This document shows positions 1 through 64,000 of a stretch of DNA of 64,000 bases, one piece after another. How positions within the stretch are numbered: the stretch's first letter is position 1; every line of letters starts with the position of its first letter. The DNA is taken from assembly GCA_048213135.1 (NCBI GenBank), contig PS015039.1, positions 180,619 through 244,618 on the forward strand, written 5' to 3'. Source of the stretch: Reclinomonas americana ATCC 50394 (lineage: Eukaryota). Under the pieces are notes generated by a model. The model ran no database searches. It was not told the origin of the DNA and saw only the letters and a program-made list of their open reading frames with translations. A program made the position numbers and the translations under genes.

Positions 1-3000
1 AGTCGTCATCGCACCCACAACACTGTTTGTGCCCGTCGTCGGCGGCGTGTATACCGTCGACGACAGTGCAATGTTGGTCGGTGCCACAGGAACTGCACAG
101 CCGCCATGAACTGTTGAGCAACAGCTGGCGACACATACACACATGCAGACACCCACAACCCACCGTCATTCACAGTGAACGACTTGTCAAACGTCGCACC
201 ACCGCTGTCCGTCGTGCGAATCACCACCACGAGTGCAGTTCCCGTCTGTCCATTCGCACTTAAGCGTAACTGTGTCCCGCTCACATTGAACAGCGCCTGC
301 GCAGCGCCGCCGACCACCGAGTACACAAACGTCTCGCCCGTGTTGGCGTCCGTCGAGCTCAGTGTGCCAATCACTGTGTTGACCATGCTCGTCGGCGGTG
401 TGTACGTGTTCGCCGACAGCCCGATATTCGTCGGCGCCACATTGCCTACAACACACGGCAGAGTCAGCTGACTGCATCGTGATTCCCAAACACAAGCTGC
501 GGCACGCACTCTCGTTGAACGTCAGTGTCTTGCTCACGCTGCCGCCGTGTCCGTCGTCCGACGTGATCGCCACTTGCAGACCGTTGCCAGACAGGCCGCC
601 GCCACCCACATTCGCCATCAGTTGAGAGCCACTCACACTGAACTTGCCGCTGTCGGCACCGCCACTGATCGTGTACGTCGGCGTCTGGCAGCAGTTGGCA
701 TCCACCGTCGACAGCGTGCAAATCACACTTCCCAGTGTGGCCGGCGGCACATATGTAGTCGAGCTGCAGCTGATGTTGGTCGGCGCAACGTTGGCTGCGT
801 GCATATCACAGTAAGTCAGTTGATTGTGTGTGTGAAACAGGGAAGGGAGAAGAATGATTCTCTTTCCATTTCTCTCTTCCTCTCTCCTCCTCACCTTCAT
901 CAATCACAAATGTCCGATCAAATGTCTGACTCGTGCTATCCGTCACTCGCACCGTCACCGTCAGGCCGTTGCCAGTCTGGCCGGCGTTGCGCAGCACCAG
1001 ATTGTTGCCGCCTGCAATGTTGAACAGCGCGGCATTGGCGCCGCCTTGCACACTGAACGTGAAGGTGTCGCCCACATTGGGATCCACGCCACTCAGCACG
1101 CCCACGACTGTGTTCGCTGCCGCCGTCGGTGGCACGTACGTCACCGACGTGATCAAGATATTGGTGGGTGGCTGGGGTGCTGTGTGTGTGCGCATGCATG
1201 AAGAGTGTCAGGAGAATGCAACAGGCAACCTCAGACGAAAGGGAGAACGCAACTGTCGGTGATGGTGAATGTTCTCTCGAAGAACAGCGCCCCGGTGCCG
1301 TCATCGGTCGTGCGAATCACCACTTGCCATCCTGTGCCAACCTGTCCGTTGGCGGTGATGCGCAACTGGCTGCCAGAGATGTTGAAGAGAGCGGCGTTGA
1401 CGCCGCCGGTGATGGTGTAGGTGAACGACTGGCAGCAGTTGACATCGGTGGTGGACAGTGTGCCGATCACAGTGTTGGCCATTGTCGTTGGCGGACTGTA
1501 CGATGCTGACGAGAGTGAAATGTCCGTCGGTGCAACGTTCACTGCGAAACGCGCAGTGAGCAGAGATGGCGACCGCAAGTTATCACGAGGCAGGGAACGT
1601 ACCTTCGCTGAACAGGAACGTCTTGTTGAAAGTTCCACCGTGCAAGTCGTCGGTCTTCACAGTGACTTGCAAATTGTTGCCGGTGAGATTGGCAACGGCG
1701 CTGCGCAGCTGGTTGCTGTTCACCTCGAACTTGGCCTGATCCGCGCCACCGATTATCGTGTACACTGGCGACTGGCAACAGTTGACATCCGCAGTTGTGA
1801 GCGTGGCCAACACGCCGTGCAACCCGGTGTGCGGTGTATACAGCAGCGTAGACGGAGTGATGTCCGTCGGTGCCACATTGGCTGCAAACGGCAACCGAAA
1901 CTTTAGCGCACGTGTCCAAGCAATCAATCTCAAGCACGTGCTCAACAAACCTTCGTCAACGGTGAATAATTTGGTGAAAACAAGACCGCCACTGTCAGTG
2001 ACGCGAATCTGCACTTGCAATCCGTTGCCCGTCTGACCAGCAGATGTGAGCTGCAGTTGTGCACCCGAAATGTTGAATAGGGCCGCACTGGCGCCGCCCA
2101 CGATCGCAAATGTCGCAGTGTCACCAGTATTATTGTCAACCATCGCCAGTGTACCCACACCGCTGTTGGCAGCCGCTGTGGGTGGCGTGTATGTGCTCGA
2201 TGATAGAGTGATGTCGGTCGGTGCAACGTTTGCTGTGAGTAGCGAGTAAGAAACCGACAATGTAGGCCTTCAAAAAATACAGCGCAGCTGCCACACGAAC
2301 CTTCGCTAATTGAGAATGTCTGGCTATACACCCCGCCATGGCTGTCGTCCGTCTGTACTCGCACCAGCAAATTGTTACCCGTCAAGCCAGCGCCTCCTTG
2401 CACGGCCACGAGCTGGTTGCCAGTGATAGAGAAGCTGCTTGCATTTGCTCCACCGGTGATGCTGTAGGTAAAGCTCTGGCAGCAATTGGCATCCGTGGTC
2501 GTCAAGGTTCCAACGACAGTCCCCGAGGGTGCGGGCACAGGGGTGTACAGAAGCGACGACAGAGCGATGGCCGTGGGGTCAACATTGGCTGCGGCAATGC
2601 GAGACCGGAAGTGAGAATGAGAAAGGAACACAGCGTGCAGTGCAAGTTGACGAGCAGCACCAACCTTCGTCAAGAACAAACGCCTTGCTGAATGTTCCAC
2701 CAGCTCCATCGTTGGTGCGAATGGTCAAATGCAAGCTGTTGCCGGTGAGACCATTCACGTTCGACATCAGCTGCGAGCCGACGATAGCGAACTTGGCGGC
2801 ATCAGCACCGCCAGTGATCGTGTATGTGAACGACTGACAGCAATTGCCGTCGGTAGTCGTCAGCGAGCCGATGACTCCGTTCAACGCCAGTGGTGGCGTG
2901 TAAGTCAGTGTCGACAAGGTAATGTCGGATGGGACGAGATTGACTGCGCGCACAATGTGAGCAACCAGCGCAGTCAGACGCACCCGACAGCCTCCACAAC

Positions 3001-3452
3001 GCAACTTTCGTTGATGTAGAATGTCTTGTCAAACGAGCCGCCGAAACCATCGGTGAGCCGCACAGTCACTTCGAGATTCATGCCGGTCAGACCACCCATT
3101 ACGTTTGTCCGCAGTTGAGCACCGGCGATCAAGAACTTGGCCATGTCCGCGCCGCCGACCAAGCTGAAAACAAATGTTTGACAGCAGTTTGCGTCCACGG
3201 CTGAAAAGTTGCCGACTGCCGTATTCGCGAAGGCCGGTGGTGTGTACGTCGTCGAGTCCAGCAGAATATCCGTGGGCGGCATGTTGGCTGCGCGTGTGAA
3301 CAGCGAGTGATACCACCATCAGCACCACACTTATCACACAAGCCCGCACACAAGCAGACAAACACACACGCTGCTCGCTGTCCCTCTCTCCCTCTCTCTC
3401 GCTCTCTGTACGCACACAAACACGCACCTTCAGAGAGCGTCAGCGTCTTGTT
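1..3452 (-). CDS. Fragment of cadherin-like repeat array (about 11 repeat exons, first and last partial); runs off the window to the left
   Basis: Repeated ~94-aa units NVAPT(D/N)IxLS..Y.PP....VGTL.T.D.N....FTY.I.GG.....F.I.G.QL.....G.TG.....VRTTD..G..F.K.FTI.E, each on one exon bounded by phase-1 GT-AG introns (donors at 3428, 3005, 2664, 2300, 1950, 1602, 1253, 894, 509, 163). Confidence 0.9.
3269..3452 (-). repeat. Copy 1 of a 184-bp block (exon end + 140-nt intron + exon start), inverted relative to 7424-7607
   Basis: Manual alignment of the reverse complement to 7424-7607: no indels, 6 mismatches; this copy ends at the N gap. Confidence 0.95.
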
Positions 3453-4424
3453 NNNNNNNNNNNNNNNNNNNNNNNNNNNNNNNNNNNNNNNNNNNNNNNN
3501 NNNNNNNNNNNNNNNNNNNNNNNNNNNNNNNNNNNNNNNNNNNNNNNNNNNNNNNNNNNNNNNNNNNNNNNNNNNNNNNNNNNNNNNNNNNNNNNNNNNN
3601 NNNNNNNNNNNNNNNNNNNNNNNNNNNNNNNNNNNNNNNNNNNNNNNNNNNNNNNNNNNNNNNNNNNNNNNNNNNNNNNNNNNNNNNNNNNNNNNNNNNN
3701 NNNNNNNNNNNNNNNNNNNNNNNNNNNNNNNNNNNNNNNNNNNNNNNNNNNNNNNNNNNNNNNNNNNNNNNNNNNNNNNNNNNNNNNNNNNNNNNNNNNN
3801 NNNNNNNNNNNNNNNNNNNNNNNNNNNNNNNNNNNNNNNNNNNNNNNNNNNNNNNNNNNNNNNNNNNNNNNNNNNNNNNNNNNNNNNNNNNNNNNNNNNN
3901 NNNNNNNNNNNNNNNNNNNNNNNNNNNNNNNNNNNNNNNNNNNNNNNNNNNNNNNNNNNNNNNNNNNNNNNNNNNNNNNNNNNNNNNNNNNNNNNNNNNN
4001 NNNNNNNNNNNNNNNNNNNNNNNNNNNNNNNNNNNNNNNNNNNNNNNNNNNNNNNNNNNNNNNNNNNNNNNNNNNNNNNNNNNNNNNNNNNNNNNNNNNN
4101 NNNNNNNNNNNNNNNNNNNNNNNNNNNNNNNNNNNNNNNNNNNNNNNNNNNNNNNNNNNNNNNNNNNNNNNNNNNNNNNNNNNNNNNNNNNNNNNNNNNN
4201 NNNNNNNNNNNNNNNNNNNNNNNNNNNNNNNNNNNNNNNNNNNNNNNNNNNNNNNNNNNNNNNNNNNNNNNNNNNNNNNNNNNNNNNNNNNNNNNNNNNN
4301 NNNNNNNNNNNNNNNNNNNNNNNNNNNNNNNNNNNNNNNNNNNNNNNNNNNNNNNNNNNNNNNNNNNNNNNNNNNNNNNNNNNNNNNNNNNNNNNNNNNN
4401 NNNNNNNNNNNNNNNNNNNNNNNN

Positions 4425-7400
4425 ACGGATGCGAATGTGACAGACACGTTCACGTACAGCATTGTGGGTGGAACAGATGCCGGGTCGTTCGATATTGTGG
4501 GCAGCAATCTGGTGATTCGGTCGAACGGATTCGGTGGAACCGGATTGCAGGTGCAAGTGAGGACGACGGACTCGGGTGGACTGACATTCAACAGGACGTT
4601 CACGATCAACGAGGGTGAGTGTAATGGTGTCTGTTGTGTGTGCGTATGAGAAGTTGGTTGTGCTGAACGGGTGCGTGCAGCGAACGTGGCGCCGTCGCAC
4701 ATCAACATCAGTAGCACGACGTACGTGCCGCCGACTGCGACGACGAATGTTGTTGTGGGAGCGCTGAGCACTGTGGATGCGAACTGCTGTCAGACGTTCA
4801 CGTACAGCATCACTGGTGGCAGCAATCAGGCGCTGTTCAACATCAGTGGGTCGAACCTGCGACTGAATGCGGCGGGCCAGACGGGGAACAACCTGGAGGT
4901 GGAAGTGGAGACGAACGATGGCAACGGTGGAACGTATCTGCAGACGTTCTTGGTGTCGGAGTGTGAGTGGTCGAATGCGTTAGTACTTGAGTGCTGCCTG
5001 GTGAACTCACCCCTCGCTGCCGTCTACAGCCAATGTGATCCCGACTGATATTCTGCTGTCTGGGACGCGGTACACGCCGCCGACGGCGACGACGAATGTA
5101 GTCATTGGCGGCATGACGTCGATGGACGCCAACACCAACCAGATTCATGTGTACACGATTGTCGGCGGCAGCGACAGTGCGCTGTTCGACATTGTGGGAA
5201 CGAATCTCGTGCTTCGGGCGGCGGGCCAGAGCGGAACCGGACTGCAGGTGACAGTGCGGACAGACGATCAGGCAGGCGGCACATTTGACAAGACGTTTAC
5301 GATCTCTGAGAGTTGCGTGATGCGCGAGGGAAGTGAGATGGAGATCCTGTCGATATTCATGTTTGTGTGTGCGTGTTTGCACAGACAATGTGGCGCCGAC
5401 CAACATTGCACTGTCGTCGAACACGTACACGCCGCCGACTGCGGCGGCACACAGTGCTGTGGGAAGTCTGTCGACAACGGACGCGAACACGGGAGAGACG
5501 TTCACATACCAGATTGTGGGTGGAGCGGACAGCAGTGTGTTTGAGATTGCCGGATCGCAGCTGCGGATTGTTGCTGCTGGACAGCGCGGCACTGGCCTTG
5601 TGGTGGTTGTGCAGACGACAGACAGTGGCGGTGCGACGTTTGCGAAGCAGTTTACGATCAACGATGGTGAGTGCGGTTGATGATGATGATGATGATGACA
5701 TGTGGTGATCGTGGTGAAGATGGTACTTACGCTGTGTGCAGTGCCTGTTGGACCGACGGACATTTCGCTGTCGAGCAGTGTGTACACGCCGCCGACCGTG
5801 TCAACGAATACTGCGGTGGGCGCGCTGTCTGCGACAGATGGCAATGTGTTGGACACGTTCACGTTCACGATTCAAGGCGGCACGAATGGAGCTCTGTTCG
5901 ATGTTGTCGGGTCGAATCTGGTGCTGCGCAACAGCGGACAAGGCGGTACTGGACTGCAAGTGACGGTGCGAGTGACGGACAGCAGCGGGTTTACGTTTGC
6001 AAAGGCGTTTGTTGTGAATGAGAGTGAGTATTTTCTGAAGGACTTGCAATGAGCAGTGGGGAGTGGTGAGCTCACACATTGTGGACGTGTATACACACAG
6101 CGAATGTGGTGCCGAGCGACGTGGCGCTGTCGACGCTGTTGTATCCGCCGCCGCTGGGAATGAGCAGTGTGGTGGCGACGCTGAGCACGTCAGACAGCAA
6201 CTGCTGCCAGACATTTGTGTACACGATTGTCGGCGGGGCGGATCAGGCCAAGTTTGCGATTGTGGGCAGCCAGCTGCGGTCGAATGTGGCGGGACTGACG
6301 GGCAACAACCTGAAGGTGCAGATTCAGACGGACGATCAAAATGGTGGCACCCTGAGCAAGCTGTTCACAATCAACGAAGGTGTGGTGTTGGATTCTGCGT
6401 GTGTGAGCGAGCGAGAGAGAGGAGAGGGAGGCATTTGTACTGAACGGTGGAGATGCAGCGAACCTGGCACCGACGGACATTGTGTTGTCGAATGACACGT
6501 ATGCGCCGCCGACGGCGAGTACGAATGTTGTTGTGGGAACGATGACAGTGGTGGATGCGAATGGCAGCGACACGCACGTGCTCACGATCAGTGGTGGAGC
6601 GGACAGTGGTCTGTTCAACATTTCGGGGAATCAGCTGCGACTGAGTGCCAGCGGACAGACGGGAAGTGGATTCACGGTGATTGTGCGAGCGACTGACAAT
6701 AGTGGAGCGTTTGTGGAGAAGACATTTGTGATCACCGACAGTTGCGTGTGCATGTGCTGTGCTGTGGTACGTTGATTCTTTGTGCTGACTGTGTCGAGTG
6801 ATGCAGTTCCCGTGGCGCCGACGAACATTGTGTTGTCGTCGTCAACGTATGTGCCGCCGACGCTGCCAACGAATGCGGTAGTGGGGACACTGGTTGCCGT
6901 CGATGGCAATCTTGGGGATGTGTTCACATTTGCCATTACTGGTGGGGCGAATGCGGCTGCGTTCAACATTGCGGGCAATCAACTGCGGCTGTCGAACGTG
7001 GGACAGACTGGGAACGGGCTTGTGGTGACGATTCGCGTGACAGACTCAGCGGCGCTCACGTTCTCGAAGACGTTTACAGTGGATGAAGGTGCGTGGAAGG
7101 GGAAGTATGGAAAAAGAAGGGAGGGCGATGTCTGCTGACACGATTGGTGTGGTGTGGTGAGTGCAGCCAATGTTGCACCGACGGATGTGAGCATCAGCTC
7201 GACACTGTACGCGCCGGTACCTGCGCCACTGAACACGGTTGTGGGCACACTGTCGACGGTGGACGCGAACTGCTGTCAGACGTTCACGTACAGCATTGTG
7301 GGTGGTGCGAATGCGGCGTCGTTCAACATCAGTGGCAATCAGCTGCGGGTGAATGTTGCGGGACTGACGGGCAACAATCTGGTGGTCATTGTGCGGACGA

Positions 7401-10400
7401 ATGACGGTGCGGGTGGGACGTTTAACAAGACGTTGACGCTCTCTGAAGGTGCGTGTTTGTGTGCGTACAGAGAGCGAGAGAGAGGGAGAGAGGGACAGCG
7501 AGCAGCGTGTGTGTTTGTTTGTTAGTGTGCGGGCTTGCGTGATAAGTGTGGTGCTGATGGTGGTATCACTCGCTGTTCACATGCGCAGCCAACATGCCGC
7601 CCACGGACATCGCACTGTCAAACTCGTCTTACGTTCCGCCAACCACGGTCCCGCAAACAGCTGTCGGATCGTTGAGTCGAACCGATCCGAACACTGTGGA
7701 GACGGCTGTGTACACGATTCAGGGTGGAGCACATGCTGCGCTCTTCTCGATTGCTGGAACAAGTTTGCGCCTGGTCAATGTGGGGCAGGTCGGCACGAAC
7801 CTGTCTGTGACCATTCGAGTCACCGACTCTGGCGCACTGTGGTTCGACAAGACGTTTACCATTGTGGATGGTGAGTTGGCGTTCATGGTTGATGGTGATG
7901 TGGTGTTGGTGCTGACACACCACTTGTTCTGCGCAGTGAATGTCCCGGCCACTGACATTGTGCTGTCGGCTTCCACGTATGCGCCGCCAACGGCAGTCGC
8001 CAATGTTGTGGTCGGCACACTTTCTGCGGTCGATCCAAATGTTGGTGACACCCACACGTTTATGGTGAGCGGCGGCACCGATGCTGCCGTGTTCAACATT
8101 CTTGGCGCCTCGCTTCGCATCACTGCCGCCGGTCAGATCGGCACTGGCTTCCAAGTAGTCCTTCGCGCCGTCGATGCTGGTGGCTTGGCATTTTTCAAAA
8201 TGTTTACCATCACACAAGGTCGATAGCTGCGACTCATTTGCGTTGCTGTCGAGAATCGTCCTTACATCCGTGCGCTTACTCGCAGCACCGGTGCCACCCA
8301 CGAGCATTACTTTGTCCGCCACCACGTATGCTCCGCCGACACCTGGGGCCAACACGGTGGTCGGCACTCTGACTGCCACCGATCCGAATGTGGGTGATTC
8401 GCACACATTTTCGATTGTCGGCGGGGCCGATGCGATGCTGTTCAACGTCAGTACGAATCGACTGCGATTGACGAATGCGGGTCAAGTGGGCACGAATTTC
8501 GTGGTCATCGTACGCGCCACCGACTCTGCCGGCCTAACCCTGGACTTCAGTTTCACGATTACACAGAGTTACACGTCGTGCACTGCTCTGTGGATCTATT
8601 GATTTCTTGCCTCTGTGCTCACGCGACTGTGTTTTCGGGTGCAGTCAATGTGGCGCCAACCAACATTCTGCTCTCCACCAATGTGTACGTCTTCCCTACA
8701 ATGGCAGCCAACCAGGTTGTGTGCAACCTGACAGCAGTGGATGCCAATGTCGGTGATTCGCACACGTTTTCGATTGTTGGCGGTGCGAATGCTGCACTCT
8801 TCAACATCGCCGCCAATCAGCTGCGAATCAGTGCCGCCGGAAGTCGTGGAATGGGTCTCCGTGTGGATCTGCGTGTAACCGACGCAGCAGGTCTCTTCTA
8901 CGTCAAAGTCGGCGTCATCATTGATGAAGGTGAGGAAAGAGCGAGCGGCAGATGTCTGTGTGCGCGTGTTGATTGATGATCACATCTTGTGATTCGTTAG
9001 TGAATGTGGCGCCGACCGGTCTCGCCTTGTCGAATCGGCTGTACATTCCCATATCAGGGACCGCCAATTCTGCAGTGGGACAGCTGTCGGCCACGGACCT
9101 GAACTCGAACGAGGTATTGACATACTCAGTAGCTGGTGGGCCGGCCGCCAGCCTCTTTGATGTCCAAGGAACAAATCTGGTTGTCCGGTCGCCGACGCAG
9201 CAGGGCCTGAACTTGCAAGTGACACTGCAAGTGACCGACTCGCGTGGGCTGTCGCAGTCACAGTCGTTCACTATCACTGAAGGTTCCGTTTTTCGCTTTG
9301 TCCGTCATTGTGGTGCTCCGTTGGCGACTGACTCTCTTGGGGATTGTTGTTACAACAGCCAATGTGCCACCGACATCCATTGCGCTGGTGCACAACACGT
9401 TTGCTGTGGAACCCGCGGCGGTGGGCATGACGCCGTTTGCACGACGCGGAACCGTCATTGGACCGCTAGACGTCAGCGACAACAATTGTTGCCAGACGCA
9501 GACATTGACGATTATCGGCGGGCGATCTGGGTCGAAATTCAACGTCACCGGCTCGAATCTCGTGGTGGACGCAGACGACCTGGCTGGCAGCAATCACGAA
9601 GTGCAAGTGCAGACCAATGACGGCAACGGTGGAGTGTACGCGCAGAACGTGTACGTCTTCCAAGGTGCGTGTGTGCCCGTTGTTGTGAGCAGTGTTTTCT
9701 GTTGTGTTCCAACTTTTTGTGTGAATGTGCCGCAGATTTTGGTACCCAGACAGCGCGCATCGGCTCGGGAAATGCCTTTATTCGAGTGCGTGGAGAAATG
9801 CTCTGATCGAGATCCTGGTGTGCTCCCTTCCTCCTTCTCATCATGCTTTGCGCAGGGGAGCTTGTCTCGCAGCTTTGATGCCTCGCTACCGCTGACGCTG
9901 GACTTGATCATGGACGGAGTGGCGCCTGCTGATGTCGCAAAGATGACGTTCGAGTGGGGAATCTATTCGCAAGCGTTGCGTTGTGTCTGTGCGCGAGTTG
10001 GTATCCTGCCGTTTCTGATCGTGCAATTTGAAAAACAGGACCGGCTCACCTTCGGTCAAAGTCGCCTCGTTTGGATGGACACCAAGCGATGGTTTCGCGA
10101 TTATTCCAGCCAACTCATTCGTTCCTGGAGTCGCGTACGAAGCCGAAGCGTGGGTAACGCATCCGCTGACTGGACGAGGTGTGTTGTAGCATTACTTTCC
10201 ATTTGCCCGCAACCATTTGCGATGGAGCTGACGTGTCGTAATCTCGTTTCCGCAGTCCTCATTCGTCGTTTAATCACGGTCAATGTGCCGCCGACTCGTG
10301 GCATGCTTGTCTGTTCGCCGTCTGAGGGAGTGGAGCTGGAGACGGAGTTCGACCTGGTGGCCACTGGTTTCCAAGATCCTGATTCGCCAATGCCGCTGAC

Positions 10401-13400
10401 GTATACTTTCTTTGTGCTCGATCCCGAATCCAATCAGCAGGTGCCGTCATCCCCTGTCTGCCAGTCTCCCGCTGTATGTTGCTGTCTTACTTTGGTCTCA
10501 TTTCTGTGCGCCGCAGTTGACTCTGGGATCGGGTCCATCGGGCAAGGTCAGCGGGGTCAAACTGCAGCACTTGTGCCGCGCTCAGGATCAAGCCATCGTT
10601 GGTGTTACAGCGACTGATGTTGATGGTGGCCGGTGAGTCGTTCACGCACCTCCAATCTCTTGCCGACTTGCTGACTCTTTTCGCAGAACGTCGGTCACCA
10701 CTGTCATTACATTGCATCGCAAGATGTATGCCGACTCCACTTCTGTGCTAGCCGCAGTCGATACAGTGCTGTCGTCGGCCAGTGCCGTGAATATCACGGT
10801 GCGCGCTGAACAGTCATTGTTGATTGGCGTCGCCGTCCGTGACTCACTCTCATCGGTGCTGGTGCAGAGTCCTGGCGCCGCTTCAATTGTGTTGAGCACC
10901 GTGACAGCCAGTTTGTCTCTGCTGAGCGGCAGCAGCATGCTGTTTGGCAATAGTGACACTTCTCCAAGTTAAGTTGGCTGGCCAGCATTCTCGTCTCATT
11001 GATGTCATGCCATTGACGCAGCGGTGCACATGACAGTCGTTTCCCCTTCCGCCTTGACGCGCATGTCGGAGGTCGTGCTTGCCGCCAGCAGTCATGTGTC
11101 CACGGGCGACGGACTGGAATTGGCGTCGTTCGCCTCTGTGGTGAACAATGTGGCGAATGTGAGTGCATGGTGCCTCAATTATACTCTCTGCTACAGTCAG
11201 GAACTGACGTTCGTACCACGCCACACAGGTGACTAGCAGCTTACCAGCCGCCGACATGCAGGTCGTGCGGCAGAACCTGGTATCCGCGGCACGCGCAGTG
11301 GCGCAGAATCTGTCGGCATACCCGTCGACTGCTGCGCTGAGTGTGCGTTCGTGTCAGCGCGCGTCGTTCTCATTGCGTGCGAGGTGTAGTTAGCAGCTGA
11401 CCGATGTTTTGCTCTCTTGTTGTTGCAGTCACTGGCCGAGGCCGTGTCGACCATGCTTTCGCTGCCGACGACAGACGAAGCAGATGCGATTGCCACTCAG
11501 TGCGCCTTGGAGCCGGTGTTGAATCAGATCGCACATCGCACAGTGGCTGGACTGGTGAGTCTATTGTTGTGCGTTGAACATTGCCGTGCATGCTCACTTG
11601 GTGAGCAGACCGGGAAAGAGGGTGCGACAACGGTTTCAACGCCAAACTTTACGTTCCGAGCCCAAAAGGTGGACCCAACTGTGACATCGGCTTCCAAGGG
11701 AGCATACTCGGGTGAGCCACAAGCCCTTCAAATCGACAAGTGTCCTCGTGGAGTTCTCACCATATATTGGTTTCTCAGTGGCATTTGAGACGCTGACGTC
11801 TGCGCGCGGTTCTGATGCGCTGCAAACTCCACTTGTAGTCTTGCCGCATACGATAGGCCAGCGACTCGCCGGTGACGCTGATCACTTTAACGCGCTGGTC
11901 GAAGTGCGTCCTTTGGTTATGTACAGTGCATGTACAGTGATTTGCTAACTGTCCGTGCCCTCACAGGTGGGCTTTACTGGCGTGCCGATTGTCAATGCGA
12001 CCAACGACTACAATAAGAAGGCGCAACCGTCCAAGGTGTACGCATACTCGGTGCAGGTGTGCTTGACGACTGAGACATCTACTGCCAATCGTGCGAGTGT
12101 ATCTGACGCTTGCTGCGCAGAGTCCCGAAGACACTGTATCGGTAAAGGACGAGCAGGAGCCACTGGTTCTTGTGATTCCCGAGTGGCAGAGTGTGATTGG
12201 CCAGTACAACCAAACGTTTTCACGGATTGCCATGTGCATGTTGCAAAACTGCACCAATGCAAGTTGCGCAAATGTCACTATCGCAGACAGCGCTCATATT
12301 TGTGACTTACATCGCCGCTCCTTCGGTGCGCAGCGGAATCGGAGTATCGATTCAACGTGACCACCGCGGCGCCGATGATGATTGAGTTGCCGAATACGTG
12401 GATTCCACTGTGTGTCTCTCGCGACGTATGCAAGACCGGCAATCGGTTGAGTGCCACCGGACTAAGCACATACATTGTGGTGGAACCGATCGTGAGGGGC
12501 CAGCTACCGAATGTTGTGTGTTTGTGCATGCCTCTCTCACGGTGTTGCTGTGTCACTGACGAAGAGTGGAAACAGGTCACTGGCGTCTTTTGTGCCACCA
12601 GTCACATGACCGACTTTGTTGCGTTTCTTGTTGGTGTTTGCGTGGTGTGATCCAGTTGTGTTGAATAATCTTCATCGTCCATGCAGACGCTGGATCTGTC
12701 GATCCTGCCAAAGATCTCGTTCACGTTTGCCAGTCCGGCGGATGCCAATCTGATTGCGAAGCACAACGTGTTCCTCAGCCCAACGTTCTTCCTCCTGTGC
12801 ACATATTTTGTGCTGTTTGTGGTGACTGTTGTGGTCATGTGGCGTCGCGATCGCGCTCTGGACGTGGAGGTATGTCGCTGGCCTCTAGTCTCGGACACGC
12901 ACACAGACATTCCCTGCGTGCTTGTTCTCAATCATCATTCGCCCCATGAATAGGATGAAAGTGCGGTGCAGCAGCGCCACAAGTATCTGGCGCGGCTCGC
13001 TGAGCTGGCGGCTGTTCGTGATCGCGAAATGCAGGCTGTGGAGGCGAAAGTGGGGAGGGACGCGACGATACCTGCGACGGCACCCACGATTTCTGTTGAT
13101 GACGGCGATCACCTGCGAGAGAGGGTGCAGTCTCGACGACGTGGTCATCTACTGGGCGTGGCGTCATGGCTGCATGTACCCATGGAGTCCTCGTTCATCC
13201 TGCCCGCGCCACCTCCGGCAGTAGCAGACGACGGGTCAGAGCGTGTCGCTTCCGCCCGTCGCCGCATGTCGCGGTTCGTCGAGGAGCCAGTTGAAGAAGA
13301 AGAGGAGTCGCCGGTGCGCTCGGCTAGTCGGCGAGGAGACTTGCGGCCGATTGGATCCATGATCCGACACCAGGTTTGCACGACTCTTCGGACTCTTGTA

Positions 13401-16400
13401 AACTCACCCGCTGTGCTCACTTTCACGCTCTCTGCCCAGTCGCAAATGCCTCCCGTATCGCTTTCGGAGATTCCCCTCTTCCAGTTTTCCATGTCGTCGT
13501 CACCGGCGTTTGACTCGCCGTTATCTGGCCCCTCTACTCGTCTTTCGCCGTCGATCAGCGTGGCAGATACTGTGATTGGCGACGTCAAACTGCCCGGCAG
13601 TGTTGATCCAATGGCCAGCAATGCTGTGCTCACCTTTGAGGCGGATCTGCCGTCGCATCAATACCGTCCAGTATCCCGCATTAACTCGGTGTGGGACGGG
13701 CGTCGTGAGTCTCCCAGCGACGATGAGGTCGTCGAACGCCTTCGATCACCCGCTTTGCTCTCCACGTCACCCCTGCGAGTCGACTCACCGTCATTGTCGG
13801 CGGACGAATCTGAGACTGCTCCTCCTTGGCAGCGAAGTCAGCCACGTCGGCAGGTGCCGCGCCTTGCCAGAATGGATACTCTCACCTTTTCTGGGGATGC
13901 AAGACGTTCGCGAAATCGACGCGACAGTACGCAGATGTTGTTGGCGCACTCGTCTCGTCATCGCCGCAGTTTGTCATTGGAGGTCGACATTGCGCGGCGG
14001 GTTTGTGTTTACTGTGTCTGCGTGTGATGTGTGGTGATGAGCTAATTACCTGGTGGCGCAGAAAATGTCTACGGTGGTGCAGCGAACTAGTGACTCACCA
14101 TTCTCCGAGCACCACGATCAGCAGGATGCGGCATCGACGTGCTCTGCTGATAGTCAGGCACAATTGATTGGCCGGCGCATCAGTGACGACGCCACCTCGG
14201 ACACTGCTTCGCCAGCAGGCGCATCGCCCCGGGTCGGAGCCGACCTGCCGGCGAACAGTGCGGTGGTTCTGGTGGCGGAGCGCGAGGATCTAGTCCGCCC
14301 CAGTCGCCCACTGCGTCGCTTCCAGGCCGCTGTGCGCCGGGTGATTGCCCTTAGACGCCAGCGGTCCACAGCCGAGCGACTGAAGGAGCATGCTCGGACT
14401 CTGGCGCGTCAGCATCTGTGGGTGTCGGCGGTGATTGAACCACGCCGTGACACAACCGTACGACGAGTGGACAAAGTGCTGGTGAGTGGTGCTATACAGC
14501 TGTTGAGCGACGCGGGAACAGGGGGTGATTCTCACTCTCTGCTGCACAGTTGCTGTGGGTGGGCCTGGTGGCCAGTTGCTACGTCAATGCGGCGATGAGT
14601 ACCAGCAGTCAGAGTGTGGCGCTGACGATTGTGCATGCTCTTGGCGCTGCGGTTGTTGGTTAGTGTGCGACGACTGAGACTTGTATTCACCATCTGCTGT
14701 CGATTTTCTCACCGATCTCGTTGCGTCGCTGAGCAGGCGGACTAGTGGCTCTTCCTGTTGTCCTGTTGGTTGGCTGGATGTTCTACGTCACGCCGCGTCG
14801 CCTTCCGTCTCCGCCGTCCAAGACTCCTGACGAGGTCGACCTCTGTTGAGTGGATTGTTCTCGTTCTATGTTTGCAAATGTCGCGTTTTACTTACCTTTG
14901 CCAATACCGGCAGCACGTGTGCTTCTGAGTCAGTTGAAGGCTGCGGCCTTGAGGCGGCAGCAAGAAAATATTGAACTTACCGTATCCGCCGTCGACCGCA
15001 ATCCATCGGCGTTTGCGTCGGCACAAATCCAGCGAGTCGCGAGCAACGTGAGTGGACCTTGCTTCTTGATGCAGACTTTGTGGAAGCAAGCGTCCTCATT
15101 GTTTTTTTGGGGGCGGGGGCTACAGCTCGCACGACGCGGCTGGCTGCGTGACCGTCAGCCATTCGGCTTCACTATTCTCAGTGAACCGGACAGCGCCGGC
15201 GAATACTGCCTGTCGACCATGCGTTTCAGCTGGCGCGCACTTCCCGACAGTCGTCCAGTTACGTGTAGCTCTTGCTGCCTGCCCGAAAACACCGCAGCTG
15301 ACGGCGTTGGTTCCGTCCAGGTTACCGATGCTGCTGCAAGCCGCCCGCGCATCTGCGCTCCGCATGTGAACACACTTTTGCAACTTGCCCTCTGTGAGAC
15401 GTCGATGAACAATCCGCTCGGTGGATTCACGCTGTTTGCTCGAGCTTGGATTGTGCGTTACTGCCGTCTTGTGCCCTACCTCAGTGAGTATCTTTGTATA
15501 GTGCGTGCTGACATGATGCGTGCGTGATGTCACAGATCCAGTGCCAGGGTTTGCTGGAGGAACGCCTGGCTCCCTACAGTGTCATGCGCGAGTGCTACTT
15601 TGATTTGGTGGCTGCGTTCCTGCAGCATCAGCTATTCCGCTCCGATCAAGAGGAGTGGTGGAACACGGCTGCTCAGAAATCACCAGGTGCGATCAGACGC
15701 GCGTGCTGTGTGCACTAGAGTAGACAGGACTGGCCGCACCTGACTCTCTTTCTCTTGTCAACAGAAATATCGGCTCGCATTCAGGGTCTCTTCTCGCCGC
15801 AGCGTGCGACGGAAGCGGAGTTGCAGCGCATTCGTGACTCGGAAGATTACGTTTACATTGACGGTGCGGCGGATCCGCATGCGCTGCAACGACTGTTTGA
15901 CGAGCATCACGAGCAACTGCCAAGTGTGATTCTGCTGCGACCTGGCGTATACCCGCCGCTCAGCATTCCGGCCAAGTGCTGCACAAAAACTGGCGTGCTG
16001 ATGCTGGTTGCCTGTGAGGAGTGGCAAGCAGTGCTCCAGATTCAGGGGTCTGAGCTTGTATCGGCGACAGATCGCGTGGTACTGCGTGTGCAGTCGGCTT
16101 TGGCTGAGGGGTGGCGAGACGAGTGCGCATCGTCAGAGTCGTCATCGTCGGGCGTCCGTCACGGTGCCTTTGGCGGCGCCGCTCACTACGACGGTGCGGT
16201 GGCGCAAGTCAGAGACGTTCGCTGCCAAGTCGACAGTCAGAACGGCGAGCGACGCATGAGTTTAGCGGCACTGATACCACCGCCAGCGGGTGGTGCGTGG
16301 GAGTCGACGACACCGACATGCGATGACGACGTGGAATCACAGGTGAAGAGACAGTACTGCATTTCTCGCATAACTGATGAGGTTTTTCTGAATTTCGTTC

Positions 16401-17238
16401 ATCATCTAGAATGGGCGCTATCGACCAGTGGCCGAACTGCACATTCGTCACGTTGTTTTGGCGCACGACACTGCAGTCGGTTTTGGTTGTGGTCTCGGCG
16501 TGGAGTGTGATCCATCCACGTCAGCGCTCTTGTCTTCAGTTGCGTTCTCTTCTCCACTTGTCGATAGTGATCATCACATGCTAATCAACTCTCTCTCTCT
16601 CTCTCTTGCAAGCAGATGCGCAGCAGTTTGCCTCAAGGATTGTCCGAGATGATGGACCCGTCGCTGGTGGTGCTTGATGGCGTTCTGTTTGTGAATTGCG
16701 CCGATCCAGTATCGTGCACACCTGCGGTGCGCGATACACGTTCAGTGTTGGTGGAGCGACGGCACGGCACACGCGAGACGACGATGCTGCGTCCGACGGT
16801 CACTGCTAGCCGCCAGCAAATGGGCTATCGCGGTACGAGTTCGCTGGAGGAACTGTATTGGCGAGCGCGCTTGCGCGATTTGCCATACGCCTTGAAGATC
16901 GGTGGCCGCATCTTTTGTGTGCTTCTCGGCCTGTTCCTGTCGTACATGGTGCTGGTGACTATTGGAAAATTCCGCGACAACCAGGAAGACTGGAGCGTGG
17001 TGAGTGGCCGACGTTCTATTGTGTCGTGCGGGTCTGTGTACTGATCTCACTTCTCCCGTTGGATGCGCAGGCCACGACGTCGGTGCTCTCGGACGTGGTG
17101 CATGCATTCATATTGGAGCCGCTGCGGCTCATCGTTGGACAACTGATTGCTTGGGCGGCAATGGCTCTCCTGGCGCGCGGCATCACTGCGTTTGCGCGGC
17201 ACAAGGCTGCACACGAACCCATGCTTATTTACACATGA
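4425..17238 (+). CDS. Giant polycystin-1-like adhesion receptor: >=15 cadherin-like repeats + REJ + GAIN/GPS + 5 TM helices (5' end in gap)
   Basis: Repeat exons 4425-4614, 4681-4962, 5030-5311, 5385-5666, 5742-6023, 6101-6379, 6459-6740, 6807-7088, 7167-7448, 7589-7870, 7937-8218, 8286-8567, 8645-8929, 9001-9282, 9359-9664. REJ motif VNVPPTRGMLVCSPSEGVELETEFDLVATGFQDPDSPMPLTYTF (~10280-10410). GPS CATSHMTDF (12591-12617). TM1 ~12780-12842. PKD1-like HLWVSAVIEPRRDTTVRRVDKVL..NAAM (14410-14600), TM3 GLVALPVVLLVGWMF, TM4/5 LPYALKIGGRIFC..FILEPLRL. Stop at 17236-17238. Confidence 0.85.
7424..7607 (+). repeat. Copy 2 of the 184-bp block
   Basis: About 97% identical to the reverse complement of 3269-3452; contains the only long (140-nt) intron of this part of the array. 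Confidence 0.95.
12591..12617 (+). other. GPS autoproteolysis motif (H-M|T)
   Basis: C-A-T-S-H-M-T-D-F about 30 aa before the first TM helix; matches the C-x-x-x-H-(L/M)-(T/S)-x-F GPS consensus. Confidence 0.8.
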
Positions 17239-17306
17239 GTCGACGAATGATAAACACAGCAACAAACCACAACAAACGAGCAGTACAATATATTTTCTTG
17301 ACATTC

Positions 17307-19031
17307 TCATGGGAGAGGCTGTACAAGGCGCGGCACCACACGCGGTCTCGCTCGCTTTGGTGCGCTCTCGTCGTCCACCGACATGGGCTGCACGGTGACT
17401 GGAGTTGCACTGCTTGCCAGTGGTGTCGCACTGGACTCAGCCTCGACACTCGTCTGTGCGCACTTTTCCACTCTCCGCTCCTCATCCTCCCGTCCCTCGT
17501 CCTCGTCGTCCTCATCCTCCTCAGCTGACGAATCCTCGTCGCACACAAAGGCAACGCGTGCAGGAACCTCCCCGCTTGATTTTGAAGCCTGCAAGTGCAC
17601 TGCGGACTGGTCAGCGGAGCCGTCTGCAGCCGCGTCGGCCATCCTGCGCACGGTGCACTTCAGATCATCACTTGCTCCCCCACATACGCACGCATTCACA
17701 CACAACACACAGGAGACCACACGCAACTCGACGTCTGGCACCACATCCGCAACGACACCGGAGGCCGATGCGGCGACAGTGGCCGCAACCGTGGCTCGCT
17801 TCCGACCGCCACCGCGCTTTCGCGTGGCGCCGCCCACCTTGGTGAAGCGCACGGCTTCCTCCTCGCGCATCTTACTCAAAATAGCATCTCGTTCTGCGTG
17901 GGCATTGATGGTCGGTGCAACAGTGTGACACAGAAGAGCAGAGCATGGAGGAAAGCACAAACCTTCGGCGGCAATGGGACTGCCGAGCTCGCCCTCCGCA
18001 AACGTCAAGAACGAGCAGTAGCCGTCGGAGCTCGACACACACAGCAGTCGACCGTCTGCGCTCCACGCCACGTCGGTGATGCTGGCGTAGTGCAGGTCGG
18101 TGGCGAACGCAATCGGCGACCAGTTCTGCGTGTCGTACACAAAGACGGCATTGACACTGGCGACAGCAAACACCATACGGTACGGCAGCGCCGCCATCGG
18201 TTGCACTTCGTCCACGTCGTCAGCGTCGTCATGCAGTTTGTGGTACAGCACGGGCGAGAAGCGCGCGGCCACAGTCACTTTCTGTCCCGGCAGCGGCAGG
18301 TGCAGCGCAGGGCGCGAGAATGAGTGTCGCGAGAAGACGTAGGTGGTGTGAACGAGTGGTCCATTCGGATCGTCCCGATACTGCGCCGTGGGCGCCAGCA
18401 TGATGGAGCCGTCGGGCGAGAAACACGGTCGACGGAAGAACGTGGCGATCGTTTCGTCGCGGAAGTAATTGTGTGCAAACTCACCGCCATTGTGTGTGTA
18501 CGCTCGTCGCCGCACATTGTGAGTGCAGGCGTACGCGAGACGACCCTACACGTAAACGTGTGAGACGGCGAAACAGCAGACAATGCACCACCAGCCAACT
18601 ACGGAGCGTACCTTTTGCGCCGAGGTCACCGAGCGCGAGTAAACGCGGAACCCACGATCGGATGACAGGGAGAGCAGCATGGTATCCAGTGGATCCCACG
18701 CCACACCCTGGACATAGTGCGACGCCTCTGTCAGTCGCAGCAGCGACTTGCCTGCGCAGAAAGAGTGTCACACAGTGTTTGCCATTTGCGCAGCTGACAC
18801 ACACCACACCTTTCTCCGCATCCCACACAATCACCGTGTTGTCGATGGAGCCGGTGACCAACTTGGTGCCGTCGGGTGACCACGCCACGTCGTACACATC
18901 GGCCGAGTGTTCACTCAGCATCTTCCCGTTGTCCCAGCTCTCCTTGTTGTCGGAACCGGCCTCCGGAGGTCGCCCAGTCAACCGGTACACAAACACAGCG
19001 TGATCGTCGCCGCACGAGGCCAGTCGATCGT
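17307..19031 (-). CDS. CHAF1B: Chromatin assembly factor 1 subunit B (p60/Cac2), WD40; 5' end in gap
   Basis: HSADVYDVAWSPDG, FRDETIATFFRRPCFSPDGS, LPYRMVFAVAS..VYDTQ..LHYASITDVAWSADG..SSSDGYCS; C-terminal RPRVVP resembles the Asf1-binding B-domain. Confidence 0.9.
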
Positions 19032-19054
19032 CTGTGTGCACACGGCGAGTGAGT

Positions 19055-19086
19055 GGAGAGAGGGAGAGAGAGGGAGAGAGAGAGGG

Positions 19087-19134
<48 letters not shown>

Positions 19135-19145
19135 GAGGAGAGAGA
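19055..19145. repeat. (GA)n microsatellite in intron, abutting gap
   Basis: Direct inspection. Confidence 0.95.
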
Positions 19146-19863
19146 NNNNNNNNNNNNNNNNNNNNNNNNNNNNNNNNNNNNNNNNNNNNNNNNNNNNNNN
19201 NNNNNNNNNNNNNNNNNNNNNNNNNNNNNNNNNNNNNNNNNNNNNNNNNNNNNNNNNNNNNNNNNNNNNNNNNNNNNNNNNNNNNNNNNNNNNNNNNNNN
19301 NNNNNNNNNNNNNNNNNNNNNNNNNNNNNNNNNNNNNNNNNNNNNNNNNNNNNNNNNNNNNNNNNNNNNNNNNNNNNNNNNNNNNNNNNNNNNNNNNNNN
19401 NNNNNNNNNNNNNNNNNNNNNNNNNNNNNNNNNNNNNNNNNNNNNNNNNNNNNNNNNNNNNNNNNNNNNNNNNNNNNNNNNNNNNNNNNNNNNNNNNNNN
19501 NNNNNNNNNNNNNNNNNNNNNNNNNNNNNNNNNNNNNNNNNNNNNNNNNNNNNNNNNNNNNNNNNNNNNNNNNNNNNNNNNNNNNNNNNNNNNNNNNNNN
19601 NNNNNNNNNNNNNNNNNNNNNNNNNNNNNNNNNNNNNNNNNNNNNNNNNNNNNNNNNNNNNNNNNNNNNNNNNNNNNNNNNNNNNNNNNNNNNNNNNNNN
19701 NNNNNNNNNNNNNNNNNNNNNNNNNNNNNNNNNNNNNNNNNNNNNNNNNNNNNNNNNNNNNNNNNNNNNNNNNNNNNNNNNNNNNNNNNNNNNNNNNNNN
19801 NNNNNNNNNNNNNNNNNNNNNNNNNNNNNNNNNNNNNNNNNNNNNNNNNNNNNNNNNNNNNNN

Positions 19864-21659
19864 NCGCCGTGTCGATTGCTTGCGGTTCTACGTGCCGGGG
19901 CGAGGCAAGTTCGGCACCGTCGATGGGTTCGCCAAAGACGGACGAGTCGGAGGCGTGGCCGGAGCTGTTGCGCGGCGTGAGAATGCCTGCTGATGAGGCC
20001 GATCGACCAAACGTCACTGTTGGCGCGGCGACTGTCCCTCCTCCTCCTCCTCCTCCCGAGTTGGGACGGCGCGTGTGTGGCGGCGACTCGGTGTCATGAT
20101 CGCCGCCGTCTGCGGAGCCGACATCGCGGCGTCGTATTCTTCGCATGGCAACGGATCGGGAGTTGGCGCCTGTGGAGCCCGAGTGGATGGATAGGGTTCG
20201 CGAGGGTGTGGCGGGTATGGGGGAAAAGTCGGAGAATGGATCGTCGTCGCCGTCCTCGCCAACGAGGTCGTCCTCGTCGTCGTCGTCGTACTCGTAGGTG
20301 TGTGTGAGGTCGGTGCCGGTGGCCAGACTTGGCGGATCGTAGTGGCCCCTCGACGGCGTCAAGCGATCGTTAGAATCGTCGACTGCATCGCCGCCACGGC
20401 CGAGTGCTCTGCTGGGCGAGCTGGACTGACTGTTGGTGCTGGTGAGCGGCACAGAGAGATCGCCGTTGGCCAGCGACTTTTTGACTTCCTCGCGCCACCG
20501 ACGGCCGACGGCACGCGCACGACTGGTGGGGTTGCGGAAGTGAAGCAAAAAGAGCACCTCCATGTCCAGCAGAAAGATAAAGATGGTCGCGGGAATGCGC
20601 GACATGGGACTGAGGAACCAGTTGGCCGCCACCACGTCGGCCAGATTGCGAATGGCCACCAGCACGGAGCCGATCACCACGGTGACACCGAGAATAGAGG
20701 TCTGTGCATGCGCGGGTGAGACAAAAGGGCGACAGCACAACGAAGGAGACATCGCCACGCAGCACCTTGACCATGGCAGCACGCAGTGGCGGCGACGGCT
20801 TGTGAATGCTCTTGTGACACAGGAAGACGACAATGATCGACGGCACAACCAGCAGCATGGTGGCCAACACAAACGCCATCTGCAGTCAGAAATAAGACGA
20901 GAGAGCTGTGGGGTTGGGTAAAGGAGCATGCGCAAACGGACCGAGTTGGTGGTCACGGCGGCCTTGTAGCACGACGGCACCGCAAGCACCCACTGCACCG
21001 ACTGGCACTCGCCAATCGTGATTCCGGTGGCAATCACCACGCTGACCGAGATGATCATGGCCAGCGACAAGAACACCTGCATGGTCACCTTCAGACCGCG
21101 TACGGTGGACATGGAGGCCAACTGGTAGAAGAACAGCCTGTCACAGAGCGAGCGCCGGAGTGAGCGGCGAGCAGAGCGTGCAATGAGCGAACGACCTCGC
21201 ACACCAGTACAAGCACAGGAAGAAGGGCGCCAACATGCGGAACGTGAAGAGGATACTGCCGAGGAGATACACAGTGCCGACATTGTCGTAGTGGCCAAAG
21301 AAGATGGCCAAGCCCACTGCTAGACAGTGAGCGCGCGCGCGCGCGTGAGACAAGCATTTGTTGGTGTGCAGACTCACCAGCGCCAGAACCGATAATCATC
21401 ACGCGCAGCAGGTTAAGCACATAGTACAACAACAACGCCGTGCTGTGTATGTGTGCATCACCACAGCAAAGTGAGCACGGAAAGGCACAAGCACAAGGGC
21501 GCGAGAAGTTAATAACCTGCGAGAAGATCGCAGCAGTCTTCTTCGAAACGCCACGTGATACACCAGTGACAGCAACGCGAGGATCAGCGACACAAATGCC
21601 TCGACCAGCTCAATGGCGCATGCAGTGACAGAGGCATCGCACACGCTAAACGAGGCCAT
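19864..21659 (-). CDS. Putative 7-TM (GPCR-like) membrane protein with long acidic, Ser-rich C-tail; 3' end in gap
   Basis: About seven hydrophobic segments after splicing (VEAFVSLILALLSLVY; LLLYYVLNLLRVMIIG; YLLGSILFTFRMLAPFFLCLYW; VFLSLAMIISVSVVIATGI; AFVLATMLLVVPSIIVVFL; ILGVTVVIGSVLVAI; IPATIFIFLLDMEVLFLL). Confidence 0.7.
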
Positions 21660-21728
21660 CAAAAGAGCGATCGGTGATGGACGTGATGGACGTCGGTGAC
21701 AATCGGATCAATCACTAACAAAAAAAAG

Positions 21729-24451
<2,723 letters not shown>

Positions 24452-24536
24452 CAGGCAATAGTCGTCAATAACCAATTGTTTGTTAATGAATCATTGTGTA
24501 TTTGCCATGTCTCGTGTGATCGCTCGCGCGCGTGTA

Positions 24537-27500
24537 CTATCGCGACGAAGACGCGCCTCCGGTGGCGGCAACTGCTGTTGCCGTTGTGGTGGTCGTCGTT
24601 GTTGAGGCGGTCTTGGGGGTAAACATGGAGAAGAGCGAGCTCATTTGCACACGCTGTCGCTCACTCTTCTCAATGTAGCCCGTCACAAACTCGCGCAGCC
24701 TCTTGAGCTCGTCGGCGTCCGTCGGCGGCCGGAATGTGCCCTTGGCGCCTGGTCTCCGCCCTGCCGCCGTCTCTTGCATGTGGCGCTCGGCAGCGGTGGC
24801 GTCAAACAGATGCCGCAGGTATTCCAGCTGCAGCGCCACATCCGTGTCGGTCACGCACCGCTTCACCTCCGGCTTGCGGTGACGGAAATCGGCCAGCGAC
24901 AGCTGTCGCGTCTCGGTCTTCTCCTCGTTGCCGGGCGTGGCCGAATATACCACGCAGCGGTAGTACTCTTGCAGCAGGTCGCGCACCATGCGAGTGATTT
25001 GGTTGGCGATCGGCGCGAATGGAATGCCCTTCAGCACGCACGGAGATTCGAGCTGCGGCGTGACGCGGGTGAGACATCCTGCACATCTCTCTTTCCTGGC
25101 AACAACAACAAACGCACCGGATCCGAGTCCATCTGCTCCTGCAACACACCCTTGATCGGGTGCACCGAGCCATTCCAGCGCACCTCCAGCGGCTTGCATC
25201 GCCGGTACCGCTCCGCCGGTGCGGCAAGTGGATCGTAGGCATACTCGTCGCGACCGGTCGTTGACGAGGCGTGCACGGTAGACGGCAAGCCGAGGTACTC
25301 GGCCAGCAGCGCGCTATCGGTGCCCTCAATCGGACCACACAGGCGCTCCACGGGCGGATACACTTGTTGTGCCAGGTACCTGCGTGCACCACACGTGAGT
25401 GGTTCTCCGAAGAGGAAATGGCTCTGTGCTGCACCCCGCACCATTCATAGTCCACTGTGTGCTGTCCGACCACCTCCTCCGGGTGGTAGGAGCGATCGGC
25501 AATCGGTGTGTTTGGCGTCGGTGCCATGCACACCACGTACGGAATGCGCAGGCCAACGTGCACCGGCACGTTCTTGGCCAGCATGCGCTTCGCCACCTGC
25601 ACGTGTGGCAGATTCTTGCCGTCCGGGTAGTCGTCGACCGCCTGCAATCAAGATATTGAGTTGTCTCCCATGGGTGCGAAAGAAGGATGAAGTGAGCATG
25701 CCGACCTTGGTGAGACTCTTGGAGATGACAAACTGCTCCAGCGGCACCGTCACCACGGGCGACCGCAGCTGTTCACCGAGCTCGCGCAGCAGGCGATGAA
25801 TGTTCGACACCACCTCCTCTCGCGGCTTCTTCGACAGCAGCTCACTCAGCACTTTGCTGCGCGGGATGCAAACAAAAACAACAACGACAATCAGTTCATC
25901 GCTGCCGCGATGCGCGACGCATGCGTGGGAAGAGAGCAACGGAACTTGGAGATGATTTGCGACAGCGGGCACCAGTCGCGACGGACCATGTCCAAACCCT
26001 TGACCTCCTTCTTCTCCACCAGCGTGCCGTCCGGCATCTCCGTAATCGTCACTGCGGCGTACTTCTTCTTGCGCAGCAACAGCATGCGGGAGAAGATGCC
26101 GTCAATCTCAATCTCCAGATGCGTGTACCGCTGGTTGACCTCCTTCTTCACTTCGTTGCCGATCTTGCGCGCCTCTGCCAGATCCGTGGTGTGCGTGTTG
26201 ATCATGACCGAGTCGGTATCGCCGTACACCACCTGGGCGACACAGTCAGCATCAACCAATTGTTTCGCCTTTGGCCGAAGTGCAGCCCTNNNNNNNNNNN
26301 NNNNNNNNNGAGCACAACATTTGCTTCACCACGGTCCGCCGACCCAAGCGCAACGAGGTGGGGTGCTCGTTGAAGTGGTGGGTGTGAGTTTCACAGTTTC
26401 GTGCTCACTTCCCCCTCTTCCTTGTTACGCAGGATGGCACATGGCAGCTGGCCGAGGTGCCGCGCGCCGAGGACTTGCTGGACACGGACGAGGAGAACGA
26501 CAGCGGCGACGAGGTGGAGGGTGCTGGGCCGTCGGCCAAGAGGCAGAAGCGTCGACAGCGCGTCAACCACAAGAGCGTGCTGCCGAATCTGATTCGCGGA
26601 CTCGTGGAGCGCCGTCGCCAAGTGAAGAATCTGCTGGCCAACGAGCGCAACCCGGCCAAGCGCGACCAGTACGAAATTCGCCAAAAGGCGCTGAAGCTGA
26701 CGGCCAACTCCATGTACGGCTGTCTCGGTTTCTCGCACTCGCGCTTCTACGCGCAGCCGCTGGCCGAGATCATCACTCGCCTCGGTCGTGAGGCCCTGCA
26801 GCGCACCGTCGATTGCTGCACGAACGAAATGGGACTGGAGGTNNNNNNNNNNNNNNNNNNNNNNNNNNNNNNNNNNNNNNNNNNNNNNNNNNNNNNNNNN
26901 NNNNNNNNNNNNNNNNNNNNNNNNNNNNNNNNNNNNNNNNNNNNNNNNNNNNNNTACGTGAGGCCCTTGGCGGAGCCGTAGTACGCCTCGTACGTCGGCA
27001 GGTCGCTCTCGATAATCTGCCAGAAAGGGTGAGTGTCGACAACCACCAAAAGTGGCCCGGCGACGAAGCGCAAACCTGTCGCGTGGTGCCGAGTTGCGTC
27101 ACTGCCAGCTCGTTCATGCTGTACGACTTTTCGCGCAAATGTTCCTGCGAAAGAGAACGGCACGCACGAGTGAGGGAGGATCAACAGAGTTGCGCGTGCA
27201 TGCAAATCAGCACGCACTCGTGCAGCCAGGTATGTGTCGAGCACGAGACGACCGCTGGTCACGGCCTTCTCGGCCCACGTCGACTCACGCGTGCCACCGG
27301 CGCCAGTCTGCAGCTTGGGGAACCTGCGCAAGGCAGAGTGAGACGGCACGACAAGAGCAAGGCGCACGCAACGCACGCAACTCCTTGCGCTTCAGTCGTC
27401 CGATCTTGTGCCACCCAGGCACCTTTAGCGCCTTGCACCGATGCAGCAGCACGTCGAGATCGAAGCCGATGAAGTTGTGGCCCACAATGACGTCGGGATC

Positions 27501-29914
27501 GAGGTTCTGAATGCGCCCCATGAGCATCAGCAGCAAGTCGCGCTCGTTGGTCGTCGGTTCGATCACGGAGCGGCTGTTGGAGGCACCGCTGCCCGGCTGC
27601 CGCGGGGGGAAGCCGAAGGGGAAGACGGCGTTGCCGAGGCGGCGGACGGCGGTGAACGAGGTGATGCCACGCTCCCAGTTGACCGTGGGACCATCGGCGC
27701 TGACCGCCGGGTGGAAAATGGCACTGGCCACGATGATTTCGCGCTGGTTGGTGGTCTCGTTGAGGTAGGTCTTGAGCGACAGTGACATCAACGACATTGG
27801 CGGTCCTTCGCCATTCGGCAGCGGCGGTTTCGCATCGAGGCTGATCGACTTGGGGTCGTTGATCGACAACTCGAAGCGCGAGTGCGACACTGGCACGCCG
27901 TCGACCGGTGCAAAGTTCCGCACGCGGATCCAGCACGGGCCGTGCAGTCGGCGCTTCAACAGCAGGCGCTCCAGCGACGACGACGTGCGACCAAACACGT
28001 GCGAGTACGTGCGGCCGGAGCACAGGTCCTCCGGGAAGGCCGGCTCTGTGTGGCACGATCGAGGAGGTTGGTGATGGGTTCTGCAATATGTACAAGAGAG
28101 GAGGCGTCGACGGTTGCACTCACCATTGCTGCTGTAGATCACCTTGATGTACTCGTGATTGTGGCGCGGCACATCTTCGAGCTCAAACGCGTAGCGGCGC
28201 TTGACGGGCTTCATGCGCACATTGCGCGCACGCACCTGCTCGACCATGACCGACACCACCTCCTCCATGACGTCGTCCGCAGAGGGATGGAAGTCGAGCT
28301 CGTTGCCGCGAATGTCGTGCGCAAACTCGCGTGGCAAGAAGAACAGCTCGCGCGGAATGTTGTCGACGACCAGACACACACTGCGCGCGGCACGCATACA
28401 AACACACAGGTGATCAGTGCAAGGGGCAGCGATGGGGAAGAGCTGCTTTGCATGCTCACCTGGCGTACTTGTTGGGCGCCACCTGCGCCTTGCAAAAGAG
28501 GTACACGCACGACGCATTGCGCTCGTACTCGTACGCATCAAAGAAGAAGAGTGACAGGGAGCCGTCGTCGGCCACTGGCAACTGTGCGCCGTCGTCACTC
28601 ATGATGGTGGCTGTGCGAGTGCGTTGTTGTGAGCGCGTGCATGATAAACATGGTGGTGCACACCGTGCGCGCNNNNNNNNNNNNNNNNNNNNGCGGCAGC
28701 CGCCTCGGCCGCAGCCTGTGACGAGCAACGGGTGAGACACCAATCGTGGCAAAAAAACACAAGGGAGAAAAATTACCTCGGCCAGCGTGGACGCCAGGGT
28801 GGGAGGAGCGGATTTGCGTTGCTGAGCAGCCTCTTGCAACTTTTGCAACACACTCGGATCCATCATCACGTCGTCACCATCGTCGTCCTCGCACGGGAAT
28901 TCGTCTGCCGAACTCGCGGTGGTGGCTGCTGTGGCGGCAGTCGGCGCGGCCGGTCGCTTGAACACCGGCACAGTCGGCACCAACTGCGCCGGTGCTACGG
29001 CAGTCGGCAGAATCGACTTCATGGGAATGGCGGAGACGAGAGGCGCCGGTCGATCATCAATCTCCGACAGCAGCGACTCGAGCAGCGCATCGGCATCGTC
29101 GCCACCGGCCGTCGACCCACCATTGGCCAACGCGGCCGCTGCAGCCGCCGCCGCCGCTCCAGCCGACGGCATCTTGGGGATCTCTGTCGCCGTCGGAACC
29201 AGTGCCGACAGACCGCCCACACCGGAGGTACTGCCCTTGTTGCCACCTGCGAGGAATGATGAGAAAGAGGAGAGAAACACGGGCGGGGCGAGCGACGCAA
29301 TCACGAACCGAGAAAGTAGCTGAAACTGCGCGGGTCCAGCTCAGCCCTCCTCCGTCGCGGCTTGCGCGGCTTCTTCTCCTTTTGCTCGCCTACACAGCGA
29401 AGTCAGTCCTCGGCTCACTGTCTCCACTGGAGAATTCTGCGCCACTCACCATCCTCCTCGCCCGCGCCGGGTCCTTCATCCGAACTGTACTCGTCGTAAA
29501 AGTCGTCCTCCATCTCCACGCGATTGCCGTCTATCGCACACACACACGCTCAGCATCACTCCAATGCACTCACTTGCCAACACACTCACACACACGCACC
29601 CTCGTCGACAATGAACCCGTCCATGTCCTCATCCTCATCCTCGTCCTCTTCCGGTTGCGGTCGCCGCCGAGGCGCGCTCTTCTTGCCCTTGGAGCGACGA
29701 CTACGTTGCCGAAACACACCCACATCATAGTCGCCCTCATCTCCACCCTCCTCCTCTTCATCCTCCACCTCATCCTCCTCCTCATCACGCCCCTGCACAC
29801 AACGACTGAGCAACACACACATAGAGAAGAGCGCGCATGAACCACGCAAACCTTTCCCTGCTTCAGGCGCTTCTTCGCCGCCAACTCACGCAACCACTCC
29901 TCGCGGTCGCCCAT
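24537..29914 (-). CDS. POLA1: DNA polymerase alpha catalytic subunit
   Basis: N-terminal [60 protein letters not shown] (26205-26226), [34 protein letters not shown]; region III lies on a flipped contig. Confidence 0.97.
26310..26840 (+). CDS. POLA1: POLA1 internal exons (end of region II and region III) on a gap-flanked contig in the opposite orientation
   Basis: [49 protein letters not shown]|gt; once flipped it joins the intron preceding the VVYGDTDS exon. Confidence 0.95.
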
Positions 29915-30027
29915 TTGAAGTCGCAAACACAAAAGTGAGAAGAAGAGCAACCCCGGACAATCCACCGCGCGCGGGAAGCTGACGTCATGCCGAATGTCCA
30001 ATCTGCAAAACTCACACTTTGATCGCG
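29915..30027. promoter_or_regulatory. Compact bidirectional promoter POLA1/lysA with E2F-like and CRE-like sites
   Basis: GCGCGGGAA 29969-29977 (TTCCCGC on the minus strand), TGACGTCA palindrome 29980-29987, CCAATC 29998-30003. Confidence 0.55.
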
Positions 30028-32723
30028 ATGAGTGCAGAGAGCGGTCTTGGCCAGCTGCAAACGTGAGAAAGAGAGAAAACGAGAGAGGCAAAGAGATAAA
30101 ACGCACTCATTTTACTCTCTGTCTCTCTTTTCTCAGGCTTGATCCCTCATGGTGGTGGATTCCGCACGCAGACGTGGTGCGATCTGCAGTGGAGGCACAC
30201 GGGTCGCCGCTGTATGTGTATCATGGGGACTCAGTGCGCGATAGAGCGCGTGAGCTGCGCGAGTCGTTGCTTGCGGAGAATGGAGGTCCACTGGCGCGTG
30301 TGTGGTACGCCATCAAGGCCAATGAGAACGTGCAGGTGCTGGACATTGTGCGGCGAGAGGGCATTGGATTCGAGTGTGTCAGCATTGGTGAGTGCGTCGA
30401 CGTCGGGGGGGGGGGGGGGGGGAGTTGTCAGACCATCTTGTCAGGTGCATGACGCGCGTGCAGAGGAGGTGCGGTTCGTCATGCAGCAGTTTNNNNNNNN
30501 NNNNNNNNNNNNNNNNNNNNNNNNNNNNNNNNNNNNNNNNNNNNNNNNNNNNNNNNNNNNNNNNNNNNNNNNNNNNNNNNNNNNNNNNNNNNNNNNNNNN
30601 NNNNNNNNNNNNNNNNNNNNNNNNNNNNNNNNNNNNNNNNNNNNNNNNNNNNNNNNNNNNNNNNNNNNNNNNNNNNNNNNNNNNNNNNNNNNNNNNNNNN
30701 NNNNNNNNNNNNNNNNNNNNNNNNNNNNNNNNNNNNNNNNNNNNNNNNNNNNNNNNNNNNNNNNNNNNNNNNNNNNNNNNNNNNNNNNNNNNNNNNNNNN
30801 NNNNNNNNNNNNNNNNNNNNNNNNNNNNNNNNNNNNNNNNNNNNNNNNNNNNNNNNNNNNNNNNNNNNNNNNNNNNNNNNNNNNNNNNNNNNNNNNNNNN
30901 NNNNNNNNNNNNNNNNNNNNNNNNNNNNNNNNNNNNNNNNNNNNNNNNNNNNNNNNNNNNNNNNNNNNNNNNNNNNNNNNNNNNNNNNNNNNNNNNNNNN
31001 NNNNNNCCGATGGTGAACGCGGCCACCGACATTCTGTTCACGCCCAACTTTTGCCACCTGCGCGAGTACGAGGAGGCGTTCGAGGCGGGCGTCGGATTCG
31101 TGACGATTGACAATGTGTCGCTGTTGGAGAGTGCGAGGTCGGCGCGCGTGTTTGCCGATCGGCAAGTGTTTGTGCGCATCGATCCGGGTGATGAGTTGAA
31201 GCGCGGCCATCACAAGAAGGTGCACACGGCGGGGCATGCGAGTAAGTTTGGCGTGGTGCTCGCCGACCTGCCGCGTCTGGCCGAGTTGGTGGCGCAGCAC
31301 AATGTGGTGCGTTGTGTTCTCCCCATCTTCTCCTCTCATTGTTTTTCCGACGGCGGCGACCACAGTCGGTCATTGGCGTGCATGCACACGTCGGCAGCGG
31401 CATTCACGACTCGGAGTCGTGGGCGCACACGCTGGCGGTGCTGGCCAAGGCCGCGAAAACACACTTTGCCGCCACACTCAAGTACATCAACATGGGTGGC
31501 GGACTGGGCATTCCCGTGCACCCTCTCGACCCGCCCCTGAACGTGCGCGCCGTNNNNNNNNNNNNNNNNNNNNNNNNNNNNNNNNNNNNNNNNNNNNNNN
31601 NNNNNNNNNNNNNNNNNNNNNNNNNNNNNNNNNNNNNNNNNNNNNNNNNNNNNNNNNNNNNNNNNNNNNNNNNNNNNNNNNNNNNNNNNNNNNNNNNNNN
31701 NNNNNNNNNNNNNNNNNNNNNNNNNNNNNNNNNNNNNNNNNNNNNNNNNNNNNNNNNNNNNNNNNNNNNNNNNNNNNNNNNNNNNNNNNNNNNNNNNNNN
31801 NNNNNNNNNNNNNNNNNNNNNNNNNNNNNNNNNNNNNNNNNNNNNNNNNNNNNNNNNNNNNNNNNNNNNNNNNNNNNNNNNNNNNNNNNNNNNNNNNNNN
31901 NNNNNNNNNNNNNNNNNNNNNNNNNNNNNNNNNNNNNNNNNNNNNNNNNNNNNNNNNNNNNNNNNNNNNNNNNNNNNNNNNNNNNNNNNNNNNNNNNNNN
32001 NNNNNNNNNNNNNNNNNNNNNNNNNNNNNNNNNNNNNNNNNNNNNNNNNNNNNNNNNNNNNNNNNNNNNNNNNNNNNNNNNNNNNNNNNNNNNNNNNNNN
32101 NNNNNNNNNNNNNNNNNNNNNNNNNNNNNNNNNNNNNNNNNNNNNNNNNNNNNNNNNNNNNNNNNNNNNNNNNNNNNNNNNNNNNNNNNNNNNNNNNNNN
32201 NNNNNNNNNNNNNNNNNNNNNNNNNNNNNGGCCGCCGCAGTGTCCGAGGCGGTCGCCGCCGCCGGCATTGACTCGATACAGCTGTGGATGGAGCCGGGGC
32301 GATTCCTCATCGCACAGGCCGGTATCCTCGTCACTCGCGTCACGCAGTGCAAGCACAAGGGCGAGGGTCACCACTACGTCGGCGTCGACACGGGCATGAA
32401 CTCGCTGATCCGACCCGCACTGGTGAGCTCGCCTCCACAGTGACGCACGCCAAGATTATGCTGCTGCTCACACAGATAGGGGGGCGCAGTACGAGGCCTA
32501 CCACCCCATTGTCAACCTGACGCGCGTGGACGCCCCCTGCGAGTGGCAACACTGCGATGTGGTCGGGCCAATCTGCGAGACCGGCGACATTCTCGGCCTC
32601 GATCGCTGTCTCCCCGCCACGCAACCCGACGACATTATCGTCATTGGCAACGCCGGTGCCTACGGTCGTTCCATGAGCTCCCACTACAACATGCGTGAGC
32701 CGGCCAAGGAGATCATGGTGTGA
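30028..32723 (+). CDS. lysA: Diaminopimelate decarboxylase (PLP fold III), LysAC-like subtype
   Basis: MSAESGLGQLQT|LDPSWWW..SPLYVY, YAIKAN (PLP lysine), FECVSIGE, ILFTPNF, GHHKKVHTAGHASKFG, HAHVGSG, MGGGLG, EPGRFL, GMNSLIRPAL, GPICETGD, NAGAYG..YN; two gaps. Confidence 0.93.
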
Positions 32724-32750
32724 GCAAAAAAGAATGCATTCGATTTGTGT

Positions 32751-33143
32751 TCACTGGCACACCAGCATCGCCAGTGCCCTTTCCACGTTTCCATCGCACT
32801 TTTTCAGTGCCTTCTTGGCCTCACTGCGCTCCAAGTCCAGCACCGTCGCCACCAGCGTCACATCATCACGCGACACTCGCACTCGTTCCCTGTGTGACAG
32901 CGTGTGTCAGAGAGTGTGCATGACACACACAGCAACACCTTCTTGACTCACCGCCCTGCATCCTCCCTCGGCTCACCGAGATCCGCCATGGCCTGAGCAG
33001 AGTGAGCAAAGAGAGACAGAGAGCGCGACATGTCATCTCACGCGCGCACTCACCGCCGCCACTCTTTGCTCGTCCATCAACACTTCCTCGGAGCCGCGCG
33101 CCTGCACGCTCTCCATCGCCGACGCTTGTCGCTGTGCGTCCAT
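32751..33143 (-). CDS. HYPK: HYPK-like NatA-associated chaperone (3 exons; missed by the ORF track)
   Basis: MDAQRQASAMESVQARGSEEVLMDEQRVAA|AMADLGEPREDAG|RERVRVSRDDVTLVATVLDLERSEAKKALKKCDGNVERALAMLVCQ*; UBA-like C-terminus typical of HYPK. Confidence 0.8.
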
Positions 33144-33572
33144 GTCTCTCTAAAGAAGAACAAAAGTATCACTGTGTTTTCATCGTCCACTCCAATCAAG
33201 CGAATCACACTTTGGTGGTGGGCGCTCAGACGAGGTGAGGTCACGCGCGCTAGTGTGCATGTACACACAGAGAGAAGAGAAAGACGCGCGTGCACACAGG
33301 CACACTGACAGAATGAGCGATTGATGATTTCTTGTGTGTGGAGAGAGTGGCGGGAAGATGGAAACAAATTCGCAGTGTCGCAAGAGTTTAAAGAAAAATG
33401 CAATTGTGTGTCGCAGTGTCGAGTCGCATGTGTAGAAAGTGTGTCGATGTGAGTGGAGAATGCGCGTGCGTGCGTTGTGTGTGCGTGCGTAATGGCCATG
33501 TCAACACTTGCCCCACACACACAAACGCAAGCGAGTTGTCTCTCACTTTGTGTTTCTGTGATCACGCAGAGC

Positions 33573-36500
33573 ATGTCGAGCAGGAAGCGACCGCCAGCAG
33601 AGGCTGCGGCGAGTGCGTTGGTTGTCCCGCCACCTGTGCTGGGCAAACGCGCTGCTGCCTCTGAGGACAACTCGCTTTCATCGTCGTCGTCGCCACCGCC
33701 GCACGAGCAGTGGAGCAACGGTGACAACGATGAGCCTCCGGCCAAGAAGCGACCAGGGTCTGTCTCGCGTGTCTGTGGCACAGTGGGAGAGAGAGAGAGA
33801 GAGTTGACTGACGGCGTGGCGTGTGCGCAGATCGAGTATCGACGATGCGGCGGCCTTGGCGATGATGCAGTTGGGATCGCCGGGCTCGACGGCGCGACCG
33901 TTGCGTGTTCTCTTCTGTGTGTTGTGGCTCACTGCTATCGTTTGTGCGCTCACTGTGCATCGGCGACTCGGCAGGCGCAAGAAGACCAAGACGATTGGGG
34001 GTGTCGCGTCGGCTGGCAAGTCCTCGTCGAAGAGTGCGCCGGCTGCGGTGCAGTCGCTGTCGACGCCACCGCCCACATCGCGGCGGCCCATCGTCCATCC
34101 GACGTCGACGCCTGTGCTTCCCGCAGATGACGGCTCGTTGTCGGCCGGCGATCAGAAGCTGATGCATGAGTTGATTCAGCAGATGGTGGCGTTGGATCCA
34201 GAAGGGGTCTACTATCCGCCAGTGCTGGTGGAGATGCTGCCGAACTACTTGGATGTCGTGCAGCAGCCGATCTCGGTGTCGGAGGTGGAGAGTCGTATCA
34301 GCCAGCGTTATTCGTCCTGGTCGGAATTCCTGGTGCGTCTTCGTAAGACCTCTCCCCTCTCCTCCTTCTCTCTCTCGCCTTATTCTCACTCGCGTTCTCC
34401 TCTTAACGCAGGGCGAATTGCGTCTCGTGTTTGTGAACGCCATGAGGTACAACGCGCCGAAATCCATCTTTCACGACATTGCGCGCGAATGCAACGACAC
34501 GATCTCGGCATTTGTGGACGCGCACGGACTGGGCAGTGTGGACCCGGGTCCCCGCGGCACCATTCCGTTTGTTCCCTTCGTACGGCCAGCAGCCTCATCG
34601 TCCAAGAAGAAGAAGAAGAAGGGACCGAGTACGCCGTCCACACCCGCGGTACGGCTCTTTGCGGACGAGGACGACGACGGCAGCGTGCACAAGAGCAGCA
34701 ACAACAAGAAGAAGAAGCAGTCAAAGGCGGCGGGGTCTGCAGGCGGCGTCGCGGCTGAGGATGCCGGCGCGTCGCCGTCGAGTCCGACCCTGCTGCGGTT
34801 ACCGCGCTTGTCGGTGTCGTTGAAGGTGGCCGAGTCGGAGGACGGGAATGGGCACGCCGGTGCAATGCCGCGGAGTGCCGGCCGTAGCGACAAGAAGAAG
34901 AAGAAGAAGGCATCGACTGCGGATGAGGTGCAGGGAATGGATGTTGATCCACAATCGCCGGCACCATCAGCCGGCGGTGGCGAGGCACAGCTCATCACGC
35001 CACCACAGCCGCCGTCACGCAATGCTGGTCGCGGATGTTTCGTACCGATGTTGTTGGGTTTTTTTGGTACGTTACTATTGATCGACTGACGCCCTCACGT
35101 CGCTGCAGCTGCACGCTTGTCGCTGGCAAGTCGCACCGTGCTGACCACCATGACCAGCATTGTGGACCGTCTTGTCAAGTTGCGTGGGCGACGCCTTTCG
35201 TGTCTCCGATGGCTGTTGCTGACCATGCTGGTTGCAGATTGGACGAATATCAAGTGTTTGTCGCACCGGTGGACCCGGTCGCTGTGCCGACGTACTACGA
35301 AGTCATCACGAGACCAATGGATTTGAGCACGCTGCGCTCCAATGTGGAAGCCGGTCACTTTAACACGCTGGAGGAGTTTGAGGTGTGTGGTCTGTGAGTG
35401 TGAAGAGTCTTATGACATAAAATCGACTCACATGGTGTCGGTGGGGATGTGTAGGAACCACTCATGTTGATCTTTGACAACGCCTCCGTCTTCAACCCGC
35501 CCTCCAGCATCTTTGCACAGGAGGCACAGCGTCTGCGTAACGAGGCTCTCAAGTTGCTCAAGGCCGCTCGAGGTGTGTTATGTGCACGCCCTCCTTTAAC
35601 AACCATGCCTGCCCTTCATTCATTCTGTACAAATCGCTCTGCAGCCGGGGAACCATTGTCGGTGACAACCGTCGCAACCCCTGCGTCGGTCGGCAAGGAC
35701 GCGTCGTCGCGGAAATCGGGCAGCCGGCAGGCCGTGGGCGGCACGCCTGTGCCATCGAACCGCGGCAGCACGAGTGTCACCACTACCACACCGTCGGCAA
35801 TGGTGAGCGAGTCGCCGCTCGCAGCTCCCGCGCCGCGCCGTGTGAGCGTAAGCAAGAAGGAGGTCGTCGCCCTCGCCTTCCCCATGTCGGAAGCGAAGCG
35901 CGCACGATACGTACAGCAAGTACCCGAGTCGTTCCAGTCGCAGATGTTGGCGCTGGTCGACAAGCTGGCGCGCAAGGACACACACCAATGGTTCGAAATG
36001 CCAGTCACCGACGATATTGCACCGGGCTACAGCAAGATCATTCGCAAGCCGATGGACTTTTACACGCTGCGCAACAATGTTCGCAGCGGGCTGTACGTGC
36101 ACTTTGAGGACTTTGAGGTGAGCGGGTGACGGTCTATTTGTGTTTGTGTGGCCTGCTCGTGTCTCACTGTGTGTGTGTGTTGGCACAGAAACACGCGCTT
36201 CTAATCTTTGACAATTGCACGACGTACAATGACGCCACGACTGAGTTCCACCAAGTGGCTCGCACGCTGCGCGAGGTGGCTGTGGAGTTGCTGGGCAAGC
36301 TGCGCGACAAGCTTGTCGCGCACAACACGACGGTGCTGGAGGCGGAGGAGAAGAAGTGGCAGATTGCGAATGGCATTTCTCCCACAGAAGGAGAGCGCAA
36401 ATCGCGACGTGCCAGCAAGAAGCGTGAAAAGGGTGAGATTCTCTACCCGACCGTGTGTTGTGTGATGCGAGTGGCGCTCACGTTAGCGGTGCAGAGGATG

Positions 36501-39398
36501 ATGTTGACGAGGGCTTTGGAGACGAGGATATTGACGAGGAGGAGTACGAGGAGATTCTCAAGCAGACGCTGTCGAAGATCAAGAGGTTTGTGCAAGAGAC
36601 GATCGTCAAGGAGACGTTGCCCGTGGGACTCATTGCTCGAATCGCAGGCACGATGCGGATCACCACTTTACGCACCCAGTCGACAAGAAGTTGTACAGCG
36701 ACTACTACGTCAAGATCGACAAGCCCAACGACTTTGGCACCACGTTGCGACGCATCAATCAAGGCCGATACCCCGAGTGGGTCGACTTCCGCGACGATTT
36801 GATGCTGATCTTTTCCAACGCAGAACGTGCGTGCCATCCACTGCGAAGATTCACACCATCGTGTGTTGTTGCCCATCGCCCTCCTTCAATGCAGGCTACT
36901 TTGGACCGTCGGATCCGCGACACAAGGCGGCGCAAATTCTGCGCACCCGTGCTGCGGGCATTCTGGACAAGGTGGCGGCCAAGTATGCCAAGTTGCCTCA
37001 GTTTATCGGTTCCACTGGCGGTAGCAGTGGCGGTGGCGCTGCTGCAAGTGGCGGCAGCTCCAGCTGGCCGAGGAAGCGAGAGTTGCGTGCTACACATGCG
37101 AAGATGATGATGCTGTGCAGCGTGCGTGTTGCTGACGACAATCCTGAACTGCGCAGGAGAGGCGAGAATCAAGTACCACTGTTCGGTGAGTTCCATGACC
37201 TGCGTGCCGTCCACTTTGCACTGCACATCTCTCTCTGCTCACGACCCATTTGCGTGCAGACAACTCTGCATATAGCATCATTCCCGCGGCATTCCGCAAT
37301 CCACCGACGTACATTGCAGCCGCTGGTGCGACCCTCAACCGTGTGTGCCACTACACCACACGATAGACTCATCACATCTCCCTTGGCTACAGACTGCCGT
37401 CACTGGCGTGGGTTTGTCGAGTATGTGGTGGCTCAGCTGCGCAAGTTGCGTCCTGGTGCTTCATGTCCGTGTTTTTCTGCGTGCGTCTCACCTCGTGGCG
37501 CAGATTGGATCCTGGCAACAAGTTCGCGGTGCTGCCGCGCGAGGAGACGTACCGACAGGTGGTGTTTTCGCCAGTGGACTGGGCATTTATCAACGAGCGA
37601 CTGACGTCAGCCTCGTACCGTTCCACCCGTACTGTCCGGGTACGTCTCTTGCATTCTCCCCATCCATTCACGGTGACGCTGACATTTCTTCCCCTGACGA
37701 CACACAGCGCGACATTTGGCTCATGTGTCACAACGCCGTCATGTTCTTCCCGGTGGATACGGAAATGTTCAACGCCGCCGAGTCGCTGTACCACACCGCC
37801 ATGGCGCGGCTGTCAGACATTGAGGAAGTGGCGCAAAAGGAGGTCGACGCCAATGGCCTCTTCACCTTCGAGTCCGACTTCCACGTGCCGGAACGTGCCA
37901 CCTGGCCACCCATGCCGCCGCGTCCGGTGACGCGCCCGGGCGAGCTTGGTCGCACGCAGTCGTCCTCTCAGCCGGCGCAGCGCGGTTCTGCTGCTGTGTC
38001 GCGCACGGGTGCACCTGTGGCCGGAGGCAATCCGGCGCTGATGGTGCCACCATCACTGCAGACGAATCCCTTCGCCGCCATGGCAGCAGCGGCTGCGGCT
38101 GCGATTGCTGGTCGACCGATTGGTGGCATGGCGGCGGCGCAGAATGTGGACCCCCTGCTGCGTCGGGTGCCCGGACCTGGCGGCCACGAGGTCTCCATTC
38201 GAGTGCCGCAGCATATTGCCCACGTGTACCCGCCTCCCGTGTACTTTGAGCCGGTGTGTTGTCGTCTTCCTGTATTCTTTCTTTTTGTGCAGGCATTGGC
38301 TGAACTTATTGTCGCGCGCGCACAGATTGGAGTGCCTGTGAACGGCCAGCAGAACTATCGTGTGATTTTCCCACCCGAACCGCCAGCTCCCGCTCCCGCA
38401 CCACCACCACCGCCGACCATTACTCGCACCGACGTTCAGCGCTTCATGACCACGAAGGTTGGCAAGTTCCTCGAGGACCACGGGCTGAGAAAAGTCGCCG
38501 ACATGGTACGAGTGCCGTTCCGGGAATGCGCACCACGTGCATCATCGCTCGACGCGAACCTCCCTTCGTCGTCGTCGGCGGCGGCAAGCGCAAGCGGCTG
38601 GTGAGTTGTATGTTGCTGATGGCTTGTTGGTGTGCGTGTGTGTGGCTCGCCGACTCATCGACTGCATTTGACAATAGGCGTGCCGCAACGAGTGCGACAG
38701 ACGATGCCGACGAGCTCCACCGACTGTCAGCTGCATTCGCGGTCTTTGCGAACCGTCACCCGGTGCGATCCGCAGACGCGGATGGAACCATGCAACATGA
38801 AGTCAGCGCACTCGCCCGGGCACTGGTCTGCATTTTTTGCTTGTGAAGTCGAAGCGGATGCGTGTGCGCAAGGATGCTCACCGCGTTGCGCGCAGTTGTC
38901 GGACCTACAAGCCGATGGCGCGGTTGTCGCCAGTGCTGCTCATGACGGCGACGACGATGACGACGCAATGCATGTCGACGCCCTCATTACGCTGAATCGC
39001 AGCCTGATTGATCGAGCAATCGCCGCTCCTCGCACGCGTTTGCGTGGCATTGGTTGGTGATGCCTCTGCGTTGGTACTGTAGTTCTACCCCCTGTGCCAT
39101 CTCTCACATAGGTCGCTTTCGCTCTTTCTGCAGATCCTGTAATGGCGCACTCGCTGGCGTCGCTGACCAGAAGAATGACGCCGGACTTGTACTTGCAAAA
39201 GGTTTGTGTTGCGGCGCACACTGCATCCACTGCATCGTGCCACCTTCTCACTCACCGCATCGACAGTGCGGTGCTGTTCCCCGGGCACCTGTGCCGCCCC
39301 CGCCCCCACCGGCACCGCCAGCATTGGAAGTGCCGCTGCTCGTGCAACCGGTGCAAGGCGATGTGGAGATGGCAGAGAGCAGCATAAGTAGCACATAA
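33573..39398 (+). CDS. Protein with five bromodomains and low-complexity linkers
   Basis: BD1 PNYLDVVQQPIS..NAMRYN; BD2 PTYYEVITRPMDL..NASVFN; BD3 PGYSKIIRKPMDF..NCTTYN; BD4 DYYVKIDKPNDF..NAERYF; BD5 TYRQVVFSPVDW..NAVMFF. No BAH or HMG motif recognised. Confidence 0.9.
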
Positions 39399-39719
39399 AC
39401 AGACAATGTTTCCGATCGCTACACTTCCGACGGGGGTGCGGATGGTGGCGTACTCTGCAGAATGTGTCGAATGATGGCCAACACCAGTGACAGTGGATCG
39501 CGTNNNNNNNNNNNNNNNNNNNNNNNNNNNNNNNNNNNNNNNNNNNNNNNNNNNNNNNNNNNNNNNNNNNNNNNNNNNNNNNNNNNNNNNNNNNNNNNNN
39601 NNNNNNNNNNNNNNNNNNNNNNNNNNNNNNNNNNNNNNNNNNNNNNNNNNNNNNNNNNNNNNNNNNNNNNNNNNNNNNNNNNNNNNNNNNNNNNNNNNNN
39701 NNNNNNNNNNNNNNNNNNN

Positions 39720-40156
39720 GACATTTGCAGTGCTCCACTCAGCAGCGCCGCCAGCAGGTGTCTCTGCCTCACAGTTGGTTCTTCGCGCCTTCTCCTCTGC
39801 ACCTCCGTCGCCGCCTCGCCTGCGCATCGGTGGTGAGTGAAACGAGACTACGACAGCAGAAGAAGCGACGAGAGAAAACACAACGATTGGCCTGCATCAA
39901 CCGCGACCACCGACCCTCTGCTCGCTCCACCAGCTGCTCCTGCCGACGCAACAGTCGCCGCTGCAGCGCAGCACTCACAGCATGATCGGCGCCCGTCAGA
40001 GCCACCACGCGCGACTTGTCCACACTCTGCAGCAGCGCACGCATGTCAGCGAGGACACAGAGAAGCAAGGAGCGAGGGAAGAGCAACTGGTGAGTGGAGC
40101 ACGTCCTCCACAGCCACACGCAGTCGTCGGCGAACAACACGCGGGTTCTCCTCCAT
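39720..40156 (-). CDS. Possible 5' part of a hypothetical protein running into the gap
   Basis: ATG at 40156 divergent from the SGNH gene, with splice-like signals; exon structure not resolved. Confidence 0.3.
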
Positions 40157-40212
40157 CACAGCACGAAGACAATCAGCAGCGAGTCACTCTGTCATCCTAA
40201 TTGTTTTGTGCG

Positions 40213-41384
40213 ATGTTGTGGGTCGCGTTCGTGCTGGCGTTGATCGCACTGCCGATTCTCCTGTTTACACAAGCACTGTACGTGCGGCGCCGTGTGATTC
40301 GCTTGCCGGCGGCGCAAGGTGCGATCACTGGCCAATTGTGGCACCCTCTGCGATCATCATCTCCGGGTCATCGCGTGGTGCACGTGTTGGCGCTGGGAGA
40401 GTCGCCAGTGGCGGGTGTTGGAGTGGAGCAGCATGAGCAGGGATTGCCGGCGAATGTGGCGCGCGCTCTGGCCGAGCACTATCATCGCGAGGGCGCTGAA
40501 GACGCGGAAGAGGAGAAGCTGTCGTTCACGTGGCATGCCATTGGTCGCTCGGGAGTCACCGCTGCTCGTGCGCGGCAAAGTGCGTTGTTTGTGTGACGCA
40601 CAGGATGATGATTCTCGTCGTCGCTCACTGCACAGCGCGCAGCGTTGTTGCCGCGACTGCGACAGCATCTCGAGGAGCATGTGCGCCTGGAGAACGATGG
40701 GGAGCGTGTGACGTTTGTGGTACTGGTCAGTCTCGGTGTGAACGACACGTTCCAGTTGACTGGCCAGCGCTCGTTCCAGTACCACCTGCAGCGCTTTGTC
40801 GATGAGGTGGACACGATTCTGCGATTGCACTGTGCGGCGCGGGGTCGTGAGGAAGGTTGGGATGGCGAGAAGGGGAGACGGGGGGCGAAGGCGCGTAGTC
40901 CGCTCACTCTTTCCGCTTTGCGTGCGTGCAGAGGTCGATGTTGCGCTAGTGGTGGCTGGTGTCGCCGACATTGGTCGATTCCCCGGCCTGCCGCAGCCGC
41001 TGCGCTGTTTCGTTTACGACACAGACATCATCGCTAGCGTGCTGTTTTCTGATGTGTGTGTGCATGTGCGTGTGCAGGGTTGGCGGGTTGGCGATCAAGG
41101 CAACTCGACGTGGCGGCCCAGCAAGTGGCACAACGATCCGAGTCGCTCTTTGTACCATCGGTGCCGGAGGGCGAGTTCTTCTGTGCGGATGGTGTGCACT
41201 TCCATCTCTCGCGTGGTGGTGGTGGTGGTGGTGGTGGTGGTGAAGCACTCTCACTCATGCGCATCCCCTCGCAGGCATCCACCCCTCACCCGACGGATAC
41301 AGGAGGTGGGGAGCAACAGTGGGCGAACATCTTTTACAGCGGCCGCGGAGCGCATTGCGTCGCACCAAGTCGGCCATGTTGTAG
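40213..41384 (+). CDS. SGNH/GDSL hydrolase with N-terminal membrane anchor, bacterial-like subtype
   Basis: Block I LALGESPVAGVG, block II GRSGVTA, block III LGVND, block V ADG|IHPS..GYRRW after splicing. Confidence 0.9.
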
Positions 41385-41782
41385 CCGCGCGCATTGCTGC
41401 TGTCAGTACACAGGGAAAAATACATGATGCGCGCATGCACTACTACACAGCATTTACATTGCCGGGTCGTCGCGCAGAATGAGTGGTCGTGCCTGCGGGT
41501 TCGATGAGTTGCGCGCTTCATCGCCGTACGAATTGTCTGTACAGGGTAGCGCGTGNNNNNNNNNNNNNNNNNNNNNNNNNNNNNNNNNNNNNNNNNNNNN
41601 NNNNNNNNNNNNNNNNNNNNNNNNNNNNNNNNNNNNNNNNNNNNNNNNNNNNNNNNNNNNNNNNNNNNNNNNNNNNNNNNNNNNNNNNNNNNNNNNNNNN
41701 NNNNNNNNNNNNNNNNNNNNNNNNNNNNNNNNNNNNNNNNNNNNNNNNNNNNNNNNNNNNNNNNNNNNNNNNNNNNNNNNNN

Positions 41783-42186
41783 AGGCAGGGTGACTCACCA
41801 CTTGTACAGTGTGCGAAGCATGTTTACCGCCTCCATCACGCTGGCTGTGGAGCAGCAGCGTCGGTCCAACACGGATGATTATGCTTCTGTGACCCCGAAC
41901 CCGACGAGTTGCGCTCGCCGTCACGCTTCTGCTGGCTAGCATCCCGTTTTCTCACGATTTCAACAGAGAGTGCTGCTGCGGTGGCTCCTGCCGCACCGCG
42001 GTTGAGCCGCTCAGGATCAGTATCGGCCTTTGTGCCACCTCCACCTCTGCTCGTGGCTCCAAAGGAGCTCAACGATGTGTCGCTGGACGACTCAAGCTTC
42101 CAACTCATTAACATGGAGACAACACCACAGCACTATGGTTGGTGGTGTCGAGCGATGACTGTCACGGCAGCAATAGCAGCCACTAA
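41783..42186 (+). CDS. Orphan coding fragment on a small gap-flanked contig
   Basis: Two apparent exons joined by a GTTGCG..CAG intron (..TDDYASVTPNPT|ESAAAVAPAAPRLSRSGS..); parent gene unclear. Confidence 0.35.
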
Positions 42187-42206
42187 NNNNNNNNNNNNNN
42201 NNNNNN

Positions 42207-44411
42207 ACCGCGTACGGTGGCGACAAACACATCTACAACGCACCTGTCACTGGCGGTGGGGTACACTTTTTCGGCCCGCAGATAGGCCGCTCGTGCGGTG
42301 CGGCGCACATCTTCCGAGGCGTCCGACATGCATCGGTGCACCGTACGCAGGTAGGTCTCGGCGAGAGAAAGATCGGCAGCGTCGGGTCCGACCACATCCA
42401 GCGAGAGTGCCAGAGCTTCCAGCGACCGATACCGAATCACACTGTACGACAACCATCAGGAAACAATCCATGAAGATGTTGATTGCCACTGTCACGCAAC
42501 TTGTGCAACGAGCCCGTGCCCTCGACAAGCACCGCCACCGCGGCCGGTGACAGCGGCACAATGCTGCGCACAATTTCTCGCAGACACTCGTTGCCGGCCA
42601 CGGCCATGACCTGAGTGTATGCACCACGTGAGATTGATGAAGGCACTTCACAGCGCGCGCGAGTGGCTCTCAACTTGCGTGGTCTTGCACGTCAGCGAGA
42701 GCAGCGGCCAGATGAACTGGTCACACACTGGCGCAAACGACGTCCTCGAGCTGCGTGCCAGTGAGCCGATCGCATGGCACAGGCTTTTGATCACCATCGA
42801 GCGCAGGCTATCCATCTGATGATGACGTGCATCGCATAAGAATTCTCACTCCGAGCCGCGCAAAGCATCGTTTCGCCACGCAACTCGTTTGCACAGCGCT
42901 GGAGCGAGGCGATGCACGTCGCGCTGCGTCATCCTCTCCGTGTTGCGCACAATGAGGTCGCAAGCGTCGGTCCAGTCCGACCACTTCTCACTATCCATTA
43001 GCAGGCTGACCAGGTACGTCACCAGCGAGTTGTGTGCGCCGGGCACAGCACGCGGTCTCAGCACCCTGTGGACGTCAAGTGAGAAAAGAGGGGAGGGCAA
43101 GAGATGGGAGGCACATGGCAATCACGAAACGGCTCATCGCTGGCATCGGCTGAGCTGTCTGCACTGTCGGCAATCGGTTCTGCTGGGGGAGAAATGGTTC
43201 TCTTGTTGCGCGACGACGAGGGCGGCGATGGCGGAGCGGAGACAGTTTCTGCTGGCGCCGCTGCTTCTTCTGCAGGCGCTGCCGCGACGGGCGCCTCAGC
43301 TCGCTTCACCTCTGCCTTGATCACGGCGGCGGTACTGGGCGCCACAGGCACCACCGGCGTGGGTCCACGCTGACGCAGGCGCTCCATGTCCTGCACGCAC
43401 ACACACACACGTCACAGAGTGAGCAAGCGCGGTGGGAGCCGAACATACTGATCGCGACGGTTGCGTGCAGACGCAACTCGTGCCAGTGTGTCCGGGGTGA
43501 TGGATTTCCGACTGAGGCGTCGACCTGCAAGCTCGGGACTGAAGAACTGCTGCGATCCCGACGACGAAGACGACGACGACGACGGGCCGGGCGCAATGTC
43601 ATCCATGGATGTGATGTAGTCGCGACTGGGGCAGCGAGGCAATCCAGCAAACACCAACAGTACCACACTGCGAGTGCCGATGGCCAGGAACTCGTTCACC
43701 GTCAAGTCGCCGTCCTCATCGCTGCCGCCGACAATGCCCGCCGCTGCGAATACACACGATTGGTACAATGATTGCATTGCTCAGTGGCCACGAGCGAAGT
43801 ACACGGCAACGACGCACATTCGGCAGCCTTGTCGACGATGCGCTGGTTCGGTGGTGGCAGCACAAGGTCTCGGTCGACCTGTCGCAGTGCTTCGTACTGG
43901 CCCCACAAAAACTGCAGCACCTCGACAATCGACACAGCGCGCCCCTGCACACACACCAAGAGAGAGTGTGTGAACTCACTGGCACGCTCTCGGGCGAATG
44001 CCACGCTCTCTCCTCTCTCCCTCGCCCATCACCTCCTCCTCCTCTCTCACACACTCACCATGGCGCGCAATGTCTTGATAAACGCACTCGCCTGCTCCTG
44101 CATAGCGGCCGAAGCGACCGTTCGCTTGTGGAATCGCACAACGCGATCCGCATACTCACTGGCCTCATCTGCGCTCATCGTTCAGCACCTCATAGACGCA
44201 CACACACACTCCCTCCGCCACCCCTCCACTCACCCCGCGTGAACCCTCGCTCTTGCAACAGACGCCGGGACAACGTGTGCAATTCCTCCTCAACCATCTT
44301 GCTCATGGCTTGCTCCGGAATGTGCCCACCCGTCAGGCATCCCGTCAGCGCATTATCCGTGCCAGCGTTGGCCCCGGGCGGCGTGTACAGGTTACTTCCG
44401 CAGCAGCCCAT
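42207..44411 (-). CDS. N-myristoylated/palmitoylated protein with C-terminal TOG (CLASP_N-like) HEAT domain
   Basis: Start MGCCGS; SEKWSDW..; DSLRSMVIKSLCHAIGSL..FAPVCDQFIWPLL..KTTQV..AGNECLREIV; RCMSDASEDVRRTARAAY. Confidence 0.7.
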
Positions 44412-44501
44412 GCGCGATTAGCCTTTTCTCGTGCAATCAATCGAAATACGAAGCGGCAACGGTCAACTCTGCCTGACTGCGAAATTACATTCACGATCTG
44501 C

Positions 44502-44775
44502 ATGCGCATTGTGCGCTGGCTTCGACGACTGAGTGAACGACTGACGGGCTCGCCGTCGCTGCTGAGTCTCTCTGGCGCCATCGTCCCACGCACTGCAACA
44601 CGCGCATACACGCGATTCACCCTGCCTCTGCTCACTGTGCTGGTCCTCGGGAACATTCTCCGAGTTGCGTCTCTGCCTCTCTTTCCTTCTCCTGCTCTGC
44701 TATGCTCATTGTGTATGTGTGCGCCAGAGTCGACGCGCAGTGCACCGGACATCGCTGGCCTTGGCGCGACTGTGA
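44502..44775 (+). CDS. Spliced 69-aa upstream ORF with one hydrophobic helix; its stop overlaps the cyclophilin ATG
   Basis: Exon 44502-44663, intron 44664-44727 (GTTGCGT..CTCAT..CAG, 64 nt), exon 44728-44775 ending TGA inside TGATG. Confidence 0.45.
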
Positions 44776-45773
44776 TGCTGTCGCTGTTGGTGCGACGAGT
44801 GACTCGGCGCCTCTTCAGCAGTGAGACTGTGGAGGTTCCGCCGACGACCACACGCAGGCGGCCTGGGCGACCAAAGGAGTTGACAGTGGCCGGTGTGCGA
44901 CGTGCCACACGACCAGCTGCGCGTGAGGCCAAGACCGAGTATGACGCACCGGATTTCCGCGATGTGTTGTTGCCGTACCCGACACTGCCGGTGCGGAGGG
45001 AGATGCGTGTCTCGTGTGGAGGTGATGATGCAGGCTGACACGCGATGTGTGTAGAACTTGGTGGAGAACCCGCGATTGCTGCGTGGACGAGGACGCCCGC
45101 GCGTCTCGTTCCAGTTGTCGCGGGAGACCATGCCGTATCCGCTCGTGTTTCTTGACTTTTGGAGGGCGCATGAGAACCTGGTGCGCCTGTACGATTGTTT
45201 TTTTCGTTGTGGCACTGCGTGGTAACACGAGTGCGTTGGGCAGGGTCGTGTGGTGATACAGTTGTTTGACTCGCTGGTGCCGGCCAAGGCGGCGTACTTT
45301 CGCGACCTGTGCTCTGGTGTGTACGGCCACGGGTATCAGCTGTCGCGCGTGTACAGAGTATCGCCCGACGGCACCATGCACGCCGGCGACTTGATCTTTG
45401 GCAACGGCACCGGTGTGCAAAAGGAGCGCAAGGTGCAGGAGAGTGCCGCCGAGCAGGCCGCGCACCTCTCGCACTGCTGCCCGGGCATTGTGAGCATGGC
45501 GCGCAAGGACAAGTCGGGCATCACCAACACGCCGTTCTTCGTCACCACCGCACCGGCGCCGGAGCTCGGTACTGTACTGCTCTCGCACTCATTCTTTGCA
45601 CGGTGAACATCACATGATTCTCATGTACATACATGCACTCAGATGGTCGCTACGATGTCGTCGGCAAGGTGGTCTACGGAATGGATGTGGTGTACGACAT
45701 TGTGGAGAACTCGAATCTGGTCAACTACGCGCCAGATCCCGGTGTATGGGTGGCGCTGTGTGGTGAGTTATGA
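44775..45773 (+). CDS. Cyclophilin-fold protein with mitochondrial-presequence-like N-terminus and degenerate active site
   Basis: MLSLLVRRVTRRLFSS; PLVFLDF, GRVVIQLF..VP..FRDLCSG..GY..RVYRV, AGDL..GNGTG, PGIVSMA, FFVTT, LDGRYDVVGKVV.GMDVV, CGEL*. Confidence 0.88.
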
Positions 45774-46278
45774 AAATGCATGCTCAACGATTAGAAACGT
45801 GAAGGGGAGGGAGGGAGAGGGAGAAGGAGGAGGAGGAGGAAGAGGCGAGAGATCAATCATCCAGCGAGATACAAGTATGAAGGTAAGAGGAATAGAGAGG
45901 AGGTACCACCATGACGCGATTCGAGAATCGACAGCACGCCCAGACATTACACGACCGGGGACCACTCAGGGATAACTGTATGCGCGACATGATGCATGAC
46001 ACGATCCCAGAGCAACAACAGAAGGCGACTGCATGGTGCAGAACTCCAACATGGCACGATCCAATAGTACAGCACAACGCTGCACAACTGGTGACTCCTT
46101 AGATAACTGCATGCACGACACGATTCACGATCCAACACTACTGCTGAGAACTCCAAGCTGTCAGACGCCAGGCAAACTCTGGCAAGATGTACGCGCACAC
46201 AGTGAGTCTCGAAGACCCGTCAACCAGTGAGAGCGCGCACGTGTGTTTCATTCCCGAGCAGCACGCACAAACGTGCAA

Positions 46279-46865
46279 TCAGCGACGAGATCCACCACGA
46301 CCACCCTTCTTCCCACTGCCACCACCACCACCACCTCGCCCAGCTGCTGGTGGTGAACTCGCTGCTGCTGCTGCTGATGGTGCTGCTGCTGCTGCTGGTG
46401 ATTGTGATCCTGCTGCTGCTGCTGCTGCTGTGGTTGTCGTTGTTGTTGAAGAGGAGGATGAGCTGGCTGCGGATGGCTTGGCGGTCATTCCACGCAGCAC
46501 CTTGAGCTGCAGATCATTGACGAACTTGACGTCTTGGTGCTGATCGGTCTTGTACTTGACACACTGCATGCACAGGCGAAGGGAATGACATGAGAGAGTG
46601 ATTCGGCGCACGTGTGTGCTCATTTCCGTCACTCACTTGCTTGTCGTTGGTGACTTTGAGCACCAGCGCACCGTCACAGTTGCGGTACTTCATCACGTAG
46701 CGTGTCTGTGCGTGTACGCGTGTGTGTGTGTGTGTGTGTGCGTGAGAAGAAGGTGACATGTCACTGCGTTTCTCGCTTCCAGGCGCACACACGCACCCGC
46801 TGCGGATCCTCGGCAATCATCCGCTCAGCAGCGGCCACGAACTCGGGAAGCTGAACATACACCAT
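46279..46865 (-). CDS. SRP9: Signal recognition particle 9 kDa protein with low-complexity/RGG tail
   Basis: MVYVQLPEFVAAAERMIAEDPQR|TRYVMKYRNCDGALVLKVTNDKQ|CVKYKTDQHQD. Confidence 0.93.
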
Positions 46866-46972
46866 TCCGCCACACAGCACGAAAGAGAAAGAGAGTGCGT
46901 GGGTTACCATAGCGGAATTCCATCTGCGTATCATCTCACCGTAACCCACTTTCTCATTGATTGTAATCCGCA

Positions 46973-49900
46973 ATGGCCTCTGCCGCGGATAGTGGCGAGA
47001 GCAGTGCGGCGCCTGCAGGAGGCGGACTGGAATACGTGGACTGGATTGATCTTCGGTACACAATGCGCACAAGAAAAAAAAAAGAGTGACTTTGATGATA
47101 TGGATCACTCACTGTCTCTCTCTCTGTGCCTTCTCTCGCCGTAATGGTGCAGGTTGATTGCGATTGCCACGGGCGTTGGTGACTTTGAGGTGGACGATGT
47201 GCTGCGGGCGTTGGGTGATCGCCTGGCGCTTGACAATCCACGACGTCTGCACTACTCGGAGCTGAAGCGCGTGCTCAAGGATAGCGAGGTGCAGGCGCTC
47301 TGGCACATGCGTTACCTCAAGTACACTGTTGCGTTTTGTGTGTGAGAGAGAGGAGAGAGAGGGGGAATATGTGAGAGCCGTTTTGCTTGGTGATCCTGTC
47401 GATGTGAGCGTGGCCATGCGTGTGTGGTATTGTCGTTGGTTATTGGTGGTGTGAGCTGTGAGTGCGTGTGCGTATGTGTGGTGATGCGAATCTCGGAATG
47501 GGAGATGATGAGCGGGTGTGATGAGGCCCATTGGGGAATGTGTCCGCTTTCCAAATTCATCCTTTTTTCCCCTCTCTGATCGATTTCCTCTGTCCCCTGC
47601 GCTGATCTCTCCTCGCACTACTGCACTCGATTGCCCCTTTTCCGCGTGACCATGGTGTCACTATGGTGTGCGGTTGCTGGTTTGTCACTTTTCTCTCTTC
47701 TACACAGGGCGAGGAATGCGCATCGTTGTTGCGTGGCGCGGTGGATGTGATGCGCACGTACCCGCATGTGACACTCGGGCTGGTGGAGACGTTCTGCCGG
47801 ACGTTTCGTTTTGTGGAGTCATTCATTCAGCCGCCGAGCACACCCGAGGCGCGCTCGTTGGTGCACGACGATGGGCGTGTGTACTTTTCGCTGCACGGCT
47901 TGCCCAAGATGCCAAGCAAGGTGTTGCATGTATTTGAGTTGATGAATTATGTGGTGGCGTTGGAGGAGATCCAGGACTGGTTGCGCCACAAGCACACCAA
48001 GGCGCTGCGCACGGTGCAGGCGTTTGAGGCGTTGGAGTTGCTGGGCCAGTTGCGTGCATTGTGTTTTCCTCTATCTCTTCTCAGCAGCCTCTCTCTCACG
48101 CTTCGCGTGCAGTGCCCAGAAGCGTGAGCAAGTGTTGCCGATGGATGCATTTGGCTACTCTCCCCGAGAACAGCACGCGGGTGTGTTTGCGGTGAACAAG
48201 GCCGAGGAACTCAACATGCGACAGCATCAGATCCTGAAGCGCCTCTCCAAGGAGGTGAGACGCCTCTCCGCTCGTGCTTCTCAGCGAGGCGACTTCCCCG
48301 TTGTTTCTGACTGGCATCGGTGCAGTACAATGAGGGCGATCGGGCGGTGTTGGCGCGCAGAAAACAGCGCGACACCAGTGGCAAGCCCGCTCGCGAGGGC
48401 TACGTGATGAAGGAGCTACGCATGCATGCCGAGGCCGCCAAGGGTCAGCACTTTACGCTGACGGGCGGTGTGGGCATTCACGGCTCCGAGGCCGGCAGCA
48501 ATGGCTTCACCGAGCACCACACGTACGAGAAGATTCGCGAGATGATTCGAGAGACGTGGCGTGGAGTGATTGCGGGGCGCAAGAACGCCGCGCACGTGAC
48601 ACGAGAACGCGCACGCATCGACGACTCGGACGACCAAAAATCGGTGGCACTCGGTTTCAATCCGTTTCATCTGGGCGTGGAGATGCCGCGGCGGTCGCCC
48701 GTGGCCTTCAAGGTGGTGCGTGCCCTCACGCCTCTCCAGGGCAAGGTGCCGTCGCCACCGTCGCTGGTCTCGGTGCGCTACTACTACATGGAGCAACTGA
48801 AACGGAGACGACGATCGATTCAGCAGCAGCGGTCGCAGCGCGTGGAGGAGAAGGAAGCCGTCAAGGCTGCTGAAGAAACGGCGGTGAAGGCCAAGGGAGT
48901 TGCGTGTAACGTGGCTCGTCTCCTTCCTGCGTGCCATCTGCTGCTTACTCCCGCACAGGTGTCGTTTGGTGCGATGCGCTTGGCCGGTGGATTGCTGTTG
49001 CGCCGCTCCATGGGTGCTGTTGCGTGACGCGCGCATGGCAGTCGTCCGCCACTGCACGCATGCACTCACTCTCGTTGTTTTTGCTGCAGCAACGTGCGCC
49101 GAGCGAAGTGCAGCTGTTCCGTCAGCTGTTTCAGAAAAAGATGCAAGTGTTTGAGGAGAAGAGTGCCAAGGCTCTCACCCACTCAATAATATGCAAGAAG
49201 GCAGAACCGCCACCCGCCGCCAGATTACAAGTGCGTCGGCGCATGCCACTTTTTTGTGTGCGCGTTTCTTGATTCCGCTGACTTGCAATCTTCATTTGAT
49301 ATTTAACTCCAGCGATCGAATTCATGGTGCGTGAGCAATGAGGTGTCGATGTGATACTCGCTGCATGCTGACACACAAAGTGCTGCTGTTGATGCGCAGT
49401 CCGGACATGTCCACTCATGGTATTCCGGATGAGTACTTTGACGATTTGCGAGATGCGGAATCATGTGACGGCGAAGTGGACATGGCGGCTCATCGAACGC
49501 CGGAGCTGATTTCGCCGCCCCACGCCATCTTGAAGTACATGTTTGATCGACTGCACATTGCTGCGGCCGCGGAGGGCCGGTACGTGCACGTGTGCGAGGA
49601 GTCTCGATTGCATGTGTTTTGCACTTTTTACATCTCTATTTTGCAGTCGTTTCACCATGAATGAGTTCTTCAAGTTCATGGTGACGCCAGTGCGGCCGGT
49701 CAACGCTTCGGAGGCATACGACCGCCGTCAACAACAGGCGGCCGGCGATGATGGCAGAGTGAGTCCCGCCGGCAGAGCATCGTCGTCGCCGCGAGCCCCA
49801 TCGCCGTCATCGTCGCCGGTGCCGTCTGTACGACTGCCCGCCAGTGGCTCCCCGTCGTCGGCGAGTGGACATCACCTACCGACGCCGACGGCAGGCGCTG

Positions 49901-51510
49901 CGGCGCGTGCAGCAGCAGCAGCAGAGCCCGGCACGCCAAGACCGCGATCGGCCACGACTCGCGACCGATCACATTCACCGTCGTCTTCGTCACTCTCACA
50001 ATCCGGTCGCCGGCCATCACCAGCACGCACTGCCTCCACTGCTGTTGCTGGTGGCGGGGGGCACTCGCGCTCCACGTCCATTGTCGAGTACGATTCGTCG
50101 TCGGACGAGGAAGCAGTGGAGCAGGGCGGGCGCCGTCTGTCGTCGAGTCGCATGCCAAGTCGTCCTCCGAGTCGGCCAGCCAGCGCCTCCCGTCGCTCCG
50201 CCTATCACCCACGACCGCAGTCGTCACCGGGCTATCGAGCGGGCGACGTGCTTGCTGCTCGGCCGCGCAGTGCCAACGCCAGTGTGCAGCGCACGAGCAC
50301 TTCTATCGATCCGTCCTCGTCGGCAAACTCGACCCCTCTTGCCAGTGTCATTGGCGGTTCAAGTGAGGCTGGCGACCTGGTGGACGTGGACGACGTGGAG
50401 GGGAGTGACGGAGCGGAGGATTCGTTGGATATTGCGGAGAGGGCCTACCGCAAGGCACGGCCACTGTCTCCACAACAGCAAAAGTCTGACAGGCCGCGCC
50501 CGCCGCATCTGGCCTTTGTCACCAGCTCTGTCGATTCCAGCGGCAGCGGCAGTGGTGGTGGTGTTGGTGGTCTTCGCTCCCGCTCCACCGCCATCTCTAC
50601 TACTGGCCGGCCTGCTACTCCCATCGGTGCGCCGCCGCCGCCACCACCACCGCCCATCCAATCGCCAGAGTCTCCGCACCGACCGCCCGGTGCGCCATCC
50701 TCGGCTCGTTCCCCACGTTCTCGTGCTCCGCGCGTCAATCACCATTTGCGAGTGGTACGCTGTAGTCCGTTTGTGTGAGCACCTTGTGTGTGCGACACTT
50801 GTTTACCGATGTGCATGCAGAGTGCGTTTGAAAAGGCGGAAGACGACGACGCCAGCAGCCGGACGAGTGGGAGCAGCAGCGGCGGCGGTGCACCGCCCGT
50901 GTGGAAGGCGCTGAAAGAAGTGGTGGCTTCAGCTGACCTCGAACCCGTCTCGCCCATATCGTACACGCTGCGCAAGTGCGTGAAAGCCACTCACGGTTGT
51001 CTGGTGTGGCGCACATCTCACGTCATGTTTTTCCTCTTGTGTGAACACAGATCAATGCATCCTTCCGAGTTGATCCTGGAGACAGCGCGTCGTCTTGATG
51101 TTGCGCACACCAGCAGTGCATCGTGTCTTTCCCACACCATGTGAGCACTCAATTCGTATTCTTTGTGTATGCAGGTGGGAGTGTTGACCACGAACACAGC
51201 CAATCCTCAACTGTTCAGTCGTCGCCCAGCACGCCCGCCGGATCCAAATTCACCGTCCGAGCGCGAAAAGCGAACGCAGTCACTCATGCGTGTGGATGTT
51301 GGCATGCCGAAGAAGCCGAGCGTCGCCGACGTGATGCGCAGCGTTTCCGCCACCGCGGCCGGCAACACGTTTTTCGGTGGCGCTGCCTCCGATCGACATG
51401 CGGCTCGCCAACCCCGCCGCCCACAGACCGCTGGCTCTCGCCGACCGCCGCCAGCGCCGTCATCGAGGACACTGCCTCTGCGTCCTAGTTCAGCGCACTT
51501 GCGGTACTGA
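46973..51510 (+). CDS. Large hypothetical protein: helical N-half, Ser/Pro/Arg-rich disordered C-half
   Basis: Consistent multi-exon frame from MASAADSGESS to ..SSAHLRY*, including a 14-nt micro-exon at 49313-49326; no family recognised. Confidence 0.7.
47499..47612 (+). ncRNA. Candidate intronic box C/D snoRNA
   Basis: In an unusually long 380-nt intron (47328-47707): C box ATGATGA 47505-47511, D box CTGA 47602-47605, terminal stem GGGA/TCTC, second CTGA 47576-47579. Confidence 0.35.
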
Positions 51511-51687
51511 TTCTAGCCAGCGTGGGGACGCAAGCCCTACATAATTGATAATAATAATTCGAACTCTACAAAAAGTTATTTCTCCGATATTTCCGTATCG
51601 CTTATACCCTGCGCGCGATTATTGATTGACACACAAGTTAGTGCAGATCACCATAATACTCATGGTGACGGCGATGGCGACTGCAAC

Positions 51688-54600
51688 TCACCGCAGAAGG
51701 GAGAATGGCCGTCCCTCAGCACCGGCACTAGCTCCAGTTGGTCCCATGACCGCACCGTGCTGTACCAGCAGACGGGTCTGTCGTGGCAGCAGGCCCTTGA
51801 CTCCCGCCAGACTCACTCCAACAAGATTAAGTGATCGCAAATCCACCAGCGGCTGTCGGCATCACAGCAAGTCAGGACACATACACACAAAGACGACTCG
51901 CACTCCACGCACCGCAGCAGCAGCAACACCGTCACCCTGCGCCGCCAGCGATATCGCTGTCAGCCAGTGGAACGTCAGCTTGTCGCCCATTATCTGGAAG
52001 TGCAGCACATCGACGTGTTCGCCGTCTGGTGTGAAACGATACAGCGCCTTTTCCTTGTCGCTCGTCGGTCTGACAACGAGGCGGATGGTGTCAAGAGAGC
52101 GCACATCCCGAATGCGACCTCCGCGTCGCGTCTCGTACCACGTGCCCTGCAGCACCCCCCTGCAGTCAGCGAGATGTCCCGAATACAGAATGCCACTACC
52201 CACAACGCACCACGAAGAGCGCGCCAGGCGACAAGCACAGGTTCACGATACGAGGTGCGCAGCTGAAACGATGCCAGCTGCCTCGTTCAACGCCCGATTC
52301 GACATCCCACAGTACAACACCGCCGTCGTGAGACAGAGATGCGAGCGTGTTGCCGGATGGATCGAACTCGACACTGCGTGTTGTCGCGTGAGTCGTGCGC
52401 CTCTGCGTTTGTCAATGCAGCGGCGACAACGGATTACCAGGTGATGAATGACCGCTCGTGTTTCGGGCTGCACAGGGTCTTGCTCCGCCGGTACAGCCGT
52501 TTCTCGACGTCCCATTGCCAGATGGTCACCTTGGAATCCATTCCGCCCGACGCAAGAAGCTGCACTCCGTCGGCACGGGGCTCACAGAATCGCACGCACT
52601 GCATGATAGGCAATGAGAAAACGGGAGCGAGTCGACATCACAAGACACATATGAACGCACCGTGACACCGTCGCGGTGGCCGAGCAGCGTCTGCGCCGGT
52701 GACACCAAGGTGTGTACAGTCTGCAACGCGCGAAAGTGAGATCGAATGCAATCAGAGTTCGGGCACAGATTGCTTCACCTCGCCAGCCAGTGGCAAAGTC
52801 CAGATGTCGATGCGATTGTCGCGACGAGCAGTGGCCTGTCCGCCAAGCAAACGTGAACAACGTTGTCAAAGGAAACAGAACACGAGTACGCGCTCACCAT
52901 TGTCTTTCCGTCACTCGACAGCGCCATGCTGACAGTCGAGATACTTCCACGATCAATGTAGAACAGCAGACGCCCGTCGTTGAGTGCCCACACAAAGGTC
53001 TTGCCGCCGGTGCAGCTGGCAGCGAAGAGAACTCGGTCGGATGCCGCGCCAGAGAAACAGCTGCTGATGAAGCGGTTCTCCATTGTGGAGCGACGCTCCA
53101 AAATCACGGTAGGCAACACCGCCTGACCACTGGCGGCCTCCGTGGTCCACGCGCGTGGACGTGGCGATCCGCTCATGTAGTCGACCGCCACCACGTGGCG
53201 CAGGTCGGGAGAGCAGTAGATCGCCCGTTGAGAGTCCGGACGCGGCGGTGCCACGATGCGCTCGTCACCGAGCATCCACGAGCGCACCGTCTGATCAGCA
53301 GACGCGGAGACAAGCCGCTCACGGCCATTTCGCTCGCGGGCAAAGCGAACACTGCGCACCCATCCGCTGTGTGCACTGATACTGCGCAGAAGGCGCCAGC
53401 TTTCCGTGTCGAACAGACACACAGTGCAGTCGTTGCCGCAGGACGCAAGATACGAGCCATCGGCAGAGAAGTTCAGATCCCACACCTGCACTTGCACGTT
53501 AGCGGCACGCCACAACGATTGAGAAGCGGGAAGAACGCACCCAGCCGGTGTGCTCTCGCAGCGTGTGCTCCACCACCCACGTGCTGTCGTCGGAGGTACT
53601 TTGCAGCCACACACGGACGGCCTGATCACGTCCGCCCGTGGCGATCACGGAAGGCAGCTGCGAACGGACGGCGACGGCATTGACACTGTCGGAGTGCTTC
53701 AGTGGTTTGGAGCGCGGAACCCACACTTGTTCGTCGTCTTGCTGTGAGGTCGAACCGGCGGGCAGCTGCTGCTCCCACAGGCGCACCATTCCGTCCCAGC
53801 TTGCCGACACCAGCACTTCGACGCCGTCAACTACTGCAAACGTCACATCTTGGACGGGACCGGAGTGGCCGTGCAGCACGCCGTGCGGAAGCAGCTTCAA
53901 GCGACCCGCTGCACACTTGTAGAGCCGAATCTGCGCGATCAACCAAGAAAGAATGAGCACTGGCGTGCACAAGAATAGTGAAAGACTGACAACTCTCGTC
54001 ATGCCGCCGTCCACCTACCGTGTGATTGGAGAAGCCGACAGCGAGCAAGCCGAGGTGAGGAGTCGAAAATGCCAAGCTTTCGGTGCAGTACGGGCGCGAC
54101 GTAGCAGTGTGAGCCAGCTGTGCGACGAATCAATGTCAGGCCGCTGCAAGTTAAGGGTCACGCTTGCCAGTTAAAGACGCAACCACACGCTCGCACAACA
54201 TGGGAGCCACTTGCAGGTCACAGAGGTTGACAGCAATATCTGCAGTGGCAATGCGCATTTAAAAACCCCCGTGCAACAACAGTCACCCAGTGCTGACCAC
54301 GCAACAGCTCTCATCGGTGAACGAGAAGGAGCGGTCAAACTCGGTGCACAGTCGATTCATCACATGTTGCAGTTCGGTGTCATTCACATCGACCAAGTCC
54401 GCGTGCGTGAACAGCACCAGCAAGTCAGGCTGCGTGCATCAACATGAGTGCTGTGCGCCACACTCAAGACGATCCCACTATGCGAACGAAACTCTCAGTC
54501 CGCGGATCGATGCCAGGTGCGGTGCGCATGTTACCAGCATGGACAACCACTGCACTTGGTCCTGCAGTGATCGTGCTGTGGCAAGGATGAAGATGTTGAG

Positions 54601-57600
54601 CAAGAACAATGCAACCCGCCTGCCAGCACAGCAGCATCAAGACGCAACAGGAGCTTAGGTCGACGGTGAGGCACACCAGCGCCACCGACTGCCCTGTGGA
54701 AGGCACTGTATCCCCGCATATGAATGTTGGTCACACGGATTGAAGAAACACACAAGAAATTGCAACGGAGAATGCACACACACACCAAATGCGGCCGTCA
54801 TGTCGGACTCGTTCTCCACGACAACAATCTCGAAGCTCGCCTCCTCCGTATCGATGCGACTCACGCCACCGCTCTCATCGACCGACGACGACGTGTGACG
54901 ACGGAGAACTCCAACCAACTCGGCTTTGCCGGATTCAGGCGGACCGAGCACCACACTGCGAAAAAAATGTGCATGAGCGAGAAGACGACAGCCACTCAGC
55001 GTGCCACACAAACACGCAACATGCGACAAGAAGTCATTGGGTGACGGGCGCGGGTGCCGGGACTTGCAGACTCGGCGGTCGAATTGCAGCAGCAACTATC
55101 GTCGACCTGGTCGACCAATTCCAGCCGGTCGTCGTCGCCTCGTTGGAACAGGCACACATCGCAGCCCTTGCCACCCGACGCCACGTATCGTCCATCCAGC
55201 GAGAATTCGACCACCGGCGGTGCATCCTTGTGTTCGTGCACCACACCGCAATCGACTCCGTCCTCGGCATACAGACGAATCGTGCCATCGCTGCAACAGC
55301 TCACGCATTCGGATCGAATCACACCATCGCACACGCCACATAAAAATGCTTACCGACACGCCGTGACCATCAATGGTGAAGTCGGGCAGCAGGCGAGCGA
55401 ATTGATGCCGACATCGTGACCCGGCTGACACGGCACCTCCGTGACCGGCAGCTGATTGAACGAGCAGCCCTCCAAATTCGCACCCTCCAGCTTCGCATTC
55501 GGCGCCCACACGCCCTCCAAATAGGCACCACGCATGTCGGCACCTCGCAAATCGACGCCCTCCAGCGACGCAAACGAAAGATTCGCTCCACATGCCGCCA
55601 CGTTGCGCATGTCACCGGCCAGTCGCGGATCGGTGGCGAATTCGAAGCCACACCAGTTGAGAAGCGAAATGGCTGAACGATGCAAGTTGTGTGCTTTCAG
55701 CAACACAAACAGGAAGGCAGAGAGGTTGTGCACGCAGTGCGTCTCACCATTGCCTGACGCGACGCTAATCTTGGCGGCGTATTCCTTGTTCTTGGAGAGT
55801 CGGACCAAGCGGACGAGCTGATCTTGCAGGCGTGGTGTGTGCTTCAACAGATCCGCATAGAAGACCAACAGAGCGTAGAACTTGGTCAGCGGCAGCGTAT
55901 TCAGGGCAGTCACACCCTGGGCGATCCGAATAAACTCCTCGTCGTCATCATCGGGAGCACTGCATCGCCAGCGCGTGTTAGACGCTGCTGCACCGCACAG
56001 AGGCCACCCCAATCAACGCAACTCCAACAGCACCAGCGTACTGCGCACGTAAAAGTACTGCCGGATCACGTCGTAGCTGAAGCTCCAAATCTGCGGCAGA
56101 ATAATACACGTCGGTTGTGCAAGCCCCACAACAACCACGCAGTCGATCCTCACCTCTGACTGGGAGCCAATTCGGTACTCCAGCACAGTCATCTCGAGTG
56201 GGCACGAGTCCAACAGAAGCTCGGGGTCCATGACAGCGCCGTCCTTGTACAGTGGACCAAGGCGCTTGGCTGGATTGTGCGGCTGCACAAAGACAAACTC
56301 GCGCGACACAAACATCTTCAGCGCCAACCGCTGGCAATAGTCGAGCAGTTCGTCCTCGGTGGGCACTCGGTCGTCAACCCGGCTGCGCGCATCCAGTGCC
56401 CGGCGCATGCGCTCGCGAACAAACTGGTCCAACAGGCGCCACTGGAGCGGGATTCGCCCGCCCAACAACGCCGCGTGGCTCATGGTCGACTCGCACAGCT
56501 GGTCAATGACCAGGCGCAAAAACAGCGGGAAACGCATGAGGTCGCTCAGTTCCGTGGCGGCACTCAGCGCCTCGCTAATGACATCAAACATGTCCTGGCG
56601 CGGCACGTACGCTCGCACGAAATCACGAATCTGCGAGTTGGACAGCGGAGCAAGTGCCACCACGCACAGCCGCCCGGCGTCCGGCTGACCAGTGCGCGTG
56701 GACAGCGGAGCGAACAGAGTCGGCAACTCGGGTTTCACCGGACTCAGCACGAAGCGCTGGCGACACGTGATGACCAACTTGGCATTCTTCCAATCGGCCA
56801 GCTGACAGACGAGCACGGGCGTACAAGAGTGAAAAAATGCGGTTGTGTGTGTGGAAAACAAGGACTCGGCGCAAACCTCAGGGAACTGAGTGAACACGCT
56901 CTTCTCCACCATGAGACTCTCCCAACCGTCCAGGAAGAACACCGTCGGCAAGTTGCGCAGCTCGTTGATTTCGCTGTCGGAGAAGCTGACGCACTCTGGC
57001 GCACGACGCAGCCACTCGCTCGGTCCAATCATGCGGCCGTCGACCCTAGCAAACGACAGCGTCTGGTGCACCGGAAAGAAATTCTGCGAGCCTGCACCCC
57101 ATCGTTCGGCCAGCGAACGAGTTGCCTGCACAGAGAATGTTCTGCGCGCGTGTGCACGAGAAACACATAAGTCAGCTTAAGGCCTCGCACTCGTCATCCG
57201 CTCGCCCCGTTGAGACGCAACGTTTTCCCGGAACCAACATCAGCCAAAACCACCATGACGCTCTGCACAGATTGGATGTGAGCGAATGGTTGTGGCAACA
57301 AGCGGCGGACAAGAAAGCAAGGAGACCTTGTGAGGCGACTGAAGAAAGGTCTCTAGACGGCCAAATAGGTCCTGCAGTCTGTTGCCTGCACCGGGTGCCT
57401 TTGGAGCAATGTACACGTCGGTGGCCTTGAAGCGCTGCTCCAGCAGGGTCTCTTGTGTCATCAGAAACATGTCGAGTTTGGTACGCACTGCCGCGATGAC
57501 ATATGAGGACAGAGAAAGAAAGCACAGCATTTTTCTCTCGATAGACAACTCACATCCAGAGCCGAGGTTGACATCCGACACCGTACGCGGTAGCACACTG

Positions 57601-60600
57601 AACGCGTCAGTGTCGGAGCTTGAGGCACCCGCCGAAGGCAGAGTGACTGAACCGCTGCGCTGGTTGAAACTGCGCGCCATCCCACCGCTCGCATGCATGT
57701 CGTCGTACAGCAGGCACTCGTTCCAGCGCTCTGCGCGGGGCACGATCATGTCAGCACTCGCAAACGGAATGACAAGGAGGTGAAAACAGGTCGCACACCA
57801 TTGCGCTCCCGCATGGCCAGCAAGTGGTAGTCACGGTCGGAGAGGCACGGGTCACTGCTTCGTCGTGGCAGCGCCACCGGCTGCAGAAAGGTGGTGCTGG
57901 TGACCGAGCGGGCCAGCGTCGCTCGCTGCGTGTCGGCGTCTTGTTCCGCTGCGGGTGAGGACAGTAAGGCCGCTCCCGCCGCCGCCTCGTCGTCATCATC
58001 GCTGACGTCGATGAACGAATCTGTATCCAGCACGTTGCCGACAGGAACCGTGACGTAGTGGCGGTCGAAGACGTCCAGTTCGCAATCGTCGTCACCGGCG
58101 ACACTCACATTGTCGGCACTCACATGTCGCACAGGTGGTGTGGTACCGAGAGACGATGGCGAGCTACTGCGCGAAGCGGCCGACTTGACCAACACAGGAG
58201 TCGGCAACAGACGCAGTGCACGGCTTGCCACGGCGTCGCTGACCAGGGGCAGAACGAAAACGGTGGAGAGCGGGATGTGTGCCGACTGCTCGGCGCTGGC
58301 GGTCAGCACTGCTGACTCGGTGACGGCGGCGGCGTCCAGCGGTCGCACAAGGAGCTCGTCCACTGCGAGCAGGTGGGTGAGAATCAAAGTGAAGCACCGC
58401 TGGAAACGCGTGAGACAGCGACTACTCAACGATGTTGCAGATGCTCGTCCAACACCACGCGGCACGCCTGAATGCGCGCCTCAAAGGCCAGCTCCTCGAA
58501 TCGCTGCGAGTCCACTCGAAGGCGAAGCTCAAGAGCAACAAAGTCGGGAGTGGGCGTGGCCGATTGCAGGTCGACAAACTGCAAAAATAAAAAAAGACGA
58601 AACGTGTTAGATCGATCGATGGTTGATCGCAAGTACATCTCAGCACTACGCACCGTCGGATCAACGAATGGTGCTGAGTGCTCCCGGATTCTGTGCAGCA
58701 CATGGCACAACAAGGCCGCCACTGCGTAATTGAGATGCACGTACGCCTCGAAGAGGAGCTCCTCCACCAACTGCGGCGGGAAAGTAATAGAGAGCGGGTG
58801 AGAAAGCAAGAAGGGAAGATGGGGATACAAGGAGACGCAACTGCAGCAGCCTGCTCGTCGTCACTCAGCAGCGGCAGTGTGCATTGCAACACTGTGCCGA
58901 CCACAGCAATGTCGCAGCGGGCGGCAGCCAATAACAGGGCATGCTGTCCGACGCGATTGCGCTGCACGAGAAGCATTTCTGCGGCCAGAGTCGGCGGAAG
59001 GGCGGCCACAAGAGCCACTGCATTGTGCGAGGTGAGGAAGGAATAAAAAATGGACGGGTAAGAAAAAGAAAAGAGAGAGAGGAGTGCGACGCACCAAGAC
59101 CGGCCATCGCTGCAGACTTGCGCTCACTGCTCGCGTCTGTGCGCGAATCGTCCGACCCGCTGTCGTCGGCGGGCGACGAAACCTAACAATCAACAAGCAA
59201 ACCGTGAACAACAACTCGGATGGAGCTCACATGCCACAGAAACCAACGCACCGTAGAGGAGAGGTTGCCCTGCGAGCCCACGGCGAGCAGCATGGGAAGA
59301 TTGAGCAGCTCGCTGGTCATCAAGGTGGCCAGCTGTGCCGGAGGCACGACCGTCAGCTGGAGAATGGCCACGAAAACTTGCGGATGGGCAAGAGCGGCGA
59401 GTGCCAGCGGTGAAAATCCCACACCAACGGCGATTTCGTCGACCAAAGCCGCGCAGCTGGTGGGACGCAGTCAAAAAAACGGACAGCGACCGGCCGGTGA
59501 GAAGAAGCGGGGAAAATGTGCGCAACAGTTCGGCGGGAGTGACGGTCGAGGCAATGCGGCGCAGCTGAGCAAAGTCGTCGTTGAGAATGGCCTGTTCCGT
59601 CGGCGAGGGGGTCGATGAGTGCACTGCCGATACAATGATGCAATCGAAAAAAAGGCAACGCACCTTGAAGAGAAGCATGCACAGAGCTGCATGTGCGCCG
59701 CCGGTTCCGTTCGGTGTCTGCGGTGCTGGCGAAGCAGCCGAGACGAAGCCACCGGATCCACTGGCCGAGTGACCGGAGGACATGGACGAGGCGCCGGGTG
59801 AGCCGTCGGTGGGCATGGAGCGGTTGGACGGGCGCCGGACGGCCACTGCGGGATCAGAAGAAGGGTAAGGAGAAGGGGAGGAGGGAGGAGAAGGGGGAAG
59901 GGGAAGGAGAAGGGAGAAGGAGAAGGGGAAGGAGAGGGAAAGGAGAAGGGGAAGAAAAAGGTGAAGGAAAAAGGGGAAGGAAAAGGGGGAAGGGGAGGAG
60001 AAGGCGGGGGGAGAAGGGGAGGAGAAGGCGGGAGGAGAAGGCGGGAGGAGAAGGGGAAGGAGTAGGGGAAGCAGAAGGGGGAAGGAACAGAAGTAAGGAG
60101 GGAAGGAACAGGGGGAAAGAAAAGGGGGAAGGGAAAGGGGGAAGGAGAAGGGGGAAGGAGACGGAAGAGGGGAGCAGTGAAGCGAAAATAAACCAAGAAA
60201 GAGAGAGAGAGCGAGAGAGTAAAAACGCAACTCTTGCCAGATAGCTGCTGGGCAGGGAGGCGTCTCTCCACCACCAGCGTCACCCACTGCTCCGACACCT
60301 CCACGTGCCCATCTGTGTGCAGCGTCGCAAAGTACACGTGCGTGCGTCCCTCTTTCTGCGCTCCCAGCACCTGTCGTGAGATACAGCGCACCGGGGAGCA
60401 TGAAAGGCACCCACAAAACGCACCTGAGCCAGCACCTGCACCTTGGTCTGCACATCATCGGTCGATGCACCGAGAGGGCGTACCGTCAACTCGTCCTGAT
60501 CAAGTGTCGGTCAACAGGCAGTGCGTTGCGAAAAAAGAAGGCAGGCAGCGACTCGCAGCGACGCAACAAGGCGAACAAGAGCCGAAGAGTCGGTGCTTGC

Positions 60601-63081
60601 CAAACCGCGCGCAATCACCGGCGACATGGCAGAGACGAGCGGCGGGTGGCGGAAGGTGACCGACGAGGTCTCACCGACGGGCAAATCCTTGCGATGGACC
60701 TTGAAAAAGTAGTCCGCTGCACGACGGGCATGTAAGACAGGGTGAAGAAGAAAGATACGTGTGCTAGCACACGACTCTTACCTCGGCGGACGAGGGCGGC
60801 ACGGTGGATGGCCGGCACACGCGGGTTCTCGTTGGGCGAAAACAGCCACCACATCTACCGGAGAGTGCGCAAGTCCATATTATTCGGCATGCAGAGTCGA
60901 GAAACACAGAAACGATGATGCCTACCTTGTGCATGATGGGCTTGTGGTTGGCCTCGGAGTGCGGATTGGAGAGGTGCACGTCGAGGGCGCCGTCGAGTGA
61001 GACCGGCAACTGGCCACCAATCTGTGCACACCACATTAGGCAATCAATTGAGGGAAAAAAGTCTCGCACTCTACGCGACCACCTGCGTACCTGCACTTGC
61101 ACGCGCAGCTTTTCGAGCTCAGAGTGCTTTGGGTTGCCCTTGGTCTGCTTGACCACAAATGCCACATTGCCGTCGGCCTCGAAACTAGCAATCTGGACAT
61201 TGAAGAACGGGGAAGCAACGCCCTCCAAGGAAATGAGGATGTCGCTGGGAGTTAGCGTCTGCGACGGTTGCCCGACGACATCGTATGGCTCTCGGATCAC
61301 GGCCAACGTGAACTTGGTGGTTGACTCGGCACGAGCAGGACCCTGCACGTGACGCGCACACGTGACAAGGTGCAATATTATGCGCGCTGCGCACTCGGGC
61401 CTACGCACCAAGAACTTGACCCAGGCGTATGCTCCCACTGGCTCCTCCTCCTCGCGCGATTTGAGTGCCACAAAGGTGGGGGTGGAGAATCGCATGACTG
61501 CCGGAAAAAGCAAGTGAGTGAGCGAGCGGGCAAGTGAGTGATTGTGTTGGCCAAAAAAAAACAACGCACGGTATCGACACTGATGCTGCAGCGCATCAAA
61601 CACCAACGTATCCAACAACGGCAACGGTTCCACGCGCTGCCACAGCGCCTCGCCATCCCAGCACGACAGGTTCGGTTCGGGGCAAAACTGCGCACTCGAC
61701 GCCACCACATGCTGCGTGATATGCAGCGGCAAATCGCTATCCCCACCCATCATCATCATCATTGCCGCCGCACCACCACCACCACCAGCACTGCCCGACG
61801 CAGCACCCACAGTCCCGCCACCGCCCATGAACGACAAGGACGCCGCCGGCAACATTGGCAACAACATCGGCAGTGTGCCTCCGCCAACTCCCACACCACC
61901 AATGCCAACACCACCTGCGCCCACATGTACAGAAATGAGCAGACAGAGAGTGCGCATCATAGACCGCGCAGCGCACCCAGCGGTCCTGTAGACACCAGCG
62001 ACGACACTGCCGAGCCCACCGACGGCACCGTACTCGTCCACGCCGAGCTCGCCCCGCCAAAGCTCGACCCGGCCTGCGCAAACCGCCCACCAACAACACC
62101 GCCACTCGCACCAGGCGCAGTCAACCGCCGACTTGCAGAGGCGATGAGGATGAGCACATACACAGGCGAGCGCGAGGTGGATTTGTGTTGCTCACCTCGA
62201 CGACGACGAGGAAGACGACGATCCCGACGAGGACGACAGCGATGACGGCGGAGGCAGTCCCGCAAATGCATGCTGCTGTTGCTGCTGTTGGTGTTGGTGT
62301 TGCAACAGCTAAAACGCAAGGGCGAGAAGGCATTGAGGAAGAGAAGAGAGGGAAGAGCAAGGTGGAAGACAAGGAGGAGAAGCAGGCAAGGGAAGAAGAC
62401 AAGGGGGAAGTGCAAGGAGAGGAGATTGAGGAGAAGAAGAGCAGACAAGGAGGAGAAGCAGGCAAGGAGGAAGAAAGAGCAAGAGCAGGCAAAGGAGAAC
62501 GAGCAGACAAGGAGAAAGCGCAAGGGAGAAGACAAGGAGGAGAAGCAGATAAGGGAAGAAGACAATACGGAAGAGCAAGGGGAGAGATTGAGGAGAAGAA
62601 GTGCAAGGGAGGTAGAAGACAAGGAGGAGAAGCAGACAAGGGAAGAAGACAATGAAGAAGAGAAGAGAGAAGACAATAGAACAAGAGGAGAAGAGCAAGG
62701 AGAAAGAGCAAGGGAGAGGCAATGAGTGCGCCCTGAGACCAACTCACCAATGGTTTATGCTCCACGACTGCTGCAGCAGCTGCGGCTGCGGCTGCTGCAC
62801 CAGTGGCGGTGGTGGCCCAGTCGTAGAGTCCCATGGAGTCGGCCACAGGCACACCTCCTCCTCCGCCTCGTGCAGCAGCCGAGGGCGCAGAGGAGGATGG
62901 AGGAGGCAGAGGCGGAGGCGGAGGCAACTGGTGGTTGTGGAAGTGGTGTGTGCGAGAGGCGGCCATGGTCGGAAGACGCTGAGAGAGAGAGAGAGAGAGT
63001 GAGAGAGCACACACGCGCATAGTGTGAGTGTTTTTTTTTTTGTCGCACGTGGTGATCGTCGTCATCGTCGTCGTCGTCCAT
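51688..63081 (-). CDS. NLR-like STAND protein: low-complexity N-terminus + unknown beta-rich domain + ankyrin-like repeats + NACHT + pentapeptide repeats + WD40 with inserted Roc-like domain
   Basis: Walker A VLADVGSGKT|T (~57220-57255), Walker B VFFLDGWES, LVITCR, LAPLSNSQI, LMRFPLFL; pentapeptides ANLSF ASLEG VDLRG ADMRG AYLEG; more than 10 WD40 repeats; terminal LNLVGVSLAGVKGLL..LLVQHGA motif; ankyrin-like LLFKAILNDD, GFSPLALAA, GQHALLLAA. Start may be 62966, 63081 or 63102. Confidence 0.85.
54184..55030 (-). other. Degenerate Roc/small-GTPase-like domain inserted among WD40 repeats (5 small exons)
   Basis: CRIVVLGPPESGKAEL (G1-like), VALVCLTVDLS..QWLSML, LLVLFTHADL (G4-like), YIAVN (G5 position). 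Confidence 0.7.
59858..60220. repeat. Polypurine/polypyrimidine low-complexity tract inside an NLR-gene intron
   Basis: About 360 nt made almost only of G/A on the plus strand (GGAGAAGGGGAA-type units). Confidence 0.9.
62318..62720. repeat. Purine-rich minisatellite inside an NLR-gene intron
   Basis: Recurrent GACAAGGAGGAGAAGCAG(A/G)CAAGG and GGAGAGATTGAGGAGAAGAAG units. Confidence 0.85.
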
Positions 63082-63750
63082 TTCCTCACGACGGCGTCGC
63101 ATGATTGCTGATGTGTGAGAGAGGGGGTCGTGTTGTGCTCTCTCTGTCTTGTGTGAGTGTGTGAGTGACTGTGTGAAAGGCGAATCGTGTCTGATTGAGG
63201 TCGTGACCACGAGGCTGCCACATGACCGCTCGCTCGTGTGTCTCTCAGAACGCATTGTCGTGGTGGATGCTTGCTCCCAGTCACGCTCTCTGTGGTGCCC
63301 TTGCTGCACATATGTGTGTGAGAGCGAGGGGAGAGAGAAAGTGTGCGGGGAAGGCGGTATTCTTTTTCCGCGCAACGCATTGGATTATTCAATGTCGAAT
63401 GTTGGGCGCATACAAAAGTTGGCATGCGCAGGAGCATGCCGTGGTGGAGAGTGAGAGAGAGAACTGCCTGTCTGTTTGCCTGTTTTGTTTGCATGGTTCG
63501 CAATACGGCCGGAGTTTCATCACATATGCATCCTCGAATCCGCGCCGTGGCCGCGCCGCATCTTCGCATCACCGCACCCCACGCGGCCAGTCTGTCAGGC
63601 ACCGGTCGCTGCAACCGGATCGCATGGGCAGACGCAACTCCAAGGAACAATTATCCGGGCGATGAGGCAGTCGAGCTCCGAATCGCCACCGCCCGGCAAC
63701 TGCCTTCCAAATCGTGAAACGAGCGATATAAACACGACCACAGCAGCATT

Positions 63751-63969
63751 TTACGACCGGGGTGGATATTGTTTCCCGTTCACCGTCCACCGCGTAGGCG
63801 TCTGCTTCTCGGCCTCGACTTGCACCTGCGCCAGCAGCTGCGCGTTGCGGTAGACAGCATGCACGTCGGCGTTGGATTTCTGCACGGCGAATGCTGCAAT
63901 GACACCGGCTGCGGTGCCGCTGGACCACTCCACCGGGTGCACGCGCGTGGCCGAGTTGACAATGAAACT
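63751..63969 (-). CDS. Last exon of an FAD-dependent oxidoreductase (bacterial-like family)
   Basis: SFIVNSATRVHPVEWSSGTAAGVIAA matches the R-x-H-P-x-E-W-x-x-G-x-A-A-G C-terminal motif of FAD_oxidored-type proteins. Confidence 0.7.
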   Translation of the reverse strand, partial: SFIVNSATRVHPVEWSSGTAAGVIAAFAVQKSNADVHAVYRNAQLLAQVQVEAEKQTPTRWTVNGKQYPPRS

Positions 63970-64000
63970 CTGGCATGGTAGAGTGTAAGCACTAGCTGAT

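What the first reader, a model, noticed from the sequence alone, without database searches (positions are those of the whole stretch)
1253..60231. Abundant one-nucleotide-shifted 5' splice-site class GTTGCGT
Seen: besides GTGCGT/GTGAGT donors, about 20 frame-validated introns start GTTGCG(T): 1253, 3005, 27381, 54183, 54305, 54648, 55020, 56022, 57221, 58841, 60231 (minus); 5312, 6741, 9975, 22971, 35179, 37445, 44664, 47328, 48049, 48899, 49019 (plus). Sister forms GTTGAGT (58430), GTTCCGT (9283) and probably GTTACGT (15258) also occur. Each is the normal donor with an extra T, moving the conserved GT from +5/+6 to +6/+7. In the repeat array the cut site is fixed by the exact 282-nt exon length. 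Nearly all follow a non-G exon end. Known: shifted/bulged U1 pairing exists as a rare atypical class in mammals. Inference: here it is a major class, suggesting a variant U1/U6 snRNA or an altered recognition register.
Basis: partly seen in the sequence, partly recalled or inferred. Interest (0 to 1): 0.75.

Follow-up and report, generated by a model that had tools for sequence, protein, structure and literature searches.

The report
Abundant one-base-shifted splice donor GTTGCGT
In this unplaced eukaryote about one intron in seven starts with GTTGCGT, a splice signal whose key G-T pair sits one base later than usual; this layout is very rare in humans, and how the cell reads it is still open.

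Summary
GTTGCGT occurs 41 times against 16.2 expected, 35 sense to 3 antisense within gene spans. A gene finder of my own that knew only "GT" chose it as donor for 20 of 169 introns against 0.84 expected. After self-training the count was 28 of 173, making it the commonest donor heptamer.

The cut lies before the first G. Four of four repeat-array units keep the domain spacing only with that cut. The DNA polymerase alpha junction at 27381 aligns without a gap to an intronless homolog.

These are ordinary U2-type introns in length, branch motif and CAG acceptor. They are not copies of a mobile intron.

The mechanism is inferred. Only T is tolerated at +3, and the base at -1 is A in 16 of 28 and G in 1 of 28. 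This fits a reading register slid by one base: MA|GUUGCGU mimics MAG|GUGCGU. However, a human-type U1 arm pairs with the motif worse than with random GT sites, so a variant snRNA remains possible. No RNA reads, whole genome or U1 gene could be reached.

The parts
5312..5384 (+). GTTGCGT intron, 73 nt, after a 282-nt array exon
   Evidence: required by frame; exon 5030-5311 is 282 nt and ends one base after the E codon
6741..6806 (+). GTTGCGT intron, 66 nt, after a 282-nt array exon
   Evidence: in-frame stop at +32
9975..10038 (+). GTTGCGT intron, 64 nt
   Evidence: required; the donor-blind pass took 9983 instead
12618..12686 (+).
   Evidence: in-frame stop at +30
22971..23036 (+). GTTGCGT intron, 66 nt
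   Evidence: It could be read through. The GC alternative 3 nt downstream would create a TAG
33900..33974 (+).
   Evidence: could be read through
35179..35237 (+). GTTGCGT intron, 59 nt, just before a bromodomain exon
   Evidence: required. The downstream exon matches solved bromodomains over residues 7-47
37082..37156 (+).
   Evidence: could be read through
37445..37503 (+). GTTGCGT intron, 59 nt
   Evidence: required; the donor-blind pass took 37425
47328..47707 (+). GTTGCGT intron, 380 nt
   Evidence: stop at +15
48049..48112 (+). GTTGCGT intron, 64 nt
   Evidence: required; the donor-blind pass took 48061
48899..48958 (+). GTTGCGT intron, 60 nt
   Evidence: could be read through
49019..49089 (+). 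GTTGCGT intron, 71 nt
   Evidence: stop at +6
60496..60567 (-).
   Evidence: stop at +54
59846..60231 (-). GTTGCGT intron, 386 nt, CT-rich low-complexity body
   Evidence: required
58771..58841 (-). GTTGCGT intron, 71 nt
   Evidence: required
57142..57221 (-). GTTGCGT intron, 80 nt, splits a P-loop motif
   Evidence: stop at +25. Read, the junction gives GSGKT-TF
55960..56022 (-). GTTGCGT intron, 63 nt
   Evidence: stop at +7
54956..55020 (-). GTTGCGT intron, 65 nt
   Evidence: stop at +22; the only in-frame alternative is the GC 3 nt downstream
54576..54648 (-). GTTGCGT intron, 73 nt
   Evidence: required; the donor-blind pass took 54629
54240..54305 (-). GTTGCGT intron, 66 nt
   Evidence: stop at +20
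54118..54183 (-). GTTGCGT intron, 66 nt; the only one with G at -1
   Evidence: stop at +30
43391..43477 (-).
   Evidence: stop at +63
42442..42500 (-).
   Evidence: required
27324..27381 (-). GTTGCGT intron, 58 nt, in DNA polymerase alpha; the best-validated case
   Evidence: best of 55 donor/acceptor pairs against 12 homologs; gap-free against the intronless L001; L002 and L003 are interrupted at the same place; the Pfam domain ends at the donor
17644..17727 (-).
   Evidence: could be read through
2944..3005 (-). GTTGCGT intron, 62 nt, after a 282-nt array exon
1180..1253 (-). GTTGCGT intron, 74 nt, after a 288-nt array exon
   Evidence: stop at +20; the exon ends TITD plus one base
58363..58430 (-). 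Sister form GTTGAGT, 68 nt
14845..14913 (+). Sister form GTTGAGT, 69 nt
9283..9358 (+). Sister form GTTCCGT after a 282-nt array exon (G at -1)
   Evidence: exon 9001-9282 is 282 nt; my model took the in-frame GT at 9304
12263..12333 (+). Near variant GTTGCGC, 71 nt
51100..51174 (+). Near variant GTTGCGC, 75 nt
59457..59526 (-). Near variant GTTGCGC, 70 nt

Best explanation
GTTGCGT marks the start of genuine U2-type GT-AG introns and is the commonest donor heptamer in this window. Cleavage is before the first G. The G-U pair that canonical donors here carry at +5/+6 (general form GTNNGT, most often GTGCGT) sits at +6/+7.

Most likely the ordinary spliceosome reads these sites in a register slid by one base. 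Written with its exon end, MA|GUUGCGU shows the same nine-base face as the canonical MAG|GUGCGU, except that the base opposite U1 C8 is U instead of G. The intron's own +1 G takes the place of the exon-end G. The cut then falls at the only GU available, one base upstream of where that register would normally put it.

When the exon does end in G, the normal register is enough, so the downstream GCGT is not kept. This would explain why GTTGCGT almost never follows a G.

Shown: the enrichment, the strand bias, donor use, the exact cut site, and the T-only and non-G rules.
For: Enrichment and use:
- The motif occurs 41 times against 16.2 expected.
- It is 35 sense to 3 antisense within gene spans.
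- It starts 20 of 169 donor-blind introns against 0.84 expected, and 28 of 173 after self-training.
- 23 of the 28 introns are required by frame or by a stop.
- They lie in 9 of 15 gene spans.

Cut site:
- 4 of 4 GTTGCGT array units, like 13 of 13 other correctly placed units, end one base after the E/D/Q codon.
- At 27381 this cut is the best of 55 candidates (score 3108 against 2998 for the GC alternative).
- The same junction is gap-free against the intronless L001.

Same machinery:
- A CTNAY branch motif is present in 21 of 28 of these introns against 36 of 49 canonical ones, at the same median distance (19 nt).
- All 28 end in CAG, and lengths are the same.

Register:
- Only T occurs at +3. 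GT[A/C/G]GCGT is a donor in 0 of 1, 0 of 14 and 0 of 26 occurrences.
- The -1 base is A 16, T 7, C 4, G 1.
- Among GTT donors, +6G+7T goes with a non-G -1 in 32 of 45 and with a G -1 in 1 of 14 (p = 2.7e-5; donor-blind set 23 of 39 against 1 of 15).

The shifted register is an established mechanism in human cells, and the published test site also ends its exon in A (PMC4856993, passages and Table 2).
Against: - There are no RNA reads, so the junctions are inferred from frames, repeats and homology only.
- With the human-type arm AUACUUACCUG, the predicted duplex for GTTGCGT donors is -1.6 kcal/mol on average. This is weaker than GTGCGT (-4.8), GTGAGT (-9.0) and even 1000 random GT sites (-2.9). 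Only 5 of 28 fold into the shifted pairing.
- With a standard U1, A at the canonical +4 should pair better than C. The canonical donors do show that compensation: +6T is present in 13 of 28 GTGAG donors against 24 of 29 GTGCG donors. Yet the shifted class is GCGT 28 to GAGT 2, which the register model alone does not predict.
- G at -1 (1 of 28) is rarer than the mismatching T and C. Pairing alone does not predict this either; it needs the relaxed-constraint argument.
- My intron set comes from a home-made gene finder. It misplaced at least 5 array donors and merges neighbouring genes.
- This is one 64-kb window only.
Confidence: 0.5

Rival explanations
1. A second, dedicated reader exists. This would be a variant U1 (or another snRNA or a protein) whose recognition arm is fully complementary to A|GUUGCGU, so the genome runs two donor codes side by side, as U11 does for U12-type introns.
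For: - The heptamer is rigid: 28 exact copies against about 10 near variants.
- It pairs with a human-type U1 arm worse than random GT sites do.
- The GCGT:GAGT ratio is 28:2 against 24:13 in canonical donors (p = 0.007). A perfect-match reader would explain this; a slid standard U1 would not.
- A at -1 in 16 of 28 would extend such a duplex.
Against: - No snRNA lies in the window, so there is no direct support.
- The U1 5' arm is among the most conserved RNA segments known (recalled, not tested).
- G at -1 should be tolerated as a wobble, yet it is seen in 1 of 28.
- Branch motif, acceptor and length do not differ from other introns, unlike U12-type introns.
- Testing arms with one or two substitutions improved donor/decoy separation only from AUC 0.67 to 0.71.
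Confidence: 0.22
2. The normal U1 register is used with one bulged U at +2/+3, the 'bulge +2/+3' register known from humans.
For: Only T is found at +3. That register requires U at both +2 and +3 (PMC4856993 Table 3 footnote).
Against: In the normal register a G at -1 pairs with U1 C9 and should be favoured, most of all in a weak site. It is found in 1 of 28, against 42 of 63 canonical donors. The predicted stability is very low.
Confidence: 0.15
3. The introns are GC-AG introns that start 3 nt further on (GTT|GCGT), so the GTT is exonic. This alternative is always in frame.
For: Every one of the sites has this in-frame alternative, except 22971 where it makes a stop. Frames alone cannot exclude it.
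Against: - It would add one residue in 4 of 4 array units, while 13 of 13 other units keep the spacing.
- It scores lower at 27381 (2998 against 3108) and would break the gap-free match to L001.
- It gives TAG at 22971.
- GCGT lacks the strong consensus usual for GC donors (recalled).
Confidence: 0.04
4. The pattern is an artefact of composition or of my gene models, or a trace of a family of mobile introns (introners) that share a terminal GTTGCGT.
For: The gene finder is home-made and partly self-trained. Five of the 28 introns could be read through.
Against: - The donor-blind pass already gives 20 against 0.84 expected.
- Shuffles give 16 against 41 observed.
- The strand ratio is 35:3.
- Among 161 introns of at most 150 nt, with donor and acceptor removed, only one related pair exists (7513/3363, a duplicated segment next to a gap). 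Shared 6-mers are 1.85 within the class, against 1.49 among other introns and 1.69 between classes.
Confidence: 0.04

Closest known systems
Shifted-register 5' splice sites of human genes (Roca and Krainer 2009, as cited and re-tested in Tan et al. 2016, PMC4856993; passages and tables read)
   Same: Cleavage is at a GU, while the bases that normally pair with U1 sit one position further into the intron. The exon ends in A in the published test site. The second intron base is the mismatch.
   Different: In humans this is a handful of sites among 201,541 donors, and each site pairs well with U1 in the shifted register. Here it is 12-16% of introns in the window, it is a single near-invariant heptamer, and it is predicted to pair poorly with a human-type arm in any register. 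No U1 experiment exists for this organism.
Bulge +2/+3 register of human 5' splice sites (PMC4856993 Table 3)
   Same: GUU at the intron start, with the rest of the consensus displaced by one base.
   Different: There are 54-68 predicted human sites. That register keeps the exon-end G pairing, which is avoided here (1 of 28).
Strict GTGCG(T/C) donors of Ostreococcus (Irimia and Roy 2008, known to me only through scan note e1-560454; paper not read)
   Same: GTGCGT is the canonical donor core in another GC-rich protist lineage.
   Different: That is the unshifted form in an intron-poor genome.
U12-type introns read by U11 snRNA
   Same: A rigid donor motif that co-exists with degenerate major-class donors. 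This is the model for the variant-snRNA rival.
   Different: The donor motif is different (TATCCTT occurs once in the window). There is no distinct branch site. Length and acceptor are the same as in the other introns.

Membership tests
U2-type GT-AG spliceosomal introns | Starts with GT, ends with AG, and removal restores the reading frame | tested here: met
   28 of 28 are GT...CAG. 23 of 28 are required by frame or by a stop
U2-type GT-AG spliceosomal introns | Branch-site motif a short distance upstream of the acceptor, as in the other introns of the genome | tested here: met
   CTNAY is present in 21 of 28 against 36 of 49 canonical introns. The median distance is 19 against 19.5 nt
U2-type GT-AG spliceosomal introns | Junction seen in RNA | not testable with these tools
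   No RNA holder was listed
Shifted-register 5' splice site | Consensus intron bases displaced by +1 relative to the cut, with the cut at GU | tested here: met
   +6G+7T is present in 24 of 54 donor-blind GTT donors, against 115 of 1486 for all GTT sites. The cut site is fixed by the array and by pol alpha
Shifted-register 5' splice site | More stable pairing to U1 in the shifted than in the canonical register | tested here: inconclusive
   Tested with the human arm only. The mean is -1.6 kcal/mol and 5 of 28 fold with C9 on +1 and C4 on +6. The organism's own U1 is unknown
Shifted-register 5' splice site | Rescue by compensatory U1 only in the shifted register | not testable with these tools
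   Needs an experiment
Bulge +2/+3 register | U at +2 and +3, with the exon-end pairing kept | tested here: not met
   U at +3 is met (28 of 28 by definition; other bases are never used). The exon-end G is avoided (1 of 28)
U12-type introns | Donor RTATCCTT and a rigid branch site | tested here: not met
   TATCCTT occurs once in the window. The branch motif is the same as in other introns
GC-AG introns | The intron starts with GC | tested here: not met
   The GC alternative at +3 breaks the array spacing in 4 of 4 units, scores lower at 27381, and makes a stop at 22971
Introner-like mobile introns | Sequence similarity between copies beyond the splice signals | tested here: not met
   no related pairs within the class apart from 12-13 nt low-complexity matches

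The most novel reading that the evidence does not exclude
This lineage runs two donor codes in parallel. One is a degenerate GTNNGT code read by the standard U1. The other is a rigid A|GUUGCGU code read by a second U1-type snRNA, or by a U1 whose 5' arm differs from the near-universal one. This would amount to a third kind of spliceosomal donor recognition beside U1 and U11.
Probability: 0.2. Interest if true: 0.88.

Novelty: new variant of a known kind. Interest (0 to 1): 0.62.

Why it matters
Donor recognition by the U1 5' arm is one of the most conserved RNA-RNA contacts in eukaryotes, and slid or bulged registers have been treated as rare exceptions in mammals. A genome in which the commonest donor heptamer is a slid one, and pairs worst with a standard U1 arm, would be a natural test system. 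It bears on how U1 binding, the hand-over to U6 and the choice of the cleaved bond are uncoupled. It may also point to a variant snRNA.

There is a practical side as well. Gene finders trained on +5G/+6T matrices would misplace about one donor in seven in this genome.

Tried and rejected
- RNA evidence: no RNA holder was listed and no run of any kind was listed, so read laying could not be used.
- Whole genome: none is held, so U1 and U6 could not be sought.
- Rfam on the window: nothing at gathering score. At E up to 1 there were only three weak miRNA look-alikes. Two of them are a GA/CT-repeat hairpin at 22800-23020.
- Homologs for more junction tests: none for the P-loop exon 56154-57140 and none for the bromodomain exon 35455-36117. 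Exon 48326-48898 gave only 2 weak hits in 1.84 billion representatives.
- Search of solved structures with exon 35239-35382: it confirms a bromodomain, but the alignment starts at residue 7 and does not reach the junction.
- Metagenome scan for relatives: 3 loci, all distant. They were useful only for the pol alpha junction.
- Search for a better U1 arm: all single and double substitutions at arm positions 3-10 raise the donor/decoy AUC only from 0.67 to 0.71, so nothing can be concluded.
- Introner hypothesis: rejected.
- Recent duplication as the source of the repeated motif: only a 184-nt 97% inverted copy at a gap edge was found.
- Lineage: the pol alpha tree puts the window on a long branch (1.34) outside the fungal, animal and plant rows, with a best identity of 45%. 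The lineage stays unplaced.
- 15258 (GTTACGT): the models with and without the intron both score near zero.
- Literature: GUUGCGU/GTTGCGT as a splice class was not found. One search gave 2,765 papers, and the 15 listed are primers or unrelated. One search gave 16 papers holding the motif together with splice terms, and the 12 listed are unrelated. One search found no lineage-wide noncanonical-register report among the 12 listed. Only listings were seen for these papers.
- Scan notes: none for this genome or its look-alikes.

Full report
WHAT THE WINDOW IS

The window is a eukaryotic stretch with about 55% G+C and eleven N gaps. It is densely packed with genes that carry short introns.

Pfam hits on long open frames identify these genes:
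- a cadherin-like/REJ repeat array (plus strand from 4425, and a second array on the minus strand at 4-3382);
- a HIR1/CAF1B-like WD40 gene (minus strand, about 17.4-19.0 kb);
- DNA polymerase alpha (minus strand, 24.6-28.6 kb);
- an ornithine-decarboxylase-like gene (plus strand, about 30-31.5 kb);
- a multi-bromodomain gene (plus strand, 32.2-39.2 kb);
- a large P-loop/pentapeptide/WD40 gene (minus strand, about 50.8-62.1 kb).

Introns have a median length of about 67 nt and nearly always end in CAG. Most carry a CTNAY motif about 19 nt upstream of the acceptor.

A pol alpha tree places the window on a long branch outside the fungal, animal and plant rows, with a best identity of 45%. I could not place the lineage.

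No whole genome is held. No sequencing run was listed. No earlier scan note exists for this genome.

Every listed position carries GTTGCGT on the stated strand. The motif occurs 41 times against 16.19 +/- 4.10 in dinucleotide-preserving shuffles, and none of 100 shuffles reaches 41. Within high-scoring gene spans it is 35 times on the sense strand and 3 times on the antisense strand (p = 7e-8). GTGGCGT (17:8) and GTCGCGT (6:8) show much weaker or no strand bias.

To avoid circular reasoning I wrote a small gene finder. It used a codon model seeded from the Pfam-confirmed frames, an acceptor matrix and an intron length prior. Its donor rule was "GT" and nothing else. Results:
- In genes scoring above 25, it placed 20 of 169 introns at GTTGCGT. 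The expectation is 0.84, from the share of this heptamer among all 8,227 GT sites (p = 2e-21).
- After self-training on recurrent 5-mers at +3..+7, the count is 28 of 173. GTGCGT has 24 and GTGAGT has 13.
The exception is 44664, where the model prefers 44669 with another acceptor; both solutions keep the frame.
- Seven sites are new: 12618, 33900, 37082, 60567, 43477, 42500 and 17727.

Of the 28 introns, 23 must be removed because their length is not a multiple of three or they hold an in-frame stop. Five could in principle be read through. The introns lie in 9 of 15 gene spans.

The gene finder is imperfect. It merges neighbouring genes and misplaced at least five array donors, as the 282-nt period shows. 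The percentages are therefore estimates for one window.

WHERE IS THE CUT?

Each site has an in-frame GC alternative 3 nt downstream (GTT|GCGT), so frames alone do not settle the cut. Four lines of evidence do.

1. The repeat array. Every unit whose donor my model placed at the domain end finishes exactly one base after the final E/D/Q codon, and the next exon supplies two bases and then N-[VL]-x-P. This holds for 13 of 13 units with other donors and for 4 of 4 GTTGCGT units (5312, 6741, 3005, 1253), but only if the cut is before GTT.

2. Pol alpha homolog scoring. I scored all 55 frame-compatible donor/acceptor pairs around 27381 against 12 homologs. The best was 27381|GTTGCGT with the acceptor at 27324 (3108). 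The GC alternative scored 2998 and the second GTTGCGT at 27372 scored 2811.

3. Pol alpha against an intronless homolog. The spliced product aligns without a gap to the metagenome homolog L001. Two other distant homologs, L002 and L003, are interrupted at the same place.

4. A stop codon. At 22971 the GC alternative creates a TAG.

In addition, the junction at 57221 rebuilds a P-loop reading GSGKT-TF (read).

Non-G exon end: confirmed. The -1 base is A 16, T 7, C 4, G 1. Among donors with G at +5 and T at +6, G is at -1 in 42 of 63 (p = 6.5e-9; donor-blind set p = 1e-5).

Among donor-blind GTT donors, 24 of 54 carry +6G+7T, against 115 of 1,486 for all GTT sites. Among non-GTT donors, 44 of 115 carry +5G+6T and 7 of 115 carry +6G+7T.

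Sister forms: they exist but are few. GTTGAGT has 2, GTTGCGC 3, GTTCCGT 1-2 and GTTTCGT 2. GTTACGT at 15258 cannot be decided.

WHAT KIND OF INTRONS ARE THESE?

They are ordinary in every other respect:
- the same length (median 67.5 nt against 68-70 nt);
- the same CTNAY frequency and distance;
- CAG in 28 of 28.

They are not U12-type. They are not copies of a mobile intron. With donor and acceptor trimmed, the only related pair among 161 introns is a duplicated segment at a gap edge.

HOW MIGHT THEY BE READ?

Three regularities constrain the mechanism.

1. The extra base is always T. GTAGCGT, GTCGCGT and GTGGCGT occur 1, 14 and 26 times in the window and are never donors.

2. The exon end is mostly A and almost never G.

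3. There is a compensation pattern. Among all GTT donors, G at -1 is not rare (14 of 59). But +6G+7T accompanies a G at -1 in only 1 of 14, against 32 of 45 for a non-G at -1 (p = 2.7e-5; donor-blind set 1 of 15 against 23 of 39).

So there are two kinds of GTT donor:
- AG|GTTnG..., which uses the normal register and keeps little downstream sequence;
- MA|GTTGCGT.

Written out, MA|GUUGCGU equals the canonical MAG|GUGCGU at every position but one. This is what the human shifted register looks like, and the published test site also ends its exon in A (PMC4856993, passages and Table 2). A bulged U in the normal register predicts a preference for G at -1, which is the opposite of what is seen. I therefore favour the slid register.

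WHAT SPEAKS AGAINST A SIMPLE SLID-U1 STORY

With the human-type arm, the predicted duplex of GTTGCGT donors averages -1.6 kcal/mol. GTGCGT gives -4.8, GTGAGT gives -9.0 and 1,000 random GT sites give -2.9. Only 5 of 28 fold into the slid pairing.

The canonical donors behave as if U1 position 5 pairs with A. GTGAG donors tolerate a non-T at +6 (T in 13 of 28), while GTGCG donors need the T (24 of 29; p = 0.006). Yet the slid class is GCGT 28 to GAGT 2, against 24 to 13 among canonical donors (p = 0.007).

A rigid heptamer that pairs poorly with the standard arm is what a dedicated reader would produce. Trying all single and double substitutions of the arm did not single out a better arm (AUC 0.67 to at most 0.71). 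Neither idea can be settled without the organism's U1 gene.

A wider oddity deserves mention. The +3 base of all donors is G 83, T 59, C 19, A 12. The usual purine rule at +3 does not hold in this organism, and the general donor form is GTNNGT.

COMPARISON WITH WHAT IS KNOWN

In humans, all validated noncanonical registers together make up 1.5% of 201,541 donors. The bulge +2/+3 register has 54-68 predicted sites (PMC4856993 Table 3 and Discussion). Here one such form makes up 12-16% of introns in the window.

GTGCG(T/C) as a strict canonical donor is reported for Ostreococcus. I know this only through scan note e1-560454, which cites Irimia and Roy 2008; I did not read the paper.

My literature searches found no paper that describes GTTGCGT/GUUGCGU, or any lineage-wide slid donor class (listings only, apart from PMC4856993). 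That library lacks most subscription journals, so this is not proof of absence.

VERDICT

The "major class" reading is supported for this window. The mechanism is open between a slid register (favoured), a dedicated variant reader and a bulge.

I rate this a new variant of a known kind, with interest 0.62. RNA junction reads and the U1 gene would decide it.

Noticed in passing
window 26310-26842 (between the N gaps 26290-26309 and 26843-26954): This piece encodes a DNA polymerase B segment on the plus strand (Pfam E = 6e-31), while the rest of the pol alpha gene (24606-28611) is on the minus strand. It is most likely a contig placed in the wrong orientation in the scaffold.
   Followed up: partly
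window 3269-3452 and 7424-7607: A 184-nt inverted copy at 97% identity ends exactly at the N gap 3453-4424. The two cadherin-like arrays on either side of the gap face opposite ways. This is either an assembly problem or a real inverted duplication.
   Followed up: partly
whole window, all predicted donors: The +3 base of donors is G 83, T 59, C 19, A 12. A is the rarest base and pyrimidines make up 45%, so the usual purine rule at +3 does not hold and the general donor form is GTNNGT. Some of these donors may be misplaced by my model.
   Followed up: partly
window 27324-27381 compared with L002:525-848 and L003:204-566: Two distant pol alpha homologs from metagenomes are interrupted by stop-containing inserts at the same codon as the window's intron, while L001 is uninterrupted there. 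This may be an old shared intron position.
   Followed up: no
window 59846-60231, minus strand: A 386-nt intron made almost wholly of CT-rich near-repeats (CCTTCTCC and similar), far longer than the 67-nt norm.
   Followed up: no
window about 50832-62134, minus strand: One very long predicted gene combines a P-loop (GSGKTTF), a second GTPase-like P-loop (GPPESGKAE), pentapeptide repeats and WD40 repeats. No homolog was found for its 329-residue P-loop exon. My model may have merged two genes.
   Followed up: partly
window 29851 and 27075, minus strand: Two donors read AAG|GTTTGCGT and CAG|GTTTGCGC. The TGCG core sits two bases late, and both have AG at the exon end. They fit the normal register through +5 G, but look like a further step of the same slide.
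   Followed up: no
window 22800-23020: Weak miRNA-family hits on both strands (E = 0.002 and 0.25) come from a GA repeat pairing with the CT-rich start of the 22971 intron. This is a low-complexity artefact.
   Followed up: yes

Follow-up and report, generated by a model that had tools for sequence, protein, structure and literature searches.

The gene at positions 4425 to 17238 of the forward strand of the window, by which we mean the whole stretch of 64,000 nucleotides that was analysed (C31:180619-244618), encodes a protein with a signal-like segment, dozens of cadherin-fold repeats, a REJ module, a GPS motif and five helices of the polycystin-1 (PKD1) type, and it has neither a PLAT domain nor a TOP/TRP half. 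We give an about even chance to the explanation that this is a giant self-cleaving adhesion or force-sensing receptor, belonging to a family in which the front half of PKD1 stands alone, and that it signals by way of a domain in the loop between TM3 and TM4 and not through a PKD2 pore.

Gene model and repeat stalk

The window stems from a draft assembly of 108 Mb in 16,441 contigs of an intron-rich eukaryote, and the splicing of the receptor gene was modelled from its sequence. The model comprises 44 exons predicted to encode 3,226 aa in a single frame with no internal stop, its 43 introns are all of the GT-AG type and 54-140 nt long, and the stretch from 4425 to 17238 is free of sequence gaps. 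Alignments to paralogs placed one donor at 15453 and an additional exon at 16410-16519, and the profile, helix-count, loop-conservation and shuffle tests described below were run on a 43-exon version that differs from the present model in loop 2 only. All motifs named in an earlier note on this DNA were recovered on the plus strand at the places given for them, i.e. HMTDF at 12603-12617, HLWVS at 14413-14427, NAA at 14586-14594, LVALPV at 14742-14759, LPYAL at 16880-16894 and EPLRL at 17116-17130, and the stop codon (17236-17238) falls exactly the 35 aa beyond EPLRL that the note had estimated. A convergent gene of the CAF1B/HIR1 type terminates on the minus strand 68 nt past this stop, and there is therefore no room for channel exons 3' of the receptor. 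The gene had been taken to extend from 4425 to 17238, and while its 3' end is set by the stop codon and the convergent gene, its 5' end belongs some 11 kb to the left of window position 1.

Table 1. Features of the receptor locus, in window coordinates
Feature	Position	Strand	Basis
Inverted scaffold piece with 10 further repeat exons of the same array	1..3452	-	Comparison with the C269 copy
15 cadherin-fold repeats, bacterial-adhesin type	4425..9664	+	Spliced model, fold comparison, repeat identity
REJ module, short form	9736..10632	+	Pfam PF02010
Putative GAIN domain body	10687..12575	+	Inferred from position between REJ and GPS
GPS exon with HM/T site	12576..12629	+	GPS-TM1 profile, E=2.5e-4
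TM1	12783..12839	+	GPS-TM1 profile, hydrophobicity
Cytoplasmic loop 1 (TM1-TM2), at the place of PLAT	12840..14412	+	Composition, profile tests
PKD1-type pre-TM2 motif, TM2 and TM3, three exons	14413..14790	+	TM2-3 profile, E=7e-6
Cytoplasmic loop 2 (TM3-TM4), ~500 aa	14791..16879	+	Paralog conservation
TM4 and TM5, EP kink at 17116	16880..17190	+	HHalign probability 97.4, E=1.3e-11
Short tail and stop codon of the receptor	17191..17238	+	Spliced model
3' portion of convergent CAF1B/HIR1-type WD40 gene	17307..18545	-	PF24105, E=6.7e-55

The stalk repeats are about 94 aa long and are encoded one per exon with phase-1 introns, the first of the 15 at 4425..9664 being cut by the gap that precedes it. 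In the copy of the gene on contig C269 the match to window positions 832-1 directly precedes the match to 4425 onward, and the reading frame is kept from position 1 to 4425; positions 1-3452 of the window are thus inverted in the scaffold. Another 19 repeats are found on the plus strand in the 10 kb left of the window, and beyond these lie some 350 aa of non-repeat exons and then, near C31:169,600, a segment that by eye resembles a signal peptide. The contig accordingly holds up to 44 repeats, some of which are probably counted twice, since the pieces are 95% identical. Copies on C107, C269 and C283 share 94-96% DNA identity with the gene over the array and the REJ-GAIN part, the arrays being variable, and some of these copies may be alleles.

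The cadherin-like nature of the array, as proposed in the earlier note, is borne out by structure comparison, which finds the cadherin fold in the repeats. Against the animal cadherins of the structure table they show an identity of 10-23%, and against bacterial and archaeal adhesin repeats one of about 40%. Canonical cadherins carry the Ca2+ linker motifs xEN/PE, LDRE-like, DxD and DxNDN. The first three are found in none of the 48 stalk repeats, DxN is present instead in 44 of them, and DxN[DE] does not occur anywhere within the array of the window. Furthermore, the likeness to prokaryotic cadherin-domain adhesins such as WP_284689151.1 from a Chondrinema plasmid extends at about 40% identity across the whole repeat, but the Chondrinema repeat retains EN, DxD and FDYE motifs that are missing from all 48 of the Reclinomonas repeats. 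When a profile of the stalk repeats was compared with eight cadherin sequences, CELSR1 was matched weakly (E 0.02-0.24).

REJ, GPS, helices and cytoplasmic loops

The REJ module had likewise been claimed before and is found directly after the last stalk repeat, where PF02010 matches the exon at 10258-10440 with E=1.2e-10 (41.1 bits against a cut-off of 25). For the putative GAIN body that follows, profiles were built from three animal and 14 viral sequences, and beyond the GPS they matched nothing clearly, the values obtained being E 0.08 and a biased E of 0.01. The GPS itself has His(-2) at 12603-12605 and Thr(+1) at 12609-12611 and is degenerate in its upstream part. A GPS-TM1 profile built from five PKD1-family sequences matches model residues 1990-2090, with none of 300 shuffles scoring as high, which agrees with the GPS read as HM/TDF from the outset; the Pfam GPS model does not match the receptor's own GPS, and its cut-off is passed by three of six paralog pieces. 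GAIN-containing proteins are described as being cleaved at the GPS with the two halves staying attached (PMC7728438, PMC9672506), and by analogy the receptor would cleave itself at HM/T, its halves likewise remaining attached.

Five hydrophobic segments follow the GPS. A DNA pattern derived from the paralogs' pre-TM2 motif matched at least 120 metagenome stretches, and among the matches listed the motif lies within an open frame in 115 of 120. Five of these metagenome ORFs were scanned, and three of them carry PLAT, Polycystin_dom and PKD_channel while two are without a Pfam match. A TM2-3 profile made from 53 of the metagenome sequences matches model residues 2531-2614, a score attained by none of 300 shuffles. 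TM4-5 of the window taken alone gives E=0.11 against the animal profile, and the strong result for these helices (Table 1) requires the paralog profile, whose 11 rows, two of them partial, were aligned with a PKD1-family profile of 19 rows; three control profiles reached a probability of 0.5 or less against TM4-5. With GPS-TM1 and TM2-3 matched by profiles from 11-TM PKD1-family genes and TM4-5 aligned in this way, profile comparison shows the three regions of the receptor to be homologous to their polycystin-1 counterparts, and the assignment of the helices to TM1-TM5 of PKD1 was thus correct. What that account of the membrane part had missed is the loop of about 500 aa between TM3 and TM4 and the family-conserved domain within it.

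The two loops behave differently. Loop 1 is 447 aa long, consists of 14% Ser, 13% Arg and 8% Pro and has no PLAT match, very much as anticipated in the description of some 450 aa of Ser/Pro/Arg sequence replacing PLAT, and its first 85 aa find three matches in 65 loci of the same genome, all of them in the near-identical copies. The segment of loop 2 around LRPGVY (15935-15952) finds 22 matches in 65 loci, among paralogs down to about 25% identity, and the conserved domain to which it belongs comprises a core at 15830-16105 as well as the additional exon mentioned above. Neither Pfam nor NCBIfam has a match to this domain, and the PDB has no convincing one. The PDB candidates sialidase and MS2 coat (E 0.007 for either) are mutually unrelated and were rejected, and a single-sequence structure prediction of the loop-2 exon gave a pLDDT of 40. 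The impression is that loop 2 may be similar to the N-cap found in right-handed beta-helices. The conserved domain is the foremost candidate for the output part of the receptor.

Absence of the channel half and competing explanations

Neither the PLAT nor the channel profile matches the receptor model. In 82 sequences from the genome, namely the window and 81 loci of which some are unrelated channel loci, both profiles found nothing, against 28 (PLAT) and 24 (channel) of 30 control loci, although these controls overstate the sensitivity, since they are closely related to the sequences behind the profiles and a number of them went into the PLAT profile. Together with the stop after EPLRL and the convergent gene, this upholds the claim that the channel half is absent. 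The genome furthermore holds REJ at 36 places from 59 candidates (31 above the cut-off), GPS at 39 places from 62 candidates and the TM2 motif at 18 places from 30 candidates, and in 40 paralog stretches the order GPS, TM1, TM2 motif, EP helix recurs where the sequence allows. The C75 paralog has a stop shortly past TM5, and those on C73 and C20 have one after a short hydrophobic extension. The paralogs reuse the REJ-GPS-5TM base, and the fact that the receptor belongs to a large family suggests that the front half of polycystin-1 can function alone.

In the signalling receptor that we favour, binding to or pull on the stalk would loosen or shed the outer part, acting through GAIN, the five-helix bundle would then change shape, and the signal would pass to the family-conserved loop-2 domain rather than to a PKD2 pore. 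The activation route proposed for PC1 involves the stalk, the TOP domain and the pore loop, and a G-protein motif in the C-tail (PMC9672506); it cannot apply to the present receptor, which has neither TOP nor the pore loop nor the G-protein motif of the C-tail. G-alpha genes are found at 27 places in the genome, and nothing ties any of them to the receptor.

It seems unlikely, albeit worth serious consideration, that the protein is instead an adhesin that can be shed or a structural anchor, its helices doing no more than tether a long coat or a fibre used for capture, while cleavage at the GPS serves release and not signalling. Such a role agrees with the great length of the repetitive stalk, whose repeats are of the bacterial-adhesin type, with the existence of four near-identical copies with variable arrays and with the lack of any known signalling domain in Pfam, NCBIfam and PDB searches, but around 950 cytoplasmic residues have been kept, the loop-2 domain is conserved in distant paralogs, and a single helix would presumably be enough as an anchor.

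A split polycystin, in which a PKD2/TRP-type channel from another gene would be the trans partner of the five-helix receptor, was among the options of the earlier note and appears improbable. The notion is attractive insofar as the TM1-5 block of PC1 is described as lying at the periphery of the TRP core (PMC7728438) and PC1 as being cut between TM5 and S1 (PMC9672506), and the assembly is fragmented and was searched exon by exon. No PKD2/TRPP partner was however found in it. PKD_channel (PF08016) gave one match among seven candidates, in a sequence that reads as a voltage-gated channel of the Ca/Na type, Polycystin_dom (PF20519) and PLAT gave none in genome-wide searches to which no positive control responded, and an animal TOP-plus-channel query gave none either. 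PF06011 has two matches, both under the cut-off, and Ion_trans occurs at 99 places. Eleven of these were inspected, and they read as CNG/K-like or IP3R-like channels, as a fragment or as a contig of bacterial appearance, with no TRPP channel among them. The genome search thus lends the proposed partner channel no support.

It is very improbable that we are dealing with an artefact, be it an 11-TM polycystin that was cut short or wrongly assembled, or an array and a membrane part belonging to separate genes, for although the scaffold is scrambled within the repeat array and the splicing is modelled, the receptor stretch is gap-free and in one frame, the convergent gene leaves 68 nt past the stop, the C75 paralog likewise stops after TM5 and intronless viral ORFs end in the same way. 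A chimera of CELSR and PKD1, or an adhesion GPCR related to CELSR/Flamingo, is hardly credible at all, since the cadherin-fold repeats and GPS shared within one chain and the weak CELSR1 match are set against five PKD1-type segments in place of the 7TM GPCR domain of CELSR, REJ in place of the EGF, LamG and HRM domains that CELSR has between its repeats and GAIN, and repeats closer to those of prokaryotic adhesins and without Ca2+ motifs. The likeness to CELSR/Flamingo is convergent, and the earlier idea of a Flamingo/polycystin hybrid has to be abandoned.

Relatives and comparison with known systems

GPS patterns were also found in giant-virus contigs, at 21 loci representing 16 distinct ORFs, while three further viral loci have no ORF with the motif in frame. 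Fifteen of the 16 ORFs end 500-570 aa past the GPS, with no PLAT or channel matches, and these 15 have five (10 ORFs) or four (5 ORFs) hydrophobic segments. Like the Reclinomonas receptor, the viral ORFs (L228-L231, L237-L251) have a GPS of the form HL/HM-T-D-F, a short PLAT-less loop between TM1 and TM2, PKD1-like TM2-3 and TM4-5 and a stop after TM5, but they differ in being about 1,000-1,400 aa long and intronless, in having much shorter loops and in the REJ module, matched in none of four scanned. Two TM2 patterns found nothing in the viral contigs. The viral profile matches animal TM4-5 with probability 68 (E 5e-5) and animal TM2-3 with E 0.002, and its match to TM2-3 of the receptor is weak (E 0.0035). 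The viral and paralog TM4-5 profiles barely align (probability 0.7), so that one common origin for the channel-less forms as a whole is no more than a possibility.

A full-length relative from outside the genome was found neither among 58 candidates nor in two sets of 8,000, one of which gave a single 142-aa match and the other none; because the protein searches were limited to 2,000 aa, this negative is weak evidence. The two matches in a representative-protein search are a paralog-like fragment of 145 aa and an unrelated repeat protein, the short profiles for TM2, TM5 and REJ failed to retrieve PKD1 in PDB sequence searches, and an Atlas search with TM4-5 gave scores of 0.82-0.83, under the useful range.

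The channel core of polycystin-1 does not include the TM1-TM5 block, and what the membrane core does is described as poorly defined (PMC7728438). Natural proteins with a GPS and TM1-5, and without TOP, pore loop and C-tail, allow one to ask what the block and GPS cleavage do alone, and the small intronless viral versions should be practical for structure work. The channel-less forms furthermore bear on the evolutionary assembly of the 11-helix protein, next to which the cadherin stalk, a local domain shuffle, is less important. Tentatively, and at rather less than an even chance, we would propose that REJ/GAIN and the five helices together form an ancient class of autonomous receptors in microbial eukaryotes, with members in giant viruses too, which signals free of PLAT and TRP, and that the 11-TM polycystin-1 of animals arose by its fusion to a PKD2-type channel; in the present genome this class would then have expanded to tens of genes, with no detected PKD2 and with an undescribed cytoplasmic domain as its output.

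In the literature searched (main texts, with few subscription journals) no paper on a PLAT-less family with TM1-5 only was found, nor any on giant-virus ORFs with a GPS and four to five TM segments, and the consulted parts of PMC13197933, PMC8846589 and bioRxiv 10.1101/153437 hold nothing on a PLAT-less five-helix family. It is acknowledged that GAIN domains also occur beyond the holozoan GPCRs (PMC12716839), and the sole other GAIN family named, in the relevant part of PMC11697300, is that of the PKD1-like proteins. Short sea-urchin REJ proteins share REJ, GPS and fewer than 11 helices with the receptor, namely one TM in SpREJ1, 8 and 9, two in SpREJ2 and six in SpREJ7, but in the pertinent part of that paper none is described with five helices or a cadherin stalk (PMC1934368). 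The brown-algal Ectocarpus protein Esi0130_0068, of 1,427 aa with REJ, GPS and 6-7 predicted TM segments in its last ~450 aa (PMC4700764), is likened here by description only; it is non-animal and has a small membrane part like the receptor, but it is without a repeat stalk. With the PKD1 family proper (PKD1, PKD1L1-3, PKDREJ and sea-urchin SpREJ3-6) the receptor has in common REJ, a GPS before TM1 and homologous TM1-TM5. Unlike that family it lacks PLAT, TOP, TM6-11 and the coiled-coil tail, its stalk is of the cadherin fold and not made of PKD repeats and lectins, and its TM3-TM4 loop holds a new conserved domain. The receptor thus resembles the front half of polycystin-1 but departs from the 11-TM family in two defining respects, PLAT on the one hand and TOP with TM6-11 on the other.

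Repeat array and N-terminal head of the receptor

In several of the scaffolds carrying the receptor gene, small contigs of the cadherin-fold repeat array are inverted or shuffled (in the window and in the retrieved stretches L018 and L021), and hence neither the order nor the length of the array can be trusted. A DxN motif followed by a Cys-Cys pair occurs in 18 of the 48 aligned repeats, and these pairs may form inter-domain or inter-chain disulfides. The receptor furthermore has a partly Cys-rich, non-repeat N-terminal head of ~350 aa; a Pfam scan of one of its exons gave no match, and no clear match to the other scaffolds checked was found among the matches listed.

Locations of the features discussed; names of the three neighbouring genes are presumed, from reading by eye
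Feature	Location	Strand
Inverted or shuffled array contigs	window 1-3452	
Repeats, with Cys-Cys pairs after DxN	window 4425-9664	
N-terminal head	L012 ~9100 to L011 1150 (C31 ~169,600-171,770)	
Presumed DNA polymerase alpha catalytic subunit	window ~24500-29300	-
Presumed diaminopimelate decarboxylase	window ~30100-32450	+
Presumed multi-bromodomain protein	window ~33500-38600	+
Giant-virus GPS-5TM-like ORF	L229:2724-6485	

Paralogs and ion channels in the genome

A TM4 exon resembling that of C75, a paralog stopping shortly after TM5, is found on six small contigs (L006-L010, i.e. C9145, C11089, C9719, C13191 and C4445, and also C5191), which suggests a collapsed or high-copy subfamily. The GPS paralogs in L050, L051, L057 and L065 (C11, C239, C469 and C3457) have diverged further, and their loops are very long and rich in Pro and Ser. 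A genome-wide channel search returned several multi-domain voltage-gated Ca/Na-type channels together with CNG-like and IP3R-like channels, and no TRPP-type channel was seen among them. The 539-nt contig L220 (C15608) holds an intronless, bacterial-looking K+ channel fragment, possibly a contamination.

Viral and metagenomic relatives

The giant-virus ORF contains a CUB domain (Pfam E 2e-8). The metagenome contigs L074, L129 and L131 carry intronless or almost intronless 11-TM PKD1-like genes, with a 12 kb open frame in L074 and ectodomains of >2,400 aa in L074 and L129.

Follow-up and report, generated by a model that had tools for sequence, protein, structure and literature searches.

A G-like module within a large multidomain repeat protein is a feature of the ROCO proteins (Roc-COR; LRRK2 and bacterial Roco), and the T-H-x-D form of the G4 motif is that of LRRK2. 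In integrated-domain NLRs (plant NLR-IDs and, by proposal, NLRP1B), a STAND receptor has taken up an additional domain that its family otherwise lacks. Integrated decoys are presented as an accepted mechanism in plants (PMC4246468), and NLRP1B is called an integrated decoy in a 2026 PNAS paper (PMC13037943). The N-terminal domain of AAGAB and the Ras-like domain of the dynein light intermediate chain are described as pseudoGTPases that act in protein binding and not as switches, on the basis of solved structures (PMC12490416, PMC4359372). Mortierellomycota NLR-like proteins (P0004; Linnemannia/Mortierella "WD40 repeat-like protein") form an expanded family, with 1903 database proteins retrieved at E <= 1e-10, and 120 listed members of the NACHT-pentapeptide-WD40 kind were examined in this work.

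The gene considered here is encoded on the minus strand of the window (the whole 64-kb stretch of DNA analysed). As in the Mortierellomycota proteins, and in the same order, a NACHT-like NTPase is followed by a helical part, by pentapeptide repeats of the A(D/N)Lxx form and by many WD40 blades, and the NTPase motifs (P-loop, W..KLLITCR and APFS..QI..YV) align between the two. Kinship is distant (E ~3e-5 against the whole library), and an N-terminal ARM_5 domain, present in many Mortierellomycota members, was not found in this gene with Pfam. Its WD40 region is interrupted by an insert of about 160 aa, so that, as in ROCO proteins, a G-like module would lie within a large multidomain repeat protein; unlike them, the insert lacks a COR domain and a Pfam Roc match, is degenerate at G1 and G3, and scores far under real G domains. 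With integrated-domain NLRs the gene would share a family-foreign domain in a STAND receptor, but here that domain is located inside a beta-propeller and no helper receptor was seen in the window. With the AAGAB and dynein domains we propose an analogy (a G-domain-like pattern, loss of catalytic motifs and a possible binding role); those domains have solved structures, and the module considered here is inserted in a propeller. The locus appears to encode a real oddity, a lineage-specific degenerate P-loop insert in a NACHT-type protein.

Gene architecture and relatives

The order of parts from N- to C-terminus is a NACHT-like NTPase, pentapeptide repeats, two WD40 blades, the insert and about 12 more blades. 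Once spliced, the gene model can be read without a stop for at least 1415 aa, from the exon with the NACHT P-loop into the last exon. All 17 introns are GT..AG and 55-92 nt in length, with 11 of the 17 at 62-66 nt.

The Walker A exon of the NTPase (57222..57262, minus strand, as for all exons below) carries GSGK|T with the codon split by the next intron, and aligns with the P-loop of P0004. The main NTPase exon (56154..57141) contains a Walker B-like FFLDGWES, a KLVITCR strand and an APLS..QIRDFV motif, and is followed in the exon model by a small exon at the end of the NTPase/helical part (56023..56090). Searched singly, the main exon matched no Pfam family, NACHT included; in an exhaustive protein search it gave five weak matches (best E 2.8e-5), including P0001, which carries Pfam NACHT, and P0004 and P0005, which carry WD40. 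The spliced NTPase module was aligned by phmmer with P0001 and, over the P-loop and later NACHT motifs, with P0004 (E ~1e-5, whole library), and an hhalign score of 98 was obtained against the NACHT profile of the P0004-type family.

The helical region, the pentapeptide repeats and the first part of blade 1 are encoded by exon 55354..55959 (Pfam Pentapeptide E 6e-13; weak WD40 trace). Exon 55021..55290, with an alternative donor at 55072, supplies the end of blade 1, blade 2 (Pfam WD40 E 1.6e-4) and a D/C/S-rich linker of about 40 aa. Pfam WD40 matches flank the insert on both sides. Beyond it, the first part of blade 3 was modelled at 54019..54117, and further blades lie in exons 53541..53930 (Pfam WD40 E 1.9e-12) and 52898..53485 (Pfam WD40 E 3.6e-12 plus several beta-propeller families) and in four short WD40 exons of the model (52835-52779, 52720-52661, 52598-52438 and 52373-52211). 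The last exon (51870..52146) has no Pfam family and probably encodes one or two final, degenerate blades together with the C-terminus. About 14 blades were counted by eye over the gene model, and the WD40 sensor is most likely a 14-blade double propeller with the insert between blades 2 and 3. A C-terminal repeat sensor, taken as one mark of NLR-like NACHT/STAND proteins, is present as Pentapeptide and WD40 Pfam matches. We give about even chances to the joint reading that the gene encodes a switch protein of the STAND class, built as NACHT-pentapeptide-WD40, and that its degenerate P-loop insert serves as an added binding or regulatory surface.

The insert is absent from the relatives examined. 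None of the 120 listed distant relatives (of 1903) has another P-loop-like motif downstream of its NACHT P-loop, the best phmmer match of the insert to these 120 had an E of 1.7, and in P0004 and P0005 blade 2 passes straight into the next repeat. An active GTPase conserved in all homologues had been named in the preliminary description as a possible refutation; the insert is missing from 120 of 120. Its acquisition in this lineage forms part of the best explanation and is held with the same evenly balanced confidence.

Sequence elements of the insert and their nearest matches

The insert is encoded by five exons (R1-R5, 478 nt in total). R1 (54955-54786) encodes a strand followed by GPPESGKA, a Walker A motif with Ala, and then a hydrophobic strand running to ENES; R2 (54693-54649) a hydrophobic strand with VDLSS at its end; R3 (54575-54493) a helix with QWL and then a loop; R4 (54429-54306) the strand LLVLF, then THAD and a helix; and R5 (54239-54184) the strand IAVNL and a short helix, with WD40 directly after. 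The end of R3 is ambiguous, at 54493 or at 54535 (donor GTAACA, 105-nt intron), and GKA, ENES and THAD are all exon-internal, away from splice junctions. The peptide pieces quoted in the preliminary description are all encoded on the minus strand at 54184-55030, and the five exons splice, as it had proposed, through canonical introns into a single open frame. It had placed the insert after about the third WD40 repeat; a position between blades was borne out, but the Pfam WD40 traces place two blades ahead of it and not three. Further points of the description agree with the model, in that GKA and ENES are read in R1, blade 3 starts right behind R5, and a COR domain is absent because WD40 resumes at once and blade 3 occupies that place.

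The motifs run in the order GPPESGKA ... IVVVENES ... THAD. The Ser/Thr of Walker A is replaced by Ala, the DxxG position reads ENES and the G4 position reads THAD. Measured against the Ras-like (TRAFAC) pattern of G1 GxxxxGK[ST], G3 DxxG and G4 [NT]KxD in order, the order is retained and two of the three motifs are degenerate, which leaves the insert outside that definition. The P-loop by itself is no evidence, because chance makes bare G-4x-GK strings common: translated in six frames, the window has 15 of them among 127,996 residues.

The identification of the insert as Roc-like was not established by profile searches. Single insert exons searched against Pfam, NCBIfam and PADLOC (E up to 10) matched no curated family, the sole PADLOC row being HEC-01B (E 0.046). 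Searched one by one, R1, R3 and R4 gave no match to the Roc G-domain profile PF08477 within an E limit of 10, and a PDB search returned UreG only for R1 (E 1.4) and nothing for R4. A Roc profile and HMM were built here from 31 cyanobacterial G domains (14 Roco-type, 17 small). Against this HMM the insert scored 3.1 bits, a value exceeded by 9 of 2000 shuffles, and against the profile it scored 9.8 (global) and 15.5 (local) with hhalign, the local score being reached by 26 of 200 shuffles. The comparison was calibrated with 30 true MMR_HSR1 G domains and 20 AAA ATPases; median scores (global/local) were 68.0/69.6 for the true GTPases and 16.4/32.5 for the AAA ATPases, and the insert lies below both.

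Elements of the insert were nonetheless colinear with a G domain in the weak hhalign global alignments to the Roc and MMR_HSR1 profiles, with Walker A, IVVVENES, the VDLS strand, THAD and IAVN placed on G1, G3, beta4, G4 and G5, respectively. The global score was reached by 1 of 120 P-loop-kept shuffles for Roc and by 7 of 120 for MMR. The tryptophan of QWL falls in these alignments at the YWL of cyanobacterial G domains, a motif present in 14/14 Roco-type and 0/17 small domains; all 31 of these domains have NKxD where the insert has the THxD form. Among the matches listed, the closest named ESM Atlas clusters were PduV-EutP, Gtr1/RagA, Ras, Arf and Roc for R1 (0.93-0.89) and Septin, DO-GTPase2 and NOG1 for R4 (0.78-0.75, below lead level). 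Atlas scores were at or under lead level (151 shared features, against 170 usual for true family members). As part of the best explanation, the order and spacing of the insert elements appear to match a Ras/Roc-like G domain best, a reading that we consider about as probable as its opposite.

The alternative that survives best, possible though doubtful, is that the insert is a degenerate STAND/ASCE core, for example a partial NACHT duplicate, or an unrelated alpha/beta fold with a chance P-loop-like string, of the kind whose frequency in the window is given above. By hhalign, the match of the insert to a NACHT profile is at least as good as that to the Roc profile. Against the profile of 33 NACHT family members its global score was 15.2 (null 3.1 +/- 2.1), a value reached by 0 of 100 P-loop-kept shuffles and a stronger outcome than that for Roc. 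In this alignment QW..LSMLVTCA falls opposite the conserved strand W..kllITCR, and the PLS..QI..YV motif is matched by the helix that comes after THAD. Small GTPases have a P-loop of the form GPPxSGK less often than kinases and AAA proteins do. A NACHT HMM ranked the insert 36th among itself and 2000 shuffles. On the other side, the NACHT alignment leaves out the entire DGxDE Walker B. In the insert, about 35 aa separate the Walker A Lys from the first strand with an acidic end. This spacing fits Ras, with about 41 aa, and does not fit NACHT, with about 64-72 aa in P0004 and the gene's own NTPase module. The alternative is further disfavoured in that the insert showed no significant similarity to the gene's own NTPase module (61 of 500 shuffles reached the local score), and no NACHT or AAA family occurs among the named Atlas clusters listed (10 for R1 and 4 for R4).

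Possible roles of the inserted module

Under the preferred reading, the propeller of this lineage gained, after blade 2 and before blade 3, a module of about 160 aa with alpha/beta character and a degenerate P-loop, which would be a catalytically dead nucleotide-binding-like unit. With Ala in place of the Mg-binding Ser/Thr and ENES in place of the switch II DxxG, the module cannot be expected to act as a normal GTPase. It would instead form an added binding or regulatory surface at what is probably the ligand-sensing end of the switch, and binding or modification of the module may alter the hold by which the propeller would keep the NACHT module shut. STAND/NLR-like receptors usually vary at their ends, and it would be out of the ordinary for a recognition surface to be added as a whole nucleotide-binding-like module within a WD40 propeller. 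With a single gene in a draft assembly, this is a lead and not a result.

A non-hydrolysing switch, in which the module as a pseudoGTPase would bind nucleotide without normal Mg coordination and serve as a built-in switch or sensor tuning the receptor, is unlikely. Walker A keeps its Lys and its two glycines, and THAD keeps the Asp of [NT][KH]xD, a residue that confers guanine specificity in GTPases. In Ras-like proteins, though, the usual contacts to Mg and the gamma-phosphate are made by the Walker A Ser/Thr and the D and G of DxxG; here the first has become Ala and both of the latter are gone, and the assignment of THAD to G4 depends on weak alignments.

It is quite unlikely that the module mimics a host small GTPase and acts as receptor bait, with GTPase-directed effectors of intracellular bacteria tripping the NACHT switch, as the preliminary description had supposed by analogy with plant NLRs. 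Its location within the sensor of a STAND protein, the loss of catalytic motifs with the overall pattern retained, and its absence from the 120 relatives, as for a recently integrated domain, are consistent with such a decoy. A bait would be expected to stay near its target in sequence, but the insert matches no small-GTPase family and is very distant from all GTPases sampled, and neither a paired NLR nor a paralogue was found within the 64-kb window. The DNA polymerase alpha of the organism shares at most 40% identity with any database protein. The novelty then claimed for an integrated decoy "outside plants" is weakened by the proposal made for NLRP1B (PMC13037943). Should the module prove to be a GTPase mimic, a protist would have integrated a bait; that this deep-branching protist independently built an integrated-bait receptor, with a dead small-GTPase mimic in a propeller loop of an effector-triggered NACHT switch, is a very unlikely conclusion.

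Coding character of the insert exons

The five insert exons are genuine in silico and resemble the other exons of the gene in codon usage, in the model frame only. Codon-usage log-ratios per codon were +0.31 in the model frame and -0.39 and -0.35 in the alternative frames, and the donor GTTGCGT, found in 6 of the 17 introns, is used by 4 of the 6 that border insert exons. Together, the coding character of the exons and the motif order weakly exceed chance.

That the exons are untranslated, alternatively skipped, part of another transcript or in a misjoined draft scaffold is very improbable: the draft window contains 11 runs of N, one splice junction is ambiguous and the linker has, behind VDQ, a phase-0 GT that could in principle join the blade-3 exon in frame, but positions 42207-64000 are free of N, every junction is canonical and shows the donor motif and intron length typical of this gene, codon usage is positive in the model frame only, two WD40 blades and a stop would be too few for a propeller, a separate gene would have no possible start since no Met precedes the P-loop, and skipping all five exons with the model's splice sites would shift the frame, as 478 nt is not a multiple of 3. 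At codon positions 1/2/3 the insert exons had a GC content of 0.63/0.40/0.71 and the remaining exons one of 0.62/0.47/0.72; the introns had 0.54.

Gene model and domain order

The gene lies on the minus strand (51870-57262) of a GC-rich draft eukaryotic scaffold with 11 N runs in the window, none beyond 42206. It is intron-rich and was modelled by reading the three minus-strand frames and joining exons at GT..AG sites, which gave a single frame of 1415 aa without stop codons, running from the exon that carries the NTPase Walker A into the last exon. All introns (17/17) have GT..AG ends and lengths of 55-92 nt, with 11 of them at 62-66 nt; almost all acceptors read GCAG or ACAG, and GC content is 0.54 in introns vs 0.60 in exons, with an exon GC3 of 0.72. 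Donors read GTTGCGT in 6/17 introns, GTGCGT in 3 and GTTTCGT in 1. These motifs are unusual and the intron lengths very uniform; an identity as introner-like repeated introns was considered and rejected, only splice motifs being common to the introns when judged by eye.

The 5’ part of the gene encodes a P-loop NTPase. An 80-nt intron splits the Thr codon of its Walker A motif after GSGK (57222 / 57141, minus strand), and for this reason plain ORF scans do not show the P-loop. The NTPase exon alone matched no Pfam family and found no match in a word search restricted to proteins 679-2000 aa long. When all 1.84 billion representatives were searched exhaustively, only five weak matches came back (best E 2.8e-5), so the representatives searched include neither an entry from the organism's own proteome nor a close relative. 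Among the five were P0001, a protein with Pfam NACHT, and P0004 and P0005, both with many WD40 repeats. The spliced NTPase module aligned with P0004 across the P-loop and later conserved strands, and scored 98 in hhalign against the NACHT profile of the P0004 family. As that family comprises 1903 proteins (E <= 1e-10) of Mortierellomycota with NACHT, pentapeptide and WD40 parts, the overall build of the gene was already known. No paralogue of the NTPase was present within the window, and a scan of the genome contigs with P0004 found no relative.

The NTPase is followed by pentapeptide repeats (Pfam E 6e-13) and two WD40 blades, then by a linker of 40 aa, the insert and about 12 further blades; the total of about 14, counted by eye, suggests two seven-bladed propellers. 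The pentapeptide block (55354-55959, minus strand) is short, with about ten A(D/N)Lxx-like units, and is located between the NACHT helical part and blade 1, as in the Mortierellomycota family. The preliminary description had placed the insert within the WD40 series after about the third repeat; the location inside the series was retained, with two blades counted before it and not three.

The insert is encoded by exons R1 (54955-54786), R2 (54693-54649), R3 (54575-54493), R4 (54429-54306) and R5 (54239-54184), all on the minus strand. The end of R3 is ambiguous, either 54493, with a 63-nt intron, or 54535, where the donor is GTAACA and the intron 105 nt long. The GTTGCGT donor occurs in four of the six introns that flank these exons. 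Codon-position composition of the five exons is the same as in the rest of the gene, and their codon-usage log-ratio is +0.31 in the model frame as against -0.39 and -0.35 in the other two. Joining at canonical GT..AG sites in an open frame, coding-like composition and codon usage positive only in the model frame together confirm the five-exon spliced peptide first proposed from the sequence.

Fold class of the insert

Motifs in the insert occur in the order GPPESGKA, a hydrophobic strand ending in ENES, a strand ending in VDLSS, a QWL helix, a strand then THAD, and a strand with IAVN. All fall within exons, and the earlier readings GKA, ENES and THAD were found as given. Bare G-4x-GK strings are common, with 15 in the six frames of the window. 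Single exons searched against Pfam, NCBIfam and PADLOC gave nothing usable, and against PDB gave UreG alone (E 1.4). We read the insert as a probable degenerate P-loop alpha/beta module.

Roc similarity was evaluated by comparing the spliced insert with a profile built from 31 Roc-type G domains of cyanobacterial genomes. The corresponding HMM scored the insert at 3.1 bits, with 9/2000 shuffles higher. The hhalign local score of 15.5 was reached by 26/200 shuffles, and the global score of 9.8 (null 2.4 +/- 1.8) by 1/200. With shuffles that kept the P-loop, the Roc score was reached by 1/120 and the MMR_HSR1-profile score by 7/120. Global alignments to the Roc and MMR_HSR1 profiles placed five motifs on G1, G3, beta4, G4 and G5 with their order kept. 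The W of QWL aligned to YWL, which occurs in 14/14 Roco-type and 0/17 small domains of the cyanobacterial sample; G4 in the same sample reads NKxD in 31/31 domains and THxD in none of the 31. Calibration of the Roc profile gave a median of 68 for 30 real GTPases of another family, and medians of 16.4 (global) and 32.5 (local) for 20 AAA ATPases. Both sets of control medians exceed the insert scores, which weighs against a Roc assignment.

Language-model searches with R1 placed it nearest to the named clusters PduV-EutP, Gtr1/RagA, Ras, Arf, Roc and GPN-type (0.93-0.89, 151 shared features), and with R4, which has no P-loop, nearest to Septin, DO-GTPase2 and NOG1 (0.78-0.75). These neighbours point to GTPases and, by the figures of the search tool itself, serve as leads, not proof. 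From these comparisons a G domain appears the most likely class, held tentatively and at a little under an even chance, because a 35-aa gap separates Walker A from the first acidic-ended strand without a helix-like stretch between, because THAD resembles [NT][KH]xD, and because of the language-model (Atlas) leads. The Roc family label of the preliminary description was not upheld, given the lack of a single-exon Pfam match, the 3.1-bit HMM score and hhalign scores below those of the AAA ATPase controls; 'Roc-like pseudo-GTPase' stands as a plausible but unproven label. The reported absence of a COR domain after the insert was borne out, and since there is also no profile match, the insert does not belong to the ROCO family.

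The alternatives, a STAND/ASCE-type core or some other fold, we regard as rather unlikely. A NACHT profile fits the insert at least as well as the Roc profile does: the hhalign global score was 15.2 (null 3.1 +/- 2.1), reached by 0/100 P-loop-kept shuffles, with QWLSMLVTCA aligned to the W..kllITCR strand, although the same alignment deletes the entire Walker B. By NACHT HMM the insert ranked 36th among itself and 2000 shuffles, and against an AAA profile it scored at chance level (10/80). Partial duplication of the gene's own NACHT was rejected, the pairwise score being reached by 61/500 shuffles.

Distribution and possible role of the insert

No paralogue of the insert was present within the window. 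Among the best 120 of the 1903 relatives, none carries a second P-loop-like motif 3’ of the NACHT P-loop (the motifs flagged were the NACHT P-loops themselves, plus one upstream of the NACHT P-loop in P0239, a relative of P0004), and phmmer with the insert against the same 120 gave a best E of only 1.7. In P0004 and P0005, blade 2 runs directly into the next repeat. The insert is thus an addition specific to its lineage, to the extent that relatives at this distance can show it. Together the five exons measure 478 nt, which means that skipping the block at the model splice sites would shift the frame; an in-frame skip could use a different donor in the linker.

DNA polymerase alpha exons in the window (24805-28598, minus strand; Pfam DNA_pol_B_exo1 and DNA_pol_B) have a best database identity of 40%, the nearest sequences being from Mucoromycota, chytrids, a Physarum transcript and EukProt entries, which marks the organism as a poorly sampled eukaryote.

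In Ras-like proteins the Walker A Ser/Thr binds Mg and, with DxxG, is needed for normal GTPase chemistry. Such chemistry is not expected of the insert, as Ala replaces the Mg-binding Ser/Thr and ENES replaces DxxG. Mg-independent nucleotide binding is possible, because the Walker A Lys and the Asp of THAD are retained. A binding or regulatory role is the most economical reading, since the insert is located within the sensor part of a STAND switch protein. PseudoGTPases acting as binding modules are described for AAGAB and dynein LIC (PMC12490416, PMC4359372).

An integrated decoy, as the preliminary description suggested, would be a special case of such a role and is speculation; nothing in the sequence specifically favors it, neither a host original nor a known parasite points to it, and the window contains no partner receptor. 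For plants, integrated decoys are well documented (PMC4246468), and one has been proposed for mouse NLRP1B (PMC13037943), so a decoy here would not be the first 'outside plants'. ROCO proteins of brown algae are discussed as candidate immune receptors (PMC11378527). For conflict systems, the passages of PMC7159879 that were covered present STAND and 'AP-GTPase' modules as separate components and show no G domain inside a propeller. Within the literature covered by our search, no G-like domain is described as lying in the WD40 portion of a NACHT protein. The initial observation is therefore genuine, and the architecture of the gene is odd.

Other features of the window and of relatives

Two proteins of the fungal NACHT-pentapeptide-WD40 family, P0200 and P0237, share about 49% identity with P0004 and bear the labels Mycoavidus and Glomeribacter, bacteria that live as endosymbionts in Mortierella-type fungi; the labels could reflect gene transfer or assembly contamination. 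Immediately upstream of the gene, a long low-complexity stretch (59190-60485, both strands) has several open frames, reads as rich in P, S and L on the minus strand and in G, E, K and R on the plus strand, and is probably non-coding. Many ORFs on both strands of 1-10614 repeat an N-[VM]-[AP]-P-T-[DN]-I-x-L-S...Y-x-P-P-T unit, and the ORF at 9235-10614 (plus strand) matches Pfam REJ (E 3.9e-10); the repeats probably belong to a large repetitive surface/adhesion-type gene interrupted by N gaps. An exon encoding a CAF1B/HIR1-type beta-propeller (E 1.6e-55) and a weak match to a bromodomain (E 3.5e-4), at 17310-18545 (minus strand) and 33808-34755 (plus strand), are ordinary nuclear housekeeping neighbors.
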